A stretch of 64,000 bases of DNA from a virus, in the IMG/VR virus record IMGVR_UViG_3300025400_000011, positions 1 through 64,000 of that record; one strand, 5' to 3'. Both the position numbers and the translations under genes were made by a program. Positions within the stretch are counted from its first letter, which is position 1. Each line of letters begins with the position of its first letter. Under the pieces are notes generated by a model. It did not search any database. It saw only the letters and a list, made by a program, of their open reading frames with translations, and was not told where the DNA came from. Positions 1 to 64,000 of the stretch are shown here, one piece after another.

Positions 1-2
1 TA

Positions 3-794
3 GATGAACCCACTATTTACAATCACGGTTATTTACCCTATTTTTTAACGATAGAAGATCAAGGTTTTTCAGCGCAGTATTTGTTTACCAAAAAAACAAA
101 ACTTTTTACTGCTTTAGCTAGATCAGTCAGACTTTACAAACTCTTATTTATACAAGAACTACTTAAACGTAATCTTTACAACGATAACAGTATTATTTCT
201 TGCGGAGTTAACGTACAAGATGAAGATAAAAAAATGTATGAAGAGTTAGATAATAGATATAAAGGTATGTTTCCTATACTTGTGGATAGCACTATTGATA
301 ACCAAAAAAGTCACCTTATATGGATGAATTTTACTTACAACCATGAGTATTTTTCCGAATGTCTATTAAATGTAGTTATTGAGTCGAGCTATACAAATGA
401 TCCCTATATTACTAAAAACGGGGTTATTAAAAGCCTTACCAACCATAGTACTAGATTATTTTTAACTGAAAAAACTACCAAAGCTTTTTTTTGGAAACAA
501 ATACCGATATTTTTAGCACCACCGGGTTATGTAAAAAAGATAAGAGATATGGGGTTCGATGTGTTTGATGATGTTATCAATCACAGTTATGATGAAGTAC
601 TAGATGGTTATAAAAGAATGGTTTTAGTTACAAACGAAGTAGAGAGGCTTTCTAAGCAAGGTTTACACAGTATACTAGATTCTACTTTAAATTTACATAA
701 TAGACTTTTTTATAATCAAAACCATATAAATACCGCTAAAAACAGCGTTAACGTTAAGCTTAACAACATTTTAAGCAATTTTATTAAACAGTAG
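3..794 (+). CDS. 5'-truncated glycosyltransferase family 10-like phage protein
   Basis: Frame is open from nt 3, so the gene starts before the window. The FLTEKTTKAF..QIPIFL..PGY...RDMGFDVFDD.INHSYD motif resembles the GT10-like 'TEK' C-terminal domain seen in large phages. Confidence 0.5.
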   Translation, partial: DEPTIYNHGYLPYFLTIEDQGFSAQYLFTKKTKLFTALARSVRLYKLLFIQELLKRNLYNDNSIISCGVNVQDEDKKMYEELDNRYKGMFPILVDSTIDNQKSHLIWMNFTYNHEYFSECLLNVVIESSYTNDPYITKNGVIKSLTNHSTRLFLTEKTTKAFFWKQIPIFLAPPGYVKKIRDMGFDVFDDVINHSYDEVLDGYKRMVLVTNEVERLSKQGLHSILDSTLNLHNRLFYNQNHINTAKNSVNVKLNNILSNFIKQ

Positions 795-850
795 CAGATA
801 TACTAAACTAAAAATATTTGCAAGGAAGTTGCTATTTTTTGTTTATAATA

Positions 851-858
851 TATAAATA
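851..858 (+). promoter_or_regulatory. T4-type late promoter TATAAATA
   Basis: Exact T4 late consensus, 6 nt upstream of ATG 865. Confidence 0.7.
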
Positions 859-864
859 TAGAGT

Positions 865-1596
865 ATGAAGAAACTATTAACATTCCTCGCATTGTCATTA
901 ATCGCAATCGTTGTAAATGCTGCTCCAGTTAGCGGTGACTTAGACCTCGGATTTACTTCAAAGTTAATCCAACAAGGTCAATTAGTTGGCACTAACTATG
1001 CAACAGCTGGCGTTGATACAAATGTATACGGCATTGATCTTGCTGTAACAGCATTTGACAAAGTTAGCGACACAACCACAACTTCAGTTGTAGCTGGTAA
1101 AACAGTATCAACAACCGATGCTTCTGGTCTAAAGCGCGTTTATTTCGATGCTGGTTACAAGTTCACGTCCCCTCTCGCTGACTTAACACTCGGTGCTGAG
1201 TTGAGACACGTAAATGCAGCAGAAGCCGCTGGTCAAGCTAATCACAACTTCTTACCATTTGTAAAATTAAGTGGTAGTTGGTTTGGTGGTCATCTTAACT
1301 GGCAAGGCCGCGCTCTTAACGACACAGTCAATCGCAGCAACAACTATGAGTTCGGTGTTAATACACCAATCAATACGTTCGGTGCATTGAAGGTTGTCCC
1401 AGCACTAGTTGTTGGCTTTAACGATCCAGGCGCTGCTACTATTGCTGCACTAAAGAACGTTAAGAAGTACTACCAACCAGGCGTTGGCCTTGAGTTCCAT
1501 GGTGTAACAGCAAACTTATTTGCTCAACGCACTTCATTAACAGACTCAGCAGCTCAGATTACAGGCTACAACGTCGGCTACAAATTCAAGTTCTAA
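865..1596 (+). CDS. Outer-membrane beta-barrel protein with Sec signal peptide
   Basis: N-terminal MKKLLTFLALSLIAIVVNA signal peptide, amphipathic beta strands and C-terminal YNVGYKFKF (BAM-type terminal Phe). Confidence 0.75.
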   Translation: MKKLLTFLALSLIAIVVNAAPVSGDLDLGFTSKLIQQGQLVGTNYATAGVDTNVYGIDLAVTAFDKVSDTTTTSVVAGKTVSTTDASGLKRVYFDAGYKFTSPLADLTLGAELRHVNAAEAAGQANHNFLPFVKLSGSWFGGHLNWQGRALNDTVNRSNNYEFGVNTPINTFGALKVVPALVVGFNDPGAATIAALKNVKKYYQPGVGLEFHGVTANLFAQRTSLTDSAAQITGYNVGYKFKF

Positions 1597-1626
1597 TATT
1601 AGAACTTTTCACACCCTCAAACAACT

Positions 1627-1656
1627 AACCCCTCACTTCGGTGCAGGGGTTTTTTT
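1627..1656 (+). terminator. Rho-independent terminator with cUUCGg tetraloop
   Basis: AACCCCTCAC-TTCG-GTGCAGGGGTT followed by a T run, directly after the beta-barrel gene. Confidence 0.85.
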
Positions 1657-1857
1657 ATGTTCATTAATATGGAACTGAAGTGCTCTATTTAACAACAAAG
1701 CAAACTTTTTTAGATCCATACCTGCTTTTTCCTGTATAGCAAACTCTTCTTTAAGAGCTTTTAAAAATGGTTCGGATAACTTAAGAGTCTTAGGATAGAA
1801 TATACGCTGCTTTTTTTCTAGCATTCCGTATTGTTCCATTAGTTCTTCAAATTTCAT
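1633..1857 (-). CDS. Small hypothetical protein, possible head-internal protein
   Basis: 74 aa. TAAATA lies 7 nt upstream. N-terminus MKFEELME resembles T4-like capsid-targeting leaders. Confidence 0.5.
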   Translation of the reverse strand: MKFEELMEQYGMLEKKQRIFYPKTLKLSEPFLKALKEEFAIQEKAGMDLKKFALLLNRALQFHINEHKKTPAPK

Positions 1858-1867
1858 TTAACTATAT

Positions 1868-2839
1868 TTATCCCTCTTGTTGGTTAATCCTACTAAGAAT
1901 CCAGTTATAAGTTTGAGTAAGGCCATACTCTAGAGTATCCTTAGGTTTCCACCCTAGTACTTCTTGGATTTTCCCATTATCACTACATCTACCTACTACA
2001 CCACGTGGACCGGGTACATGTTTTATATTAATGGATTTTCCGGCTATTTTAGCTACTATTGCTGCAAGCTCGTTTATGCTTATCTGTCTATCACTACCTA
2101 GATTTAAAGGTTTGTCATAACTACTTGCCATTAACTGGTGTATACCATAAACACATTCATCTACATATAAAAAACTTCTAGTTTGAGTACCATCTCCCCA
2201 TACCTCTATTTCATCTGTAGCTTCTGCTACTTTTCTGCATATTGCAGCTGGAGACTTCTCTTTACCGTTGTTCCAACTACCTAGTGGTCCAAATATATTA
2301 TGAAACCGTGCTATTCTTACCTGTAGCCCATGATTTCTTGCATGAGACATATATAAACGTTCACTAAAAAGCTTCTCCCACCCGTATTCACTATCTGGGT
2401 TAGCTGGGTATGCGTCTTCTTCTTTTAAAGCTGGACTATCTGTTTTTGTTTGAGCTTCTGCAGGATATGCGCATGCACTAGAAGAATAAAATATTTTATT
2501 ACAAGTTTTATATTTTAATAAAGAACGTAATATATTAAGATTAATAGTAGCGCTGTTTTGCATTATATGTGCGTCATTATTACCTGTAAATATATATCCT
2601 GCACCACCCATATCTGCAGCGAGCTGGTATATTTCATCTACTTGATTACCGAGTAAGTTATCTACCAAACTTTGATCTATTAAATCGTATAAGTAGAACT
2701 CATCTGCATCAGTTTTAGAATATTCAGGGTATTTTAAATCAGCACCAATAACATAATAACCTTTTTGTTTTAAGCTGGTTACTAAATGGGTACCTATAAA
2801 CCCGCCCGCTCCACACACTATTACTTTTTTATTACTCAT
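1868..2839 (-). CDS. NAD-dependent NDP-sugar epimerase (GDP-mannose 3',5'-epimerase-like)
   Basis: GAGGFIG Rossmann motif, QLAADMGGAGYI, SSSACAYP, YGWEK catalytic YxxxK, RFHNIFGP and WGDGTQTRSF. Confidence 0.9.
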   Translation of the reverse strand: MSNKKVIVCGAGGFIGTHLVTSLKQKGYYVIGADLKYPEYSKTDADEFYLYDLIDQSLVDNLLGNQVDEIYQLAADMGGAGYIFTGNNDAHIMQNSATINLNILRSLLKYKTCNKIFYSSSACAYPAEAQTKTDSPALKEEDAYPANPDSEYGWEKLFSERLYMSHARNHGLQVRIARFHNIFGPLGSWNNGKEKSPAAICRKVAEATDEIEVWGDGTQTRSFLYVDECVYGIHQLMASSYDKPLNLGSDRQISINELAAIVAKIAGKSINIKHVPGPRGVVGRCSDNGKIQEVLGWKPKDTLEYGLTQTYNWILSRINQQEG

Positions 2840-3615
2840 ATTAATGGTTTAATTTGTTCGTATATTATATTTGCTAAATACTTATAACCCTCGTAAGATG
2901 GGTGCGGCTTGTTTTGAGCTATCCATTCCGGTTTAAAAATAATATCATTATCTATAAACGGCAGTTTATACTTTATATAATCTTTTATAGTTTGAGAGCG
3001 ATAAGCATGATGATCAGGGTCATACGTTTTATGCCAAAAAAAATGTTTAACTCCAAAACTTTTAAACATATCACTCATAGAAGTAAAACACATTATATCT
3101 TTATACATTTCCTGTTGCTTAGAGTTTGTTTTAATCCATACCTGATTGATATCTGTACCATCTTTTTCGTCATCGGGTAATGGTATTTTATTTTGAGTTG
3201 TGTTTGTAATGTAGTACGGTGGCGGTAGTGTTACTGTACTAAATCTGGGCGCAACCAATCGCCATCTAAAAGGATCATTTTCAGTGTTACGCTCATATGT
3301 GTTTATAGGCGATTTTGGTACGTAATATTCAAACCGCTGCCCATCGGTCCATTGTATAATGGCTATAGTTTCTTTCAAGTGTTCAGGTGTTTGGTTACAC
3401 AACCAATCAAATGTGGTTCTAATAATACGCTCATTACTACCGCACCCCATAGATAGGTTTATTACTTCATCTGCACTTAACTTTTTACCCAGTAAATACG
3501 GCCAGGTAATTTTAAAACGTGTAGTGTTAGGATCTACATACGGAGTATACGTATCATCTTCAAAATCATAACCTGCTCCCCAGGTCCAGCAACATCCGTT
3601 TGTAAATAAAATCAT
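2836..3615 (-). CDS. SGNH/GDSL-like hydrolase-fold protein (start revised to ATG 3615)
   Basis: MILFTNGCCWTWG block I, NLSMGCGSNERI block II, IIQWT and C-terminal HPSYEGY. ATG 3615 follows the upstream stop at 3617. Confidence 0.6.
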   Translation of the reverse strand: MILFTNGCCWTWGAGYDFEDDTYTPYVDPNTTRFKITWPYLLGKKLSADEVINLSMGCGSNERIIRTTFDWLCNQTPEHLKETIAIIQWTDGQRFEYYVPKSPINTYERNTENDPFRWRLVAPRFSTVTLPPPYYITNTTQNKIPLPDDEKDGTDINQVWIKTNSKQQEMYKDIMCFTSMSDMFKSFGVKHFFWHKTYDPDHHAYRSQTIKDYIKYKLPFIDNDIIFKPEWIAQNKPHPSYEGYKYLANIIYEQIKPLI

Positions 3616-3616
3616 A

Positions 3617-4270
3617 TTACCACCAGGAACTACCGTCAATAAATAAAGAGTGTCCGTTTTGCTCTTTTGTAATGTTTTTAATAGTATTGAGCAGTGCTGT
3701 TGAACGTTCTTGCCAAACCTTCTCTTCAAACAGACCTGGATGAGGATTTATACAGAAAAATATACCTGGATGGTTGACGCTTGCAAAACCCCGAGCCATA
3801 GAAACATTTGTATATTTTTTTGCACCATACCCCGCCCATTGCCAGCACCCTTTTAGTTCAACTTCATTTTTTATAAAACCGGTTACCATCCAACCAATTT
3901 TAGTGTTATCGTTTATTTTACTTTCTAGTTTTTTAACTAAAAATACTGGTAATTGACAATCAGTCCAAAAACGATTAGCCCACATTTTAACATTACCTTC
4001 ATTAAAATCATTACCATTTTTTAAGCACCACTCTCCAGGATCATCTCCACCGTTTTGACTAAAAAATATTAAATCTAAATCAGGTAAAGTGTTTGCTATT
4101 TGTTCTGCTTGTTGTACACTTAAATTATTCCAATCTACCTTAATAGTAGTAACTCCATTAATATTCATATCTTTGCTTGTTACTACATAGCAATGATAGC
4201 CGTTATTAACTAAAGTTTGGGTGAAATTTACACCCCACTTACTACCCGTGCCTAATAATAATGCATTCAT
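3617..4270 (-). CDS. Short-chain dehydrogenase/reductase-like protein
   Basis: ALLLGTGSKWG glycine motif, DLIFFSQN, YGAKK (YxxxK) and C-terminal FIDG. Confidence 0.65.
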   Translation of the reverse strand: MNALLLGTGSKWGVNFTQTLVNNGYHCYVVTSKDMNINGVTTIKVDWNNLSVQQAEQIANTLPDLDLIFFSQNGGDDPGEWCLKNGNDFNEGNVKMWANRFWTDCQLPVFLVKKLESKINDNTKIGWMVTGFIKNEVELKGCWQWAGYGAKKYTNVSMARGFASVNHPGIFFCINPHPGLFEEKVWQERSTALLNTIKNITKEQNGHSLFIDGSSWW

Positions 4271-5526
4271 ATATTGTTATAAAAATCTTCTAAGTCTTTA
4301 TTTTGAGATATTATTTTTTTAAAAGTAATAGTTTCATGAGACCTATTCTCTTCTAAATAAACTATTTCATCAGTGGCTCTTTTTAATTGTTTTCTATATT
4401 CTCCATCTGCATCTACTTCAAAAAACTCTTGACTGTATAGAAAGTTAATGTAGCTTTTAAACTTATCCATTACAAGGTTGTTTTCATTAGCATATTTTTG
4501 TAGAAATGCATCACATATATCTTGTACTATTTTCTTGGGTATAGTTCTTGGGCATAACAAGTTAGTAGCATTGTCTGCATGGCATGTTTGAAAATCTGGT
4601 ATAACAGCAAACTCTTTACATAAGCTGTACAGATTATCGAAATCAAATAAGGTAGGTGTATTAACTGTAATAGAAAGTATTAGCTCTAAGTTATCATTAC
4701 TGTTTCTGTATTCTACTAACTTAGCAAAGTTTAACCTCCATTTAAAGTAATCAAGATTCGATCTTATCCATTCCCCTATTTCTCCGGTACCATCTAAACT
4801 ACAGAAAAACTTAATTTTTTTAAAATGCTTAAAACATTCAGTTAGTTCTAAGTCTTTATACTTTATTGTAGATAAGTTGCTATGATATCTTAATATTACG
4901 TTTTTTGCGTAATTTTTATCTATTAAGTTCTTTAATACGTCCCAATGAGTTTTCCAAAACATTGGCTCCCCACCAGCCCAATACAACTCTAATAAGTTCT
5001 TGAGTATATCTTCATTATTAAACTCGCTATCTATTATCTCTACACTTCTTTCTCTTTCTTCTTTGTTTAACATACCATACTGTAGTGGTATATTGTTACG
5101 AGTCTTTTCATTTTGTATTTGTGTAGAATACTCTTCTGTACACATTTTACATTTAAAGTTACAAACATTAGTTCTATAATCTAATGTTTGAGGTAACTGA
5201 TTGTATGTGCCATCTTCTGATGTGTTCTTTAAAATATCTTCTGTTCTATGAGCAAACTCTGTATTGAAGTATGTTTTATATGTATAAACGTTAACAGTCT
5301 TTCCGTGGCAACGCTCACATTCTGATAACGACTCTCCTCGCATCATTTTACGTCTTATTTCTTTCATTTGCTCGCTATTCCAAAACTCTTCTAATGACAA
5401 GTTTTTTCCAAAGTTATCATTTGAAACAGCACATAAGCATCTCTTACCTTGTGGAGAAATGTAGGAATGTATCCAAGGAACAAGACAAAATGAGTTGTTA
5501 TCCTTTAATACTTTATCAGCTTCCAT
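4267..5526 (-). CDS. Radical SAM protein with N-terminal twitch/SPASM-like domain
   Basis: CNFKCKMC (CxxxCxxC), AGGEP and SLDG motifs. N-terminal FCLVPW..C.C...WNS...IR..M......CERC. Confidence 0.85.
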   Translation of the reverse strand: MEADKVLKDNNSFCLVPWIHSYISPQGKRCLCAVSNDNFGKNLSLEEFWNSEQMKEIRRKMMRGESLSECERCHGKTVNVYTYKTYFNTEFAHRTEDILKNTSEDGTYNQLPQTLDYRTNVCNFKCKMCTEEYSTQIQNEKTRNNIPLQYGMLNKEERERSVEIIDSEFNNEDILKNLLELYWAGGEPMFWKTHWDVLKNLIDKNYAKNVILRYHSNLSTIKYKDLELTECFKHFKKIKFFCSLDGTGEIGEWIRSNLDYFKWRLNFAKLVEYRNSNDNLELILSITVNTPTLFDFDNLYSLCKEFAVIPDFQTCHADNATNLLCPRTIPKKIVQDICDAFLQKYANENNLVMDKFKSYINFLYSQEFFEVDADGEYRKQLKRATDEIVYLEENRSHETITFKKIISQNKDLEDFYNNI

Positions 5527-5622
5527 ATATTATTTTAATTATAAAATGTTTAAAAATATCTATACCATTAGCTTGATTTCCTAAGAATAAACTATACTAT
5601 AGTAACATAACTAATACATACT

Positions 5623-6117
5623 ATGTCAAAAGAAGAATACGTTAAACTACAAGCTGTTATCGCTGCATTGCAAAAGACTGTTGAAGATCAAGAAAAGATT
5701 GATGAAATCCTTGATCTCTTAAGCAATGCTACAGTAGCTGTTGATGAAGCTGCTAAAACGGAAGAAGAAGCGGTTGATGCTTCTGAAGAAACCGGTAATG
5801 ATGAGGAAAGCGAACCAAAACCAAAGCAACAATACGTTATGCTTGTATCCGACACTAATAAGATTATTACAAAGGATCTAGTAGGTTGGGTATTACAGAT
5901 TCCAGAAGATGATGATGTAGCTACTGTTATAGATTCTATTAAGAATGGTGCTTATAACTTTAATGCCTCTAAGAAAGGCCAAAAGTATCCAGTATCATCT
6001 ATTGGTCAAGCTATTGCTAATGTACCAAACAAGTTCTTTAAGACAAACAATCTAAAGATTAAGACTAAAGAACCTGTACAGATTATTACAACTAATAATG
6101 TGTTACCAAGATCTTAA
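5623..6117 (+). CDS. Hypothetical acidic protein
   Basis: 164-aa ORF with phage-like codon usage. A TTGATT-N16-TACTAT sigma70-like element lies upstream (5573-5600). Confidence 0.7.
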   Translation: MSKEEYVKLQAVIAALQKTVEDQEKIDEILDLLSNATVAVDEAAKTEEEAVDASEETGNDEESEPKPKQQYVMLVSDTNKIITKDLVGWVLQIPEDDDVATVIDSIKNGAYNFNASKKGQKYPVSSIGQAIANVPNKFFKTNNLKIKTKEPVQIITTNNVLPRS

Positions 6118-8297
6118 GGAGTAGGCACTATAGCTGGTCCTACTAGAGTTGAACCAGGACCATTAGGGCCAGCTATTGTAGGTGCATCTTTAAGTAAGAA
6201 CTTTGTTGGTGGTGGTATACCAACAGTAGAGCTTCTACCGTCGCTACGGCCTTCATGACCGATAGCTTTATTATCGCTAACACCAATCTTAGAAGCAGCA
6301 TAAGCGTTAAATGGACTTGGTCCAACTGGTGGTTGTGCAAGTAAAGTGAGTGGTAAGTTCTTGAATACGTGAGTGTGTGGTTGTGCAATAGTTAATACAC
6401 CTGCACCAGCTGTATTTAAATCTACCGTACCTGCATTAATCTGCAATGTTACTGCTGTTTCTTTAGTAAGACTACCGCTTACTGTTAGAGGTGGTATGAT
6501 AACAGTTATACTACCTTGCATATTAGATCTAGAAATAGACCAACCACTACCTGGTGCACCAGCAGGACTTACACCGCCCGGGGCAGCTGGTCCTTTGGCG
6601 ACTATTTGAGTACTTTCTGTTACTTGGTATTCTATAGGAGCGGTTACGTGATTTACAAACATTTCACCTTCTACGTAAGCACCACCCCCGATAATAACGT
6701 TCTTTGATACACCTAAAGTGCTATCTACTACCACCTGTCCACCGATTTTATTTCTTAAGTTTAAAGTATCTGCATCAATGGTAACAAGACTACCATTAAT
6801 AGCGATTTGACCATCTTGAGAGCCTAGCGTAATAAGATCGCCTCTTACTTCAGTGGTGCCGCTAGCTATCTTCAAGTTACCTAATGTACGTAACTGCATA
6901 CCACCAGAACCAGCATCAACACTAAACTTGTTCATTGCATGTATGGTATAGTTACCACCAGGCATATCCGGTACATATAGTTCTGCAAACGCTGGAAAGT
7001 TATAAGGTCTAGTTTTAAACGTACCTGTAGGCAAATCTGGGGATATGCTTTGTATTCCGTTTAAACCATCAGTCAATATACCAGCTATATCTGATACATA
7101 AGCTTTAGCAGTGTTACGCTTTATACCCACTGTTACTACTTTATGTTTTGTGATAAACTCAAAGCTATTACCACCAAACCCCATTTCTTTTTCTTGTTCA
7201 GATAAAGGATTCACCACACTAGCTAACTGCGCAGCTAACTTTGCTGGATCGGTTATACCTGTTAAAGTACTATATATGTCACTCCATATTGATGTTGCTT
7301 TTGTACTGAAGTTACCAACCTTTAAGAAGTGATCTCCGTTAATGATATTATCACTAGTACGTCCTACATATAAGTTATTATGACCTTTTACAGTCTCAAA
7401 CTTATCAGCTAGGGTTAGTAACTGAAAGTTCTTAGGATTAAACAGAGCAGTAAAGTAGTTATTCATTTCATGATAACCACCACCGAAATGGGTCACCTTA
7501 TATGCTTCTCTATCAGTAGTATTAATAAACTCAATAGCAGCTGCACGCTGGTTAATAACCATCTTATTACGATAAGTTAAATGATCGTTTGTAGCACCTT
7601 GAGAAGCGTTTTTATCCTTATTTTCAAATGAATCTGGGTAATCAGGATAAGCACTACCTGCTTGATAGATACTGCTAAAATCGTTTTGTCCAAAAGCAGC
7701 AGCAAAGTAAACAGGTACTAATGGACTACCATCTCTAAAAAACACCCACACATGTGCACCTACATTAGGAACAGAAAATATACCCTTAGCAGCATTAGAG
7801 TATGTAGAGGGTTTATAGAGATCTGAATACTGATTAAAGTTTTGACTGTTTATCTTAGCTGTATTACCAAATGCATCACTCACCGGATGAGATTCAAAAT
7901 ACGAACCAGGTTTACCACCTTTGTTCTCTGGGTCAATGCTAGTTGCTGAAGAAGAGTTAGCATAGTTACTATTAGGTAACCCATATACTAAAGGAGCATC
8001 TGATACAGAGTTAACATCTGCATAAGCATTATAATAACCAGGGGTAGAAGCACCCATTATCGGGCTACACTGTTCTGCCCATGGTAACTGAGCTTTTAAA
8101 TCTGGTAATATTTGACTTAAGTTTTCTCCATTAGGTGTACCTGGAAAAGAAAACGTTTGATCTTGTTTTAACTGATTCCACTTGTTATAAACAATAGTAG
8201 ATATGTGAGGTACCCATACTTTCACTCTACCACGGTAATCAGGGTCATCGTTCTGTACAACTATGCCTACGTATATGCTATTAAATTGTTCTGTCAT
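6114..8297 (-). CDS. Baseplate central spike, gp5/VgrG-like OB-fold protein
   Basis: DDPDYRGRVKVWVP and FSVPNVGAHVWVFFRDG..PVYF (gp5 OB fold), beta-helix-like middle, HTH (QPHTHVF) apex motif. No lysozyme domain recognised. Confidence 0.8.
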   Translation of the reverse strand: MTEQFNSIYVGIVVQNDDPDYRGRVKVWVPHISTIVYNKWNQLKQDQTFSFPGTPNGENLSQILPDLKAQLPWAEQCSPIMGASTPGYYNAYADVNSVSDAPLVYGLPNSNYANSSSATSIDPENKGGKPGSYFESHPVSDAFGNTAKINSQNFNQYSDLYKPSTYSNAAKGIFSVPNVGAHVWVFFRDGSPLVPVYFAAAFGQNDFSSIYQAGSAYPDYPDSFENKDKNASQGATNDHLTYRNKMVINQRAAAIEFINTTDREAYKVTHFGGGYHEMNNYFTALFNPKNFQLLTLADKFETVKGHNNLYVGRTSDNIINGDHFLKVGNFSTKATSIWSDIYSTLTGITDPAKLAAQLASVVNPLSEQEKEMGFGGNSFEFITKHKVVTVGIKRNTAKAYVSDIAGILTDGLNGIQSISPDLPTGTFKTRPYNFPAFAELYVPDMPGGNYTIHAMNKFSVDAGSGGMQLRTLGNLKIASGTTEVRGDLITLGSQDGQIAINGSLVTIDADTLNLRNKIGGQVVVDSTLGVSKNVIIGGGAYVEGEMFVNHVTAPIEYQVTESTQIVAKGPAAPGGVSPAGAPGSGWSISRSNMQGSITVIIPPLTVSGSLTKETAVTLQINAGTVDLNTAGAGVLTIAQPHTHVFKNLPLTLLAQPPVGPSPFNAYAASKIGVSDNKAIGHEGRSDGRSSTVGIPPPTKFLLKDAPTIAGPNGPGSTLVGPAIVPTP

Positions 8298-9550
8298 GTG
8301 TTAGGAGGGTTTTGCACTGTATTAATACTTATCACTGAAGGATTACCATCACTCTTAACAGTACCTGGTATAATAGTAACTTTATTACTATTTAAGTTCG
8401 TTACGGCATTATTAGTTTGATAGTTTAATCCTACTGTTGTACCACCAACACTTACTACACTGTTAAAGCCTTGCACGGTAGCTGGTAAACGTTGTACAGT
8501 GTTAACAGTATTTTTAAGAAGATTGGTTTCCGTATTTAAAGTACCAGCAATACTACCTATACCCTGTTGTACAGTAGCTACAACTGTCTTAGTAGCTGCT
8601 AGCACTCCTTCAGCAGTATTCAGTACACTCTTTGCTGCACTTGCATAGCTCTGTAACTGTTGTAACACCTTAGTTACTGCAGTTGGGTTACCTACATTTA
8701 AGCCAAGCAACTTACCTATTGAAGGTAACTGTTTAATCTTATCTTTAATATATTGCTTTACATTAAAGATAGCTTCAGATAACATTCTACCTGGTGTTTT
8801 AATAGCGTTGTTAATCTTATCAACTGTATGATTAATGTTTTCAGTAATCTGATCAACATTCCAGTTCGAGTTGTTTTCTAAGTTACCGGTAAGGTTAGTA
8901 GCAAAAGGTATCTTTACTTTTAGTACTCCGTACTTTGTCTTAATACCAGCTTGTAAACTAAATGAAGCACCTTGATAAGCTAAAGCTTGACGTAAAAAGT
9001 TATTTGAACCTAAACCAAAGCCTTTAGGTGTAACGTTTTGATACAGTTTTAACAAATCGTTATTAAGAGAGTCTAACTCTTTAAACACATTTGATATAAC
9101 CTTGTTCTGTATAGGTAATGCAATAGGATCTCTACCAAAGTTAGGATTAGTATAGTCTGTATTGTTCGTACCATACGCTAAAGTACCTACCGAGTCTGAA
9201 AAGTTTTGATATATGTCAGGATAGTTAGCACTTAACTGTGCTACCACTTCTGGGTGGGAATAAAACATTGCCTGATCCCACCAACCATCTATCCATTGAG
9301 GGTTCAAAGCAGATAAAGGTTTAGTTATAGTGAACACTGGTTGTGGTGCTACTATATCAATACACGGATCATTTAAGTGTGTAAAAAAGTCTATTTGAGA
9401 ACCAATCGGATTAGAAGAAAACTTGGTACTATAATAAGCTTTAGCTATATTGTTCTCATTTGGATACCCTACTGCAGAATATCCAGGCACAACAGTAAGC
9501 GTATTATAATAGTCATACGTTTTTATTACTTGTTGTGCACTTAGAGCCAT
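8294..9550 (-). CDS. Putative baseplate/virion structural protein
   Basis: Lies in the baseplate operon, overlaps the gp5-like start (ATGA) and has a late motif upstream. Confidence 0.5.
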   Translation of the reverse strand: MALSAQQVIKTYDYYNTLTVVPGYSAVGYPNENNIAKAYYSTKFSSNPIGSQIDFFTHLNDPCIDIVAPQPVFTITKPLSALNPQWIDGWWDQAMFYSHPEVVAQLSANYPDIYQNFSDSVGTLAYGTNNTDYTNPNFGRDPIALPIQNKVISNVFKELDSLNNDLLKLYQNVTPKGFGLGSNNFLRQALAYQGASFSLQAGIKTKYGVLKVKIPFATNLTGNLENNSNWNVDQITENINHTVDKINNAIKTPGRMLSEAIFNVKQYIKDKIKQLPSIGKLLGLNVGNPTAVTKVLQQLQSYASAAKSVLNTAEGVLAATKTVVATVQQGIGSIAGTLNTETNLLKNTVNTVQRLPATVQGFNSVVSVGGTTVGLNYQTNNAVTNLNSNKVTIIPGTVKSDGNPSVISINTVQNPPNT

Positions 9551-9558
9551 ATTATTAC

Positions 9559-11115
9559 TTAAGTTATATTACTCTTTATATCAATGTTATCATTTGCATG
9601 TACTCTTAATGCAGTAACGTTGTTTGTGTAATCTCCTTCAGAGAAACTATGTACTACATTGTATACCATCCATTGTCCAAACAGCTTGTTAAAGAACTCA
9701 TCTCTTACACTACCTACATCTGTTTCAATACTTATAAACGTACCCGCTTCTCGTATTGGAGAACCAAATGCTGTAAAGCTCAATGAAGTATTATAATATA
9801 ATGCAGAAGTTAATAAAAAGTTTCTACCTTCTGCAAACCTACTAAGCTTATCTGTACTGTAAGAATAGATGTTTCTTAATGCTAAAGCATCTGTTTTAGT
9901 TTTGTTTAAAGTTATTAATGTATCAGGGTTAGAGTTTATCTTAAGCTTATTAGCGTAGTTAGTATTGACAAACTTTTTTACATTTTGTATATCATTATTG
10001 CTAAAATCTAGTTCAAATATTTTATTTTTTAAATCATTACTATAGCAAGGAGTGTGAATCATGTCTCTAGCGCTATCTAAAGGAGACATATCTGTAAAGT
10101 GTATGTTACGTATGTTGCTAGTAATAGGATCTTTAAAGTTAGCAAAATAACTTTTTGAGTTGGAAGGAGATATTTGTAAGTTGTACAAGTATGTTGCACT
10201 ATCGTCTCCACCAGGCAGTGATAAAGTTATTATTTCTCTTTGTAATGGACCTGCTGTAGCTATAGGCCCTTTCATCTCGATTGCTTTAGAAAAAAAGTTA
10301 GTATATGATATCAGTTTCCAATCATTGTCGTAACGGGTACGAGACAATATACATGGATCAGCTCCACCATCAGTACCTACTTGAGAGCTTACATGCTTTT
10401 TTAACAAATACTCAATCGTATCAGCCCCGGTATAGTTAGCAGGAGCGGTATAAAATATTTTACTAGAACCTACATCCCATTCACTTGTAAATGTTTGTAC
10501 ACCGTATTTTTGTAGTCCTTTTGTAATAGCGCTTTTAATAGCATTACCAGCAGGTACTTTCTTTTGATCGTCGGTAGCATAAGCCGGGTTAATATCTGAA
10601 GGTAACAACTCGTTAGTTGACCAAAGCAAGTTTGTTTCTTGTAGTATTTGATAATCAAACTCCCACAAATATAGTTTAAGTTGTTTAGTTAAAGGTGTTT
10701 CTCCTGGTATATCTTCTCTATCATATACTACAAACTTATACTGCATGCCCCAAGTATTATAATCTATTTTTGCATTAGTAGATAGTATTGCACTGTCTTC
10801 TATTATACGGAACCTTATATATACTATGTCTCTACCATCGTTTCTAAACTTATAATATTGATTAAGGTTAGCATTCGAAAATACCTTCTGTTCAAATATA
10901 TTTTGCGGGTTACGTATAACTAGACTTGCTTTCTTGTACCAACAACGAGTATCTTCTTCTATATCCAAAGTAACCATACTAGCTAAGTCCAGTTGAAACT
11001 GATTACCTTGCGAGTTATCAAAAATAATATCTAACTGATATTTTTGATTATTATAAAGCTTGGTATTAGATTCAGCAGGTGGTCGACCATTAAATATGGA
11101 ATCAAAGTTTGCCAT
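9559..11115 (-). CDS. Baseplate hub protein (gp27/late-control-D-like)
   Basis: Synteny between gp53-like and gp5-like genes. C-terminal GSPIREAGTFISI...GQWMVYNVVHSF...YTN is typical of hub proteins. Confidence 0.6.
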   Translation of the reverse strand: MANFDSIFNGRPPAESNTKLYNNQKYQLDIIFDNSQGNQFQLDLASMVTLDIEEDTRCWYKKASLVIRNPQNIFEQKVFSNANLNQYYKFRNDGRDIVYIRFRIIEDSAILSTNAKIDYNTWGMQYKFVVYDREDIPGETPLTKQLKLYLWEFDYQILQETNLLWSTNELLPSDINPAYATDDQKKVPAGNAIKSAITKGLQKYGVQTFTSEWDVGSSKIFYTAPANYTGADTIEYLLKKHVSSQVGTDGGADPCILSRTRYDNDWKLISYTNFFSKAIEMKGPIATAGPLQREIITLSLPGGDDSATYLYNLQISPSNSKSYFANFKDPITSNIRNIHFTDMSPLDSARDMIHTPCYSNDLKNKIFELDFSNNDIQNVKKFVNTNYANKLKINSNPDTLITLNKTKTDALALRNIYSYSTDKLSRFAEGRNFLLTSALYYNTSLSFTAFGSPIREAGTFISIETDVGSVRDEFFNKLFGQWMVYNVVHSFSEGDYTNNVTALRVHANDNIDIKSNIT

Positions 11116-11492
11116 TAGCTAGGTTGATTTATTTTTTGTAGCACACTAGACACGTAATCTGGAGTTAAAATTTTCAGCTTGGTGCCAGCTTTAGGAAACT
11201 GTATAGGGTTTTGTATATTATTAATACAACATATTAACCACCATAAACCAGGTGCATTGTAAACTTTTTGAGCTATTAACGTCCAGGGCATATTATCTGT
11301 TGTTACTGTATATACCGTGTAAGTAGCAGCGTTTAAGTTTTCTGGTATATTAACAGTACCTATTAAGTTATAAAAGTAGTTCTGTATGTTAGGATCATAA
11401 ACAGTTTCACTATACACATTAAATAAGTTTTCTAAGTTTATTAAACTTAATGTAGGTAATGTAGATACATTATTTTGTTTTTGTCCGTCCAT
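11115..11492 (-). CDS. Baseplate wedge gp53-like (LysM-like) protein
   Basis: DNMPWTLIAQKVY..PGLWWLI...NNIQNP...PKAGTKLKI motif. Confidence 0.75.
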   Translation of the reverse strand: MDGQKQNNVSTLPTLSLINLENLFNVYSETVYDPNIQNYFYNLIGTVNIPENLNAATYTVYTVTTDNMPWTLIAQKVYNAPGLWWLICCINNIQNPIQFPKAGTKLKILTPDYVSSVLQKINQPS

Positions 11493-11493
11493 A

Positions 11494-12930
11494 TTATGGT
11501 CCTAGTCCTGAGGATTTGAGAGCTGATCGTAAATTTGCTACCGCTGCAGCTGCTGCATTTTGTGCCGCTACATTAGCATTGTTAGCTGCAGTAGCTTCTC
11601 CTGCAGTACCGTTTATTACTGTATTATTGTAATTACTTTGAGTTTCTTCCGCAGCTTTTGCAGCAGCTGCAGCAGCATTAGTTGCATCTTCTAGATTTTT
11701 TGTTAATGCTTGTTTTGATTGATTGTTTTGATCAGGAGAAGTTATTACATTTATTTTTGCTCCTGAATCAGTCTGATCATAGTTATAATAAAATAAATTA
11801 CGAGAATTTATTAATAAACTTTGTATGGTTATAGTAACCTTGTAAGCTTCCGGTATTATTTTTACATTTTTACTAGATTCCGCTTTATTTACCGACATCA
11901 TTTCACCGGTAGTTATATCTACTAGTCTTGTAGTACCTAGATTGTCTACTTTTAATCCAGAAACAACTGCTACTGGGAATCTTTTAAACCCTGGTACTGT
12001 TACATCATAAATACAAGGTGGATCCATCCTGCTTAAAGATTTTCTATTAGGCAAGTTTTGATAAGTCAATGCAAATAAAAAGTTCCAGTTATCTAATATA
12101 TCAGAAACTTTTTCAGTGTTAAACAAATAAAACGTAGTAGTTATTGTGTCTCCGTTTTCGTTTGGTGTAAACATTTTTATAGTTTCTTTTGAAATGCCCG
12201 GTGCATTTAAACTAGCTAACGTCTCGGCTGGGGCAGCAAACTGTTCATAAGTTAATCCTGCACTTTGTATTTGACCAAGTATATCAGTTGCGATTTTACC
12301 TGTAAATCCACCACTCTTAAATATAGCCGCTTTAGCTAAAGCAGTCACAAGATTTTTATCGTCAACTTTAGCCCAGGATCCTAAGACTGAAGTCATATTT
12401 TGTGAACTCAAATAAGGTAAAACGTACTCATTGCCTGTAACTTTACCTTGATATAAACCATAATAAGGGTCGGTTTCACTAAAGCCGCCTGGTTGCGCGG
12501 TTCCATTATTTTCTCCTACATATTGATTTAGGTTGTTTATTGCGCTGTTAGCAAATAGCGTAGCTATATTACTTTCAATGTTTTGATCAACACCTGCGAG
12601 ATCTAATTGAGATTGGGTTTGGGATAAAAATAGTTTAAAAGCATTTAATTGAGAACTAGATGTTAGATTATATTCTATCATTTTTATTCTCGGTACATAC
12701 TGCCTTACATCATCAGTAGTGGAACCTAAATTTAATGCCCAGTTCCAAGAACCATGTACATCCCACTTACCAACATTTAACAAAGATTTTGCTCCTGTCC
12801 CCGCTACAGATACTCCCCCGGTGCTTTGCATATCTGCAGTTATGCTATTAGCCGCATCAAGTTGTTGAGTTTTTGTATCAACATCTGGACTATACCCAGC
12901 AACTGAATCTTGAGGAAATAAGTCGGCCAT
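11494..12930 (-). CDS. Baseplate-tube junction protein (gp48-like)
   Basis: Synteny. TTTFYLFN...YQNLP...DPPCIYDVTVPG...VVSGLKVD...IPEAYKVTITIQ resembles tube-fold cap proteins. Confidence 0.5.
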   Translation of the reverse strand: MADLFPQDSVAGYSPDVDTKTQQLDAANSITADMQSTGGVSVAGTGAKSLLNVGKWDVHGSWNWALNLGSTTDDVRQYVPRIKMIEYNLTSSSQLNAFKLFLSQTQSQLDLAGVDQNIESNIATLFANSAINNLNQYVGENNGTAQPGGFSETDPYYGLYQGKVTGNEYVLPYLSSQNMTSVLGSWAKVDDKNLVTALAKAAIFKSGGFTGKIATDILGQIQSAGLTYEQFAAPAETLASLNAPGISKETIKMFTPNENGDTITTTFYLFNTEKVSDILDNWNFLFALTYQNLPNRKSLSRMDPPCIYDVTVPGFKRFPVAVVSGLKVDNLGTTRLVDITTGEMMSVNKAESSKNVKIIPEAYKVTITIQSLLINSRNLFYYNYDQTDSGAKINVITSPDQNNQSKQALTKNLEDATNAAAAAAKAAEETQSNYNNTVINGTAGEATAANNANVAAQNAAAAAVANLRSALKSSGLGP

Positions 12931-12938
12931 AATATTAC

Positions 12939-14771
12939 TTAAGCTAGAGCTCTCCTTCTATATAACATAGTATCCGTTATTATACGCGAATTGGTTATAG
13001 GGCTACTATTTGTTGTTATATTAATACTACTATTATTATTAGTACTGCTACTACTCATAACACCAGCTGTATTTGCTGTAGCAGGTTGATTAACAGGGTT
13101 TTTTAAGTTATTTTCTAACTTACTGCTTATATCAAGCAAAGTTTTATTAACTTCACTTAATAACATATTAGAATCATTATTTATATTAGTTACGTTTGAA
13201 ATAGTTTTAAGCTCTTCTGAAGGTAAAGCTGTTACTGTGGTTTGCTTATCAGTACTAGTAGAAGAAAACAGAGAAGTAAGTTTTTCTATTGCAGGGGTGG
13301 CTGCAACACTATCAGTATCTTTTATTTTATCATTAGGTATTACAGTACCATTATTACTTGGAACAAATACTTCCGGTCCTTCTTCTCCTACCACAATAGG
13401 TACGTCTTTTTTTATATCCCCACCTTTTGCAGCACCTCCCAGCGTTGACATTTCTTCGTATGTCCAAGCACTAGCAACATCTGCAACTGGGTTTTCAGGT
13501 CCGCCCAATAAAAGATTTGTAGCTGCTGAAACAAGCAAAGGTAATAACATTTGCGTAGCAGCTTTACCTGCTCCTTGCTCAATCCCAGTTAAAATGTTAG
13601 TATTTAAACTAGAGTTTGGCGATTGATTTCCTTCTTGTTGTTCTTTACCTGAGTCTTTACCTGATGAAGTAACATTTCTTAAAGTGTTTATAAAAGAGAC
13701 TGGAGTTGCCGGTTCCTCTTCAGGTAATACTTCAAGTTCTCCTGGCCTTGGTGCTTCAGGTACAGATGTGCTTACCGTCTCAACTGAGGATGAGGGTACC
13801 TTACCTGCTGTAGAAGTATCATTTTCACTTGTTAATGAACGCTTTTCTGTTAATGCATCTTTTATTGCCGCTGCCAAGCTGTTTAATACTTCTGGCTTAA
13901 TATCTACTATTGAAACTTTTATCTCTGATGCTTCTTCGCTAAGAATAGCGTTATCTTTTGTTACTGCTTCAGACGAGCCTTCGTTTTCAACATTGTTTAC
14001 TGATTTTTTGTTTTTACCTCCTAGACTATCTTCCCTATTAACTGGTACTATAGACATATCAGTCTTAACCGATTCTCCTGTATTATTTAAATTGCTTTCC
14101 GGTATTATATCTCCTGACCAATAAGTTTCGTAAGCTTTTTTTCTGTTTTCATTAGTCTCGTCGCTTTCCCGTCTCTTATTCTCTTGTTCATCTCTATCTT
14201 TATAAATTTGCTCTCTTGCTCTTTTCAGGTCATCAGCTTTCTCTTTTTCTTTCCCTGCAAACATGCCTGTTATACTGTTTATTACAGATTTGTTTACAGA
14301 TTCTAATATTTCTTTACCGCCTAAAAAGCTTAATATACCTTGTATAGAGCTTGGTATATATCTACTAAAAAACCCCTCTACTTGACTTAACCTAGATTTA
14401 GTTGCAGTTTCTACATCTTGGAGTTTTTCTTTTTCTCCGCTTTTTTCAAAGTTTCTTTCCTTTTCCGATAATATTCTTAAAGCCTCTCTTATGACTTGAT
14501 CCTTTTCGTATATTTCTTCTAATCTACCTTCTTTATCTGTAGTAACAAAAGAAGATGCACCAGAAACACCAGATATACCTTCCTTAACACCAGTAGCAAC
14601 CTGCTTACCGATCTTATCTACTTTTTCGTTTAACTCTCCTATTAAATCAACCAGGGATTTACTTTGTGCACCTAACTTGCTACTTTTAGTTAAAGCATCC
14701 GCAAGCTTACCTATTGCTTCAGTTAAAGAAGCATTAGACTCTAATACCTGTTGATCAGTCTCTTCGGACAT
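12939..14771 (-). CDS. Tape-measure-like / baseplate hub protein
   Basis: Helical, low-complexity protein with AKGG....PIVVGEEGPEVFVP..NGTVIPN, a motif common at tape-measure C-termini. Confidence 0.55.
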   Translation of the reverse strand: MSEETDQQVLESNASLTEAIGKLADALTKSSKLGAQSKSLVDLIGELNEKVDKIGKQVATGVKEGISGVSGASSFVTTDKEGRLEEIYEKDQVIREALRILSEKERNFEKSGEKEKLQDVETATKSRLSQVEGFFSRYIPSSIQGILSFLGGKEILESVNKSVINSITGMFAGKEKEKADDLKRAREQIYKDRDEQENKRRESDETNENRKKAYETYWSGDIIPESNLNNTGESVKTDMSIVPVNREDSLGGKNKKSVNNVENEGSSEAVTKDNAILSEEASEIKVSIVDIKPEVLNSLAAAIKDALTEKRSLTSENDTSTAGKVPSSSVETVSTSVPEAPRPGELEVLPEEEPATPVSFINTLRNVTSSGKDSGKEQQEGNQSPNSSLNTNILTGIEQGAGKAATQMLLPLLVSAATNLLLGGPENPVADVASAWTYEEMSTLGGAAKGGDIKKDVPIVVGEEGPEVFVPSNNGTVIPNDKIKDTDSVAATPAIEKLTSLFSSTSTDKQTTVTALPSEELKTISNVTNINNDSNMLLSEVNKTLLDISSKLENNLKNPVNQPATANTAGVMSSSSTNNNSSINITTNSSPITNSRIITDTMLYRRRALA

Positions 14772-14802
14772 AAAAATACTTAGGTATTAAACTGTCCTTA
14801 TG

Positions 14803-15561
14803 TCACTCGGATAAAAAGAAATCCGCGTTAATAAAGAACTGTACCTCTGTATTGTCGTTAGCTAGTGCTTTAGTAGCATTATCTTGTATGCTTGTTACTT
14901 TACCTGCAAAACTTTGCATAGAAGTAAGAACAGTAGCTGGTAACTGCTCTATTAAAGTTATACGATCTTTATACGAAAAAGAGCTAAAGTTTAAATCTGT
15001 GTCCTCGCTTTCTCCTACTATCCAGATGTTTTTAATATATTTGCATAGACTGTTTAAAATAACTTCTTGAGTGAGCATATCAACAGTTAGAGTTTTAGGC
15101 TCTAAATTACCTCTTAACTCTTTTTCCATGTTATAAGCATCTTCAAGGGTAGGTACTTGTACTTCTATTTTTACTCCACTATTAACAAATGTTTCATTAA
15201 CCGGTAATGTTACACTAGTAGCTGCTTGTATACAGTTACTAAAGTCAGCATTTTTCTGTTTTATAGTTGTACCTAGAATATCTTTTCTTAGTGCAAGCAA
15301 TACAAAAACTCTGTCAATAATGGTAAGCTGCTTTATAACATCTGGTTCTAGACAGTTATCTTTAATAATATCATGTGTTAATATAAAAAACTTTGTATTA
15401 TATATTACATTATCTCTAACACAGGTGTACAGGCTTTTATGTTGTTTAGCTGTAACAGGTTTAAACTTTACACTTCTTTGTAGTGTAGGCAAATAAACAT
15501 CGATAGAGTTTTTTTCAGCAAGGGTATTAAGACTTGCTAGGAAATCATTTACATTAGGCAT
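14803..15561 (-). CDS. Baseplate hub assembly protein (gp26-like)
   Basis: VYLPTLQRSVKFKPVTAKQHK...LTIIDRVFVLLALRK pattern. Confidence 0.6.
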   Translation of the reverse strand: MPNVNDFLASLNTLAEKNSIDVYLPTLQRSVKFKPVTAKQHKSLYTCVRDNVIYNTKFFILTHDIIKDNCLEPDVIKQLTIIDRVFVLLALRKDILGTTIKQKNADFSNCIQAATSVTLPVNETFVNSGVKIEVQVPTLEDAYNMEKELRGNLEPKTLTVDMLTQEVILNSLCKYIKNIWIVGESEDTDLNFSSFSYKDRITLIEQLPATVLTSMQSFAGKVTSIQDNATKALANDNTEVQFFINADFFLSE

Positions 15562-15582
15562 AAAAATACTTACCCGGTATTC

Positions 15583-16503
15583 TTAGAATCCTAGCTCTGA
15601 GTTAGGTGTGCTAGTCGGTGGATTAAATCCAGGTGAAGGGTTTTGAGTATTATTTTTAGCAGCTTCAGCTTTATCCTGCATAAAGTACATCCAATAAACC
15701 TGTATTTCAACAGGAGTAATACTATCTACGTATTCTGGGGTAAAATCTAAATGTTTAACAGCATTGTATAAAGTTCTATAAATGTTGTTTAAGTTCTCTG
15801 TAAACAAGAACTCGATCATCTTTTGTAATACTTCAAAAGTAACACTACATGAAAGTCTCAACAACGTTTTATCATTTGTAGGATCCTTTACTAATATTAG
15901 GTCTATTAAGTTAAGTTCTTCTTCTTTAGCAACTATACTTTTTATAAGCTCGTTTACAACGGATTGAGGTAATGAGTTTATAATCATTGTTCTTTCGTTT
16001 AACGGAAAATCCTTAAAATCTACATTTAGGGTATCTGTCTTTATGTTATCTATATAAGACGCTAATACTACAAGTATATCTTTGTTATTACTAAGAAAAA
16101 CATGTTCATCTCTCACTTTATAACTAGAATACTCTACAGCAATGTCATCTACAGTTACCTTACCGGATTTATTAATATTTTTAACCTTGGTAATGATAGT
16201 ATCAACTGGTATTGTATAGTTAAAGGTAGTTTTATCCGGTAATGTACATTTTAACTTTAAATCCGGACTAACACAGTAGTTGCGTACAGTCAACAGCAAA
16301 TAAAGCTTATCTTCAAACGTTATATCTTTACCAACTATATCCGGACAAAGATCCTCTAGTATAGAGTTGTATTGTTGTAAGGTTTCTTTCTTATCAGTGT
16401 TGTATAAGCTTTTAACAAGCTCTCTATATTGTTTATAACAGAGCTCTTTTATCTGTACTTCTAGTTGTTTACTAGGGAGATAAGCATTTAACTTAAAAGG
16501 CAT
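15583..16503 (-). CDS. Second gp26-like hub protein with gp51-like C-terminal tail
   Basis: YLPSKQ.EVQIKEL...ITFEDKLYLLLTVRNYCVS, paralogous to the neighbouring gene. C-terminal HLDFTPEYVDSITPVEIQVYW resembles gp51-type chaperone segments. Confidence 0.55.
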   Translation of the reverse strand: MPFKLNAYLPSKQLEVQIKELCYKQYRELVKSLYNTDKKETLQQYNSILEDLCPDIVGKDITFEDKLYLLLTVRNYCVSPDLKLKCTLPDKTTFNYTIPVDTIITKVKNINKSGKVTVDDIAVEYSSYKVRDEHVFLSNNKDILVVLASYIDNIKTDTLNVDFKDFPLNERTMIINSLPQSVVNELIKSIVAKEEELNLIDLILVKDPTNDKTLLRLSCSVTFEVLQKMIEFLFTENLNNIYRTLYNAVKHLDFTPEYVDSITPVEIQVYWMYFMQDKAEAAKNNTQNPSPGFNPPTSTPNSELGF

Positions 16504-16509
16504 TGCCTA

Positions 16510-17166
16510 TTAACTTATCGAGTATGTAGAATATAACCACGTGGTTTTTATACTACGAACACCTGCTTTAGAACCACCGTAGTTAAAGTTTGCAGCTGCA
16601 ACACTTATCGGTACGGCGTTTTCGTAATAAATTCTTTTACGACTTACAAAGTCAGAATCACTACCTTGTTTATCTAAAAAATTAATAGTAATATTTGTTT
16701 TAAAATTTTGATTTTGTGCAGACTGACTGCTATCCCTTGCAAACAAACCAAAATGAGATGCATTAATAATCCATGGTCTTATAACGTTATCAACAAAAGA
16801 TTGGTTCGTTTCTAGAAAGTCTATTTCTAAAGGTACTAAATCAGTACGACCGTTCAGTACAGGGCTTGATAAAAGACCACCATACAGGGTTTCACCGCTA
16901 GCCGAGAATCCTGCTCTACCAGCTTTTATTGTTTCTCCTGGTAAAGATACTCCGTTTGCAAAAAAGATATCATTATCTGGTATCTTAGACCACAAATTAG
17001 CCACCCCGCTGGTTTGATCTGGTACTTTTGCAGTTGATAAGTTCGGAATTATTCTTTCTTGTAAGTCACTAAACCCTACAATAAAATTCGCTTCAACAGG
17101 TATATGAAAGTTAGGGTTTGACAGTACTTGTGTCAGAAACGTATTTATATCTGTTATACGATTCAT
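16510..17166 (-). CDS. Tail-tube-fold protein (gp54/gp19-like)
   Basis: VSLPGE...IDFLETN...IRPW...YENAVPISV...NY...TTWLY tube-family pattern. Confidence 0.6.
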   Translation of the reverse strand: MNRITDINTFLTQVLSNPNFHIPVEANFIVGFSDLQERIIPNLSTAKVPDQTSGVANLWSKIPDNDIFFANGVSLPGETIKAGRAGFSASGETLYGGLLSSPVLNGRTDLVPLEIDFLETNQSFVDNVIRPWIINASHFGLFARDSSQSAQNQNFKTNITINFLDKQGSDSDFVSRKRIYYENAVPISVAAANFNYGGSKAGVRSIKTTWLYSTYSIS

Positions 17167-17167
17167 T

Positions 17168-17794
17168 TTAAATACCTAATAATGAATTAGCTGTTATAGC
17201 TTGATCAGCAGATGTTTTCACCAAGTTTGCTTGTACTGGTAATGTAGTCCAGTTTTGATAGCCGAACACCACTTTTAGTTCTTGTATCTTACCACCACCA
17301 GACACATCATATGTTTGACTAGGTACATCTATAACAAATAAACCGTTTATTTTATAACTAGCTACTTTTTGAAGACTATCATTATAAACTGAAATTTGTG
17401 CGTAATCATTATCGTTAGGTATATGATTTGATGAATTAGAAGTATTAGAAGCTGATTCAATAAGTCTGTTTTGTAGCCAAGTTTTAAATATTAAGTTTTG
17501 ATCTGTATAGAAAGTAACTGCCCAGTTCTTACTATCACCGAAATCTCTTGTACCAGGGGCATGAAAGTCTACCCCTTGATATTTTACAGAAGCGACTGCT
17601 TTTTTAACGCCCGGTATAGTAAAATCTTTTATATACAAAAGAGGTGCTTGTGTGTCTGTACCAACACCTGGAACTACAAAAAATTTATTGTTAATCGAAA
17701 TACTATCTACCCTAGCTTGAAAATCGCGTGAGAACCCGTACAGTTGTATTGCGCGGTAAAAAGCATTTAAATCTTGGGAAGTGTAATCCGACAT
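17168..17794 (-). CDS. Tail-tube paralogue (start revised to ATG 17794)
   Basis: MSDYTSQDLNAFYRAIQLYGFSRDF parallels MSQTIQDFYRVAQQRDFARDY of the tube gene. Y.G.DF..PGT and W.VTFY.D motifs. TAAGTA lies 5 nt upstream of ATG 17794. Confidence 0.7.
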   Translation of the reverse strand: MSDYTSQDLNAFYRAIQLYGFSRDFQARVDSISINNKFFVVPGVGTDTQAPLLYIKDFTIPGVKKAVASVKYQGVDFHAPGTRDFGDSKNWAVTFYTDQNLIFKTWLQNRLIESASNTSNSSNHIPNDNDYAQISVYNDSLQKVASYKINGLFVIDVPSQTYDVSGGGKIQELKVVFGYQNWTTLPVQANLVKTSADQAITANSLLGI

Positions 17795-17795
17795 A

Positions 17796-18326
17796 TTAAT
17801 ACTTACTATCAAAATATTGGAATGCTAAAGTAACCGGAACCTTAGCTACAGTTGTACCTGCATCAGATACATTATATTCCATACTACCTATTAAAACTGG
17901 ATACACTCCGTACAGAGTAAAAGCTTTTTTTGTAGAACCTTTATCATCGTTTATTGTTATTTCTAGGTTACAGTTACCAAAACCTAAGTTACCACCACCA
18001 TAATTATTTGTAAACTTGTATGTTGCTTCACTCCAAGTGTCAAAGAGCCTTCTAATTTTTAATTTTTCATCTGAAAAAAAGTTTACTTTCCAGCTTTCAT
18101 TCTCCGGAAAAGAAGTATTGGTTGGAACCACAAAATCAAAAGCTTTGTACGGTACTTTTGTTGTATTTGTCTTTCTTGAGGGTATAGTAAGAGATTCTAC
18201 ATACAGCCATTGTTTAGCATTAAAACTTACCAAGCTTGGCGGACCTTGAAGATCAGTCACTTGGAAGCTATATTTTTTGCCGAATCCAAAATCTTGAACT
18301 GCAGTATTAAAATCCTGTAATGCCAT
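17796..18326 (-). CDS. Tail-tube paralogue (gp19 family)
   Basis: TIPSR...W.VNFFSDE...IRRLFDTW...LYGVYP..IGSMEY...VTLAFQYF. Confidence 0.75.
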   Translation of the reverse strand: MALQDFNTAVQDFGFGKKYSFQVTDLQGPPSLVSFNAKQWLYVESLTIPSRKTNTTKVPYKAFDFVVPTNTSFPENESWKVNFFSDEKLKIRRLFDTWSEATYKFTNNYGGGNLGFGNCNLEITINDDKGSTKKAFTLYGVYPVLIGSMEYNVSDAGTTVAKVPVTLAFQYFDSKY

Positions 18327-18350
18327 ACTAATACTTAAGCTTAGAACAAT

Positions 18351-18376
18351 AAAAAACCCGACTTTGCAGTCGGGTT
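18351..18376 (-). terminator. Rho-independent terminator after the major tube gene
   Basis: Minus strand AACCCGACT-GCAA-AGTCGGGTT-TTTT. Confidence 0.85.
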
Positions 18377-18395
18377 AATAACAAATAACTACTGA

Positions 18396-18917
18396 TTAAC
18401 CTCTTGTCCAGTAGTGATATGCTAATGTAGCAGTAAACGTTAAAGGTTTACCAGTACCAGCAGTATCATACTTTAGTTCACCGAGCTTTTGTACATATGC
18501 TCCGTATAGGTTAAAAATGTTAAGAACATTGAGTTTATCGTCTACTTGATGTAGTTGGATAAGAGATTCAGGACCTCTTACTGATAAGTCACCTGTGCTT
18601 GTAGCATCATTGAATACTTGACCTCTTTGCCAATCTTCAAGTTTGTTACGAAGAACGTTAGCTTTATCAGCACGGAACTCAATATTCCATCCATTGCTTC
18701 CTGGGTACTTTACAGTGCCTGGGAAGTTAAAATCTAGACCCATATAAGTAGCTGTTTGGTTTTGAATGTCTCTAGAAGGTAGTGTAGCAGTAGTAATGTA
18801 AACGAAATCGTCTTCGTTGAACGTGTTATTACCGATAGAAACTACCCGTAACATGTAGTCACGTGCAAAGTCTCTTTGCTGTGCTACTCTATAGAAGTCT
18901 TGTATTGTTTGTGACAT
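18396..18917 (-). CDS. Major tail tube protein (gp19-like)
   Basis: Directly downstream of the sheath gene. ATLPSR...YMG..FNFPGT..Y....W.IEF..D...LR..LEDW...TFTATLAYHYW. Confidence 0.85.
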   Translation of the reverse strand: MSQTIQDFYRVAQQRDFARDYMLRVVSIGNNTFNEDDFVYITTATLPSRDIQNQTATYMGLDFNFPGTVKYPGSNGWNIEFRADKANVLRNKLEDWQRGQVFNDATSTGDLSVRGPESLIQLHQVDDKLNVLNIFNLYGAYVQKLGELKYDTAGTGKPLTFTATLAYHYWTRG

Positions 18918-18937
18918 ATTAAATATTTATGTTAAGG

Positions 18938-21271
18938 TTATTGTAATAACTCTTGGAAGTTCTGAGATGTCTTAGTAGCATAGAAGTTTACTAAGATAAA
19001 CTCTGCAGTACGAACTGGTTTAATGTAGATATCTACTACAAGTGAGTTGTCATCAACAACACTAGGTGTGTTGTTAGTAGAGTTACATACGATTAAGTAG
19101 TCGTAAATGCCTTGAGTATTCTTAGCTAACTTAAATACGGGGTCGATTGTGTTTACTAAGCGATTCTGTGTAAATGTTGTGTTTGGTTCAAATACAAAGC
19201 TTCTGCTTGTATTAAGAACTGATTTCTCTAAGAAGAGGAATAAACGACGAACATTAATACGATCAAATGCACTTGGTGTAGCTAATAATGTCTTTTGACC
19301 TTGTATTGAGAAGCCAGAACCAGGGAAGTTTACTACTGGGTTAACCGAGATCTTATAAAGTAAATCGCGTTGTTTTTGATTTGGGTTAACAGCAATGTCA
19401 ACAATACCGTTAATAACACCACGACTTAAACCAGCTGGTGCAGCCCATGGATAAGCAACTGAATCGTTAGTTGTGTATAACGCAGAAGCAAAACCAGAGA
19501 ATGGTAACCATGTTGGCTTGTTAGTAAATGAATCTTGTATTAAGACCCAGTTACCATAAGTTGCAGCATAACTTGAGTTTGTACCAGAATAAAGATTACG
19601 TAAAGGCCAGTAAACGTTTTGTGAGAAGTTCTTAGACTTGTCGCTTAATATTTTATAGTTAATACCTTGTACAAATACTTGACGTAATGGGTCAGAAATA
19701 AAGATACAATCTTTACGAGTATTTGTTGTGAAGTTAACGAACTTGCTTGTAATGTTGCTCCAAGCTATTGTATAAGGATTTGCTGAAGCATTATAAGTAC
19801 CATCTGACTTTGATAAGTTAGTTAAAGCAGCTTGTACAGTTGTATCAAATAATGTATCGTCAAATGTGCCGGAAAGTTGGCAAGTACCGCCTGCAATAGT
19901 TGAAAGACCTGCATCAACTACAACGTCAATGTTTACTGTATCAGCATTTGCAGCTAGCTCTAAAGCATTGTCTAACTTTGCACCAATATCACCGATAACT
20001 TTGTTATTAGTTGTATCTAATGTAGGAGCATAAACACCTAATGGGAATAACTTATCAGCTACCTGCCACCCTTTTGTAGCTAGTGAAGCTTCAGTTGAGT
20101 AAAGATCTGTATTAATAACTCTTACTGATTTTTGTGCATTACCGTTATTGTCTAACCAAGTAAGTTGGTTTGAAATATTTGGGTTAACGTAAACTGTTAA
20201 GTTCTTTGAAGCGTTGTTAACAACTGTCTGTATAAAGTCGTTCTTAGGAGCACCACCGTTAACATCTTGTACAGTACGGTTAGAATAGAACGATGTTGCG
20301 TAACCTTCTACTAAGTTATAAGTTAACTGTAATGGGTTAGCAGCAAAAGGTGAAGTCTTGATCTTAAATAGTGATAAGATACCTAAATCGTTAAACTCGT
20401 TGCTTGTACCGTTAATGTTAGCAATATCGTATGAAGGAATATTTTCAACAATATGAGAAAGACTTACATTAGGGTCTGTATTTGTAGCAGATAACTGGAA
20501 GTCTAAACGGCTACTTGGTATAACTTGATACTGATGGGTACCAGTACCTACTGTTGGGTCAAAGTATGTTGTATCGCTTACAATAGTATAGATGTTGTTG
20601 ATTTCGTTAAAATTAGATGTAGGATTTAAACCTGTGTTATCTGCTAAGTTAACGTATAAACCTTCAAACTTTTCATTAATGGTTGTTTGAGCTTCGTTAA
20701 GCACAATCATACCTACACCGTTGCTGTTTAAATCTGAGAACTGATGTATTGTTGGGCATGAACCCCCACCAAGTGCTGACCATTGTACTGTGTTTTGCTT
20801 TAACTGAGTGTATTCAGATTGAGTTAAAGTAATAAGAGAAGGGGCACCGAAGTAATATGTTGAAGCTGCTGAAAGAGCTAATGTACCACCTGCACCAGTT
20901 GCTGTCGATACTGATTCACCTGCTGAAAGAGGTAATACTGGAAATACTAAAGCACTATACTTGTTAGAAACGTAACCCTCACCCATATCATCACCATAAG
21001 GTAAACGATAGACGTTTACTTGTGCGTTTGTACCACCTGTAAACTGTTGTTGTACGGAATAATAGAAATAACGTTCAGCTGCATTAGTTGGTGTACCAAA
21101 AATATTTTGGAAATCGTTACCAGATGTTAATGTTAAAATCTCATTAGCTGGTCCTTGAGCTGCAAACCCTGCGATAAATACGCTAGTTCCGTTTGGAGCT
21201 GTTGTTGTTTGGCTTAGATCTATCTCATTAATCTGTACACCAGGGGATTGTATTGAACGTAAAGTTGCCAT
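18938..21271 (-). CDS. Contractile tail sheath protein (gp18-like)
   Basis: SPGVQINEID N-terminus, PWAAPAG..RG, QKTL....SAFDRINVRRLFL, FEPN and DIYIKPVRTAEFI. Confidence 0.95.
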   Translation of the reverse strand: MATLRSIQSPGVQINEIDLSQTTTAPNGTSVFIAGFAAQGPANEILTLTSGNDFQNIFGTPTNAAERYFYYSVQQQFTGGTNAQVNVYRLPYGDDMGEGYVSNKYSALVFPVLPLSAGESVSTATGAGGTLALSAASTYYFGAPSLITLTQSEYTQLKQNTVQWSALGGGSCPTIHQFSDLNSNGVGMIVLNEAQTTINEKFEGLYVNLADNTGLNPTSNFNEINNIYTIVSDTTYFDPTVGTGTHQYQVIPSSRLDFQLSATNTDPNVSLSHIVENIPSYDIANINGTSNEFNDLGILSLFKIKTSPFAANPLQLTYNLVEGYATSFYSNRTVQDVNGGAPKNDFIQTVVNNASKNLTVYVNPNISNQLTWLDNNGNAQKSVRVINTDLYSTEASLATKGWQVADKLFPLGVYAPTLDTTNNKVIGDIGAKLDNALELAANADTVNIDVVVDAGLSTIAGGTCQLSGTFDDTLFDTTVQAALTNLSKSDGTYNASANPYTIAWSNITSKFVNFTTNTRKDCIFISDPLRQVFVQGINYKILSDKSKNFSQNVYWPLRNLYSGTNSSYAATYGNWVLIQDSFTNKPTWLPFSGFASALYTTNDSVAYPWAAPAGLSRGVINGIVDIAVNPNQKQRDLLYKISVNPVVNFPGSGFSIQGQKTLLATPSAFDRINVRRLFLFLEKSVLNTSRSFVFEPNTTFTQNRLVNTIDPVFKLAKNTQGIYDYLIVCNSTNNTPSVVDDNSLVVDIYIKPVRTAEFILVNFYATKTSQNFQELLQ

Positions 21272-21321
21272 AGTAGTATTTACTATTATTTAGGCTTTTC
21301 CGCGAGAAAACCTCGCAAGTT

Positions 21322-21960
21322 TTAGAGTAATTCTGCTGTTAGCTGACTGAATGAGAACGAGAACGAAGCCTCTAACTGGTCAGGATCTCTATAATTATAA
21401 GCTATGCCTGTTAGACTTGTTATGTATGCTTTGAAGTAAGTCCAACGGATTTTCTTATTGTTGTATTCATCAAGACCTTCAACAACGATGGTAGTTTGGT
21501 ATGGTTGTAGATTTGTTAAGCCTTGATACCTCGTCAAACCATCTGCTGTTCCGTAACCGAGTTGTGTTAAGTTATCTGGATCTAGTGTGCTTGTTTGAGC
21601 ACCGTTTATATAATCCAACCATTTCCATAAAACCCACCAGTTATTGAATCCGTTATCAACTGTAAAGTTTATAGTAATGTCTTGGTACTTTTCACGTTTA
21701 CCTGATGTAACACTTAAAGATTGACCAGCAAAAGGTAAATCAGCTGAGTTAATAGTAGTTTGTGGTACCACAGTACCGTAAACCGAATACTGTAAAGAAT
21801 CCAATGATACCTTTTCTGAGTTTCTACCTTGTGGGTCTAATATATTAAGCTGTTTTAATGAATCTGGTAGATTCAGAGTTAACAAGAATTTATCTTTTCT
21901 ACTCTTATTAAGAATAGATTGCTGAGGTACTGCAGTTGGGTTTATTGAAGGTAGGCTCAT
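21322..21960 (-). CDS. Tail completion/terminator-like tube-fold protein (gp3-like)
   Basis: LN....DKFLL, TINFTVDNGFNNW..LWKW, TSL.GI.YNY..., ASFSFSF. Located upstream of the sheath gene. Confidence 0.6.
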   Translation of the reverse strand: MSLPSINPTAVPQQSILNKSRKDKFLLTLNLPDSLKQLNILDPQGRNSEKVSLDSLQYSVYGTVVPQTTINSADLPFAGQSLSVTSGKREKYQDITINFTVDNGFNNWWVLWKWLDYINGAQTSTLDPDNLTQLGYGTADGLTRYQGLTNLQPYQTTIVVEGLDEYNNKKIRWTYFKAYITSLTGIAYNYRDPDQLEASFSFSFSQLTAELL

Positions 21961-23039
21961 TTTTTGTGGACGTAATACCTATTTACTAAAGGATCTAGAC
22001 CTAATACAATACCACTAGTACTAATGCCGCGTGGTTCTTTGTGCACTTTTTCCATACTCAATCCATAATAATAAGCAATAGCTTGTGCGGTTTGAGGTAT
22101 GATATATGTCTTACCTTTTGTTTTCTTTTTTAAGTTTTCTATTTCTTTAAAAGGTGACTCTGGTTCTCTATGTACTTTAGCAATAGGACTCAACGAACCT
22201 TTCGTATTTGGGTTAGTTATTTTTCTTGCACCGTTAAGACTCATACCGTCTTTTTGTGCATGGTTAGGACCTCTACTACCTTTACCGCCTGGTGCCATAC
22301 TAAACCCACCCATAAACGTTTTAAAGTTACCACCTTTAGTTTCTTGTTTTAAAGACAACTCACTATCTTTTTTGTTTATCACTCCCTGTAAAAGTCTTTC
22401 TATATCACCAGCACGTCTTAGTTCTTTATATGCTAAGTTTTCTACAGAGAACTCTCCAGCACGTTCAAGTCCGGCAGCTCTTGTTTTTAATATTTTATCT
22501 TTTATATTCTCTGCACACTCTACATCACACTTGTCGCTTAAAGCATGTTCAATAGAACTACGCATTGCTTCTACTTTAGCTATAACCTCCTTTTCATTAG
22601 CTGGTTTAACCTTACTTGGTGCAACCAACCAACTATCATCTTTTATAGAGTATACACCAGTAGCGTAATGTTTTTCGTTCCTGTCTTGTATATAAGCTTC
22701 TACATCATAGCCTTTTATTTTAATGCTGTGGGCACTATTCCATACCGTTCTTTTTGCTTTAAAATAATCTTTAAGAAGTTCTTTATCTTGTTTATATAGA
22801 TCAAGATCGGTAATAATGTGTAAATCAATATCACTATAAGGGGTGTAGTTATAGTTAGCTAAAGAACCGGTAAATGTTATATCTTCCACATCTACTGTCA
22901 GTTCTATAGACTCTAAAAATGCTTCGGCGACTTCTAATAGTTTTTCTTTTATTTCAGGTCTAAGCTTACCATGTTCCCATATCTCTGGATTGAGTTTATC
23001 ATGATATTCTAAAGTAAGCCTGTTCTCTAAAGGTAACAT
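21957..23039 (-). CDS. Pol-beta-superfamily nucleotidyltransferase
   Basis: FTGSLANYNYTPYSDIDLHI (GS...DxD) and third-acid motif YDVEAY. ATG 23039 preferred as start. Confidence 0.75.
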   Translation of the reverse strand: MLPLENRLTLEYHDKLNPEIWEHGKLRPEIKEKLLEVAEAFLESIELTVDVEDITFTGSLANYNYTPYSDIDLHIITDLDLYKQDKELLKDYFKAKRTVWNSAHSIKIKGYDVEAYIQDRNEKHYATGVYSIKDDSWLVAPSKVKPANEKEVIAKVEAMRSSIEHALSDKCDVECAENIKDKILKTRAAGLERAGEFSVENLAYKELRRAGDIERLLQGVINKKDSELSLKQETKGGNFKTFMGGFSMAPGGKGSRGPNHAQKDGMSLNGARKITNPNTKGSLSPIAKVHREPESPFKEIENLKKKTKGKTYIIPQTAQAIAYYYGLSMEKVHKEPRGISTSGIVLGLDPLVNRYYVHKK

Positions 23040-23055
23040 ATTATACAAATATTTA

Positions 23056-23664
23056 CTATGTTGTAAGCTCTTCTTCTATAGCAGCTAAAATCGTATTATT
23101 ACCCTTTTCTGAAAAATGATTGATAATTCCTCTTTCTTTTTTGAATAACTCACAAAAGTTTAATACTTTATCTTCTTTAATAAACTTATCTAGTATATCA
23201 AGATTGGATACTACTAAGACTTTTTTATTTTTTAGAATATAGTTAATCTCTTTTCTTAATAATGCATATGTTGTTTCGTAATAATCTTTATCGTAATGTT
23301 GTAAAAAGAAGTTATAAGCTGCTTTTAACGAACGATTGAACAGATTAACCAACTTATTATTATGATACTCTATATCTGTAAAAATTAAATCTGCGTCTTT
23401 ATGTAAACTATCTTTACTATGTACGGGGTGCTTTACAGTCGGGACCCTATATGGACTGGTATGAGATATTATAACCCAGTCAAATGTTTCTAAGTTTTTT
23501 ACAGCTAATAACTGTTTGTATATTTTATACTCACTGACTCCTGCTTGGGCAATATTAGTCACGTCGTGTTTTTTAGCCAATAAAGTAGGCCAGCCTGAAT
23601 AGCTTTTATATTTAACAGACCAATCTGCAGCAAAACTATCACCGAGTATTAAGATCTTACTCAT
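23056..23664 (-). CDS. SGNH/GDSL-like hydrolase
   Basis: ILGDSF block I, NIAQAGVS block II and C-terminal NHFSEKGN. TAATG coupling at 23664. Confidence 0.7.
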   Translation of the reverse strand: MSKILILGDSFAADWSVKYKSYSGWPTLLAKKHDVTNIAQAGVSEYKIYKQLLAVKNLETFDWVIISHTSPYRVPTVKHPVHSKDSLHKDADLIFTDIEYHNNKLVNLFNRSLKAAYNFFLQHYDKDYYETTYALLRKEINYILKNKKVLVVSNLDILDKFIKEDKVLNFCELFKKERGIINHFSEKGNNTILAAIEEELTT

Positions 23665-24356
23665 TAAGCTCTCCAAGAGATCTTTTTCTGGCTATCTGTA
23701 GGAATACCTAAGAAAGCACATTTCCAATCTCCTTGTGCAAATAAATCTAAATGCGCCCATTGCTCTTTACGTTTTAGCATTTGTTTTGCTACATCGTTCC
23801 AATCAGTAGTTAAGAATATGTTTTCTACTCTTTCTCTTCTAGCTTCAATATCGTCAAAAAAGAACTCATCGTGCTCATAATGTATTACTTCCATTACGTT
23901 ACCTTCCCTGTCTGCATAATCTACTGAAAAATCTATACCCCACTTCGGTCTCAACTTAATAAGCTTGTATAGTTGTACATTATAAGATACCCACTCATTG
24001 AGTTGTTCTAATGCACCCTTAGCAAACGCTCTACGTTCAAACAATAAACTATGGTTCAAATAAGCACCTTCAAATGGTGTTTCTGCTCCTTCTAACGGTA
24101 CTGGATCCTTAACTATCCACGGCCTTTTTAAACAAGTTTGATCTTCATAATGTTTAGAGAGTTCTTCTCCACTAGCATCTGCAAAATACTGTTCAAGAGT
24201 AGTCATCACATAACCTTCTTGATCAAACAACTCTAAAAGTTCTGGACCAGGGTAAATAACCTGACCACCCGCTGTAGGAAACTTAATAAAGGCTTTTAAA
24301 GGTGTTTCCCAATAACCCACTGGATTAAACTTATTACCTGATAGCTTTATGTTCAT
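23664..24356 (-). CDS. Hypothetical protein
   Basis: 230-aa ORF with TAAGTT 6 nt upstream. No family recognised. Confidence 0.65.
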   Translation of the reverse strand: MNIKLSGNKFNPVGYWETPLKAFIKFPTAGGQVIYPGPELLELFDQEGYVMTTLEQYFADASGEELSKHYEDQTCLKRPWIVKDPVPLEGAETPFEGAYLNHSLLFERRAFAKGALEQLNEWVSYNVQLYKLIKLRPKWGIDFSVDYADREGNVMEVIHYEHDEFFFDDIEARRERVENIFLTTDWNDVAKQMLKRKEQWAHLDLFAQGDWKCAFLGIPTDSQKKISWRA

Positions 24357-24404
24357 GAAAATAACTTACCAGTGTATATTGGTATATCCATAGTAAGTAT
24401 TAAT

Positions 24405-26198
24405 ATGCCAAAAGCACCCAGAGAGTCTTTTTATTTAGGTAATAAAAACTTACCTGTGCCGGAGACTCAGTTTAACTGGACACCGGAAATGGTGGAAGAC
24501 TTGGAGCGTGCACGCAAGTCTATATTACACTTTTCTCGCTTTTTTTATATTGTTAATCTTGATGAAGGTAAACAACCTATCAAACTTTATACATACCAAA
24601 AACGTATATTAAAAGCCCTGGTAGAAAACAGATTTAACGTTGTACTAGCTTCTAGACAGATTGGTAAAACGACCATCTTAACTATATTTGCTTTGTGGAT
24701 GGTTTGCTTTAATGATGACTTTCGAGTACTGTTAATTGCAAATAAAGAAACAACTGCTATTAATATTTTTAAACGTATTCGTTTAGCATACGAAATGTTG
24801 CCAAACTATATGAAACCTGGCGTAATAGAGTATGCTAAAACAGGTTTAGTATTAGCAAATGGTTCTTCCATTGGTATTAGTACCACCACATCTGATGCTG
24901 CCAGAGGTGAATCTATTAACTGTCTACTCATTGACGAAGCTGCATTTATTCCGCCAGAGTTTATGGACGACTTTTGGGAATCAGTATTTCCTGTTATTTC
25001 TTCATCTAAAAAGTCTAAAATTTTTATGCTATCTACACCTAACGGTGTAGGTAATCTTTTCTTTAACACATATACTGATGCTATTGCAAATAAAAATGGT
25101 TGGCACGCTGAACGAGTAGATTGGTGGGAGGTTCCAGGTAGAGATGAACAATGGAAAGAACAAACTGCTAGAGCACTAGGTTCAGTGGAAGCTTTTAATC
25201 AAGAATACGGTAATGAGTTTAGAGCGGCTGGTGAAAACATTTTCGATAAAAACCAGCTAGATGAACTCATTGCTAGTGCACCTGAACCAATATATGAAGA
25301 TGATGATGGTAACTTTAAAATATATAAAGACCACATTGACGGGCATTACTATAGTATAGGGGTTGACGTTGGAGAAGGTATAGGTAGAGCTAACTCTGTT
25401 ATACAAATAGTGGATGTAACAGATTTAACTAACATAGAACAAGTAGCTACATACTCTAATAATAAACTGGACCCATTTAACTTTGCTGGGAAGCTCGTAG
25501 AAATAGCCGGTCAATGGGGTAACCCGCCATTATTAGTAGAACGCAACAACTGCGGTGCTTCAGTAGTAGATGCACTAGTCAATACTCATCAGTATCCTAA
25601 TATAGTAAAGTATACCCCAAGTATGGGTTCGTTCACTGAAAAGGTAGAGAAGGATAATCGTTTAGGTGTCTATTCTCATACCAATAGTAAGTTTAACTCC
25701 ATGTCCAACTTTAGATACTGGATGAACGTATTAAGGTGTGTTAAGATATACGATAAACCAACTATTGAAGAGTTTAAAACATATATACGTCAAGATAATG
25801 GAGTGTGGAAAAAACAATCAGACAAGTACTTGGATGATAGAGTAGAAGCTCTTATATGGGCAATGTTCATATTAGAGCCTAAAGTAGTCGAACAGTTTTA
25901 TGAAGTAGCTCAGCAAGATGCTAATGGTAAGCCGCTTAAAATGTTACCAAATAACTGGGATCCATTTGTAGTTAGTGCACCAAAGCCTTCTGAAATGTAC
26001 AGAAAGTACGGACAAAAACAAGACGATGGTATTATAGCTCGTAATCCAGTTGTTATTTCTTATCAACAAAATCAAACAAATGCTGATTTGGATGAGCTAT
26101 TTGACCAGGGATGGAGAGTACCAAATGGTAGTCCAGCTGCTGGCATGTTAGATAAGCGTTTCCTTACACCAGTTGGGCACCCTTATAAACGTCCATAA
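24405..26198 (+). CDS. terL: Terminase large subunit (T4 gp17-like; start revised to ATG 24405)
   Basis: YLGNKNL N-terminus, Walker A SRQIGKTT, Walker B LLIDEAAF, STPNG, nuclease GVDVGEG and DDRV. TAAGTA lies 5 nt before ATG 24405. Confidence 0.95.
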   Translation: MPKAPRESFYLGNKNLPVPETQFNWTPEMVEDLERARKSILHFSRFFYIVNLDEGKQPIKLYTYQKRILKALVENRFNVVLASRQIGKTTILTIFALWMVCFNDDFRVLLIANKETTAINIFKRIRLAYEMLPNYMKPGVIEYAKTGLVLANGSSIGISTTTSDAARGESINCLLIDEAAFIPPEFMDDFWESVFPVISSSKKSKIFMLSTPNGVGNLFFNTYTDAIANKNGWHAERVDWWEVPGRDEQWKEQTARALGSVEAFNQEYGNEFRAAGENIFDKNQLDELIASAPEPIYEDDDGNFKIYKDHIDGHYYSIGVDVGEGIGRANSVIQIVDVTDLTNIEQVATYSNNKLDPFNFAGKLVEIAGQWGNPPLLVERNNCGASVVDALVNTHQYPNIVKYTPSMGSFTEKVEKDNRLGVYSHTNSKFNSMSNFRYWMNVLRCVKIYDKPTIEEFKTYIRQDNGVWKKQSDKYLDDRVEALIWAMFILEPKVVEQFYEVAQQDANGKPLKMLPNNWDPFVVSAPKPSEMYRKYGQKQDDGIIARNPVVISYQQNQTNADLDELFDQGWRVPNGSPAAGMLDKRFLTPVGHPYKRP

Positions 26199-26224
26199 AA
26201 AAAGCCCTTATTGCTAAGGGCTTT
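26197..26224. terminator. Rho-independent terminator between convergent genes
   Basis: AAAGCCCTTA-TTGC-TAAGGGCTTT. The T-run is longer on the minus strand (GCAA loop). Confidence 0.8.
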
Positions 26225-26246
26225 GTGAATGTCTATGCCTTAAAAC

Positions 26247-27230
26247 TTATTGTTTAAATAGGCCTTTGCCTGGTTTTAAATCGCTGACTTTATTGTTCTT
26301 ACCGTCGTCGTATTTATCACCTAAAGCTTTTGGCTGAGGAGCTAGATCAATTTTACCTGTATCTGCTTTTTTGTGGGTAGGTTTTACTTCATCGTCACCT
26401 TCAGTTTCGATCTTATGACCGTCTTTAGTAAACTTTGTTTTAACACCGGAACCAACGTTAGCATGTCCTAAATCTTCTGTTTCAACAGCTTCTTCCATTG
26501 GCATGTTGCTTTCTTCTTCTGGACCGCCATCATGTGTGAAAGCTTGGTCTTCATCACCTAAATCACCATGCTCTTTATCATATTCTGTGTCCTTCTTAAG
26601 GAACTTTAAAAGCTTTTCAACCATTTCGATTGCTTCTTCATGTGTGCAGCATGCTTCTTCTTCGCCGCCCATTTCAGGTTCTGTACCCATCGGCTCTTCA
26701 CCAGCAGGTGCATCAGCTACTGGAGTAACTGCTTCTTCTTCACTAATAGGAGCAAAAGTACCGCTATTGATAGCGTCTTCGTATAATTTTTGGAATTTTG
26801 ATTTAGGCATAGTAAAATATTGTTTATTATATTTAGGAGTTCTGGAAGCAGAATCTACGTTCTCTTCCATTTTTTCTGGAGCTTCTTTATTTTCTTCAGC
26901 TGCTTCCATATCCTTTTTTTCTTGTTTCGTTTCCTTTTTAGCTTCTTGCTTTTCTTTAGCTTCACCTTTTTTGAAGCCTTCTGCTGCTTCAGGCCCTGTG
27001 CCTTTAACTAGTTCTTCTTTTTCTTTATCACTACCAAGAGCATTGCCTGTTTTAGGAGCATTTTCATTAAGTCTTTGTTGCTTACTTGATACTGGAATAT
27101 ATCTAGCAGCATCAGTTAAGAGAACTTCAGGCTGATTATTGCCCATCTCAATGACTGGTTGTTTTGCTGCATTTTCTTGTACCATTGAATACAAAGATCC
27201 TAAGTCGGATAGATTCTTAATTTTGCTCAT
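26247..27230 (-). CDS. Acidic, low-complexity protein; candidate prohead core/internal head protein
   Basis: E/K-rich with repeated (L/I/V/M)xE sites (VQE, LNE, MEE, LYE, ISE) like T4 prohead-protease sites. Late motif upstream. Confidence 0.45.
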   Translation of the reverse strand: MSKIKNLSDLGSLYSMVQENAAKQPVIEMGNNQPEVLLTDAARYIPVSSKQQRLNENAPKTGNALGSDKEKEELVKGTGPEAAEGFKKGEAKEKQEAKKETKQEKKDMEAAEENKEAPEKMEENVDSASRTPKYNKQYFTMPKSKFQKLYEDAINSGTFAPISEEEAVTPVADAPAGEEPMGTEPEMGGEEEACCTHEEAIEMVEKLLKFLKKDTEYDKEHGDLGDEDQAFTHDGGPEEESNMPMEEAVETEDLGHANVGSGVKTKFTKDGHKIETEGDDEVKPTHKKADTGKIDLAPQPKALGDKYDDGKNNKVSDLKPGKGLFKQ

Positions 27231-27285
27231 TATAATATTATTTAGTATTCCACTGATTAATTCTATGGTTTTTGTAAATATTTTT

Positions 27286-28293
27286 ATGTCTATAGCTCAG
27301 TATTGTGTTGATACCGGTCCTTATATAGCACCTGGTACTAGTTATCCTGTTGGCACTAATCTACCTGGAGGTTCAGAATGTGCACTAGGGCCTATACGTT
27401 ATTTAGACGTTGCTAACAACCAATATCAAATCCAGTTGTTTAATAACTGGTGGGCAGAGCAGATATCTCAATATGGTATGCAAGTTAACTATTATGTTAA
27501 CCAATATACATTATCTGGACATGACTTTTTCTACGGTGAACAACCTTTAGCTGGTTTCTTACCACCTATACCAATGGTAATGTGCCTAACACTTAATAAT
27601 GATAGTATTATATTGAGTAGGTTTGGTATACAAGGGGATGCTGATATAACTGCTGTTATTTCTATACAAACGTTTACGAACACTTTATCGAGTTCTCCGT
27701 TGAGTGCTATTACGTCTAGATATATATATGAACCTAAAGCAGGAGATCTTATTGAGCTATCCGAATACGGAACAACAAGACCAAATGGTAGATCCGGTCA
27801 AATATTTGAAATAACTGAGCGTGTCGATCAAAAGGGTGGAGATCGTAATCAGTTATTAGGTCATTATATATGGACAGTAAAAGGTAAGCGTTATGACTAC
27901 ACATATGAGCCTCAAGCACCTCGTGAAGCTCTATCTGAACAAGTATACGATAACAAGTTTGATGGATTTGTACCTCTTAATACAGGTACTCCTGGTGAAG
28001 ATGTAAGAGTAATAGAAAATAAAAACTATGCACAAAATATAGACAAATACAGCAGAACTAATAGTTACAACTATTTAACTAATACAAATGCCCCGCTATC
28101 TGGATATGCTAGTTACAGTGGAAATAGCGGCACTGTTGGTAAACCTGATACAGGGGTTTACGGTGCTTATGATGATAGCAGCGTATTAGTAAATCTTTAT
28201 GCAGGCGGTGGAGCTCATACTCCAGGTGCAAGTGCATTAGGAAGTTCTAATAGTCCTGACACTTATCTCGGTCTTCGTAGTCCTAACAACTAA
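27286..28293 (+). CDS. Neck protein (gp14-like; start revised to ATG 27286)
   Basis: EQISQYGMQVNYY, FYGE, LSRFGIQ..D, EPKAGDLI and FEIT motifs. TAAATA lies 5 nt upstream. Confidence 0.75.
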   Translation: MSIAQYCVDTGPYIAPGTSYPVGTNLPGGSECALGPIRYLDVANNQYQIQLFNNWWAEQISQYGMQVNYYVNQYTLSGHDFFYGEQPLAGFLPPIPMVMCLTLNNDSIILSRFGIQGDADITAVISIQTFTNTLSSSPLSAITSRYIYEPKAGDLIELSEYGTTRPNGRSGQIFEITERVDQKGGDRNQLLGHYIWTVKGKRYDYTYEPQAPREALSEQVYDNKFDGFVPLNTGTPGEDVRVIENKNYAQNIDKYSRTNSYNYLTNTNAPLSGYASYSGNSGTVGKPDTGVYGAYDDSSVLVNLYAGGGAHTPGASALGSSNSPDTYLGLRSPNN

Positions 28294-28306
28294 GTAATAG
28301 GATAAT

Positions 28307-31300
28307 ATGGCGGACAATCCGTATACACAGTACCCATCAATCGTTTATCCGCATGAACTTCCAACAGTTCCAGCGGCACAACCTAGTGATTTGCTCTTTT
28401 TGGAGCAAAATAACGGAAATGGAACCTATACAACTTACTCGATAGCTATTTCTTCAGTTTCTGCTGTTGGTCCTTCTGGTCCTACCGGTCCAACAGGTCC
28501 TATAGGTCCGCAAGGCCCTGCTGGTCCTTCTGGTCCTTCTGGCGCACAAGGTGCTCAAGGTTCACAAGGTACACAGGGTTCACAAGGTGCTCAAGGCTCA
28601 ACAGGCCCGCGCGGTATTTCTGGTTATTCAGGCGCAACAGGTACTTCAGTAACAATAGTTGGTTCAGTACCAACTGCATCAGCTTTACCTTTTCCTTATA
28701 CAGGTAATGCTGGTGATGGTTATATAGTAGAAGATACCGGTCATTTAAATGTATGGAATGGTAGTGCTTGGGTAGATGTTGGTCAAATAAAAGGAGACTC
28801 TGGTACATCTGGTTTTAGCGGCGCACAAGGTGCACAAGGCAATCAAGGTGCGTCTGGTTTTTCAGGTGCTTCTGGTTCAGCTGCCATTGGGTTAATACTT
28901 TACCCAACTACTAACTCAGCTGACATAACCCCTTATAACTTTTCTGACTCAGTACCTCAAATAGGTGCACAAGTACCTCTAGATGTAGTCTTTACTAATG
29001 CTAATGACCCTGTTGGTGTTATTAGTACTATTACACTTTCTGGTGCTCCTAATAAGTCGTTAATTAATACTGGTACCTGGTACTTTGATACGTATTATGC
29101 TTTATCAGGCCCTAATGCATATAATGCTAATACATATTTTGTTTATGTAGTAAGCAAATGGGACGATGCTACAAGCACTAAGACTTCTTTATTCTCTGCT
29201 ACAAGTGATTTCATCACTAAAACGCCTTATATTGATCCTATATTATCAAGGACACCATATTATATAAGCGTACCTATACCTTTAAATGTAACTGATCGTT
29301 TAATAGTTGAAACTTTAGCTATTACTACAGACCCAGATGCAGAAGACATAACATACATTTATTTAGGTACAGATTACTATAGTAGAGTCATTACCAACAT
29401 TGCACTTGGTGCAGATGGTAAAGATGGTGCGTCTGGTTACAGTGGTTTTACAGGCCAATCAGGTTGGTCTGGTATTTCAGGTTATAGTGGTGATTCAGGT
29501 ATATCTGGTTTTAGTGGCGATTCTGGTTTGTCTGGTGAAAGCGGTATATCGGGCTATTCAGGCTTTAGCGGTATAGACGGAGATTCTGGTTATAGTGGTT
29601 ATACAGGCTTTTCAGGCTTTAGCGGTATATCAGGTTTTAGCGGTTATACAGGTATTTCAGGCTACTCAGGCTTTACAGGTACTTCAGGTTGGTCTGGTTA
29701 TTCAGGCTACTCTGGTACTTCAGGTTGGTCTGGTTATTCAGGCTTTAGCGGTTATACAGGTATATCTGGTTACACCGGTTTTAGCGGCTTTACCGGCTTT
29801 AGCGGTTTTTCAGGCTATAGCGGTATTAGTGGTTATACTGGTACCTCTGGTATTAGCGGTTACTCAGGTTATAGTGGTATATCTGGTTACACAGGCGCTT
29901 CAGGCTATTCTGGTATTTCAGGCTACTCTGGTACATCTGGTATCAGTGGTTATTCTGGGTACTCTGGTTTTAGCGGTATATCAGGCTTTAGTGGTGGCTC
30001 AGGTATATCAGGTTATTCTGGTGTAAGCGGTTATTCTGGTTTCTCTGGCTACACCGGTATTAGTGGTTATACAGGCTTCTCTGGTTACAGTGGTATTTCT
30101 GGTTTCACGGGTTTTAGTGGTAATTCTGGTATTTCTGGTTACTCTGGTTATTCTGGCTTCTCTGGTATTTCTGGTTACTCGGGCTTTACAGGTATAAGTG
30201 GTTACACTGGTATATCTGGTTATACAGGCTTTAGCGGTATATCTGGTTACTCTGGTAAAAACGGTACTTCAGTTACTATTATTGGTACGGTACCAACTGT
30301 TGGCGGTAACCCACAAGCTACATTAAACGCAGCGTTCCCAGGTGCAGTTAATGGTAATGGTGTTATAGACGAAACATCTGGTGACTTATGGGTATATGCA
30401 AATGGTACCTGGACTAATGTTGGTCAAATAAAAGGCGACACCGGTGCACAAGGTGCGCAAGGTAATTCAGGCTTTAGCGGCTTTAGCGGTATTAGTGGTT
30501 ACAGCGGCATAAGCGGTTATAGTGGTATTTCAGGCTTTAGCGGCGATTCTGGTATCAGCGGCTATACAGGCTTTAGCGGTATATCAGGCTTTTCTGGTAT
30601 ATCTGGTTATAGTGGTTATTCTGGTATTTCTGGTTACACAGGTATCTCTGGTTTTAGCGGTACATCTGGTTTTAGCGGTATTAGCGGTTATTCTGGTTTC
30701 TCAGGCTACTCTGGTATAAGCGGTTATAGCGGTAACTCCGGTATATCTGGTTATACAGGCTTTAGCGGTGGCTCTGGTATTAGTGGTTTCTCGGGTTATA
30801 GCGGTTTAAGCGGCTATACCGGTACTTCTGGTATTTCAGGTTATAGCGGCTTTACAGGTGTCTCAGGTTATACTGGTTGGTCAGGTTACTCTGGTATTAC
30901 TGGTTACTCTGGTACTTCTGGTTTCTCTGGGTTTAGCGGTTTTAGCGGCATTTCAGGCTACTCCGGCTTTAGCGGTATTAGCGGTTTCAGCGGTATTAGT
31001 GGCTTTAGCGGTGACTCTGGTATTTCAGGCTGGTCTGGCGATTCTGGCATTTCAGGCTATAGTGGTTTTAGCGGTACTTCAGGCTACAGTGGTGACTCTA
31101 CACCTGGTGTAGTATTATACCCAACTACTTTAACTTCTGATGTTGTAGGTTACAACTATATTGGACCTGATGCACAAAACGGAGCTGAAACATATGTTGA
31201 TTGTATATTTAATACAACTCAAAACCCAGCACCTGTTCTATTAACTGTAACCTTATCAGGCTATCCTTTAAGAGGTGTAATCAATACAGGCAACTGGTAC

Positions 31301-32878
31301 TTTGATACTTGGTATTCATTATCAGGTCCAAATGCATATAATGCACAAACTTATTTTACGTATATTGTAAGTACCCTTGATGTAAGCGGTAATAAGACTC
31401 AACTGTTCTCAGTAATGAGTGATCAGTTAGTTAAAACACCAAACCCAACTTACATTCGTACTCAATACTATATAGACAATGCTATATACATTAATACTTC
31501 TGACCGTATTGTAATAGATATACGTGGTTATACTACAGACACTCAAACAGAAGTCTTAACATACTATTTCTTAGGTACTACACATTATAGTAGTGTTATA
31601 ACTAATATACCTTTTGGTTTCAGTGGTCAATCTGGTTATTCTGGCTTTAGTGGTTTCTCAGGCTGGACCGGTTATAGCGGCTTCTCTGGTTTCTCTGGTA
31701 CTTCAGGTTTTAGCGGCTTTACTGGTTACTCAGGTTTCTCCGGTATAAACGGCATTAACGGTGCTTCAGGTTATACAGGCTTTAGTGGTTATACAGGCTT
31801 TAGCGGTTTTAGTGGTATATCAGGCTTTACTGGCTTCTCAGGCTATAGCGGTATAAGCGGTTTTACAGGCTTTAGTGGTTTCTCAGGTTATAGCGGCTTT
31901 AGCGGTACATCAGGTTATTCTGGTGTAAACGGTACTTCAGTTACTATTATCGGTACAGTACCGACTGTTGGTGCTAATGCACAAGCTACTTTAAATGCTG
32001 CTTACCCATCAGCTGTAAACGGTAACGGTGTCATTGACGAAACAACTGGTGATTTATGGGTATACGCTAACGGTACTTGGACTGATGTCGGTCAAGTAAA
32101 GGGTGATAAAGGTGATTCTGGTACCTCAGGTTGGTCTGGTATATCAGGTTTTTCTGGTCAATCAGGCTTCTCTGGTTTCTCAGGCTTTAGCGGTGACCCT
32201 GTTAACATTTCTAGTCAGTTAATAATGGCTACTAACTCGTTTAGCGCTGGTCAAGTACTAAGACTAAACTACGGAGACGGTTTATGGTACCTAGCTCAAG
32301 CTAATAACGTTGTAAATGCTGAAGCAACTGGTGTAGTAGAATATGCTACTTCGAGTCTATTCTATATTGTATATAACGGATTAATAACTTTCAACACTTC
32401 TGATATTAATAACTTAGTACCAGGGGATTGCTTATTCCTTTCACCAACAGTTGCTGGTGCTACAACTTCAGATAATGTAAGTGCATTAAACACAGTTTCA
32501 AAACCAATAATGCGCGCTGTTTCAAGCAACGTTGCAGTAGTTGTTAATGAACGTGGCATATTAAACACTAGCGATAATGTTCTTAACTCTTATGTTCCGG
32601 CAACATATGTAACAAATGCCTACTATACAGCTACACCTAGTGATTACTTTATCGGAGTAAATGTAGGGGGTCAAGCAACAGTTACACTACCGGTTGGTAC
32701 ACCAGGTAAGACATACACCATTAAGGATATGTCAGGAAATGCTAACACAACAACAAATCTTATTACTATATCCGCAACAAACCCAGATCTGATTGATGGA
32801 AGCACGTTTGATGTGATCGATACACCTTACGAAACAGTTTCTGTAATATATATTGGAGGTATGTGGAATTTAGTTTAA
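28307..32878 (+). CDS. Fibre protein 1: Gly-X-Ser/Thr repeats with two beta-sandwich-like domains, three small knobs and C-terminal globular domains
   Basis: 1523 aa. Short GPT/GAQ collagen stretch followed by long SGY/SGF/SGI tracts. Duplicated LYPTT..WYFDT..LSGPNAYNA domain (about 28890-29410 and 31103-31612). Confidence 0.75.
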   Translation: MADNPYTQYPSIVYPHELPTVPAAQPSDLLFLEQNNGNGTYTTYSIAISSVSAVGPSGPTGPTGPIGPQGPAGPSGPSGAQGAQGSQGTQGSQGAQGSTGPRGISGYSGATGTSVTIVGSVPTASALPFPYTGNAGDGYIVEDTGHLNVWNGSAWVDVGQIKGDSGTSGFSGAQGAQGNQGASGFSGASGSAAIGLILYPTTNSADITPYNFSDSVPQIGAQVPLDVVFTNANDPVGVISTITLSGAPNKSLINTGTWYFDTYYALSGPNAYNANTYFVYVVSKWDDATSTKTSLFSATSDFITKTPYIDPILSRTPYYISVPIPLNVTDRLIVETLAITTDPDAEDITYIYLGTDYYSRVITNIALGADGKDGASGYSGFTGQSGWSGISGYSGDSGISGFSGDSGLSGESGISGYSGFSGIDGDSGYSGYTGFSGFSGISGFSGYTGISGYSGFTGTSGWSGYSGYSGTSGWSGYSGFSGYTGISGYTGFSGFTGFSGFSGYSGISGYTGTSGISGYSGYSGISGYTGASGYSGISGYSGTSGISGYSGYSGFSGISGFSGGSGISGYSGVSGYSGFSGYTGISGYTGFSGYSGISGFTGFSGNSGISGYSGYSGFSGISGYSGFTGISGYTGISGYTGFSGISGYSGKNGTSVTIIGTVPTVGGNPQATLNAAFPGAVNGNGVIDETSGDLWVYANGTWTNVGQIKGDTGAQGAQGNSGFSGFSGISGYSGISGYSGISGFSGDSGISGYTGFSGISGFSGISGYSGYSGISGYTGISGFSGTSGFSGISGYSGFSGYSGISGYSGNSGISGYTGFSGGSGISGFSGYSGLSGYTGTSGISGYSGFTGVSGYTGWSGYSGITGYSGTSGFSGFSGFSGISGYSGFSGISGFSGISGFSGDSGISGWSGDSGISGYSGFSGTSGYSGDSTPGVVLYPTTLTSDVVGYNYIGPDAQNGAETYVDCIFNTTQNPAPVLLTVTLSGYPLRGVINTGNWYFDTWYSLSGPNAYNAQTYFTYIVSTLDVSGNKTQLFSVMSDQLVKTPNPTYIRTQYYIDNAIYINTSDRIVIDIRGYTTDTQTEVLTYYFLGTTHYSSVITNIPFGFSGQSGYSGFSGFSGWTGYSGFSGFSGTSGFSGFTGYSGFSGINGINGASGYTGFSGYTGFSGFSGISGFTGFSGYSGISGFTGFSGFSGYSGFSGTSGYSGVNGTSVTIIGTVPTVGANAQATLNAAYPSAVNGNGVIDETTGDLWVYANGTWTDVGQVKGDKGDSGTSGWSGISGFSGQSGFSGFSGFSGDPVNISSQLIMATNSFSAGQVLRLNYGDGLWYLAQANNVVNAEATGVVEYATSSLFYIVYNGLITFNTSDINNLVPGDCLFLSPTVAGATTSDNVSALNTVSKPIMRAVSSNVAVVVNERGILNTSDNVLNSYVPATYVTNAYYTATPSDYFIGVNVGGQATVTLPVGTPGKTYTIKDMSGNANTTTNLITISATNPDLIDGSTFDVIDTPYETVSVIYIGGMWNLV

Positions 32879-32905
32879 AAACACTCTCAAAACCTGCTAA
32901 AGAAA

Positions 32906-32913
32906 TATAAATA
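32906..32913 (+). promoter_or_regulatory. T4-type late promoter TATAAATA
   Basis: Exact consensus in the intergenic gap before 32934. Confidence 0.7.
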
Positions 32914-32933
32914 TTAACAAATAACAAACTACT

Positions 32934-35900
32934 ATGGCAAATTCATTCGTCTACTCAGCAATTAGAGGTGCATCCGGCTTTTCCGGCTTCAGCGGGCAAA
33001 TAGGTACGTCCGGTTGGTCAGGTATATCTGGTTATTCTGGTGCATCAGGTGCCATAGGCCAATCAGGCTACTCCGGTATCTCTGGTTATTCAGGCTTTAG
33101 TGGCTTCTCAGGTTGGTCTGGTATAAGCGGCTATAGTGGTTTTACAGGTATTTCAGGTTTTAGTGGTATCAGTGGTTATAGTGGTTTCACTGGTATTTCT
33201 GGTTATACTGGTATTAGTGGTTACACTGGTATAAGCGGCTTTAGCGGCTTTACAGGTATTAGTGGTTGGTCTGGTATTTCCGGTTACTCTGGCTTCACAG
33301 GTATTTCTGGTTATTCAGGCTTTACTGGTATTTCAGGTTATTCAGGCTTTACAGGTATTAGCGGTTTTAGTGGTATTAGTGGCTACTCCGGCTTTTCAGG
33401 CTTTACTGGTATCTCAGGTTTTACAGGTATCAGTGGTTATTCCGGCTTTACCGGTATTTCAGGTTATTCTGGCTTCTCTGGTATAAGCGGTTTTACAGGT
33501 ATTTCTGGTTGGTCTGGTTATTCTGGTATTAGCGGTTTTAGCGGCTTTACCGGTATTTCAGGTTATTCTGGCTTCTCAGGCTTTACCGGTATTTCAGGTT
33601 GGTCAGGTATTTCTGGCTACTCCGGCTTTACAGGCATAAGCGGTTACAGCGGCTTTACAGGTATTTCAGGTTATACTGGTATATCTGGTTTTACAGGTAT
33701 TTCTGGTTTCAGCGGTATTAGCGGTTGGTCAGGTATTTCTGGTTATTCCGGCTTCACTGGTATAAGCGGTTATTCCGGCTTCACTGGTATTTCAGGTTAT
33801 ACCGGTATTAGCGGTTATAGTGGTATTAGCGGCTATAGTGGTTTTACAGGTATTTCAGGTTATACTGGTATATCTGGTTACAGCGGCTTTACAGGCTTTA
33901 GCGGTTATTCTGGCTTTACTGGTATTAGCGGTTACTCTGGCTTTACTGGTATTTCAGGTTATACAGGTTTCTCTGGTATCTCTGGTGGTACCGGTGCATC
34001 CATTTACGGTAGAACGTACTACCTACAAGAAGTAACAAGTGATCAAAACCCAACAGTATTTGAAGTAATGTCGTTAGTACCAGGCGGTGGTGGTACAGAT
34101 GTAAACGACGACGTATTAGCTCTTAACTCTACCACAGCAGGTCCAGGTAGCCCAAGCGCTTACGGTTGGTACTTAACACCAATTGGGGAACCAGGCTTAG
34201 TTGAAATTCCAGCTGGTTTGTGGGAATTCGATTTCTATCGTAACGTTTCTGCTAGCGCAGCAAACTTTGTTATTAGCGTATATAGTTACTCAATGGCTAC
34301 AAGCGCTACTAGCGCATTCATCTTAAGTGCTGATTCAGGCCCTGTTACAGATACAGTTTCAACTTTCCAAAAATTAGGTTACGTTACAAGCACGATTACA
34401 AAACTTTCTGCAACAGATCGTATCTTATTACAAGTTGCAGCTTACACAACAAGTACAGCAACAATTAGCGCTTCATACCATTACAATGGTAGTTCGATAT
34501 ATTCCGCTTTACGTACTCCAATCGGTCAAGGTGTTAGTGGTACATCTGGTTATTCCGGTATTGGTACTTCTGGTTACTCTGGTTTTAGCGGTATATCTGG
34601 TTTTACTGGTATCAGTGGTTTCAGCGGTATCAGTGGCTGGTCTGGTATTTCAGGCTACTCCGGCTTTAGCGGTATATCAGGTTATACAGGTATATCAGGT
34701 TATAGCGGTATTAGCGGTTACTCAGGCTTTACTGGTATTTCAGGTTACACTGGTATTAGCGGTTATAGCGGTATTTCAGGCTTTAGCGGCTTTACCGGTA
34801 TTAGCGGTTTTAGCGGTATTAGCGGTTGGTCTGGTATCTCAGGCTACAGCGGCTTTACCGGTATTTCAGGTTATACTGGTATCAGTGGTTTCACAGGTAT
34901 TTCAGGTTATTCTGGTATCAGTGGCTACAGTGGCTTTACAGGTATAAGCGGTTATTCAGGCTTTACCGGTATATCAGGTTATAGCGGCTTCACTGGTATT
35001 TCAGGTTACACAGGTACATCTGGCTACTCTGGTTATAGCGGCTTTACAGGTATAAGCGGTTATTCAGGCTTTACTGGTATATCAGGTTACTCCGGCTTTA
35101 GCGGCTTTACAGGTATAAGCGGTTACTCAGGCTTTACTGGTATATCAGGTTTCTCTGGTATCAGTGGCTATAGTGGCTTTACCGGTGTATCTGGTTTCAC
35201 TGGTATATCAGGTTTCTCTGGTATTAGTGGTTGGTCTGGTATTTCAGGCTACTCTGGCTTTACAGGTATTAGCGGTTACTCTGGTTTCAGTGGCTTCACT
35301 GGTATTAGTGGTTACTCAGGCTTTACCGGTATATCTGGTTACTCTGGTATTAGTGGCTATAGTGGCTTTACTGGTATATCGGGTTATACAGGTATAAGTG
35401 GTTTCAGTGGCTTTACCGGTATTAGCGGTTTCAGTGGTATTTCAGGCTTCAGTGGTTACACTGGTATGTCTGGTGCTACAACAAATATTTCAAGTCAAGT
35501 CATTACATACACGAACAGCTTTAGCGCTGGTCAAGTAGTACGTCTTGACAACGGTTCAAGCGGTTGGTTCTTAGCTCAAGCAGACAATGTAACAGATGCA
35601 GAAGCAACAGGTGTTGTCGCATCAGCTTCAGCTACAGGCTTCACCATTATATACATGGGCTTGATTACAAATCTTGCAAGCTTAACTCCTGGTGAATGTT
35701 ACTTCTTATCACCAACAGTTGCAGGTGCTGTAACAACAGTTGCTCCAAGTGCTTTTGGTACAGTATCGAAACCGGTCATGAGAGCTATTACATCTTCAAC
35801 AGCTGTAGTAGTAAATGAACGTGGTTATCTAAACTCTGATAACGCGTTGTTACTATATCCAAACGTACAAGGTGTACGTCTAGTAACAAGCAACCCATAC

Positions 35901-36152
35901 GTTGTACAATCAACTGACGAATATATCGGTATTAACGTTGCTACTCCAACCACTGTTTATCTACCAGCAATCGCAGGTATACAACAGGGCTTGTATGTAA
36001 CTATTAAAGATGAATCTGGTAATGCTAAGACAAACAACATTACATTATCTGGTGCAGGCGTAACCGTTGATGGTCAAGCTACTTACTTGTTAAACTACAA
36101 CTACGAAGCTGTATCATTAATATACAACGGCACTAACTGGTTTATCATATAA
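32934..36152 (+). CDS. Fibre protein 2: two Gly-X-Ser/Thr arms around a central globular domain
   Basis: 1072 aa. Arms about 32960-34001 and 34530-35478. C-terminal domains are paralogous to fibre 1. Confidence 0.75.
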   Translation: MANSFVYSAIRGASGFSGFSGQIGTSGWSGISGYSGASGAIGQSGYSGISGYSGFSGFSGWSGISGYSGFTGISGFSGISGYSGFTGISGYTGISGYTGISGFSGFTGISGWSGISGYSGFTGISGYSGFTGISGYSGFTGISGFSGISGYSGFSGFTGISGFTGISGYSGFTGISGYSGFSGISGFTGISGWSGYSGISGFSGFTGISGYSGFSGFTGISGWSGISGYSGFTGISGYSGFTGISGYTGISGFTGISGFSGISGWSGISGYSGFTGISGYSGFTGISGYTGISGYSGISGYSGFTGISGYTGISGYSGFTGFSGYSGFTGISGYSGFTGISGYTGFSGISGGTGASIYGRTYYLQEVTSDQNPTVFEVMSLVPGGGGTDVNDDVLALNSTTAGPGSPSAYGWYLTPIGEPGLVEIPAGLWEFDFYRNVSASAANFVISVYSYSMATSATSAFILSADSGPVTDTVSTFQKLGYVTSTITKLSATDRILLQVAAYTTSTATISASYHYNGSSIYSALRTPIGQGVSGTSGYSGIGTSGYSGFSGISGFTGISGFSGISGWSGISGYSGFSGISGYTGISGYSGISGYSGFTGISGYTGISGYSGISGFSGFTGISGFSGISGWSGISGYSGFTGISGYTGISGFTGISGYSGISGYSGFTGISGYSGFTGISGYSGFTGISGYTGTSGYSGYSGFTGISGYSGFTGISGYSGFSGFTGISGYSGFTGISGFSGISGYSGFTGVSGFTGISGFSGISGWSGISGYSGFTGISGYSGFSGFTGISGYSGFTGISGYSGISGYSGFTGISGYTGISGFSGFTGISGFSGISGFSGYTGMSGATTNISSQVITYTNSFSAGQVVRLDNGSSGWFLAQADNVTDAEATGVVASASATGFTIIYMGLITNLASLTPGECYFLSPTVAGAVTTVAPSAFGTVSKPVMRAITSSTAVVVNERGYLNSDNALLLYPNVQGVRLVTSNPYVVQSTDEYIGINVATPTTVYLPAIAGIQQGLYVTIKDESGNAKTNNITLSGAGVTVDGQATYLLNYNYEAVSLIYNGTNWFII

Positions 36153-36156
36153 AGTG

Positions 36157-36164
36157 TATAAATA
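36157..36164 (+). promoter_or_regulatory. T4-type late promoter TATAAATA
   Basis: Exact consensus in the intergenic gap before 36183. Confidence 0.7.
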
Positions 36165-36182
36165 TTATTGCTTAAATGAATC

Positions 36183-39100
36183 ATGAGCAATACATTTGTA
36201 TACACAGCAATTAAAGGACAATCCGGTTTTTCAGGCGCGCAAGGTGTAGCAGGAGCTACAGGCACTTCTGGTTATTCCGGTATCTCTGGTTATACAGGTA
36301 TTAGCGGCTTCACTGGTATATCCGGTTATAGCGGCTTTACCGGCACTTCCGGTTACTCTGGTTTCACAGGTATATCTGGTTTTACAGGTATATCTGGCTA
36401 TACTGGCTTTTCAGGTATATCCGGTTATACAGGTATATCTGGCTATTCTGGTATCTCAGGCTTTAGCGGTTTTACTGGTATTAGCGGTTATAGTGGTTTT
36501 TCTGGCTTTACAGGCATCTCTGGCTATACCGGTGTAAGTGGTTACAGCGGTTTTAGTGGAACAAGCGGCTACTCTGGTATTTCAGGTTATTCAGGCTTTA
36601 CAGGTATATCTGGTTATACAGGTATATCTGGTTATTCAGGCTATTCAGGCTTTAGCGGTTTTTCAGGTATTAGCGGTTATTCCGGCTTTAGCGGTTTTAC
36701 AGGTATCAGTGGTTATTCAGGCTTTACTGGTATATCAGGCTTCACTGGTATAAGCGGTTACTCTGGTTTTTCTAGCTTTAGTGGTTATAGTGGTTTCTCT
36801 GGTGTATCTGGTCCAACAGGTGCTTCTATATACGGTAGAACATATTTTTTTAATGAAACCAATAGTGACCAACCTGCTTATGAAACAATTGCATTGACAC
36901 CGGGTGGTGGTGGGGTTACTCAATATGATGATGTTGCTTATGTTAACAGTACTAATAGTAATGCTTATAGTGCACAATCAATAGGTGGTTATTTAACTCC
37001 TATTGGAGAGCCAGGTATTGCAGAAATACCAGCTGGTATTTGGGACATTGAATGGTTTTATCAAGTAGGCGCGGGTGCAACAACACCAAACCCTTCTGCA
37101 GGCTTTGTATTTAGTTTGTATAGCTATTCAATGGCTACAAGCTCAACTAGTGCATTTATTTTAAGTGCAGATACAGGAGCAGTGTTTACAACAGCTGCAA
37201 CACCAACATATACTAAGTTTAGTTATGTAACAAGTAATATTACTTTACTTTCAGCTACAGATAGAATACTTGTTAATGTAGGAATGTATTCACCGAATAC
37301 ACAAACAGTATCGGCTACATTTATATATAATGGTGCAACTAATTATTCTGTAATTAGAACTCCAATCGGTCAAGGTGTATCTGGTGCTTCTGGTTATTCT
37401 GGTGTTGGTACTTCAGGTTATTCAGGCTTTACTGGTATATCTGGTTTTACAGGTATTTCTGGCTATAGCGGTTTTTCTGGTGCTAAAGGCTCTACAGGTA
37501 CATCTGGTTATAGCGGCTTTACAGGTATTTCTGGTTATACAGGTATATCAGGTTATAGCGGTATAAGCGGTTACTCAGGCTTTACAGGTATAAGCGGTTA
37601 TTCAGGCTTTAGCGGTTTTACTGGTATATCTGGTTACTCAGGTATTTCTGGTTGGTCTGGCTTCACTGGTATATCAGGCTTTACTGGTATTTCAGGCTAT
37701 AGTGGTTTTAGTGGTATAAGCGGTTACACCGGTATATCTGGCTATAGTGGTATCAGTGGTTTCTCAGGTTTTACAGGCATAAGTGGTTATACCGGTATAT
37801 CAGGCTATTCTGGTATTAGTGGTTTTTCAGGCTTTACAGGTATATCAGGCTTTACAGGTATTTCTGGTTACTCTGGTTTTACAGGTGTATCAGGCTATAG
37901 CGGCTTTACTGGTATTTCCGGTTATACTGGTATATCAGGTTATTCTGGCTTCTCTGGTTCTGCTGGGGTTTCCGGTTTTAGTGGTATATCTGGTTTTTCT
38001 GGTACAAGCGGTTTAAATGCTACTAATGTAAACGTAACATACAGCAACTCTTTTAGTCCAGGCAATGTTATATACAAAACTTCTGGTGGTTATGCTTTAG
38101 CACAAGCAAATGCAGCTTCTACATCAGATATTATTGGTGTTGTAATAAGTGCAACAGGTACATCATTTCAGTATGTAGCTAACGGCTACACTTCAGGCTT
38201 TACCGGTATTGTAGACGCTGCACAATACTATCTTTCAGATACTACAGCAGGTCTAATGACCACAACACCTCCTTCAGCTATTGGTTCTATTATTAAACCA
38301 GTAATGATTGGTATAGGTACTACAGCTGGTCTAATAGTTGAGTATCCTGGTTCACAGATTCAGGCTGCTAATGCAAATTCTGGTTATTCTGGTTTTTCCG
38401 GTGCAGGACAATCTGGTTACAGTGGTTTTTCTGGCTTAAAAGGCTCAACAGGCGCTCAAGGTTCTACAGGTAGTACTGGTACATCTGGTTATTCGGGCTT
38501 TAGCGGAACTAATGGTACAAATGGTACTAACGGTACTTCTGGTTATTCAGGCTTTAGTGGTACAAATGGTACTAACGGTACTTCTGGTTACTCTGGTTTT
38601 ACAGGCATATCTGGTTATAGCGGTTTTTCAGGCTTTTCTGGAGCATTTGCAGGTAGTACAGGTACTACAAATTATGTAGCTAAGTTTACAGGTACGAATT
38701 CATTAGGCACAGGCTTAATATACGACAATGGTACTAATGTTGGTGTTGGTCTAACAGCTCCTAATACAAGCTTACAAATAAATAACAATGGTACTTACGC
38801 TACGACCGGTAATATGAATACCGGTATAGTTGTAGGTAATAACACTAGCGGAGCAGCTCTCAACTCTGGTGCATATGATTCAGGTACTACTACGACTTCT
38901 TATGGCTGGTTTAATACTGGTTATGCCAATAATGCTAATATAGGCGTTTCTATGATTTTTGCTGCAGGTGGTACCGAAAAAATGCGTATTACTACTGGTG
39001 GTAATGTCGGTATCGGTACGACTGCACCTAGCGGTACACTTACAGTTGCTGGTTCTTTGTCAGCTAAAACAGCAAGTATAGCTCAAAACTTTACAGTGGA

Positions 39101-39452
39101 TGTTAACGGTAACGCTACTGCTGTATCGTTTACTTCAACATCTTCTAAAGTTGGTAAGACAAATATCAGACCATTATCATCTTTTATTGTAGATCCATTA
39201 GCAACTACTCAATTATTAAATGCAGTCGTGTATGATAGTTTAATTGATGTATCCGCTACTAACGAAATTGGTTTTATTGCAGAAGATGTATTACCAGTAC
39301 TACCAGCTGTAGTTTCCACAGAAGGAGATGTAGTTGTTGGTATTGATTATAGCCGTATAACAGCTCTTCTTACTGAAGCAGTTAAAGCACAACAAGTACA
39401 AATAAACAACCTAAATATATTAATAACGCAATTAAGTGCAAGATTAAGTTAA
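36183..39452 (+). CDS. Fibre protein 3 with C-terminal S74-type intramolecular chaperone
   Basis: Gly-X-S/T arms, shared central domain, EKMRITTGGNVGIGTTAP fibre motif, and TSSKVGKTNI..IGFIAEDV..V.P.VV..IDYSRITALL.EAVK. Confidence 0.8.
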   Translation: MSNTFVYTAIKGQSGFSGAQGVAGATGTSGYSGISGYTGISGFTGISGYSGFTGTSGYSGFTGISGFTGISGYTGFSGISGYTGISGYSGISGFSGFTGISGYSGFSGFTGISGYTGVSGYSGFSGTSGYSGISGYSGFTGISGYTGISGYSGYSGFSGFSGISGYSGFSGFTGISGYSGFTGISGFTGISGYSGFSSFSGYSGFSGVSGPTGASIYGRTYFFNETNSDQPAYETIALTPGGGGVTQYDDVAYVNSTNSNAYSAQSIGGYLTPIGEPGIAEIPAGIWDIEWFYQVGAGATTPNPSAGFVFSLYSYSMATSSTSAFILSADTGAVFTTAATPTYTKFSYVTSNITLLSATDRILVNVGMYSPNTQTVSATFIYNGATNYSVIRTPIGQGVSGASGYSGVGTSGYSGFTGISGFTGISGYSGFSGAKGSTGTSGYSGFTGISGYTGISGYSGISGYSGFTGISGYSGFSGFTGISGYSGISGWSGFTGISGFTGISGYSGFSGISGYTGISGYSGISGFSGFTGISGYTGISGYSGISGFSGFTGISGFTGISGYSGFTGVSGYSGFTGISGYTGISGYSGFSGSAGVSGFSGISGFSGTSGLNATNVNVTYSNSFSPGNVIYKTSGGYALAQANAASTSDIIGVVISATGTSFQYVANGYTSGFTGIVDAAQYYLSDTTAGLMTTTPPSAIGSIIKPVMIGIGTTAGLIVEYPGSQIQAANANSGYSGFSGAGQSGYSGFSGLKGSTGAQGSTGSTGTSGYSGFSGTNGTNGTNGTSGYSGFSGTNGTNGTSGYSGFTGISGYSGFSGFSGAFAGSTGTTNYVAKFTGTNSLGTGLIYDNGTNVGVGLTAPNTSLQINNNGTYATTGNMNTGIVVGNNTSGAALNSGAYDSGTTTTSYGWFNTGYANNANIGVSMIFAAGGTEKMRITTGGNVGIGTTAPSGTLTVAGSLSAKTASIAQNFTVDVNGNATAVSFTSTSSKVGKTNIRPLSSFIVDPLATTQLLNAVVYDSLIDVSATNEIGFIAEDVLPVLPAVVSTEGDVVVGIDYSRITALLTEAVKAQQVQINNLNILITQLSARLS

Positions 39453-39461
39453 ATATAGAAT

Positions 39462-40493
39462 ATGGCTACTCCATTTACATATAGTATACAAGGTGTTTCT
39501 GGTTTTTCTGGTACTCAAGGTGCAACCGGTACGTCGGGATATTCTGGTTTTAGCGGACCTCAAGGGCCACAAGGATTTAGTGGAGCTGCAGGTACTTCTG
39601 GTTATAGTGGTATATCTGGTGCACAAGGTGCACAAGGAACTAATGGAACGATTGGGCAGAACGGTGCACAAGGTGCACAAGGCGCAACAGGTGCTCAAGG
39701 TGCAGCAGGTACGTCAGGATATTCTGGTTTTAGTGGAGCTAAAGGATCTACTGGAGCTCAAGGATCTACTGGTGCTCAAGGCTCAACAGGTGCTCAAGGC
39801 TCAACAGGTGCTCAAGGCACTTCAGGCGCTCAAGGCGCAACCGGTACTTCTGGTTTTTCAGGCCAGCTTGGCGCTAACACTACTGTGTATGTACAAAGTG
39901 GTTCAGTAAGTGGTGTACCTACAGCCGCGGGTAATGGTAATCTTTGGTGGAACACAGATACTGGTGCCTTAAACATTTGGATATCGTCTTCTAGTTCTTG
40001 GGTAGTTGCAGTGCCATATGTTGATCCTTCTACTATATTTAAAACTTCTGGTGGTAACATAACTGGTAACGTTGGTATATCTGGAGCGTTAAACGTAACA
40101 GGTGCTATTACAGCTACTAGTAGTATTACTGCTAATTATTCTGATAAACGACTTAAAGATATTAAAGGCAATATTTTAAATGCGTTGTCAAAAGTTTTAT
40201 TACTTAATGGTGTGAACTACACTGCTAATGAAACTGCTCAACGTTACGGTTATTCATCTGAAACTCCTGAAGTAGGTTTAATAGCTCAGGAAGTACAGGT
40301 AGTTTTACCTGAAGTTATTAAGTTAGCACCGTTCGATACTGTAACCAATGAAGATGGTTCAACATATTCTAAGAGCGGTGAAAACTATATAACTATACAA
40401 TATGAAAGAATGATTCCTTTACTTGTTGAGGCCATAAAAGAACAGCAAGCTCAGATAGAGGAACTTAAAGCACTCATTAAAGCAAAGGCCTAA
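39462..40493 (+). CDS. Short collagen-like fibre with S74 chaperone
   Basis: GAQ/GST triplets, GNLWWNTDTG motif and YSDKRLK...GLIAQEVQ.VLPEV...YERMIPLLVEAIKE. Confidence 0.85.
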   Translation: MATPFTYSIQGVSGFSGTQGATGTSGYSGFSGPQGPQGFSGAAGTSGYSGISGAQGAQGTNGTIGQNGAQGAQGATGAQGAAGTSGYSGFSGAKGSTGAQGSTGAQGSTGAQGSTGAQGTSGAQGATGTSGFSGQLGANTTVYVQSGSVSGVPTAAGNGNLWWNTDTGALNIWISSSSSWVVAVPYVDPSTIFKTSGGNITGNVGISGALNVTGAITATSSITANYSDKRLKDIKGNILNALSKVLLLNGVNYTANETAQRYGYSSETPEVGLIAQEVQVVLPEVIKLAPFDTVTNEDGSTYSKSGENYITIQYERMIPLLVEAIKEQQAQIEELKALIKAKA

Positions 40494-40496
40494 AGT

Positions 40497-41558
40497 ATGG
40501 CAAACCAGCTAAGTTTTCCAACTTCACCTTCAAGTGCACAAAGGTACATTTCTCCTATAGGGTGGGTGTACACTTATGACGGTTATACCTGGAATACAAC
40601 AGGTAGGTTAGGTATGGCTGGGTTTACAGCTGAAAACTCATTTTTATATCGTACCGTGTATACTCGTGGTTATGTACATTGCGGTTATCAAGGTGGTAGT
40701 CCTTGGCGTAATACTAATAGAACTATACATTTAACCGATACAACCACTAACTTAGGTGATATGATGGATAATGGTGCATCATACATTGACGGTGGGTTTA
40801 GTGATTATAACACGTATGTGTTTAATGACTCTGGTGCAGTTAATGGTACTTCTTCTTACACGTCATCAATGAGTATGACGACTGAATCTTTAAGAACTCA
40901 TAATAGTAATAGAGATTTAAAACAGTCTCGTGCAAACTGTAAAGCGTTAATGAACGCAGGACTCACTTCAATATATATTACTGGTGGTAACTCTTCTAAT
41001 ACAGATAAATTTTGCACTATTACAGATACAATGTTGTCATTAAGTCTTATTAGCGGTGGTAACTCAGGTCAAACAGCAGGTGGTCTTAGCGGTTTTTGGG
41101 GTCAGTACTATGGCTGGGTTAGTAGCGATAACTCTGGCACTAGTTGTTTTGCTTGGAGTACTGAAACTTATATAACAGTCATCAACTACAGTTTAGATAC
41201 AGACGGTCAACCGAAAGGTTTATCTAGTAAATGGGGATTTGGATACAACTCAACCGGTTCATATGCTGGTTCGTCAACATTATATAAGTTTAACGATACT
41301 AACGGTACTTCAGTATCAAGTTTTAGTCGTCCTGAATCTTGCGGAGAAGAAAATATGCAAGTAGGGCAAGATTGGGGATATGCCCTTGGTTCCTATAACG
41401 GTGGTAACCAAACAAATAACACTCAAAAGATATACTACACCACAGATACCTGTTCAGGTATGGGTTCCACTACTCAACCTAAAGGCCACGGTGGAATGTC
41501 ATCCGGTAGTTGCGGTTCTGGTAGTGTAACTTTATTAGGTGGTTCATTAGGTGGTTAA
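40497..41558 (+). CDS. Kelch-like beta-propeller protein, paralogue A
   Basis: Short N-terminal FPTSP..Y.YDG..W tether, then repeats of about 45 aa (GY.HCGY, IYITGG...TDK...TDT, GY.LG.Y...TQKI.Y.TDT). Confidence 0.55.
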   Translation: MANQLSFPTSPSSAQRYISPIGWVYTYDGYTWNTTGRLGMAGFTAENSFLYRTVYTRGYVHCGYQGGSPWRNTNRTIHLTDTTTNLGDMMDNGASYIDGGFSDYNTYVFNDSGAVNGTSSYTSSMSMTTESLRTHNSNRDLKQSRANCKALMNAGLTSIYITGGNSSNTDKFCTITDTMLSLSLISGGNSGQTAGGLSGFWGQYYGWVSSDNSGTSCFAWSTETYITVINYSLDTDGQPKGLSSKWGFGYNSTGSYAGSSTLYKFNDTNGTSVSSFSRPESCGEENMQVGQDWGYALGSYNGGNQTNNTQKIYYTTDTCSGMGSTTQPKGHGGMSSGSCGSGSVTLLGGSLGG

Positions 41559-41570
41559 ATAAATATTTTT

Positions 41571-42641
41571 ATGCCTTTAAGTTTTCCATCAACACATCCA
41601 GCAGGTACAATATACGAAGGGTTTGCCAATGGCTATCTTTATGTTTTTGATGGCTACGAATGGGTAATGACTCCAAACACGTTTACCAATGCTATATCAG
41701 CCTGGTTTACCAGCTTTTTATACCGTACACTTTACACTCGTGGGTATATGCACTGTGGATATCAAAATAGTTCACTTTGGAGAAACACTAACAGGACTGT
41801 ACATAGTACTGACGTTACCACCAATCTCGGTGATATGATGGATAACGTTGCAAACTATATGGATTGTGGGTTTAGTGATTATCATTCTTATGTGTTTAAC
41901 GATAGCGGTTCATTTCAAGGTAGTTCAACTACTGTTTCTAGAATGAATATGACTACAGAGTCGTTAATAGGATATACAGGTAATGCAAATATGACTGTAA
42001 GCAGGACAGATTGTAAAACGCTTATGAGCCCTACATTAACCTACATATATATTACCGGTGGTGGTAACTCTAGCACTGATAAACTTAATACCGTATCAGA
42101 TACAACTCTTAACTCCGGTAATGTTGGCGGATCAAGTTGTTCTGGTGGTACTGCAGGCGGTCTTAGCGGGTTCTTCGGTCAGTTTTACGGTACAGTTGGA
42201 GCAAACAGTTCATCAGCTTCTTTAAACTTTTCAAATGAAACCTGGACTACTGGTACCTGGTCTTTTGCTTCTAGTACTGACGGACAACCGAAAGGTCTAT
42301 CAAGTAAAGTAGGTTACGGGTATAACTCTTCAGGTACGTATAATGGTAGTTCAACATATTACAAATTTAACGATACAACAAGATCTCAAATCTCCTCATT
42401 CAGCCGTCCAGAATCTTGCGGGGAAGAAAACTGTGAAATAGGACAAGACTGGGGCTATACGTTAGGTTCTTATAACGGTAGTGGACAAACTAATAACTCT
42501 ACTAAAACATATTATACAACAGATTCTTGTGTATCAATGGGTTCCACTACTCAACCTAAAGGACACGGAGGTGCTTCTTCTGGCGGTTGCGGTACAGGTA
42601 GTTGTTCTTTATTAGGTGGACTTCCAGGCACATCAATGTAA
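41571..42641 (+). CDS. Kelch-like beta-propeller protein, paralogue B
   Basis: Colinear with paralogue A: FLYRT.YTRGY.HCGYQ, TTNLGDMMDN, TDGQPKGLSSK, RPESCGEEN and TTQPKGHGG are all shared. Confidence 0.55.
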   Translation: MPLSFPSTHPAGTIYEGFANGYLYVFDGYEWVMTPNTFTNAISAWFTSFLYRTLYTRGYMHCGYQNSSLWRNTNRTVHSTDVTTNLGDMMDNVANYMDCGFSDYHSYVFNDSGSFQGSSTTVSRMNMTTESLIGYTGNANMTVSRTDCKTLMSPTLTYIYITGGGNSSTDKLNTVSDTTLNSGNVGGSSCSGGTAGGLSGFFGQFYGTVGANSSSASLNFSNETWTTGTWSFASSTDGQPKGLSSKVGYGYNSSGTYNGSSTYYKFNDTTRSQISSFSRPESCGEENCEIGQDWGYTLGSYNGSGQTNNSTKTYYTTDSCVSMGSTTQPKGHGGASSGGCGTGSCSLLGGLPGTSM

Positions 42642-42654
42642 CTATTTAACGAAT

Positions 42655-43287
42655 ATGAATTATTATCTTACTAAATTTTTCCGATACATACCTAATATTG
42701 ATGGTATGACCGTTATAACAGGTATTGATAATTTTAATATTGTCAGCCTTGCAACCGATACTGCTATTGCAACATTAAGTGCTTACGAAGCACATCCTTT
42801 TGAAGGCATACCAAAGACAATACCTATGGTAGAGTTGACTGAAGTTGAAGCACTGTCTGCTCATAAGTTTTATGCTGAAACTCGTGGTTACCGTAAAGCA
42901 TATTCCGATCTAGAAGGATTAGAACCGGATGCTGATGAGTTAGCAAAAGGTAGCAGAAAAACAAAAATTTACTTGACTGATGATATGACAGCAGCTACTA
43001 TATCACTAATGAAGAAAGCTCATAAGTTACACATTGATCAAGAAATGGAAGATAGACGTTTAGGTTTACCTAATCTTGATAGCACTGAAAGACCTGCTTA
43101 TAACGCAGATAAACACGCCGAATTGTTAACACAGGCAGATAGTTTATCTTCTATTGATGATCACGTTGAAGCACGAGAAACGGTACTTGGTCACGAAATG
43201 ACAAAGGATCTTGCTAGTAGAAAAGGACTTTGGGATGATACTAGAAACGCTAGAAAAGAAAAAGTAAAATTTGGATACCAATTCTAA
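42655..43287 (+). CDS. Hypothetical protein (start likely ATG 42655)
   Basis: First ATG after the upstream stop at 42641. Mostly helical C-terminal half. Confidence 0.65.
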   Translation: MNYYLTKFFRYIPNIDGMTVITGIDNFNIVSLATDTAIATLSAYEAHPFEGIPKTIPMVELTEVEALSAHKFYAETRGYRKAYSDLEGLEPDADELAKGSRKTKIYLTDDMTAATISLMKKAHKLHIDQEMEDRRLGLPNLDSTERPAYNADKHAELLTQADSLSSIDDHVEARETVLGHEMTKDLASRKGLWDDTRNARKEKVKFGYQF

Positions 43288-43288
43288 T

Positions 43289-43999
43289 ATGGAAAACGAA
43301 GATATTATTAAATTTGTCGATGAAAACGAAAACTCTATCGGTATGTCCGATTTTCAGGCTCGTTATTTTGTTGTAAATTCTCAGGTAACAGATTACCGCA
43401 GAGTGCGTCAAGCTTTATTAGAGATTGACAATCGTAACGGTATGTTAAAACAGGTTCAACGTCAGCGTAAAAAGCGTATTATCGAAAAACAAATAATACA
43501 AAGAGATATCGATAATGAGTTTGATGATCTTAAAAAACAAATATTACAGGTAGACTTAGAGCAAGCAGTTTGGGACATTCATATGTATGACAAGAAAGAG
43601 AAAATGTGTCAAAATGAAATTGATATGTTTTCTGATATGGTAAGATCAATGTGTCCAGATATGCAGAGTTTAGAGAAATATAAAGACAACAATGAAGAGC
43701 TAGAACGCGAGTACTGGATTACAAGAATGGCTAAACAGGCTGCAATGGACTTAAATACTATCGGTCGTATCGGTCAAGGTAACTTAGATTCGATTTTAAT
43801 GATGCCTTTAACAGATGTTAAAGAAACACTTCAGTTAGCTATTAAATACAACGGCGTGTTAGGTAAAGGTATCGATGCTATTGGTCAAGCAACAATGAAG
43901 CAGTTAATAGGTTCAAAAGGAACCGATTTAGCTTATATTGATGATGTTGCTAAAGATCAGTTAAAGATCGAAGCCAAGACCAAGAGTGAAGATATTTAG
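43289..43999 (+). CDS. Coiled-coil hypothetical protein (start likely ATG 43289)
   Basis: TAA-T-ATG coupling. QVTDYRRVRQALLEI, heptad-rich middle and EREYWITRMAKQAAMDL. Confidence 0.65.
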   Translation: MENEDIIKFVDENENSIGMSDFQARYFVVNSQVTDYRRVRQALLEIDNRNGMLKQVQRQRKKRIIEKQIIQRDIDNEFDDLKKQILQVDLEQAVWDIHMYDKKEKMCQNEIDMFSDMVRSMCPDMQSLEKYKDNNEELEREYWITRMAKQAAMDLNTIGRIGQGNLDSILMMPLTDVKETLQLAIKYNGVLGKGIDAIGQATMKQLIGSKGTDLAYIDDVAKDQLKIEAKTKSEDI

Positions 44000-45620
44000 T
44001 ATACCTCTTAACCCTAAGCTTACAGAACAACAGTTCTACACGTTTTTAGAGTTCTGTAAAGAGTATAAAGATTATATATACGACATATATTTTACTTGTC
44101 GTATTGATCCTTTCTTGCAAGATGCAATGGGTGATGTGTTTGTACAAAAAGATGCACATCAGTTTGCTATTGAAACAGCTTTATATGTACAAAAAGAAAC
44201 AGGTATAACTGTATCTGCTACGTTTAATAATATATCAGTACGAGCTAGTCAAAAGAACTTAGAGACTTGGATAAAAAACTTTAAACCTTTATATGATGCT
44301 GGTATAAGGTCTTGTACCCTACCCCATACACACTGGATGTTAACTAAACAGGTTAAACATAACTTTCCAGAACTATTTGTTAAGAACACTATTTTAAGAG
44401 CGGTTAAAGAACCAAGAGAAGTAGCAGCTTTAGCACAGGCTGGTTTTAACTATGTTAATCTTGATCGAGTACTCATGAGAGATCATGATAGACTTAGAGA
44501 GATAAAAAGAGTTAAAGACAAATACGATATCAAGCTATCTTTATTAGCTAATGAAGGTTGTGTAGGCGGGTGCCCTGTAATGGATGAGCATTACCACTTT
44601 AATAATACTAGAACAACAGGCAATCAGTACTTTACAGATCCTATTAGTAGAGTTAGTTGCCCTAAATGGCAGACTCAAGATTCAGCTGTACAGTTAACTA
44701 ATGCTAACTTTCCACCTTGGAGAGAAGATTGGTTAGAGTTTTTAGAGCTAGGTATTGATACGATTAAAATGCACGGTAGAGAGAATAGTAACCGTCTTAA
44801 TGAGACAATGGACATTATTCGTAGGTTTGCCAATAAAGAAGAAATACTGTTCAGTGGTTTCGAGCCTTATATAGAAGACACGAACTTAATAGAAAAACCT
44901 ATAAACACTTGGCGTCAAAAGATTAAGACGTGTAAGTTTAACTGTTGGGATTGTGATTACTGTACAAAAGTATGGAGAGCCAAGGGTAATAAAAACAATA
45001 AGAAAGTTGAAAAGGTAGCTCAATTATTAATAGACACTGTTAATCAGCCAATAGGAGATACTGTAGAAGGTATTACTTCAGATAAGATGAAACAGTTGTT
45101 AAACGGTATTGGTAAAATATCGACAGGTTACCTCGAAGTGGGTGTGTTAAACGGTGGCACATTTTGCGCTACCATTAAAGATAATAATCTCAAGGCATAT
45201 GCAGTCGATCATTGGCAAGAACAAACCAAATCTGCTAATGGTAAGGTAGATCTTGAATCCTCGAAAGAAAAATTTATTGAGAATGCTAAAAAGTATAAAG
45301 GTAATAACACTTTAAAGATATTCAATAGCCATTTTTTACAAGTCGAAAAATCTGATATTGGTAATATAGACTTTTTCTTTTATGATGCAGATCATAGCGA
45401 AGAAGCCAACTATCAAGCTATAATGTACTTTGCAGATAAGCTAGTAGATGAAGCTGTTCTTATATTTGACGATGCAAATTTTGATGGGGTAGTTAGCGGT
45501 GCTAAACGCGGTATTGCTGATGCTGGTTTAGAAGTAATATACGATAAGATATTATTAAATGATTTAGAAGATCCTGATATGTGGTGGAATGGTTTTTACC
45601 TGGCTATTGTAAAGAAATAA
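43986..45620 (+). CDS. U32 family (Fe-S hydroxylase-like) domain fused to class I SAM-dependent methyltransferase
   Basis: NLDR.L.RD, LANEGCVGGCP...H...SC, IKMHGRE (U32 KIEGR-like), CKFNCWDCDYC; then YLEVGVLNGGT, AVDHW, FFYDADH and LIFDD (Methyltransf_24-like). Confidence 0.75.
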   Translation: MKIFSIPLNPKLTEQQFYTFLEFCKEYKDYIYDIYFTCRIDPFLQDAMGDVFVQKDAHQFAIETALYVQKETGITVSATFNNISVRASQKNLETWIKNFKPLYDAGIRSCTLPHTHWMLTKQVKHNFPELFVKNTILRAVKEPREVAALAQAGFNYVNLDRVLMRDHDRLREIKRVKDKYDIKLSLLANEGCVGGCPVMDEHYHFNNTRTTGNQYFTDPISRVSCPKWQTQDSAVQLTNANFPPWREDWLEFLELGIDTIKMHGRENSNRLNETMDIIRRFANKEEILFSGFEPYIEDTNLIEKPINTWRQKIKTCKFNCWDCDYCTKVWRAKGNKNNKKVEKVAQLLIDTVNQPIGDTVEGITSDKMKQLLNGIGKISTGYLEVGVLNGGTFCATIKDNNLKAYAVDHWQEQTKSANGKVDLESSKEKFIENAKKYKGNNTLKIFNSHFLQVEKSDIGNIDFFFYDADHSEEANYQAIMYFADKLVDEAVLIFDDANFDGVVSGAKRGIADAGLEVIYDKILLNDLEDPDMWWNGFYLAIVKK

Positions 45621-45634
45621 TATAAAATATAGCT

Positions 45635-46702
45635 ATGAGTGACTTTTTAGACCGTTTTTATCTCGGAGACGAAATCTATCTCTTTGTACTCTTTACTATT
45701 ATGGTAGTAGCGGGTATTGCCAAAGAGCATAACCTGTTTGGATGTACGTACGGATGGTTAAAATTTAAACTTAAAAGTAACAAGTTAGTTATTGCTGTTA
45801 TTAGTCTTATTAGCGGTATATTACCTCTAGAAGGTAGAAGTACAGTTAGTGCAGGTATATTAGATACAGCAACAGCTTCAAAGGAGAAAGATGTAAAAGC
45901 ACGTCAAAAACTTGGACCTATCGACTTCCTTACCACCCATCACTATTATATGTGGTCTCCTATTGAGAAACCAGTAATACTACCAATGGCTGCGTTTGGT
46001 ATTACATATGCAGTATGGTTAAAAATGTTATGGCCGTTGATAGCTGTTAGTGCTGCATTTATTTTTTACTATTTATTCTTTGTTATTAAAGAAGACGAAA
46101 TAGAGATTACACCTCAAGAAAATCTTGGCGCTGGTAATTTTATCAAAAACGTAATACCGTTTATTGCTGCTGTTCTTACGTATATGCTACTTGGAGGAGA
46201 AGGCCCAGAGTTAGTGTTTCCTATCTTCGGTACTCTATTAGCTTATTATCTGTATATTACTAAGACTTATAGCTGGAAAAAGATTAGTAGTTATGTTAAT
46301 TGGACTACAATCACACTGATTGGTGTCATCTTCTTTACATCTGGTTATATGCAAGAGCATAGAGCTTGGATTGAACACGCTGTAAGAAACTGGGGCTTGG
46401 ATCCACATACATTTAGTGGTATGTATATTATTAGTATGTTACTATTTGCTGCTAGCTTTAGTATGGGTAGTGACGGTAAGTTTGCTGCACTAACAGTATT
46501 AGCTACAACAGTATTCGGTAGACAGTATCTACTATGGTTTTTTGCATTAGATTATTGTGGTTATCTTTTAACTCCAATGCACGAATGTGTTATGATTGGT
46601 AAACGTTACTTTGGTACCCCTCTATCCACATATTATAAAGCATTAGGTACCTGGGCATTTTTACTTTTATTAACTGCAGCTATTTTTACTTTTATTAAAT
46701 GA
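45635..46702 (+). CDS. Multi-pass membrane transporter, DUF401/IT-superfamily-like
   Basis: About 9-10 hydrophobic segments. GILPLEG...SA, HH..MWSP....IL and GYLLTPMHEC......YFG match my recollection of DUF401 motifs. Confidence 0.6.
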   Translation: MSDFLDRFYLGDEIYLFVLFTIMVVAGIAKEHNLFGCTYGWLKFKLKSNKLVIAVISLISGILPLEGRSTVSAGILDTATASKEKDVKARQKLGPIDFLTTHHYYMWSPIEKPVILPMAAFGITYAVWLKMLWPLIAVSAAFIFYYLFFVIKEDEIEITPQENLGAGNFIKNVIPFIAAVLTYMLLGGEGPELVFPIFGTLLAYYLYITKTYSWKKISSYVNWTTITLIGVIFFTSGYMQEHRAWIEHAVRNWGLDPHTFSGMYIISMLLFAASFSMGSDGKFAALTVLATTVFGRQYLLWFFALDYCGYLLTPMHECVMIGKRYFGTPLSTYYKALGTWAFLLLLTAAIFTFIK

Positions 46703-46842
46703 AAAACTTATTAACAGCATTCTCACGGTTTTGAAGGTGGATTCGTCTTTACTTTTTAGCTTTGACAAATCCGTTTATTTTTTATTTTAAAACTCATACA
46801 AACTGTAGTATTTTTTACTAAATATTAACAACCAATACTACT

Positions 46843-47868
46843 ATGGCATATTTTAATCCAGCAAACGCTTACTCAGGTTATTCAGGCTACGGTGCACAAG
46901 GCTTCCAAGGAGCTCAGGGCGCTACAGGTGCTCAAGGTGCACAGGGTTTCCAAGGCCCACAAGGCGTTTCTGGTTACTCAGGCTTTACTGGCATAAGTGG
47001 TTATAGCGGTTTTACTGGTATTTCTGGTTACTCCGGCTTCAGCGGTGTTAAAGGTTCAACAGGTCTTTCTGGTACTTCAGGTTACTCAGGCTTTACTGGT
47101 ATTTCAGGCTACTCTGGTTTCTCTGGCCCACAAGGCTTCCAAGGACCTCAAGGTTTTTCAGGTACATCTGGTTACTCAGGCTTTACTGGTATTTCAGGTT
47201 TTAGTGGTCCTGGCGCTAACCAAACATTAAACACAAACAGCACTGTAGTATTCCAAACACTTTCAGCATTTTCAATCAGTGCAGTTAACTTAATCACGTT
47301 AAACGAGTATTTTGCATCTGCATCAAACTTTACTACATATGGTAATACGTTATTAAGTGGTGCTACTACAGTACAAGGTAACATGACTGTAAACGGTGTA
47401 GTCTTAGCTTCAGGTAATCTAGGTGTTGGTACAGCTTCACCAAGTTCCACATTAACAGTTAACGGTACATTATCAGCTGCTGGTGCAGTTGCTGTATCCA
47501 ATAACACATTTACGATTGATAAGACTGGTAACGTAGTAGCTTTAAGCTATAGTTCAACATCTACAAGACTACAAAAGACTAACATCAGAGATTTAGAAGA
47601 TGTTATTCCTGATGCTTTAGGCGTTACTCAAAACCTACACCCAGTTGTATACGATAGTTTAGTTGATGCATCAAGCAAAGACAACATCGGTCTTATTGCT
47701 GAAGACGTGTATTCTTTATTACCAAATGTGGTTAACCAATACACTGATGCTAATGGTGACCAAACATTTGTTGGTATTGATTACAGCCGTCTAACAGCTA
47801 TTCTTATTGATAACATTAAAGTGTTATCAAACAAGATTCAAGAGCTTAGTGCAAAGCTGCCACAATAA
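46843..47868 (+). CDS. Short Gly-X-Y fibre with S74-type chaperone
   Basis: GFQ/GAQ/SGY triplets, NQTLNT, GNLGVGT.SP and TSTRLQKTNI..IGLIAEDV..IDYSRLTAIL. Confidence 0.8.
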   Translation: MAYFNPANAYSGYSGYGAQGFQGAQGATGAQGAQGFQGPQGVSGYSGFTGISGYSGFTGISGYSGFSGVKGSTGLSGTSGYSGFTGISGYSGFSGPQGFQGPQGFSGTSGYSGFTGISGFSGPGANQTLNTNSTVVFQTLSAFSISAVNLITLNEYFASASNFTTYGNTLLSGATTVQGNMTVNGVVLASGNLGVGTASPSSTLTVNGTLSAAGAVAVSNNTFTIDKTGNVVALSYSSTSTRLQKTNIRDLEDVIPDALGVTQNLHPVVYDSLVDASSKDNIGLIAEDVYSLLPNVVNQYTDANGDQTFVGIDYSRLTAILIDNIKVLSNKIQELSAKLPQ

Positions 47869-47881
47869 CGTAAGTTAGAGT

Positions 47882-48115
47882 GTGGCTACACTTAAAACAA
47901 GCGTATTCAATCTTACCGAAACTCTAATAAACACTATTAGAGTGTATCGACAACAAGGAGCGGTGCTTGCTTCTGAGAGTAGGCAAGTTGCACGTATGGA
48001 TTCTTGTTCAAACTGTGAAAAGCTATCTGAAAAAGGCATATGTAATGTATGTGCTTGTTATATGAACTTAAAGGTTCGTCTTGAAGCAGCTAAATGCCCA
48101 CTTGGGAAATGGTAA
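47882..48115 (+). CDS. Small Cys-rich protein (DUF6171-like)
   Basis: R...CSNC......CNVCAC....K......CPLGKW. GTG start with TAAGTT 5 nt upstream. Confidence 0.6.
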   Translation: MATLKTSVFNLTETLINTIRVYRQQGAVLASESRQVARMDSCSNCEKLSEKGICNVCACYMNLKVRLEAAKCPLGKW

Positions 48116-48143
48116 AAACGTATTTCTGCTGTAAGTAATAATA

Positions 48144-49178
48144 ATGCCTGTTATTAATATACAGTCCCTTACAAGTCCTACTACTTTAGCTGTAGGTACA
48201 GATGTAGGTAATCCGTATTCTTTCCAGCAATGGTTACAAAATAATAGCAATATTGATGTTAACTCTCAAGTTAGCCAATACAACACGTATTTAAAGACTT
48301 GGTACAAGAACAGAGCCAACTCACCGGCTACTATGTCTTTATATGTAAAGAACCTTTACATTAACTTCATAAAACAGCTTGGATTATCCACTCGTAATCC
48401 AGAAGAACAGGCATTTTTTAGTAGTATAGATTATAACAATGATTTGGATATACAAGGAGCAATAACTTATTATGCTCGTAAACTAAAAGACGTATCTAGA
48501 TATATAGCAGAACAACGTAATAACATAGTTTACTCCAAGATAAAAAATAACTTAATAGGTACTAGTGATTATCTGTCGAGCTTGTTTTATACCTATATCC
48601 TCAATGTTTTTACCATTAAACCAGATCCAAATAATGTGGTCATTACAAATGGTGATTTATTACAATACTTGCCTTCATTAAGTGCAATAGCGGATACTTT
48701 TAGTGTAGAAATAGAAGAGTTATACGACACTGCAAATTACTTAGATAGAGATCCAAGTGTAGATATTTCTCAGTACACCACCTTTGCTGCTAATACAAGT
48801 GCGCAGTTATATGAAACATCTTTTTACGATGTTCCTTCAGAATATATTCTTAACTTAATTATTCAGGCCCTACAATCAGCAAATACGTTAAATCCTTGCT
48901 ATGGTGTATCCGGCTTCGTAGGCACAACTATAAGTAATAATACAAATAACACTTCTACAATGAGTAATGTCTATGTTTATTCAGGCGACGGTCAAAGCAC
49001 GTCCTACCCTCTTGCAGGTATCACAAACGGTGATGCCTCTTTATATAGAGTTACTCTTGATGGTTTAGTACAAACACCTGGTACAGCTTATACCATAAGT
49101 GTTCAGAACGCAAATATACTTTTTAGTGGTATCCCGCCACTTGGTTCAGAAATAGTCATCGTAGCTCCAACCTCATAA
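48144..49178 (+). CDS. Putative virion structural protein
   Basis: Late motif upstream. C-terminal YSGDGQSTSY...VTLDGLVQTPGTAYT...F...PP.GSEI domain is common in myovirus tail proteins. Confidence 0.55.
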   Translation: MPVINIQSLTSPTTLAVGTDVGNPYSFQQWLQNNSNIDVNSQVSQYNTYLKTWYKNRANSPATMSLYVKNLYINFIKQLGLSTRNPEEQAFFSSIDYNNDLDIQGAITYYARKLKDVSRYIAEQRNNIVYSKIKNNLIGTSDYLSSLFYTYILNVFTIKPDPNNVVITNGDLLQYLPSLSAIADTFSVEIEELYDTANYLDRDPSVDISQYTTFAANTSAQLYETSFYDVPSEYILNLIIQALQSANTLNPCYGVSGFVGTTISNNTNNTSTMSNVYVYSGDGQSTSYPLAGITNGDASLYRVTLDGLVQTPGTAYTISVQNANILFSGIPPLGSEIVIVAPTS

Positions 49179-49179
49179 C

Positions 49180-52100
49180 ATGTCGCTAACAACAGTAAAC
49201 CAACTTAGTCTTATACCTGCAGCCGCTGGGGTTTCAGGCCGTTCTGGTTTTTCTGGCTTCTCTGGGTTTCCTGGAGCACAAGGAGCACCCGGTGGTGCTT
49301 CTGGTTATAGTGGTCAATCAGGTACTTCTGGTTTCTCTGGGTTTACCGGTTTCAGTGGTTTTAGCGGTCTAAACGGTACAGTAGCATATTCCGGTACTTC
49401 TGGTTTCTCTGGGTTTAGCGGTTTTAGCGGTTATTCAGGCGCTACCGGTTTTAGCGGTTTTTCTAGTTTTTCAGGCTTCTCTGGGTTTTCAAGTTTTAGT
49501 GGTTATTCTGGCTACACCGGTCAATCTGGTTTTAGTGGTATATCAGGCTTTAGCGGTATAAGTGGTTTTAGCGGTATATCTGGTTATAGTGGTATGAGCG
49601 GTTTTACAGGTATATCTGGTTTCAGTGGTGCTCCTGGTGCAGCTGCAGCTTCCGGTTATTCTGGTTTTAGCGGTTATAGCGGTATTTCCGGTTATAGTGG
49701 TTTTTCTAGCTTTTCCGGTTACAGCGGTTTTAGTAGCTTTAGTGGTTACTCGGGCTTTAGCAGTTTTTCAGGTTTTTCAGGTTACTCCGGTTTTAGCAGC
49801 TTTAGCGGGTTCTCTGGTTTTAGTAGCTTTAGTGGTTTTTCAGGTACATCAGGTTATTCTGGTCAATCTGGTTTCTCAGGCTTCACTGGTTTATCAGGCT
49901 ATTCTGGTACGAGTGGTTTTAGCGGGAATTCAGGTACATCAGGTTATAGCGGGTATACCGGTTTACAAGGCTATTCTGGTTTAAGCGGTTATTCCGGACA
50001 ATCAGGTTTTAGCGGCATTTCAGGATGGTCAGGAGATTCAGGTATTAGCGGTTATTCTGGCTTTAGCGGTCAATCTGGTGCTTTAGGCATTTCAGGTTTT
50101 TCTGGTTACAGTGGTCAATCAGGCTACTCTGGTACTTCTGGTTATGTAGGTATTTCTGGTTACAGTGGTTTTAGCGGACAATCTGGTTGGTCTGGTTATT
50201 CTGGTATAAGTGGTACTAGTGGTTATTCTGGTCAATCAGGTTTTTCAGGCCCGTCTGGTTATTCCGGCTTTACAGGTATTTCTGGCTACTCTGGCTTTAG
50301 TGGTCAAGTAGGTACAACCGGTCAATCAGGTTATTCTGGTTTTAGTGGTCAATCAGGTTACAGTGGTCAATCTGGCTTCTCTGGTATTTCAGGCTTTAGT
50401 GGTTATACAGGTACATCTGGTACTTCTGGTTACTCCGGTATTAGCGGTTATTCAGGCTTTACTGGTATTTCAGGTACCTCAGGCTATTCCGGTTCAGTAG
50501 GTACATCCGGTACTTCAGGTTATTCCGGTACTTCTGGTTATTCAGGGCTTTCTGGTTACTCAGGTACAAGCGGCTATTCCGGTACTTCAGGCTATTCTGG
50601 TACAATAGGTACAAGCGGTTATTCTGGTATTAGTGGTTACTCAGGCTTTACTGGTATTTCAGGCTATTCCGGTTTTACAGGTACTTCAGGCTTTACTGGT
50701 ATATCTGGTTATAGTGGTATTTCAGGCTTTAGTGGCTTTACTGGTATTTCAGGTTATTCTGGACAATCAGGCTACTCCGGTACTTCTGGTACGGTAGGTA
50801 CTTCAGGTTACTCCGGTTATTCTGGCTTGTCTGGTGCTTCAGGTTATTCTGGTTTATCAGGCTTTAGCGGTATATCAGGTTATACAGGTATTTCAGGTCA
50901 TTCAGGCTTTAGTAGTTATTCTGGTTATAGCGGTCAATCAGGTTTTACAGGTATTTCTGGTTTCTCAGGTTGGTCAGGGCCAACAGGCGGTTCGGTTTAC
51001 GGTAGAACGTACTTCTTTAATGAAACTAATAGTGATCAAAACCCAGCAGTATTTGAACAACTAACCTTACAACCAGGTGGTATTAGTATAGAAGACGATC
51101 AAGTCACTATTACATCTGCAGCAGGTATAAGTGCTATTGGTTGGTACTTAACACCCCCAGGTGAACCTGGTTTAGTATATATTGAATCAGGTCTATGGGA
51201 TATTGAGTTCTACCGTTACGTAACGGGTGGTAGTGCTGGGTTTATATTCAGTATATACACATTCTCGATGGCTACTAGTGCCACGAGTACATTTATTTTA
51301 AGTGCTGATTCAGGACTTGTTTCTGATACAGTTTCGACATATCAAAAGATAGGCGCTGTTACAAGTAGTATCACCTCTCTATCTTCTACAGATCGTATTT
51401 TACTACAAGTAGCTGCTTATACTAACAGTGTAACACCAGTAACTGCTGCTTACCAATATAATGGTAGTTCAGTGTACAGTGTAGTACGTACTCCTATTGG
51501 TCAAGGTGTTGCTGGTCAGTCTGGTTATTCTGGCTACAGCGGTTTAGGTTATTCAGGCTACAGTGGTCAATCAGGCTATAGTGGTTTTACAGGCTTTAGT
51601 GGCTTCACTGGTATTAGTGGTTTCACTGGTACTTCAGGTTATTCAGGCTTTACAGGTATTTCTGGTGCTTCAGGCTATTCTGGTACAGTAGGTATTAGCG
51701 GTACTTCAGGTTATTCCGGCTTCACTGGTATATCTGGTTACTCTGGTATCTCTGGTTTTTCAGGCTTTACTGGTATAAGCGGTACTTCAGGTTACTCTGG
51801 CATTTCAGGTTATTCTGGTATTTCTGGTTATAGTGGTTATTCTGGTGCTTCAGGTTATTCTGGTACATCTGGCTTCTCTGGTATCTCAGGCTTTACTGGT
51901 ATTAGCGGTTATTCAGGCTTTACAGGTATTTCAGGTTATAGTGGTACTTCAGGCTACTCAGGTACATCTGGTTACAGCGGTTATTCCGGTCAATCTGGTT
52001 TCTCAGGTATATCAGGCTATAGTGGTACTTCAGGCTTTAGCGGTATATCTGGTTATAGCGGTTTTACAGGTCAATCTGGTACTTCAGGTTATAGCGGCTT

Positions 52101-55100
52101 AAGCGGTTATAGCGGTACTTCAGGTTTCTCAGGCTTCACAGGTATAAGCGGTTATTCCGGTCAATCAGGCTTTAGTGGTTTCACTGGTATATCTGGTTAC
52201 TCTGGTACTTCAGGCTTTAGTGGTATATCAGGCTTCTCTGGTTACACCGGTATTTCAGGCTTCTCAGGTATTAGCGGTTGGTCAGGCTATTCTGGCTTTA
52301 CGGGTTTATCAGGCTTTAGTGGTTACTCCGGTTTATCAGGCTTTACAGGTATTTCAGGTTACTCAGGCTTTAGTGGTCAAATAGGCTACTCTGGTCAATC
52401 AGGCTTTAGTGGTTTTACTGGTGTAAGCGGGTTCAGTGGTACATCTGGTATTTCTGGTTATTCTGGCTTTACAGGCATTTCCGGCTTTAGCGGTATTTCA
52501 GGCTTTAGCGGTATAAGCGGTTTTAGCGGTATTTCTGGTTACTCTGGTTTATCAGGGTTCTCAGGTTACACAGGTATAAGTGGTTTCTCAGGCTTTACAG
52601 GCGCTTCTGGTTTCTCTGGTATATCAGGCTGGTCTGGCTATAGCGGCTTTAGCGGTTTTTCAGGCTTTAGTAGCTACTCCGGATTTAGCGGCTTTAGTGG
52701 TTTCTCAAGCTATTCCGGTTTCTCAGGGTTTAGCGGTTTTTCAAGCTTCTCTGGTTTCTCTGGTTTTAGTAGCTTCTCTGGTTTCTCAGGCTTCAGTAGT
52801 TATTCCGGTTATACAGGTGTTTCTGGTTACTCTGGTTATTCTGGTTTTACTGGCTTCTCAGGCTTTACTGGTTGGTCTGGTTTTAGCGGTTATCAAGGCT
52901 ACTCTGGTTTTAGTGGCTTCTCTGGTTTTAGTGGAGCAGGTATAACAAGTACTGCTACTACAAGTTATATACCTAAGATGTCAAGCTCGACATCTGTAGC
53001 TAATAGTTTAGTATATGACAACGGTACTAATGTAGGTATCAATACTACTAGCCCAGCACATACATTACATGTCCAGGGGGATATATATTCTTCTGGTGCT
53101 ATTATCGGTAGTATCAACAATACACTTAAAACAACTAATGTCGGTGCTACTAGTTCAATATATGTAAGATCAGACGGTAGCACAGGCGCATTTAATGATT
53201 CTAATACTGCTTTCTATGTAGATAATATCGGTAACTTATCTATTTTCAATCAGCTTTACTATAACTCTTCTACACAAAAGTTCGTCATTGCTGGTACATT
53301 GCAAGCAGCTTCAATAGGTGCAACAAGTGCAATATATATTGCTGCAACAGGTGTTACACCTTCATTTAGTGCATGCAATACACCTTTCTATGCTGATAAT
53401 ACTGGTAACTTCTCGTTAGGTAATAAGTTTGCTTGGAACAGTAAGACAAACGTTTTAAATGTTGGTGGTACAATAAATGCTGCTAATATAGGTGCAACAA
53501 GTGCTATATACATTGCTGGTGCAACAGTAACACCTTCATTTAGTGCTTCTAATACACCTTTTTGGGTAGATAGTTCTGGTAGATTATCTCTAGGTAGCAA
53601 ACTTACCTGGGACGGTAATGGTACGTTAAATGTAGGTGGTACTATTAAGACTACAACAGCAGACGCTACAAGTGCAATATATGTAAGAGCAGATGGTGGT
53701 GTTGGTGCATTTAACGACTCTAATACAGCTTTCTGGGTAGATAATACTGGTAACTTATCTATTTTTAATAAACTTTATTACAATGCTTCTACTCAAAAGT
53801 TCTGGATCGGTGGGACATTGCAGGCTTCTACAGTAGGTTCTACTAGTGCAATATATGTACGTACAGATGGTAGTGCTGGTGCATATAACAACTCAAGCAC
53901 ACCATTCTATGTAGATAATACAGGTCAATTTTCTCTTGGTAATAATGTAACTTGGAGCGGTGGTGCATTAACAGTAAATGGTACTGTTACTACTGGTGCA
54001 TTAACAGCTACAGGTGGTAAAATATCAAACTGGAATATTAATACCAATAGTTTTACATCAACTAATGGTGATATAACTCTTAATAGTAGTTCTACCCCTT
54101 ATATAGGCGTTAATACAACCACATTTGGTAGTGCTGGTATATTCTTAGGTAAGAGTGGTACTAACTACGTATTCTATGCAGGTAACGGTAGTAATCAAGC
54201 TTTAAAATGGGACGGTAGCGCATTAACAGTATCCGGTACTATTGGTGCAACTGCTGGTAATATAGGTGGTTGGGGTATAGGTAGTACATCTCTTACATCA
54301 ACTAATATAACTATTGATAGTTCTGCCGGGTCAATAACAAGTACAGATGGTGCTGGTAGTTATGTATATCTTACTTCAAACTTTGTAAGCGGTTATGGTG
54401 GTGCTGTAACTAATAGCGCATCTTACAAGTTATATGCTTTAGGTAATGGTGCATATTTAAATATTTCAAATGCCTCTTTTAGTGTTGGTGGTGGGGTAGC
54501 TAGTAGCTCATTAGCTACGTGGTCGGTTACAGGTGGTGGTGGTACAGTTTCAATGACCCCCGGCAGATTAGATGCAAGTTCTGCAGTTTCTGGTTTTAGT
54601 GGTACTTTCACTCGTCTAGTAGTTGGTAATAACGGTTTTGATGTTACAGGTGGTGGTACAATATCTGGAGATGTAGGACTAGGTACAGGTGCCAAGATAT
54701 ACCTACATGCAGCTTCAGGTTGGGTAGGAGTTTCAGGCGGTATTGCATTCGGAGATGGTACTACAATGAACACTGCTGGTGGTTCTACTGGACCACAAGG
54801 TGCTTCTGGTACTTCAGGGTGGTCTGGTTTTAGCGGTATAAATGGCTCTAACGGTGCTTCTGGTACTTCAGGGTGGTCTGGTTTCTCTGGACAAAAAGGT
54901 GCAACAGGACCGCAAGGATTAAGAGGCCCAACAGGACCACAAGGGCAAAGAGGTCCTACAGGTTCTCAAGGCTTTAGCGGTATTTCAGGTTGGTCTGGCG
55001 CAAAAGGTGCTCAAGGTTCACCTGGTTCAACTTCTTATAACCAATCTCTCAACACATACAACTCTGTAACATTTGCAGGTCTAACAGTTTCTGATGGTAC

Positions 55101-55737
55101 AGCTAGTGATGTAGTAGCTACATTTAGTGGTTTAGTAAACCTTCAATCAGGTACAGTTGGACCACACGTAATATATACTGCAGGAGCTGCAGGTACCACT
55201 GGTAATGAATACGGTTTAGGTTTATCCGATTCTTCGTATGGTAATCCTGCAAATACTTGGTTAAAAGGTAACGGTGATGCTTCCTTTGGTGGTGCTGTTT
55301 CTAAAGGCTCTGGTTCATTTAAAATTAACCATCCGTTACCCTCGTTAAGTGCTACAAACTATTTAGTACATTCATTTATTGAAGGTCCAAGAGTAGATCT
55401 TATATATAGAGGTACAGCAGCACTTAGTGCAGGTCAAGCTGTTTTAAACTTAGATGAAACAGTAGGTATGACAGAAGGTACGTTTGTAGCTTTATGTAGA
55501 GAGGTACAAGTATTTGTTACAAATCAAACAGATTGGTCTGGTGTGCGTGGTTCAGTTACTGATAATATTTTAACCATAACATGTCAAGATCCTTCTGCTA
55601 CGTCTACTGTTAACTGGATGGTAATAGGTGAACGTCATGACCCACACATTATTAGTACAAGCTGGACTGATGCAAGCGGTAAACCTATATTAGAACCAGT
55701 TATTCCACCACCAATACCATTATCTGCTATATTATAA
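49180..55737 (+). CDS. Giant fibre protein: long Gly-X-Ser/Thr arms, central domain, tandem beta repeats and C-terminal FKINHP/HSFIEGP domain
   Basis: 2185 aa. Repeat arms about 49228-50994 and 51505-52938. Five ATSAIY..F...NT.F.VD..G..S repeats. C-terminal SGSFKINHP...LVHSFIEGP...GERHD. Confidence 0.8.
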   Translation: MSLTTVNQLSLIPAAAGVSGRSGFSGFSGFPGAQGAPGGASGYSGQSGTSGFSGFTGFSGFSGLNGTVAYSGTSGFSGFSGFSGYSGATGFSGFSSFSGFSGFSSFSGYSGYTGQSGFSGISGFSGISGFSGISGYSGMSGFTGISGFSGAPGAAAASGYSGFSGYSGISGYSGFSSFSGYSGFSSFSGYSGFSSFSGFSGYSGFSSFSGFSGFSSFSGFSGTSGYSGQSGFSGFTGLSGYSGTSGFSGNSGTSGYSGYTGLQGYSGLSGYSGQSGFSGISGWSGDSGISGYSGFSGQSGALGISGFSGYSGQSGYSGTSGYVGISGYSGFSGQSGWSGYSGISGTSGYSGQSGFSGPSGYSGFTGISGYSGFSGQVGTTGQSGYSGFSGQSGYSGQSGFSGISGFSGYTGTSGTSGYSGISGYSGFTGISGTSGYSGSVGTSGTSGYSGTSGYSGLSGYSGTSGYSGTSGYSGTIGTSGYSGISGYSGFTGISGYSGFTGTSGFTGISGYSGISGFSGFTGISGYSGQSGYSGTSGTVGTSGYSGYSGLSGASGYSGLSGFSGISGYTGISGHSGFSSYSGYSGQSGFTGISGFSGWSGPTGGSVYGRTYFFNETNSDQNPAVFEQLTLQPGGISIEDDQVTITSAAGISAIGWYLTPPGEPGLVYIESGLWDIEFYRYVTGGSAGFIFSIYTFSMATSATSTFILSADSGLVSDTVSTYQKIGAVTSSITSLSSTDRILLQVAAYTNSVTPVTAAYQYNGSSVYSVVRTPIGQGVAGQSGYSGYSGLGYSGYSGQSGYSGFTGFSGFTGISGFTGTSGYSGFTGISGASGYSGTVGISGTSGYSGFTGISGYSGISGFSGFTGISGTSGYSGISGYSGISGYSGYSGASGYSGTSGFSGISGFTGISGYSGFTGISGYSGTSGYSGTSGYSGYSGQSGFSGISGYSGTSGFSGISGYSGFTGQSGTSGYSGLSGYSGTSGFSGFTGISGYSGQSGFSGFTGISGYSGTSGFSGISGFSGYTGISGFSGISGWSGYSGFTGLSGFSGYSGLSGFTGISGYSGFSGQIGYSGQSGFSGFTGVSGFSGTSGISGYSGFTGISGFSGISGFSGISGFSGISGYSGLSGFSGYTGISGFSGFTGASGFSGISGWSGYSGFSGFSGFSSYSGFSGFSGFSSYSGFSGFSGFSSFSGFSGFSSFSGFSGFSSYSGYTGVSGYSGYSGFTGFSGFTGWSGFSGYQGYSGFSGFSGFSGAGITSTATTSYIPKMSSSTSVANSLVYDNGTNVGINTTSPAHTLHVQGDIYSSGAIIGSINNTLKTTNVGATSSIYVRSDGSTGAFNDSNTAFYVDNIGNLSIFNQLYYNSSTQKFVIAGTLQAASIGATSAIYIAATGVTPSFSACNTPFYADNTGNFSLGNKFAWNSKTNVLNVGGTINAANIGATSAIYIAGATVTPSFSASNTPFWVDSSGRLSLGSKLTWDGNGTLNVGGTIKTTTADATSAIYVRADGGVGAFNDSNTAFWVDNTGNLSIFNKLYYNASTQKFWIGGTLQASTVGSTSAIYVRTDGSAGAYNNSSTPFYVDNTGQFSLGNNVTWSGGALTVNGTVTTGALTATGGKISNWNINTNSFTSTNGDITLNSSSTPYIGVNTTTFGSAGIFLGKSGTNYVFYAGNGSNQALKWDGSALTVSGTIGATAGNIGGWGIGSTSLTSTNITIDSSAGSITSTDGAGSYVYLTSNFVSGYGGAVTNSASYKLYALGNGAYLNISNASFSVGGGVASSSLATWSVTGGGGTVSMTPGRLDASSAVSGFSGTFTRLVVGNNGFDVTGGGTISGDVGLGTGAKIYLHAASGWVGVSGGIAFGDGTTMNTAGGSTGPQGASGTSGWSGFSGINGSNGASGTSGWSGFSGQKGATGPQGLRGPTGPQGQRGPTGSQGFSGISGWSGAKGAQGSPGSTSYNQSLNTYNSVTFAGLTVSDGTASDVVATFSGLVNLQSGTVGPHVIYTAGAAGTTGNEYGLGLSDSSYGNPANTWLKGNGDASFGGAVSKGSGSFKINHPLPSLSATNYLVHSFIEGPRVDLIYRGTAALSAGQAVLNLDETVGMTEGTFVALCREVQVFVTNQTDWSGVRGSVTDNILTITCQDPSATSTVNWMVIGERHDPHIISTSWTDASGKPILEPVIPPPIPLSAIL

Positions 55738-55740
55738 TCA

Positions 55741-57303
55741 ATGCTTTCTGCAACACAAGTCGACGTTAATACAACATCTGACCAGATTAACGCTCAGTTA
55801 GTAACCCTATCTGAAAAGTATCTAGGTAATAACGTTATTGTACTATCTGGTACTAATACAGGTTATATAGGTGCAAATATTGCACCTTTAGCACCATGGG
55901 GTAACTTAGCTAATAAGTACTTCCCTACTGTTGCTACATTATCTCAGAGTGGAGACAATATATTAACTAAAGACCAGCTTGGTGGTTATTTTACACCTAA
56001 TAATCTTGGTGCTTCTACTTATTTAGCTAAAAACCTTACACCGTTTATTAATATTAACGAGGTCAAACCTGGTGTAATATACAAATATGCTGATCCAGCT
56101 AAGTTTAACAAAGGTAGTGGTTTATCTGAAAAAGATCAAGATAATATTATAACCCATATACAGGACCTAAGTTGGTTAAAGGCTACTAACACAGGTACTA
56201 TATATGATGGTCAGGTTATCGGTACTACTGATTATCAAAAGTTTGTTCCTTATCAATCTGCTTATGAAACTACTAAACTAGATACTAACGGAGTAGTAGA
56301 TGTTCGTAATGATTATGAGTTTTGGACAGGACCGCAGAAAAACATCTGGTTAACCACTAATAAGTTTACGGAAGAAGATTGGTTAAAGTACCATGATATA
56401 GATAACAGGGTACAAAGACTACTCATTAACACCGGACAAGAGCTATACTCTTGGAACACTGATGTGTTTGGTAATCAATATGCATTATATAAAGCACCGC
56501 CTGTAGAAGGGCGTACTATATACCATATGCAAAATGCTTATGGTCCGTTGTGGGTAAGAACAGTAGACGGGATAGTATATTCAGCTACAGATGCACTTAC
56601 TGCTATATACAACAAGTACTTAAACGAGCCTGCTATATATGCTCAGTTATCAGCTAATAATATTAAAAATCTTGATGTATTTTATGATACTCTAGTGTTT
56701 GATTTGAGCGGTTATACAATATTCGAAAAGATAACGTTCGATTATAATACTAAGACTATACAAACAACAGATAAAGACTTTTTATGGTTAGATTATCATC
56801 AAAACGTTTCTAGTCGTTTACTTTCCTCTTCTTCTTTAACAGGTATACATGTTAAAGATAGTGCTGCGGTTTATTATGGTGGTAACTGGTATGATGAAAA
56901 CAAAAAGACCATTACTTCTTGTTTATTATTGTCTGCTGCAGTTACTACAACAAGTACTACTTCTGCACTAGTAGTGCCTGTACTATATCAGTACGATATT
57001 AACAACCCTTCAAAGAGAACTAGAATATTCCCTACCAATAATACTGATTTTGATTACTTTACATATAGTAGAGGTATAAGTTCAGTAAATAGCGATCAAG
57101 AGTTATTAACTTATATGGAAGCACCTGTTATTACATATAATAAGGATATTGGTTCTTATATTATAAGTTTTGTTGCTTTTATTAATCAAAACTTCAAAAT
57201 AGTAACTTACAATACTAAGGAAGCTTTACTTGGTAGAATACTAGTTAACGAAGCAGTAATACCAATCGTAACAGATACAGGAAGCCCAGTAACAGTCGTA
57301 TGA
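55741..57303 (+). CDS. Hypothetical virion/baseplate-associated protein
   Basis: 520 aa, in the fibre operon. No family recognised. Confidence 0.55.
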   Translation: MLSATQVDVNTTSDQINAQLVTLSEKYLGNNVIVLSGTNTGYIGANIAPLAPWGNLANKYFPTVATLSQSGDNILTKDQLGGYFTPNNLGASTYLAKNLTPFININEVKPGVIYKYADPAKFNKGSGLSEKDQDNIITHIQDLSWLKATNTGTIYDGQVIGTTDYQKFVPYQSAYETTKLDTNGVVDVRNDYEFWTGPQKNIWLTTNKFTEEDWLKYHDIDNRVQRLLINTGQELYSWNTDVFGNQYALYKAPPVEGRTIYHMQNAYGPLWVRTVDGIVYSATDALTAIYNKYLNEPAIYAQLSANNIKNLDVFYDTLVFDLSGYTIFEKITFDYNTKTIQTTDKDFLWLDYHQNVSSRLLSSSSLTGIHVKDSAAVYYGGNWYDENKKTITSCLLLSAAVTTTSTTSALVVPVLYQYDINNPSKRTRIFPTNNTDFDYFTYSRGISSVNSDQELLTYMEAPVITYNKDIGSYIISFVAFINQNFKIVTYNTKEALLGRILVNEAVIPIVTDTGSPVTVV

Positions 57304-57800
57304 TAACTAACTATACATTTACAACTTCAACAAGTAGTGCAAAACTATATACCCCTACCATTATTGTTTTTAAACCAAGCAATATATCATTAACAGGTAA
57401 CCAGTTTTTAAGCAAAATGGTGTATCAGTTACCAGACGGGGTTATAACTAAAGTAAACACATTTGTACCTAATGGTTACGGTAATGATGATTGTAGATCG
57501 GATTTTGTATACACCGTACCTAACGTTACTACTACTTCAGTTAGCGGTTACACTACAGCTGTTATTAGTATATCTGCCTTTATAGGTCCAGGTAACTACT
57601 TTAATCCTTCTACATATACATTAAGTTTAACAGGTATACCCCCAAAGTTTACTCGCAATCCTTTAGCTTCTGCTGAAGCATATGTATTTGATGAGGTTCA
57701 TTTAGTTAAAATGAAATCCTGGGGTCCAGATAATAATCAAATACTTGCTTTAGAAGGTAAAAATCCAAACTATTTACTGCTGAATTATAATGGATTGTAA
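57300..57800 (+). CDS. Hypothetical protein
   Basis: ATGA-coupled to the upstream gene. T/S-rich with beta character. Confidence 0.55.
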   Translation: MITNYTFTTSTSSAKLYTPTIIVFKPSNISLTGNQFLSKMVYQLPDGVITKVNTFVPNGYGNDDCRSDFVYTVPNVTTTSVSGYTTAVISISAFIGPGNYFNPSTYTLSLTGIPPKFTRNPLASAEAYVFDEVHLVKMKSWGPDNNQILALEGKNPNYLLLNYNGL

Positions 57801-57828
57801 CATACATAACAACTAAATATTACTACCG

Positions 57829-60800
57829 ATGCCACTTAAAATTACAGATTTACCGCAAGTACCAGCCGGCACAATATCCCAAAACATTTCTATTCCTGTT
57901 TCCCAAAGTGAAACAGATCCAAAGACTTATAAAATGTCTTTAGCTCAGACCGTTGCTTGGTTACAGACCCAGGGCATTGGTGCAGGTGGTACCGGGCCAC
58001 GTGGCCCTACAGGTCCTATTGGCCCAACAGGTCCTATTGGCCCAACAGGTGGTATTGGACCAACAGGCCCACAGGGTATTCCTGGTTCATCAGGTTATTC
58101 TGGGTTTGGTGGTAACTCAGGCTTTTCTGGTTTTATTGGTTCATCAGGTTTCTCAGGCTTTCAAGGGGATTCAGGGTTTTCAGGTTTCCATGGTTCATCA
58201 GGTTATTCTGGTGTAAGTGGTCCTTCAGGTTTTTCTGGTTCTGCTGGTTCAAATACCGGTTTACCTGGTCCTGGTCTAGTATATACCGGTTATTATAGAG
58301 GTAATAACTATACATATTATAACTCTAACGATCGTAAAGACGTGGTCAGTTATTCTGGTGGTGGTGGTTTAGCTTATTATATCGCTAATAGTGAAACTTT
58401 AAGTAGTACTGGTTATACCGGCTACACAGGATGGCCAGCACCTGGTACAACAAGTGACTGGGCTTCATTCCAAGAAAACTTTCAAAGTGTAGCTACAGAC
58501 TTATTATTAACTAATGACGTAGCAGTAGAAAAGGTTATTACATTAGGTACAGTTGGTAACCTTTCTGCAGGTATTATACGTTCAGTAAATACCGATTGGG
58601 TAGGTACTGAAAATAGTAAAGGTTTTTGGTTAGGTAACGACGTTGATGGTTATCCAAAGTTTTTCATTGGTGATTATTCTCCGGGCGGTAGTTACCTAAT
58701 ATATGACGGTTCCCCTATAGACGGTTTTACAAATGGTACTATCATATTATCTGGTACTATATTAGCAGATCAAGGTCGTATCGGTGGTGTGGGTATTGCT
58801 AAAGGCCAGCTATATACTGGTAACCCTGGTACAGCTGGCTCTATTACAACTCCGTTCTATGTTAACGGTACCTCAGATGATGGCATGACTGACCGTACTT
58901 ATGCAGCAATGGGTAATGCTCTTAAGTTTTACCGACACAACGGTATTAATTATTTTAATCTCTCTGGTGGTATAACAGCCACTTATGGTTCTATAGGCGG
59001 GGTAGGTATTGCACTAGATAGAATTTATACTGGTAATCCTGAAACAGCTGGTTCCATTACAACCCCGTTCTATATAAATGGTAGTGCTGATCCAGGTGGT
59101 AATACAAATCGTACCTATATGACTATGGGAGATACGTTTAAGTATTACAGAGTAGCTGGTGATTCATCTAATAGTTATACCCCTATCAACTATATGTGGT
59201 TGTCTGGTGGTATTACTGCTACGTACGGCTCTATAGGCGGGGTAGGCATTGATACTGATCACATTTATACAGGTCGCCCTGATACTGCTGGAACAATAAC
59301 AACACCTCTCTTTATTAACGGTAACAATTCTGCAGTAGACGGTTCTAATACTGGTCAAGCTATAATGTACTTGGGAGATTCTTTTAAATACTATAAACAA
59401 GCTGGTGTTTCTTCTCCTACTTATAACTTACTATTAGGTAGTACAGGTTTACAAGCTGATTACACTTTGAGTTCTACAGGAGATTACCTCTGGTGGAATG
59501 GTAGTACTTTAAAATTAAAAGGTAGTATTGAAGTTACAGGAGACTCTAACTTTGCTACGACAGGTCAAGTACAAGCAGCTTCAGCAGCTGCATACTCACA
59601 ATCAATCTCATATGCAGATAAAATTGCAAACGGCACTTATCCAGGTAGTACATTTATTTCACAAAACTCTATCATATCACCGATTATCGCTGGTGTAGAT
59701 GGTTATTTTAACAGCTACTTTAAAGTAGGTTCTGGTGGTATAGTGTTAGACGGTAATAATAAACGTATGTATATCGGCAACGGTAACTACGGTAACACTG
59801 ATACAGGGTTTTATGCAAGTTACTCTGGTTGGTTCTCATTAGCTGATAAACTTACATATAACCCTTCTACAGGGCTAGCTATTACTGGTGCTATTACAGT
59901 ACAACCAGGTGGTAATGCGGCTACAGTTGCTAATGTAACAGATGCTTATAATAATGCTTCTGGTGTTGCTGATGCTGTAGCAAGAGGTAACTACACAGGT
60001 GCAGGTACTTCATTTATTAGCGGTAAGTCTATATTCTCTCCTTATATTGCAGGTGCAAGTGGTTATATTGGTGGTACCTTCACAGTAGGTCAAGCTCCTA
60101 ATCACATTTTATTTGACGGTATTAATAAAAAGATGTATATCGGTAATGGTAACTATGCTAATGGAGATACACCTTTCTATGCTGATGGTACTGGTCAGTT
60201 CTCCTTAGGTGCAAGGTTTACTTGGGATACATCTAGTAACTTAACAGTGGGTAACTATATTGGTAATAAATACCTACAATATAACTACGGTAGCAATACA
60301 CTAATACTTAAAGGTGCAGAGTCAGCTGATGGTATTACTATTACATCAAATCAGGGCATGAGGTATGTAAACGATAATGGGGTATTTACTATTACTGGTG
60401 GTTCAGCAAACGGTGTAAATCATGGTGCACAAATCGACTTTGTTGGTACTGGTGGTGCTGGTGCAGGTAGTTACGGTTTATTAAGCTTAAATGCTGGCTG
60501 GCCAGATTCTAATACCAGTGACGGTCGTATACGTTTTGGTGTAGGTAATGCAGGCACTAACGGTTATGGCGAAGGTTTAAACTATGAAGCATTTACTATA
60601 TGGAAAGACGGTTTAGTAGAAGTTGGTAGAGATGGTAGTTTAGCAAATAGCGGTAATTTACAAGTAGACAACGATATACATGTACATGGTTATATATATG
60701 CTACTAAGAGTGCACAGTTCTATCAAAACGTTGCTGTGAATGGTCAAGTAGCTGTTTATAACAACGCAGATTATACTATACAAACCGGTACAGGAAATCT

Positions 60801-61173
60801 TACTTCTGGTGGTACAGTTAACTTCCAAGTAGATTATAACGGTAATGTTAACGCAACAAGCTTTAACCCTACCTCTACAAGAAAAGTTAAAAACAACATA
60901 CGCCCTTTAAGTACATTTATTTCTAATCCTTTAAATACTCTTTCAAAACTTGAAGGTATCGTATATGATAGTAGCTTGTTCCCTAAGGTAACTAATCAAA
61001 TAGGTTATATTGCTGAAGATGTATATCAAGTTATACCTGAAATCGTGCAGTTAGATGAAAACAACGAACCTAAAGCACTAGATTATTCTCGTATTACAGT
61101 TGTATTAGTAGAAGCTATTAAACAACTTAACGACAAGATTACATCCTTACAAAACACTATTAACTCCAAGTAA
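57829..61173 (+). CDS. Tail fibre with collagen stretch, internal repeats and S74-type chaperone
   Basis: KITDLP N-terminus, GPTGPI collagen, three IGGVGI....YTG.P.TAG.ITTP..NG repeats and TSTRKVKNNI..IGYIAEDV..LDYSRITVVLVEAIK. Confidence 0.8.
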   Translation: MPLKITDLPQVPAGTISQNISIPVSQSETDPKTYKMSLAQTVAWLQTQGIGAGGTGPRGPTGPIGPTGPIGPTGGIGPTGPQGIPGSSGYSGFGGNSGFSGFIGSSGFSGFQGDSGFSGFHGSSGYSGVSGPSGFSGSAGSNTGLPGPGLVYTGYYRGNNYTYYNSNDRKDVVSYSGGGGLAYYIANSETLSSTGYTGYTGWPAPGTTSDWASFQENFQSVATDLLLTNDVAVEKVITLGTVGNLSAGIIRSVNTDWVGTENSKGFWLGNDVDGYPKFFIGDYSPGGSYLIYDGSPIDGFTNGTIILSGTILADQGRIGGVGIAKGQLYTGNPGTAGSITTPFYVNGTSDDGMTDRTYAAMGNALKFYRHNGINYFNLSGGITATYGSIGGVGIALDRIYTGNPETAGSITTPFYINGSADPGGNTNRTYMTMGDTFKYYRVAGDSSNSYTPINYMWLSGGITATYGSIGGVGIDTDHIYTGRPDTAGTITTPLFINGNNSAVDGSNTGQAIMYLGDSFKYYKQAGVSSPTYNLLLGSTGLQADYTLSSTGDYLWWNGSTLKLKGSIEVTGDSNFATTGQVQAASAAAYSQSISYADKIANGTYPGSTFISQNSIISPIIAGVDGYFNSYFKVGSGGIVLDGNNKRMYIGNGNYGNTDTGFYASYSGWFSLADKLTYNPSTGLAITGAITVQPGGNAATVANVTDAYNNASGVADAVARGNYTGAGTSFISGKSIFSPYIAGASGYIGGTFTVGQAPNHILFDGINKKMYIGNGNYANGDTPFYADGTGQFSLGARFTWDTSSNLTVGNYIGNKYLQYNYGSNTLILKGAESADGITITSNQGMRYVNDNGVFTITGGSANGVNHGAQIDFVGTGGAGAGSYGLLSLNAGWPDSNTSDGRIRFGVGNAGTNGYGEGLNYEAFTIWKDGLVEVGRDGSLANSGNLQVDNDIHVHGYIYATKSAQFYQNVAVNGQVAVYNNADYTIQTGTGNLTSGGTVNFQVDYNGNVNATSFNPTSTRKVKNNIRPLSTFISNPLNTLSKLEGIVYDSSLFPKVTNQIGYIAEDVYQVIPEIVQLDENNEPKALDYSRITVVLVEAIKQLNDKITSLQNTINSK

Positions 61174-61224
61174 TATCCAGGTAAAATAGGTAGTATAACT
61201 AATCTTCACTACTAAATATTTTAT

Positions 61225-64000
61225 ATGGCGATTGTTAGTACCTACCCAGTTAGCTTAACCTACAAATACGGAGTTAATGTAGGTACTCCAAACTCTTCAT
61301 ATACAACAAATGACGGAGTTACATTCGCGTTTAATCCGTTACTATCTGGAGCTAAAGATGTTACTTTAAATCAAAGTACGGTAAGTGTATTAACAAATAA
61401 CTTTGCACTTTCGGATTGTTTAAGTTCTGAACCTTATTTAAGTAATTTACAATATACAACTCAATCAGTTTTAAGCATTGGTAGTTATTACTTGTCTGCT
61501 TCTACAGCTGTTAATAGTAAAATACAGTTTATCACTGATTCTACTAAAGCTACCTTATTTACATTAAACTTTAATACAGTACTTAATACTGTTTCTTTCT
61601 CTTATTCGAACTTGTTTGTTACCTGGGTTGATGGTGATAGCTATATTAGAATGGCAGCACCGGTTAATGACAACTCTCAGTACTTTACATATAACCTATA
61701 CAAAAATAATATAAGCCTGTTTGTTGATGCACCAGGAGACTCTAGAGACGGTTATGTCTTATGTAATGTAGATAGCACTTATTTAGAAGTAGCCGTATTT
61801 GCTGGTTTTAACAATACTATCAATGTTTTTACAATAAACCGTTTATCTGAACCGTCATACAAGTCTTTAGGTAACTCTAGTAACATAAAATATGTAAGTG
61901 CTCCCAATAGTATCAATGTAGCAGCAACTACATCTGCATTAAAGTATAACTATCTATTAACAGCACCTTATACTAATGTTGATCCTACCACTAATGAACT
62001 AGGATACAATATAACCCCTCTTAAAAACTATTATTCACCTCAGCACATACAGACTCCTGTATTAAGCGCACAATCTCGTTCATATAATAAGATTTTTACA
62101 GGTTTAAACACTGAAGATGGTTACGAAAAGATTTATTTGAGTTATTTAGGTAATGAAGTAGCTCAAACATTTTATAAAGATACAGACACCTATTTTCACT
62201 ACCCTGTCAGCGCTGTAAACATTGCTTTATCAGCGAGCACATTAGCTGCAGCAGGTGCTTATGCAAGTTCGTCACCTTGGCGTTCAGATCGTTTATTTGT
62301 AAAGCGTGCCGACTACAGAAAATACACCCCTTGGGGCAATGTTAACGGTTCTCCGCAAAATGGAGTGCTATTCTGTTCTTGGTTATGGTTATCTTCTGGT
62401 GCAGGTACTGCTACTACTCCAGTATGGGTAGATAGGTACTTTGATCCAACTAAAATCAGCACTACAGCGGTGTTAAACACAAATGGTGCTGGTCCAAGCA
62501 ATAATAACTATCCAGACGTCGTGTGGGACACTATTTCAACACAAGTACTAAGTGGTGAAAGTTTATATGTTTATCATAGAATAGGAAATAATGATAATCA
62601 GCTAGTGGTAGACACACTATCTAGTAACTTAACACATTATATACAAGAATGGGCTAACCCGCTTGTCAATGCAGCTACAGGTCTGAGTGCAGGGTATGTA
62701 AACAACTTTTCTGCAAGTGCTTCTGTAACAACTTATCAAAACACAAGAGAACCTGCACTTAATACAGGTACAAGTTTTGCGGTAATGAGCATGGACAATA
62801 ATGACTTTTATTCTCCAGGCATTACATTAGCGTTCCAGGCTTACAATAATGATTGGGCTGCTATAAGAGGGGATCAGATAGTAGGTAACTATTATAATGG
62901 TGGTATTGGGTTCTTTAAGTATAACCCACTATTAACTCCTTTTGTAACTATATTAGGTAATAACTTACAGACATATAATACTAATATTGTTAGTTTAGCA
63001 AATACTTCCACTGCACCAGCAAGTGGTAATAACTTTGCATTAAAGAGTAGCTACGATGAGAGCTATTTTATAGTAGATGTATACTTTAATGTATATGAGT
63101 ACGATCAGGACGGTGTAAAACTCAATCAATACAACTTAAATGATGGTGGTGCTACAGTTAGCGGGGTTCTATTAGGTGCTCACTTAGTAAACTTTAGTAG
63201 TGTACGCCGTATAATGGTATTTACAAAGATCGGTACCGCAGTACACTGGTACATGTTTGATACTATTAATAATGCTTTATTGCTTTATCAAGGCAGTCAA
63301 GCTGGTGTTAATAACTATGCTTTAGATATAGAATGTAATCCTTATTTCTATACCGGTACAGGTAATAGTACTGTTGATAATAATGACATTATATTCCATT
63401 TACAAAACGACGTACTTGTAAAGGGTCTCAACACAAGCTCTCCACAATATATACTTTCTGCTTATAAAGCTGAGTATATTGCATGTGACCATGAAAATAA
63501 TATTTGGTTATTATATGCTGATAACAACTTATGTAAGTTAGATAACTATGGTAGACTACTATGGGATATTAGTTTAACAAACAGTCAAGCATTTACCGAT
63601 GATAAGGGTAATCTAAGAAACTCTAAACGTATTATTAACTTTACAGCCGAGCTTGACTCAAATAGTAATAAAATGCTTTACTACGGATTAGTAATCGACG
63701 GCAGAACACAGAGTGTTATTAAAGTAGAGCCATTAAGCGGTGGTATTGTAATAAACAATCAACTAACACCTGCTACATATTACAGTTTAAGTTCATCTCC
63801 ATTAAACATACAACCAGCAGGAGATTGTACTGGTTATGATTACCAGCGCAAGTATGTTTACGATGCTGAAAATACTCCAAACATTGTAAGAGTAAAAGCT
63901 TTCATTAAAAACATATCAACTCTTGAAGCCCTTGATGTTATTACACTAGATTATGATGTATCTAATCTAACGCCTGGTTGGCACCATTTTGCAGTTACTA
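61225..64000 (+). CDS. 3'-truncated large virion protein reaching a LamG/ConA-like domain (absent from ORF track)
   Basis: ATG 61225 lies 6 nt after TAAATA (61213-61218). The start reads MAIVSTYPVS and the same frame ends LTPGWHHFAVT, a LamG signature. Intervening codons were only spot-checked. Confidence 0.75.
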   Translation, partial: MAIVSTYPVSLTYKYGVNVGTPNSSYTTNDGVTFAFNPLLSGAKDVTLNQSTVSVLTNNFALSDCLSSEPYLSNLQYTTQSVLSIGSYYLSASTAVNSKIQFITDSTKATLFTLNFNTVLNTVSFSYSNLFVTWVDGDSYIRMAAPVNDNSQYFTYNLYKNNISLFVDAPGDSRDGYVLCNVDSTYLEVAVFAGFNNTINVFTINRLSEPSYKSLGNSSNIKYVSAPNSINVAATTSALKYNYLLTAPYTNVDPTTNELGYNITPLKNYYSPQHIQTPVLSAQSRSYNKIFTGLNTEDGYEKIYLSYLGNEVAQTFYKDTDTYFHYPVSAVNIALSASTLAAAGAYASSSPWRSDRLFVKRADYRKYTPWGNVNGSPQNGVLFCSWLWLSSGAGTATTPVWVDRYFDPTKISTTAVLNTNGAGPSNNNYPDVVWDTISTQVLSGESLYVYHRIGNNDNQLVVDTLSSNLTHYIQEWANPLVNAATGLSAGYVNNFSASASVTTYQNTREPALNTGTSFAVMSMDNNDFYSPGITLAFQAYNNDWAAIRGDQIVGNYYNGGIGFFKYNPLLTPFVTILGNNLQTYNTNIVSLANTSTAPASGNNFALKSSYDESYFIVDVYFNVYEYDQDGVKLNQYNLNDGGATVSGVLLGAHLVNFSSVRRIMVFTKIGTAVHWYMFDTINNALLLYQGSQAGVNNYALDIECNPYFYTGTGNSTVDNNDIIFHLQNDVLVKGLNTSSPQYILSAYKAEYIACDHENNIWLLYADNNLCKLDNYGRLLWDISLTNSQAFTDDKGNLRNSKRIINFTAELDSNSNKMLYYGLVIDGRTQSVIKVEPLSGGIVINNQLTPATYYSLSSSPLNIQPAGDCTGYDYQRKYVYDAENTPNIVRVKAFIKNISTLEALDVITLDYDVSNLTPGWHHFAVT

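Follow-up and report, generated by a model that had tools for sequence, protein, structure and literature searches.

Putative trimeric collagen-like tail fibres with aromatic Gly-X-Ser/Thr shafts in a probable T4-like myovirus

The window analysed here, a stretch of 64,000 nt covering positions 1 to 64,000 of IMG/VR record IMGVR_UViG_3300025400_000011, encodes a T4-type large terminase, a neck protein, a tail sheath and a gp5-like hub, and is part of a myovirus genome. Its terminase is at most 36% identical to that of any cultured phage. Seven genes of the window encode fibre proteins (F1 to F7; Table 1), and each of these open reading frames is open in one frame only, the Gly-X-Y frame. The original prediction had placed the fibre family at positions 28307-55737; six fibres lie inside this span, but F7 lies beyond its end. 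A cassette embedded in the fibre region is 44% identical to genes of the cyanomyovirus P-HM2.

Table 1. Fibre genes of the window and features mapped within and between them
Feature	Position	Strand	Description
F1	28307..32878	+	1523 aa, 247 triplets
Collagen-interrupting β domain of F1	30272..30433	+	~50 aa; further copies 28649-28792, 31940-32101
Jelly-roll domain, F2 copy	34002..34535	+	~175 aa
Jelly-roll domain, other copies	28883-29407, 31100-31615, 36828-37379, 50995-51504		
TATAAATA box	32906..32913	+	T4 late-promoter type, 21 nt upstream of F2 start
F2	32934..36152	+	1072 aa, 220 triplets
Second late-promoter-type box	36157-36164		19 nt upstream of F3 start
F3	36183..39452	+	1089 aa, 165 triplets; S74 chaperone 39156-39314
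F4	39462..40493	+	343 aa, short fibre; 43 triplets, mostly GAQ/GST/GTS; S74 chaperone 40140-40319
F5	46843..47868	+	341 aa, short fibre; 36 triplets; S74 chaperone 47572-47733
F6	49180..55737	+	2185 aa, 347 triplets
F6 arm 1 Gly-to-Ser cluster	49708..49827	+	five substitutions (S-F/Y-S triplets), 386-425 residues before jelly roll
F6 arm 2 mirror cluster	52672..52800	+	five Gly-to-Ser substitutions, 385-427 residues after jelly roll
F7	57829..61173	+	1114 aa, 30-triplet tract; S74 chaperone 60877-61047

The layout of the fibres is the usual one of phage fibres, with an anchor at the N terminus, collagen arms broken by small β domains, and an S74 chaperone or a tip domain at the C terminus. In F1 the anchor is followed by a short piece of Pro-rich collagen and then by aromatic Gly-X-Ser arms of 96, 74, 36 and 11 triplets, and two jelly-roll domains together with three β domains of ~50 aa break up these arms; a C-terminal domain of 225 aa completes the protein. 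F2 consists of an 11-aa N-terminal peptide, a 115-triplet arm, a jelly-roll domain, an arm of ~105 triplets and a 223-aa C-terminal domain, and its arms have F/Y/I/W at X in 94% and S/T at Y in 99% of triplets with neither Pro nor charged residues. F3 places a jelly roll between arms of 62+5 and 4+67 triplets, and the remainder comprises a domain related to the C terminus of F1 and F2, a 27-triplet arm and a tail-fibre C terminus with the S74 chaperone. F6 has two arms of ~125 triplets around its jelly roll, then a β-repeat shaft of 613 aa, a segment of Pro-rich collagen and, at the C terminus, a domain of 231 aa; at least 12 Gly-to-Ser substitutions occur in it, in clusters that would locally disturb a collagen helix. 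Aromatic residues or Ile occupy X in 58% of the F5 triplets, and the tract of F7 is Pro-rich first and G-F/Y-S thereafter, in a protein that also has a long β shaft besides its S74 chaperone.

When only runs of at least four triplets are counted, F1, F2, F3 and F6 together contain 979 Gly-X-Y triplets (165-347 per protein), and the longest unbroken runs among the large fibres measure 124, 120, 115, 101 and 96 triplets. In-phase Gly runs of more than 100 cannot have arisen by chance. Of the pooled triplets of these four proteins, 75.9% have F/Y/I/W at X (82.9% including T) and 92.3% have S/T at Y, with Ser predominating over a minority of Thr in the arms; Pro makes up 1.1% and D/E/K/R 1.4% of the X and Y positions. 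These figures bear out the original description of four large proteins with hundreds of Gly triplets, three further fibres with shorter tracts (43 triplets in F4, 36 in F5, 30 in F7), mostly F/Y/I/T/W at X, mostly Ser/Thr at Y, and a near absence of Pro and charge. Pro-rich collagen of the ordinary GP[STQ] kind is limited to short flanks, namely F1 residues 55-114, F6 residues 1868-1951 and the start of the F7 tract. KGE/KGD motifs, counted over all fibres, number four in F1 and are absent from F2-F7.

The composition of the arms is selected at the protein level and is not the product of recent DNA expansion, because their codons are scrambled, Ile-Ile neighbours are nearly forbidden, and synteny extends over 28 viral contigs. 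Serine is encoded by both TCN and AGY, and the 24 GISGYSGFT units of F2 correspond to 24 different DNA sequences with a third-position identity of 0.52. Ile-Ile adjacency in the arms was observed once versus 50 times expected and Tyr-Tyr adjacency 12 versus 59 times; likewise, among 108 unrelated metagenomic proteins of the aromatic-triplet type, 90 have identical neighbours at X less often than expected. The 28 IMG/VR loci with syntenic fibres span terminase identities from 89% down to 61%. In metagenomes, 343 proteins match this repeat type, which is therefore not unique to the source phage. Among cultured phages a single gene matches, P19250A_0023 of Methylophilaceae phage P19250A, and it is also the sole match to arm DNA in 50,697 phage records. 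Aromatic-serine shaft chemistry is common in environmental phages.

All seven fibres match the Pfam Collagen family (PF01391) with 31-471 bits versus a cut-off of 27.2 (E 1e-71 to 1e-145), in alignments that rest mainly on the glycines. Collagens of the PDB align to the arms through glycines only, and BclA of the Bacillus exosporium (1wck) is the only non-animal PDB chain that matches an arm. The S74 family (PF13884) scores 41.4 bits in F4, 25.8 in F7, 25.2 in F5 and 23.2 in F3 versus a curated cut-off of 22, and the C-terminal parts of these four fibres have matches among the tail-fibre PHROGs, with E values as low as 6e-28. Neither S74 nor a tail-fibre PHROG was found in F1, F2 and F6, whose C-terminal domains match no recognised family and in which profile searches detected no recognisable trimerisation domain. 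Since the window belongs to a myovirus, four C termini combine S74 with tail-fibre PHROG matches, and all seven proteins match Pfam Collagen, we classify them by homology as tail-fibre-type proteins.

The ~175-aa mid-shaft domain is a CBM-like jelly roll. Its model has a pLDDT above 90 and is structurally closest to the C-terminal jelly rolls of CocE/PepX (Z 14.2-11.5); CBMs come next (Z 7-8), and TNF-like folds reach a Z of only 6.5-6.8. A profile search with this domain collected 1030 protein clusters at E≤1e-3. Among the best 150 matches, 54 have 10 or more GXY triplets, most of them being ordinary Pro-rich collagens with a low aromatic fraction, and some relatives string two or three copies of the domain on collagen spacers of 6-21 triplets, like beads. 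The structure prediction that had been suggested for the arms was carried out on an AlphaFold monomer of arm, domain and arm, in which the arms had pLDDT values of 32-40 and showed no secondary structure and no compact fold. Because the jelly roll is elsewhere usually flanked by Pro-rich collagen, a trimeric collagen-like shaft is the best reading of the arms.

We thus favour, at a probability of about 0.6, the view that F1 to F7 are trimeric collagen-like fibres of a T4-like myovirus that have shafts of unusual chemistry and act in host recognition. The source phage is an uncultured myovirus of the T4-like kind, related to pelagimyophages and cyanomyophages, and its fibres would serve the recognition of its host. 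Each chain, those of F1, F2 and F6 included, probably trimerises under the lead of its C-terminal S74 chaperone or tip domain, upon which the G-[F/Y/I/W]-[S/T] arms would zip into long collagen-type triple helices. With the collagen rise of 0.286 nm per residue, these would extend over about 140-300 nm per fibre. Glycine would be buried on the axis with the X and Y side chains pointing outward, and the rod surface may present alternating aromatic and isoleucine rings beside a stripe of seryl/threonyl hydroxyls. The CBM-like jelly rolls and small β domains would form in-line knobs, possibly for the binding of host glycans, and the C-terminal domains would form the distal tips.

The position of the Gly-to-Ser breaks in F6 would fit another geometry, in which the chain reverses at the jelly roll and arms 1 and 2 run antiparallel. 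Aromatic faces would hold the two arms side by side, either as a pair of triple helices or as a PPII assembly of six chains; the jelly roll would become the distal tip, with the N and C termini of the chain both at the virion. Five breaks precede the domain by 386, 395, 407, 416 and 425 residues and five follow it by 385, 397, 409, 418 and 427, and by a post hoc estimate this positional match alone has a chance of about 1-2%. However, mirrored breaks occur in this one protein only. Arm lengths agree within about 10% in F2, F3, F6 and several F2 orthologues, but F1, with its two domain copies, has arms of unequal length (10, 96+74 and 36), and in orthologues at the F6 position the two arms do not match, with 97/41, 79/41, 67/196 and 6/43 triplets, or extents of 363/183 residues in locus L010. 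Aromatic side chains exposed on the surface would promote side-by-side packing; the AlphaFold monomer nevertheless shows no confident pairing of arm with arm. In jelly rolls of the CBM-like type the two termini usually lie next to each other, a feature that suits a reversal but fits a looped-out side knob equally well, and the relatives with several copies on short spacers fit an in-line string of beads. On this balance we regard a folded-back chain as unlikely.

The stabilisers reported for collagens are Pro/Hyp, KGE/KGD salt bridges and Thr-rich triplets (PMC11923368). The first two are missing from the arms and Thr-type triplets are only partly present, which argues against a triple helix. 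Phe, Tyr and Trp at X and Ser at Y are, moreover, reportedly among the least favourable residues on the host-guest scale of Persikov et al. 2000. Candidate stabilisers of a helix without Pro and charge pairs are aromatic-aliphatic stacking between rings, Ser/Thr hydration and O-glycosylation. One may speculate that Gly-aromatic/Ile-Ser triplets constitute a separate natural class of triple helix, stable without imino acids or salt bridges by means of an external aromatic/aliphatic ladder, serine O-glycans or both, and that some fibres could hold two arms antiparallel in a folded-back multi-strand rod; we put this forward tentatively and consider it doubtful.

Two non-collagen structures suggested in the original prediction are disfavoured. 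A bundle of the polyglycine-II type, or another regular non-collagen fold such as that of the snow-flea antifreeze protein or the gp38 adhesin of phage S16, would share with the arms the three-residue period, in which one Gly per repeat produces a PPII helix that has one face made of glycine, and such bundles are known at phage fibre tips (10.1101/2023.11.25.568672). Collagen-type helices are one-third Gly, however, and polyglycine-II assemblies about two-thirds or more, their Gly content climbing with the number of neighbouring helices, and known bundles join short helices by turns (10.1101/2023.11.25.568672). Gly makes up exactly one third of the arm residues, far below such bundles, and no periodic turns or breaks interrupt more than 100 triplets; together with the lack of a compact fold in the predicted monomer, this makes a polyglycine-II bundle highly improbable. 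A FUS-type [G/S]Y[G/S] mesh, with irregularly placed aromatics in disordered polar surroundings and no fixed register, is likewise unlikely because the three-residue register of the arms is strict, and their Ile-Ile avoidance (1 versus 50) is at odds with it.

Glycosylation of the arm Ser/Thr residues is possible. The arms might even be extended, heavily O-glycosylated or otherwise modified Ser/Thr-rich chains of mucin-like or adhesive character, with Gly as a flexible spacer, that form a disordered or FUS-like sticky brush. Consistent with this are the Ser/Thr at Y in 92% of triplets, the unstructured arms of the predicted monomer, the two GT2 enzymes that the genome encodes beside an APS-kinase-like protein and an acyltransferase, and the methyltransferase and GT2 genes directly after the fibre gene in P19250A. 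Yet the GT2 genes of the source phage are more than 40 kb away from the fibres and not homologous to the P19250A pair, which has no BLAST homologues in the searched stretches of the source phage, and only one of five loci with GT2 homologues has an aromatic-triplet fibre within 10 kb. A disordered or phase-separating sequence needs neither a Gly register over more than 100 triplets nor a grammar kept under scrambled codons, and the trimerising S74 domains and collagen-flanked jelly-roll homologues point to a regular trimer. A modified, disordered chain is accordingly quite improbable.

The closest known relative of the arms, P19250A_0023 (APC43908.1, KX815270.1), is annotated as 'tail length tape-measure protein'. 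Its 1201 aa contain 281 Gly-X-Y triplets with runs of 138 and 127 (X F/Y/I/W in 61%, Y S/T in 81%, Pro 0.7%) and the same ~50-aa collagen-interrupting β domain as F1, and the gene belongs to the tail-fibre region, where it comes after host specificity protein J; the annotation is probably wrong. Unlike the fibres described here, it has a more acidic X (7% charged) and no jelly roll of the fibre type, and P19250A is a 38.7-kb siphovirus of freshwater LD28 methylotrophs rather than a T4-like myovirus. With the collagen-like tail fibres of phages and prophages (PF01391 + S74; for example the EHEC prophage EPclA type, PMC3368898) the fibres share Gly-X-Y shafts, trimerising flanks, a tail-fibre module and a C-terminal intramolecular chaperone. 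Those described are rich in Pro, Thr, Gln or charge, which are credited with their stability (PMC11923368, PMC8968730), in contrast to the 1.1% Pro, 1.4% charge and aromatic or Ile X of our fibres. The earlier view of an unusual virion fibre distinct from standard phage collagen therefore stands for the odd, conserved and selected composition of these fibre genes, but is not supported for their architecture, given the Pfam Collagen matches, the usual fibre layout and a jelly roll that has ordinary Pro-rich collagen on its flanks in most of more than 1000 relatives.

BclA and glycosylated GXT collagens resemble the fibres in a Pro-poor or hydroxyl-rich Y and in a trimeric β-sandwich on a collagen-like stalk. 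By contrast, BclA is rich in GPT/GAT, with Thr at Y, a C-terminal C1q-like domain and documented glycosylation, and the fibres have mostly Ser at Y, aromatics at X and an internal jelly roll nearest to CocE/PepX-C and CBM folds. The fibre region also resembles the host recognition cluster of pelagimyophages and cyanomyophages, a large hypervariable island of fibre genes by the neck genes that is reported to include 'triple collagen repeats'; the paper on it does not describe an aromatic-serine composition (PMC7029224). The source phage carries CsgG, which is reported there as a feature of pelagimyophages (PMC7029224).

The stability of collagen is currently explained by Pro/Hyp, by charge pairs and by triplets rich in Thr that may be glycosylated, and the arms have almost none of these. 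Hundreds of proteins of environmental phages, under clear selection at the protein level, nevertheless appear to form shafts of 100-300 nm from poor helix formers. The structure of the arms is directly testable because an aromatic-triplet gene is present in the cultured phage P19250A. If the arms are not triple helices, many phage annotations that read Pfam Collagen would conceal a new regular fold. If they are, they would expose a gap in the rules that relate sequence to stability and suggest to materials research a fibre without proline or charge and with an aromatic surface; a separate class of triple helix, if true, would widen the sequence rules for collagen folding and provide a new proline-free fibre material.

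The fibre genes with very long Gly-X-Y tracts are all co-oriented in one run of the window. Counting runs of at least four triplets, the four large fibres F1, F2, F3 and F6 contain 247, 220, 165 and 347 Gly-X-Y triplets, respectively, and the longest unbroken runs comprise 124, 120, 115, 101 and 96 triplets. When these four proteins are pooled, F, Y, I or W occupies 75.9% of the X positions and S or T 92.3% of the Y positions; Pro and D/E/K/R account for 1.1% and 1.4% of X and Y positions together. KGE/KGD motifs occur four times in F1 and in none of the other fibres, and only short flanking segments of F1, F6 and F7 consist of ordinary Pro-rich collagen. The tracts of F4 (43 triplets), F5 (36) and F7 (30) are shorter and less extreme. 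The aromatic Gly-X-Ser/Thr fibre family of the original prediction is confirmed by triplet counts, run lengths and X/Y composition, and it cannot have arisen by chance. The range assigned to it, 28307-55737, covers F1 to F6 but leaves F7 outside.

At the DNA level, both the TCN and the AGY families serve as arm Ser codons, GISGYSGFT occurs 24 times in F2 with a different DNA sequence each time (third-position identity 0.52), and the units detected in the arms by Tandem Repeats Finder match at 60-80% only. Adjacent triplets seldom repeat the residue at X: lag-1 identity is 0.05-0.11 compared with 0.18-0.29 expected, the short arm 3 of F1 (0.23) being the exception, and Ile-Ile and Tyr-Tyr adjacencies number 1 and 12 against 50 and 59 expected. 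Same-residue adjacency is likewise avoided in 90 of 108 metagenomic proteins that are unrelated but share the repeat type. In this set, pairs of adjacent aliphatic residues are under-represented, and steps from Ile to Trp or to Tyr over-represented. Thr at Y in this phage is almost always found in G-F/Y-T before G-I (98/144 Thr; Fisher p 2e-34). Such Thr-Gly-Ile coupling is absent from the 108 unrelated proteins (odds ratio 0.63), which eliminates it as a general structural rule; we therefore treat it as lineage history, probably inherited in this lineage alone from a 9-residue unit.

The IMG/VR record is 108.9 kb long and has an estimated completeness of 58%; the window takes up its first 64 kb. 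Among the window's products are a T4-type large terminase, for which identity to cultured phages does not exceed 36%, as well as a neck protein, a tail sheath protein and a gp5-like hub. F3, F4, F5 and F7 end in S74 intramolecular chaperone domains, and their non-repeat parts match tail-fibre PHROGs. TATAAATA boxes precede the start codons of F2 and F3 by 21 and 19 nt, respectively. A hypervariable host recognition cluster beside neck genes that holds 'triple collagen repeats' has been described for pelagimyophages, of which CsgG, also encoded in the genome studied here, is a feature (PMC7029224). F2, F3 and F4 have in common an N-terminal peptide of about 11 residues (M-x-x-x-F-x-Y-[ST]-[AI]-x-x-G type) that leads straight into the first triplet and may represent a common virion docking peptide. 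The C-terminal domain of F2 has 'Phage cement protein' (PF09956) as its nearest named ESM Atlas cluster (score 0.89); assignment as a capsid cement protein found no support from Pfam at E<=10 or from a PDB profile search. The 613-aa non-collagen shaft of F6 consists of beta-type repeats of about 65 residues; its single PHROG match is weak and is to a family without known function.

Coordinates of the fibres and associated features (positions in the window unless stated otherwise)
Feature	Position	Remark
F1	28307-32878	large aromatic fibre
F2	32934-36152	large aromatic fibre
F3	36183-39452	large aromatic fibre
F4	39462-40493	shorter triplet tract
F5	46843-47868	shorter triplet tract
F6	49180-55737	large aromatic fibre
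F7	57829-61173	shorter triplet tract
Conserved N-terminal peptide	32934-32969; 36183-36218; 39462-39494	F2; F3; F4
F2 C-terminal domain	35481-36149	
Six-gene cassette	40497-46702	inside fibre region
F6 Gly-to-Ser clusters	49708-49827; 52672-52800	
F6 non-collagen shaft	52942-54780	
CsgG, cNMP-binding protein, APS-kinase-like/cytidylyltransferase-like protein, two GT2, DUF6445, hexapeptide acyltransferase	~95.5-102 kb of the phage genome record G000:C1 (locus L034, 3589-10062)	
P19250A_0023	KX815270.1 21390-24995 (locus L036, 5564-9169)	annotated 'tail length tape-measure protein'

The reading that we favour is that the arms would form a trimeric collagen-type helix, because glycine keeps a strict register with no break, Gly makes up one third of the arms as in collagens, F3, F4, F5 and F7 carry trimerising chaperone domains, collagen flanks homologues of the domain inserted between the arms, and AlphaFold finds no monomeric fold (in the monomer model of F3 residues 1-640, the arms have a pLDDT of 32-40 and no secondary structure). 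Counting against a triple helix, the arm residues are reportedly among the least favourable on the Persikov host-guest scale, and F6 carries clusters of Gly-to-Ser substitutions. In addition, Pro and charge pairs, the collagen stabilisers stressed in the literature (PMC11923368), are missing from the arms. The polyglycine-II bundle entertained in the original prediction is disfavoured: Gly makes up exactly one third of the arms, which is typical of the collagen class, and polyglycine-II assemblies have a higher content (10.1101/2023.11.25.568672).

The inserted domain of about 175 residues is present in five copies, two in F1 and one each in F2, F3 and F6. Its AlphaFold model is a confident beta sandwich (pLDDT >90), for which the best VIA-align matches were the C-terminal jelly rolls of CocE/PepX (Z 14.2-11.5), ahead of carbohydrate-binding modules (Z 7-8). 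Since TNF-like folds scored far lower (Z 6.5-6.8 at most), we do not call the domain C1q-like, a TNF/C1q-like fold being outranked by both groups; Foldseek gave weak TNF and Pgp3 matches (TMq 0.19-0.27). The domain may be a lectin-like knob set into the shaft. Relatives were reached only by exhaustive profile search, which gave 1030 protein clusters at E<=1e-3; word-index searching with the domain returned none. At least 10 Gly-X-Y triplets are present in 54 of the best 150 profile matches, mostly in Pro-rich tracts of the ordinary collagen kind that have few aromatic residues, and the remainder of these 150 have little or no such tract. Matches in BFVD are 'collagen triple helix repeat' and S74 proteins of uncultured phages. 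This common architecture links the aromatic arms to conventional phage collagens.

Alternatively, the chain might fold back at the jelly roll. The mirrored breaks of F6 are striking in this respect: five Gly-to-Ser substitutions lie 386, 395, 407, 416 and 425 residues ahead of the jelly roll and five others 385, 397, 409, 418 and 427 residues past it, matched within two residues, and arm lengths differ by no more than about 10% in F2, F3, F6 and several F2 orthologues. However, the mirrored pattern is found in one protein only, F1 has two jelly-roll domains and unequal arms, and orthologues at the F6 position have 97/41, 79/41, 67/196 and 6/43 arm triplets. Matched arm length does not hold as a general rule, being true of only about half of the distinct proteins examined. 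Several relatives contain two or three copies of the domain separated by short collagen spacers, and their beads-on-a-string appearance also speaks against folding back, which we regard as improbable compared with the trimeric collagen-type helix.

Neither megablast with 20 kb nor tblastn with the central (inserted) domain, the arm and P0159 returned a match in a set of 50,697 phage records. The only match to arm DNA among these records, reached only with blastn in 'distant' mode, was gene 0023 of Methylophilaceae phage P19250A. Its product has 281 triplets (X F/Y/I/W 61%, Y S/T 81%, Pro 0.7%), and the gene is located after that for host specificity protein J and followed by methyltransferase and GT2 genes. 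Because it is predicted to be a collagen-like fibre gene placed after protein J, the tape-measure annotation is probably wrong.

Glycosylation of the arms is possible. Two GT2 genes adjoin genes for an APS-kinase-like protein, a DUF6445 protein and an acyltransferase (97.8-102 kb of the genome), and this CsgG/GT2 cluster, with FecR just ahead of it, might act on sugars either of the fibres or of the host surface. The link of GT2 with fibres in this lineage is weak, because the genes are more than 40 kb away from the fibres, are not homologous to the P19250A pair, and have an aromatic fibre within 10 kb at only one of five homologous loci. The 108.9-kb record (~58% complete) yielded no prolyl-hydroxylase-type 2OG oxygenase and no member of family GT1 or GT8. 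The cassette inside the fibre region comprises two phrog_1417 paralogues, phrog_1604, phrog_1409, a phrog_1458 methyltransferase fusion and a DUF401-like membrane protein. Its homologues in cyanomyovirus P-HM2 (PHM2_098-101; 44% identity) adjoin giant non-collagen fibre-like genes. Since no Gly-X-Y tract occurs in the 25.7-kb stretch examined around them, the cassette is not a dedicated arm-modifying system.

The aromatic-arm fibres are real, conserved and widespread. In 28 IMG/VR loci they follow the terminase and neck genes in the same order, and while terminase identity falls from 89% to 61%, the arms are still 82-94% aromatic/Ile at X. A word-index search with an F2 arm, of the kind proposed in the original prediction, yielded 343 proteins at E<=1e-10, all without names. 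Of the 119 analysed, 27 satisfied strict limits (50 triplets or more, X aromatic/Ile >=0.6, Y S/T >=0.8). We found no description of aromatic Gly-X-Ser collagen in phages in the literature. Judged from sequence, these proteins would best be placed among the collagen-like tail fibres of phages, as a variant with a new composition. Fibre length is hypervariable, with 630 to 2185 aa encoded at the F6 position. Some contigs (L006-L009) share 99-100% identity with the window over the cassette and the C-terminus of F4, whereas the C-terminal tips of F1/F2 are only 68-81% and the terminase 89% identical. This contrast suggests mosaicism by recombination with the large fibres at its centre, and a near-identical cassette next to divergent F1/F2 tips would be the mosaic pattern expected of host-range genes.

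Follow-up and report, generated by a model that had tools for sequence, protein, structure and literature searches.

What reaction might a phage enzyme catalyse when a barrel related to the U32 proteins and a SAM-dependent methyltransferase are parts of one polypeptide, and on which substrate would it act? The question is raised by a tail-fibre-operon gene of a T4-like cyanophage, in a 64,000-nucleotide stretch of viral DNA (here called the window; positions 1 to 64,000 of IMG/VR record IMGVR_UViG_3300025400_000011). A preliminary description had proposed that the gene product hydroxylates and then O-methylates either the wobble uridine of tRNA or the Phe and Tyr rings of fibre repeats.

The fusion gene and its cassette

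The fusion gene is a real phage gene and is widely conserved. The ORF list of the window contains a 544-aa reading frame with a GTG start at 43986-45620 (+). Its product was matched at 100% coverage by a 98%-identical protein of the same length, and alignments with homologues run from residue 2-3 to the end. The fused gene is present in 123 cyanophage records, the N-terminal domain alone in three records of Ralstonia jumbo phages, and more than 1,900 metagenomic relatives of the product were found. The majority of U32-like family members are stand-alone proteins without the methyltransferase; methylation is therefore not intrinsic to the U32-like chemistry. Searches of NCBIfam gave no match for the fusion protein or its cassette partners, and PDB sequence searches with the single fusion protein or an N-domain profile returned nothing useful. 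The literature that we searched contained no link between cyanophages and U32 and no virion-proteomics statements on the cassette genes (T4-GC351-354), which Sullivan et al. (2010) give only as hypothetical or "sericin-like".

Gene contexts were taken from annotated phage records and from searches for related loci, with sub-family alignments for the stand-alone lineages. The operon in the window contains the following features:

36157-36164, + strand: TATAAATA, a motif resembling T4-type late promoters, lying 19 nt before the fibre ORF (36183)
40497-42641, + strand: two Gly/Ser/Thr-rich phrog_1417 paralogues of 353 and 356 aa (E 7e-70 and 9e-66), candidate substrates
42616-43287, + strand: phrog_1604-like cassette gene, 223 aa (PHROG match)
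43271-43999, + strand: phrog_1409 gene, 242 aa, predicted helical (E 3e-56), sharing 14 nt with the 5' end of the fusion gene
43986-45620, + strand: fusion gene, U32-like domain plus O-methyltransferase, 544 aa (phrog_1458, E 5e-165; T4-like GC354)
45635-46702, + strand: membrane protein resembling DUF401 / IT-superfamily transporters (Pfam E 2e-7), 14 nt downstream of the fusion gene

A phrog_1409 gene lies upstream of the U32-like gene in all 80 related loci, mostly directly adjoining it, and phrog_1417 is found in 72 of them, most of the remaining loci ending at a contig edge. Both families occur in 123 phage records, with an organism breakdown identical to that of the fused gene. The methyltransferase domain is present in 77 of the 80 loci, a gene of ~250-310 aa fills the phrog_1604-like slot or follows the phrog_1409 gene in 63, and a DUF401 gene is present in 19. 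The cassette reads, within the fibre operon, as one or two phrog_1417 genes, a phrog_1604-like gene, phrog_1409 and the fusion gene, presumably expressed late and inherited as a unit. Searches with the phrog_1417, phrog_1604 and phrog_1409 proteins yielded no Pfam family, PDB profile match or named ESM Atlas neighbour. According to Pfam, collagen-like fibres with S74 domains lie on the flanks of the cassette in the window. No further late-promoter-like motif was found between the one at 36157 and position 46702; only its position is suggestive, since the window-wide count of the motif is not above chance.

The stand-alone U32-like genes of sister lineages also lie amid fibre and neck genes throughout, where their neighbours include a Trp halogenase, 2OG oxygenases, GT9 glycosyltransferases or a carbamoyltransferase. 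The likeness of the two cassette types is architectural only, because comparison of the small helper proteins of the two types revealed no relationship (hhalign probability <1%). The idea that phrog_1417 is a diverged Gly_rich_2 protein was rejected at the same level (<1%). A Halarcobacter gene that follows a U32-like gene was considered as a DUF401 member and rejected; it is weakly APH-like instead.

The two domains and their conserved residues

The AlphaFold model of the 544-aa protein has a pLDDT of 92.5 and a pTM of 0.86, and the latter value, being for the whole protein, indicates a fixed mutual arrangement of the two predicted domains. Their features are:

43986-44885, + strand: U32-like (beta/alpha)8 TIM barrel at the N-terminus, residues 1 to ~300 (predicted structure)
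44559-44660, + strand: cysteine triad C192-X3-C196...C225 with E201-H202, in the loop after strand 183-187 (conservation)
44766-44780, + strand: K261-x-x-G264-R265 in the final strand of the barrel, corresponding to "KIEGR" of U32 proteins
44931-44963, + strand: C316-X3-C320-X2-C323-X2-C326 after the barrel, invariant in 69 of 69 homologues, putative second metal or Fe-S site
45033-45617, + strand: class I SAM methyltransferase domain of the metal-dependent O-methyltransferase type, residues ~350-544 (Pfam and predicted fold)

Judging from its predicted fold, the N-terminal domain is a very divergent, Cys-rich TIM barrel that is probably distantly homologous to U32. VIA-align matched the predicted barrel to 5d88_A (the U32 protein Mk0906) with Z 17.4 and an rmsd of 3.0 A over 224 of 247 residues; the next fold, a TIM barrel at Z 13.0, trailed by 4.4 Z units. 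Foldseek also ranked 5d88 first (E 4e-8). The preliminary description had made its reading depend on a U32/TIM-barrel domain, and the prediction does yield a TIM barrel, with U32 Mk0906 as the nearest solved structure. When the family was compared by hhalign with an alignment of four E. coli U32 proteins (UbiU, UbiV, TrhP and RlhA), the match was colinear, with E 7e-5 and a probability of 63% in local mode and E 1e-6 and a probability of 83% over 310 columns in global mode. PF01136 (Peptidase_U32) is present in 20% of the members of ESM Atlas neighbour clusters. The Pfam model itself has no match in the N-domain even at E 10, none across the whole 108.9-kb record (the controls gave hits for 10 of the 14 genomes), and none among 69 distant homologues at E 0.01. 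The U32 signature, which we take to be the PROSITE pattern E-x-F-x2-G-[SA]-[LIVM]-C-x4-G-x-C-x-[LIVM]-S, was found as a regular expression in none of 69 family members and is present in E. coli UbiU, TrhP and RlhA. The U32 relationship of the domain is visible only in structure and profile-profile comparison: at the level of fold and colinear profile match the kinship first suggested is partly supported, but it is not seen by Pfam PF01136 or by the PROSITE-type signature.

The sequence strings on which that suggestion was based are all present: NEGCVGGCP at residues 189-197 (C192, C196), followed by E201-H202 and C225; KMHGRE at residues 261-266; and CKFNCWDCDYC (CX3CX2CX2C) at residues 316-326. 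They are conserved across 69 homologues, fused or stand-alone, at 22-48% identity, and are therefore not chance occurrences. At least 90% of these homologues keep C192, C196, C225, E190, E201, H202, K261, G264 and R265, and D33, N81, K133, T135, D160, R161 and R165 are also conserved down to 22% identity, a pattern of conservation that looks like that of an active site. The triad of C192, C196 and C225 is probably a metal or Fe-S site; global hhalign places it in the loop region of the U32 Fe-S cysteines, in a low-confidence stretch of the alignment. The same alignment pairs K261..G264-R265 with KIEGR of UbiU, and K-x-x-G-R also occurs in TrhP and RlhA. The cluster formed by C316, C320, C323 and C326 has no equivalent in the E. 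coli U32 proteins and is family-specific. Both clusters are of a kind that binds Fe-S and may do so here. The canonical Cys pattern of U32 [4Fe-4S] sites is CX6CX15CX3/4C (bioRxiv 10.1101/587956), and the family pattern, CX3CX28C plus CX3CX2CX2C, departs from that four-Cys arrangement. To call the motifs "U32-type" is consequently a loose use of the term, backed by structural and profile kinship but not by Pfam or the PROSITE-type signature.

The methyltransferase assigned to the C-terminus was confirmed as class I by a match to PF13578 (Methyltransf_24) over residues 383-496 (E 2e-9; 38.6 bits, cut-off 26.3) and by a metal-dependent O-methyltransferase fold like that of TrmR and COMT. In VIA-align, with ~165-183 residues aligned in each case, TomG (Z 17.0), S. 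avermitilis COMT (16.8), MycF (16.6), Rv0187 (16.5) and TrmR (15.8) matched the domain. Nearly all of the top structural matches are metal-dependent O-methyltransferases, mostly catechol-type, and the sugar O-methyltransferases MycF, SpnH and NovP tie with them (Z 15.4-16.6). SAM motif I (E384-x-G386-x3-G390), the acidic residue D408 of strand 2, D467 and D495-D496 are invariant in 18 full-length homologues. D467 and D495-D496-A-N498, all invariant or nearly so, align with FIDA and TDN of the TrmR metal site in a weak match (E 0.13). Among PDB sequences, the family profile matches TrmR/YrrM best, though at this non-significant E value, and one source labels a close homologue "O-methyltransferase YrrM". 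In the model, residues 210-240 of the U32-like domain appear to supply the N-terminal lid helices of the O-methyltransferase.

Candidate chemistry and substrates

Our proposal, which we judge to have an even chance of being correct, is a two-domain tailoring enzyme in which a U32-like barrel with its own metal-site layout is combined with a catechol-type O-methyltransferase and encoded in a co-inherited late cassette. The first domain (residues 1 to ~340) would oxidise or hydroxylate an aromatic or heteroaromatic ring at an sp2 carbon, and the second (~350-544) would then methylate the new hydroxyl to give a methoxy group, if the reactions proceed in this order. Since a relative of the U32 hydroxylases is joined to an O-methyltransferase, a methoxy group is probably added to the substrate, and by analogy "hydroxylate then O-methylate" is the best reading. 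As to the substrate, the genomic context disfavours tRNA and favours either a virion protein or a small molecule. The most likely candidate would be a virion protein encoded by the cassette or fibre genes, or a small molecule handled by the DUF401 protein, with tRNA less likely. In a more specific form of the proposal, offered tentatively and quite unlikely in all its particulars, the cassette would place methoxy-aryl groups on Tyr, Phe or Trp of fibre or fibre-tip proteins by O2-independent U32-type hydroxylation and subsequent O-methylation, and sister phages would add halogenation or 2OG-dependent oxidation.

A serious rival, absent from the substrates originally listed and carrying a modest probability, is tailoring of a small molecule: a soluble or lipid aromatic compound would be hydroxylated and O-methylated, as quinone precursors are by UbiU/UbiV and UbiG, and the DUF401 protein would import or export the substrate, product or co-substrate. 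The substrate of UbiU/UbiV is itself a small lipid. In phages, DUF401 occurs solely alongside the U32-like gene (12 of 12 records), including the Ralstonia jumbo phages, in which the two genes are adjacent and the cyanophage cassette is absent. One bacterial locus (L171) combines a U32-like gene with an SBP_bac_5 solute-binding protein and, two genes away from the U32-like gene, a PF00891 O-methyltransferase; this locus is equally a precedent for the hydroxylase and O-methyltransferase pairing of our proposal. Halogenases and carbamoyltransferases, which accompany the sister-lineage genes, are typical natural-product tailoring enzymes. However, the gene always lies within late fibre/neck operons and is co-inherited with two or three proteins that do not look enzymatic, and most marine cyanophage loci (61 of 80) are without DUF401.

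Modification of RNA, by a phage version of TrhP1/TrhP2 and TrmR that makes ho5U and from it mo5U at the tRNA wobble position (or makes ho5C/mo5C in rRNA) and thereby aids the decoding of Ser/Thr-rich fibres, we consider improbable. That pair is the sole characterised combination of U32 proteins with a catechol-type O-methyltransferase, and the resemblance of the C-terminal domain to TrmR/YrrM described above, in structure, in its best if non-significant PDB sequence match and in the name given to a close homologue, favours such a role. The wobble uridine nevertheless loses ground as the substrate for several reasons. The fusion protein falls outside PF01136, and Pfam, whose only match in it is PF13578, finds neither the TrhP C-terminal domain nor an RNA-binding domain. 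The gene belongs to a late structural operon and is strictly linked to phrog_1417 and phrog_1409. Neither the 64-kb window nor the 108.9-kb record (58% complete) contains a tRNA gene. Finally, the partners of the domain in sister lineages are genes for a halogenase, a 2OG oxygenase and glycosyltransferases rather than for RNA enzymes.

A comparably poor prospect is glycan tailoring, in which the methyltransferase would act on a sugar of a virion glycoprotein or host surface polysaccharide and the barrel would carry out its own redox or lyase reaction on that sugar, which would not amount to hydroxylation followed by methylation. Because the O-methyltransferase fold includes sugar enzymes, as the tied matches to MycF, SpnH and NovP illustrate, the acceptor could be a hydroxyl group already present on a glycan, with no hydroxylation step required beforehand. 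One sister lineage has three GT9 glycosyltransferases and a carbamoyltransferase flanking the U32-like gene, and the cassette proteins are Ser/Thr-rich. On the other hand, Pfam detects no glycosyltransferase in the cassette of the window, the top structural matches are mostly catechol-type enzymes, and we know of no U32 relative that acts on sugars.

The old family annotation, "collagenase", would make the U32-like domain a protease that cleaves or matures collagen-like fibres, and S74 fibres of this kind flank the cassette in the window; in 32 of 80 sister loci they are encoded 3-4 kb upstream of the gene for the stand-alone homologue. This reading is very improbable: S74 domains are self-cleaving chaperones, so that the fibres need no extra protease, the conserved Cys, His and acidic or basic residues are those typically seen in metal-cluster enzymes, the U32 proteins that have been characterised act as Fe-S hydroxylation factors, and fusion to an O-methyltransferase would make little sense. 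Equally remote is radical SAM chemistry of a non-canonical type, with the cluster placed C-terminally as it is in the TIM-barrel enzyme ThiC. It is suggested because the invariant C316-X3-C320-X2-C323 string (316-323) is a classical CX3CX2C motif, but a fourth invariant cysteine, C326, would complete the ligation of the cluster, the Pfam Radical_SAM model matches neither the protein, its N-domain nor the homologues, and no radical SAM enzyme is among the top 50 structural matches, in which U32 stands out.

If the proposed tailoring reaction is correct, a single polypeptide would turn C-H into C-OCH3, and a U32-like domain fused to the expected consumer of its product would offer a convenient system in which to study U32 chemistry. 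To our knowledge only three U32 substrates have been established (a quinone precursor, tRNA U34 and 23S rRNA C2501), and no U32 activity has yet been reconstituted in vitro. The phage family is a compact, highly conserved and abundant U32 offshoot, distinguished by its layout of two Cys clusters and frequent in T4-like cyanophages and in phage contigs from metagenomes, and the proposal would assign a function to the conserved "hypothetical" cassette T4-GC351-354. With a fibre protein as substrate, phages would be tailoring their receptor-binding structures enzymatically; methoxylated aromatic fibre residues would represent a previously unknown class of post-translational tailoring for phage adhesins and the first protein substrate of a U32-type enzyme. 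The exclusive linkage in phages to the U32-like gene would also give a first functional handle on the uncharacterised DUF401 family.

Relation to known U32 and O-methyltransferase systems

The closest solved fold is that of Mk0906 from Methanopyrus kandleri (5d88), the only U32 protein of solved structure, with an identity of just 11%. Mk0906 lacks both the methyltransferase domain and the C-terminal four-Cys tail of the phage protein. The C-terminal domain shares its fold with COMT, CCoAOMT, TomG, SafC, Rv0187 and MycF/TylF (Z 15-17). With cation-dependent O-methyltransferases it has in common SAM motif I, the strand-2 acidic residue and, putatively, an Asp/Asp/Asn-type metal site (the site alignment being weak, E 0.13), but it belongs to Pfam Methyltransf_24 and not to Methyltransf_3. 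COMT-type enzymes have a catalytic Lys at the position of phage His470, and in the same weak alignment (E 0.13) this His is paired with the catalytic Lys position of TrmR.

Two known systems follow a similar logic, and the background facts given for them in the preliminary description, namely the [4Fe-4S] clusters of UbiU/UbiV and the yrrM-yrrN-yrrO mo5U operon, were both found in the literature, as was the prephenate dependence of U32 hydroxylation factors. In E. coli, UbiU/UbiV (with UbiT) hydroxylate the ubiquinone ring independently of O2, and UbiG-type O-methylation follows. The phage family resembles UbiU/UbiV in a colinear profile match over the barrel and in conserved cysteines after the equivalent strand. 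UbiU and UbiV bind one [4Fe-4S] each, through CX6CX16CX38C or CXnCX12CX3C, and form a heterodimer (bioRxiv 10.1101/587956), whereas the phage protein carries both of its Cys sets in one chain. The phage gene has no UbiT/SCP2 partner, and its methyltransferase is like catechol O-methyltransferases, not like UbiG.

In B. subtilis, the yrrM(trmR)-yrrN(trhP2)-yrrO(trhP1) operon converts tRNA U34 to ho5U34 and then to mo5U34, and TrhO-TrmR fusions occur in eukaryotes (PMC6599085). Direct hydroxylase activity of TrhP and RlhA has still not been reconstituted (PMC6599085 among the sources). TrhP1/TrhP2 (YrrO/YrrN) with TrmR (YrrM) likewise combine a U32-type barrel with a catechol-type metal-dependent O-methyltransferase, encoded there in an operon and in the phage as a fusion. 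Unlike TrhP, the phage N-domain matches neither PF01136 nor the U32 signature, and it is followed by the methyltransferase in place of the characteristic TrhP C-terminal domain. Its Cys layout is also different and includes an additional CX3CX2CX2C cluster, and unlike trhP and trmR, the phage gene is part of a fibre operon, where the proteins encoded beside it are unrelated.

A conserved fusion gene of cyanomyoviruses

The window comes from a T4-like cyanomyovirus and spans its region of structural and tail-fibre genes; the IMG/VR source record is 108,882 bp long with an estimated completeness of 58%. All genes between 36183 and 46702 lie on the plus strand and either overlap or are separated by gaps of no more than 14 nt. 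The last two are:

43986-45620, plus strand: fusion ORF, GTG start, 544 amino acids, sharing 14 nt with the end of the preceding gene
45635-46702, plus strand: DUF401 / IT-superfamily membrane protein, downstream of the fusion gene

Homologues of the fusion ORF align through its C-terminus and their coverage begins at residue 2-3, which indicates that the start codon is correct. The protein matches phrog_1458 over its full length (E 5e-165), and phrog_36869 over its N-terminal 330 residues only. Relatives of the N-domain were identified by tblastn in 126 of 50,697 phage records. Of these, 123 are Synechococcus or Prochlorococcus myoviruses carrying the fused gene; the remaining three are Ralstonia jumbo phages with a stand-alone 346-aa protein. 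The best cyanophage match, PHM2_101 of P-HM2 (44% identity), is annotated as "hypothetical protein, T4-like GC 354"; P-HM2, Syn19, Syn33 and S-RIM2 are examples of carriers in culture. More than 1,900 relatives are present in the metagenomic protein collection. The gene family is known so far only as "hypothetical", and a literature search returned no paper connecting cyanophages to U32.

The preliminary description reported U32-type motifs, an extra cysteine cluster and a C-terminal class I methyltransferase, and this observation is confirmed as a whole. The ORF contains NEGCVGGCP (C192, C196) followed by E201-H202 and C225, KMHGRE at 261-266, CKFNCWDCDYC at 316-326, and a Pfam Methyltransf_24 domain (residues 383-496, E 2e-9). 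When 1.84 billion representatives were searched with the N-domain in HMMER, 327 relatives emerged, and many of these stand alone, with lengths of 330-460 residues. Conservation was scored over 69 of the 327, which share 22-48% identity with the query. All 69 retain C316, C320, C323 and C326, and D33, N81, K133, T135, D160, R161, R165, E190, C192, C196, E201, H202, C225, K261, G264 and R265 are each kept in at least 90%. To judge from the alignment, the motifs of the fusion protein are under strong selection.

Relationship of the N-terminal domain to U32

Assignment of the N-domain to U32, as originally proposed, is contradicted by established sequence models and supported by fold and remote homology. 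The Pfam U32 model, PF01136, did not match the domain even at E 10, nor any of the 69 distant homologues; it was absent from the whole phage record, although the identical search was positive in 10 of 14 control genomes. A PROSITE-type U32 signature, applied as a regular expression, matched none of the 69 family members and was present in E. coli UbiU, TrhP and RlhA. The cysteine patterns also differ: the published U32 pattern is CX6CX15CX3/4C (bioRxiv 10.1101/587956), whereas the phage family has CX3CX28C and a separate CX3CX2CX2C.

Confident AlphaFold models built from 62- and 69-sequence alignments (pLDDT 92.5 and 92.6, respectively) show a (beta/alpha)8 barrel. In a Foldseek search of the PDB the U32 protein Mk0906 (5d88) ranked top (E 4e-8). 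An exhaustive VIA-align comparison of the N-domain model with 48,161 chains also placed 5d88_A first (Z 17.4, rmsd 3.0 Å, 224 of 247 residues), 4.4 Z units ahead of generic TIM barrels such as MTHFR (Z 13.0) and CutC (12.2). We compared the family by hhalign with an alignment of the four E. coli proteins UbiU, UbiV, TrhP and RlhA. The local alignment was colinear over 112 columns (E 7e-5, probability 63%) and the global one covered 310 columns (E 1e-6, probability 83%). The latter pairs the K-x-x-G-R strand of the family with U32 "KIEGR" and places its cysteine-bearing loop in the U32 Fe-S-cysteine loop, with low confidence in that stretch. Among neighbour clusters in the ESM Atlas, PF01136 is found in 20% of members, and one cluster is auto-named "Peptidase U32 (Fragment)". 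We conclude that the N-domain represents a distinct sister family of U32, outside U32 as currently defined.

The methyltransferase domain

In a VIA alignment of the full model, residues ~350-544 match almost only metal-dependent O-methyltransferases. Z scores of these matches are effectively tied, so that catechol-type and sugar-type enzymes are indistinguishable by this measure, and a sugar may be the methyl acceptor.

Structural matches of the C-terminal domain (Z score)
TomG: 17.0
S. avermitilis COMT: 16.8
MycF: 16.6
Rv0187: 16.5
B. cereus O-methyltransferase: 16.3
SafC: 16.1
TrmR (5zw3): 15.8

Within the C-domain, SAM motif I (E384-x-G386-x3-G390), D408, D467 and D495-D496 show no variation, and N498 is almost invariant; the predicted O-methyltransferase appears to retain the residues expected for activity and is intact-looking. 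The best match of the family profile among PDB sequences, TrmR/YrrM, is not significant (E 0.13); it pairs the DAD and DDAN motifs with the TrmR metal site. The whole-protein pTM of 0.86 (AlphaFold) indicates that the two domains are packed in a defined arrangement in the predicted structure. Several O-methyltransferase alignments start at model residues 210-219, which suggests that the O-methyltransferase lid helices may be replaced by helices from the C225-bearing region of the protein, the U32-like insert. The gene encodes a conserved two-domain protein, comprising a U32-like barrel with two cysteine clusters and an intact-looking metal-dependent O-methyltransferase.

Gene neighbourhoods and candidate substrates

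From these homologies, the phage protein would hydroxylate an aromatic or heteroaromatic carbon and would then O-methylate the same position. This chemistry, put forward in the preliminary description with tRNA wobble uridine and aromatic residues of the fibres as candidate substrates, is plausible by homology. One part of the gene context favours a virion-associated protein. Across 80 IMG/VR loci with the fused form, the cassette opens with one or two copies of phrog_1417 and continues with a phrog_1604-like gene of 250-310 aa, phrog_1409 and the U32-like::methyltransferase gene, with the phrog_1604-like gene and phrog_1409 swapped in some loci. phrog_1409 is present in 80/80 loci, the methyltransferase in 77/80 and phrog_1417 in 72/80, most absences being explained by contig ends. 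phrog_1417 and phrog_1409 are each found in 123 records of the phage genome collection, with the same organism breakdown (77/38/8) as the cyanophage fusion records. Within fibre operons the fusion gene is inherited together with specific partners, and this strict linkage to phrog_1417 and phrog_1409 argues for a virion protein as the substrate. The cassette corresponds to T4-GC351-354, described as hypothetical or "sericin-like" and found in 5 of 16 genomes (Sullivan et al. 2010). It is flanked by collagen-repeat proteins with a C-terminal Peptidase_S74 intramolecular chaperone (39462-40493 and 46843-47868).

The late-operon position also points to a virion protein. The T4 late-promoter consensus TATAAATA is located at 32906-32913 and 36157-36164, ~20 nt upstream of two large fibre ORFs (32934 and 36183), and is absent between 36164 and 46702. 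This placement fits late co-transcription of the fibre operon, but is only a hint, since the window contains seven copies against a shuffled expectation of 12.7.

Tailoring-enzyme neighbours in sister lineages likewise favour a virion-associated protein. In other T4-like phages, a stand-alone form of ~410 residues (80 loci) shows a parallel arrangement, and a third lineage has its own:

Roughly 2000-9500 (locus coordinates; L094, L099, L102, L110, L126 and ~50 more loci): large fibre, collagen-like S74 fibre, three Gly_rich_2 (PF21722) paralogues, 138-aa protein, U32-like gene, 2OG-Fe(II) oxygenase (some loci), tryptophan-halogenase-family protein; gp15 further on
About 2400-8500 (L143, L150, L152): three GT9 glycosyltransferases, U32-like gene, 2OG-Fe(II) oxygenase, carbamoyltransferase, neck protein; gp15 nearby

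The tryptophan-halogenase-family protein (PF04820, E 6e-107) is found in 53 of the 80 stand-alone loci, and 32 of the 80 encode similar collagen/S74 fibres at a distance of 3-4 kb on the upstream side of the U32-like gene. Partner proteins of different cassettes have no detectable homology to one another. One viral contig (IMG/VR 2786546475_000024) carries two U32-like paralogues of 451 and 351 aa, with three paralogous ~350-aa proteins and a phrog_1409-like gene between them.

A small molecule as the substrate is favoured by the DUF401 link and by a bacterial locus. The transporter-like DUF401 gene, present in 19 of 80 fused-form loci, occurs in just 12 of 50,697 phage records, all 12 of which have a U32-like gene. 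Both are adjacent in the window, whereas 58 kb separate them in S-CAM4 (DUF401 at ~159.6 kb); in two Ralstonia jumbo phages, RP12 and RP31, DUF401 directly follows the stand-alone U32-like gene (RP31, L003:8016-9056). Our search of cellular genomes, limited by its patterns, found eight loci among 185,579 species. One bacterial MAG (L171:5998-9803) encodes, after its U32-like gene, an SBP_bac_5 solute-binding protein and an O-methyltransferase of the plant-type, phenolic family PF00891; here a U32-like barrel has been paired independently with another kind of O-methyltransferase. A Deltaproteobacteria MAG has a canonical U32 gene of PF01136 (L169:1456-2388, E 5e-32) at 2.8 kb upstream of its U32-like gene, and one for a B12-binding radical SAM protein (L169:8719-10662) downstream. 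This MAG has U32-like genes on three contigs.

For tRNA the sole argument is analogy with TrhP1/TrhP2 and TrmR; against it, the C-terminal domain of TrhP is missing from the phage protein, and ARAGORN found no tRNA genes in the 108,882-bp, 58%-complete cyanomyovirus record.

Among known systems, UbiU and UbiV bind [4Fe-4S] clusters and are required for O2-independent ring hydroxylation (bioRxiv 10.1101/587956), with prephenate as the oxygen donor (PMC10990095). TrhP1/TrhP2 and the catechol-type O-methyltransferase TrmR share a single operon and produce mo5U, and TrhO-TrmR fusions occur in some eukaryotes (PMC6599085). What is new here is a predicted U32-like Fe-S barrel that has a novel cluster layout, is fused to an O-methyltransferase and resides in a phage fibre cassette.
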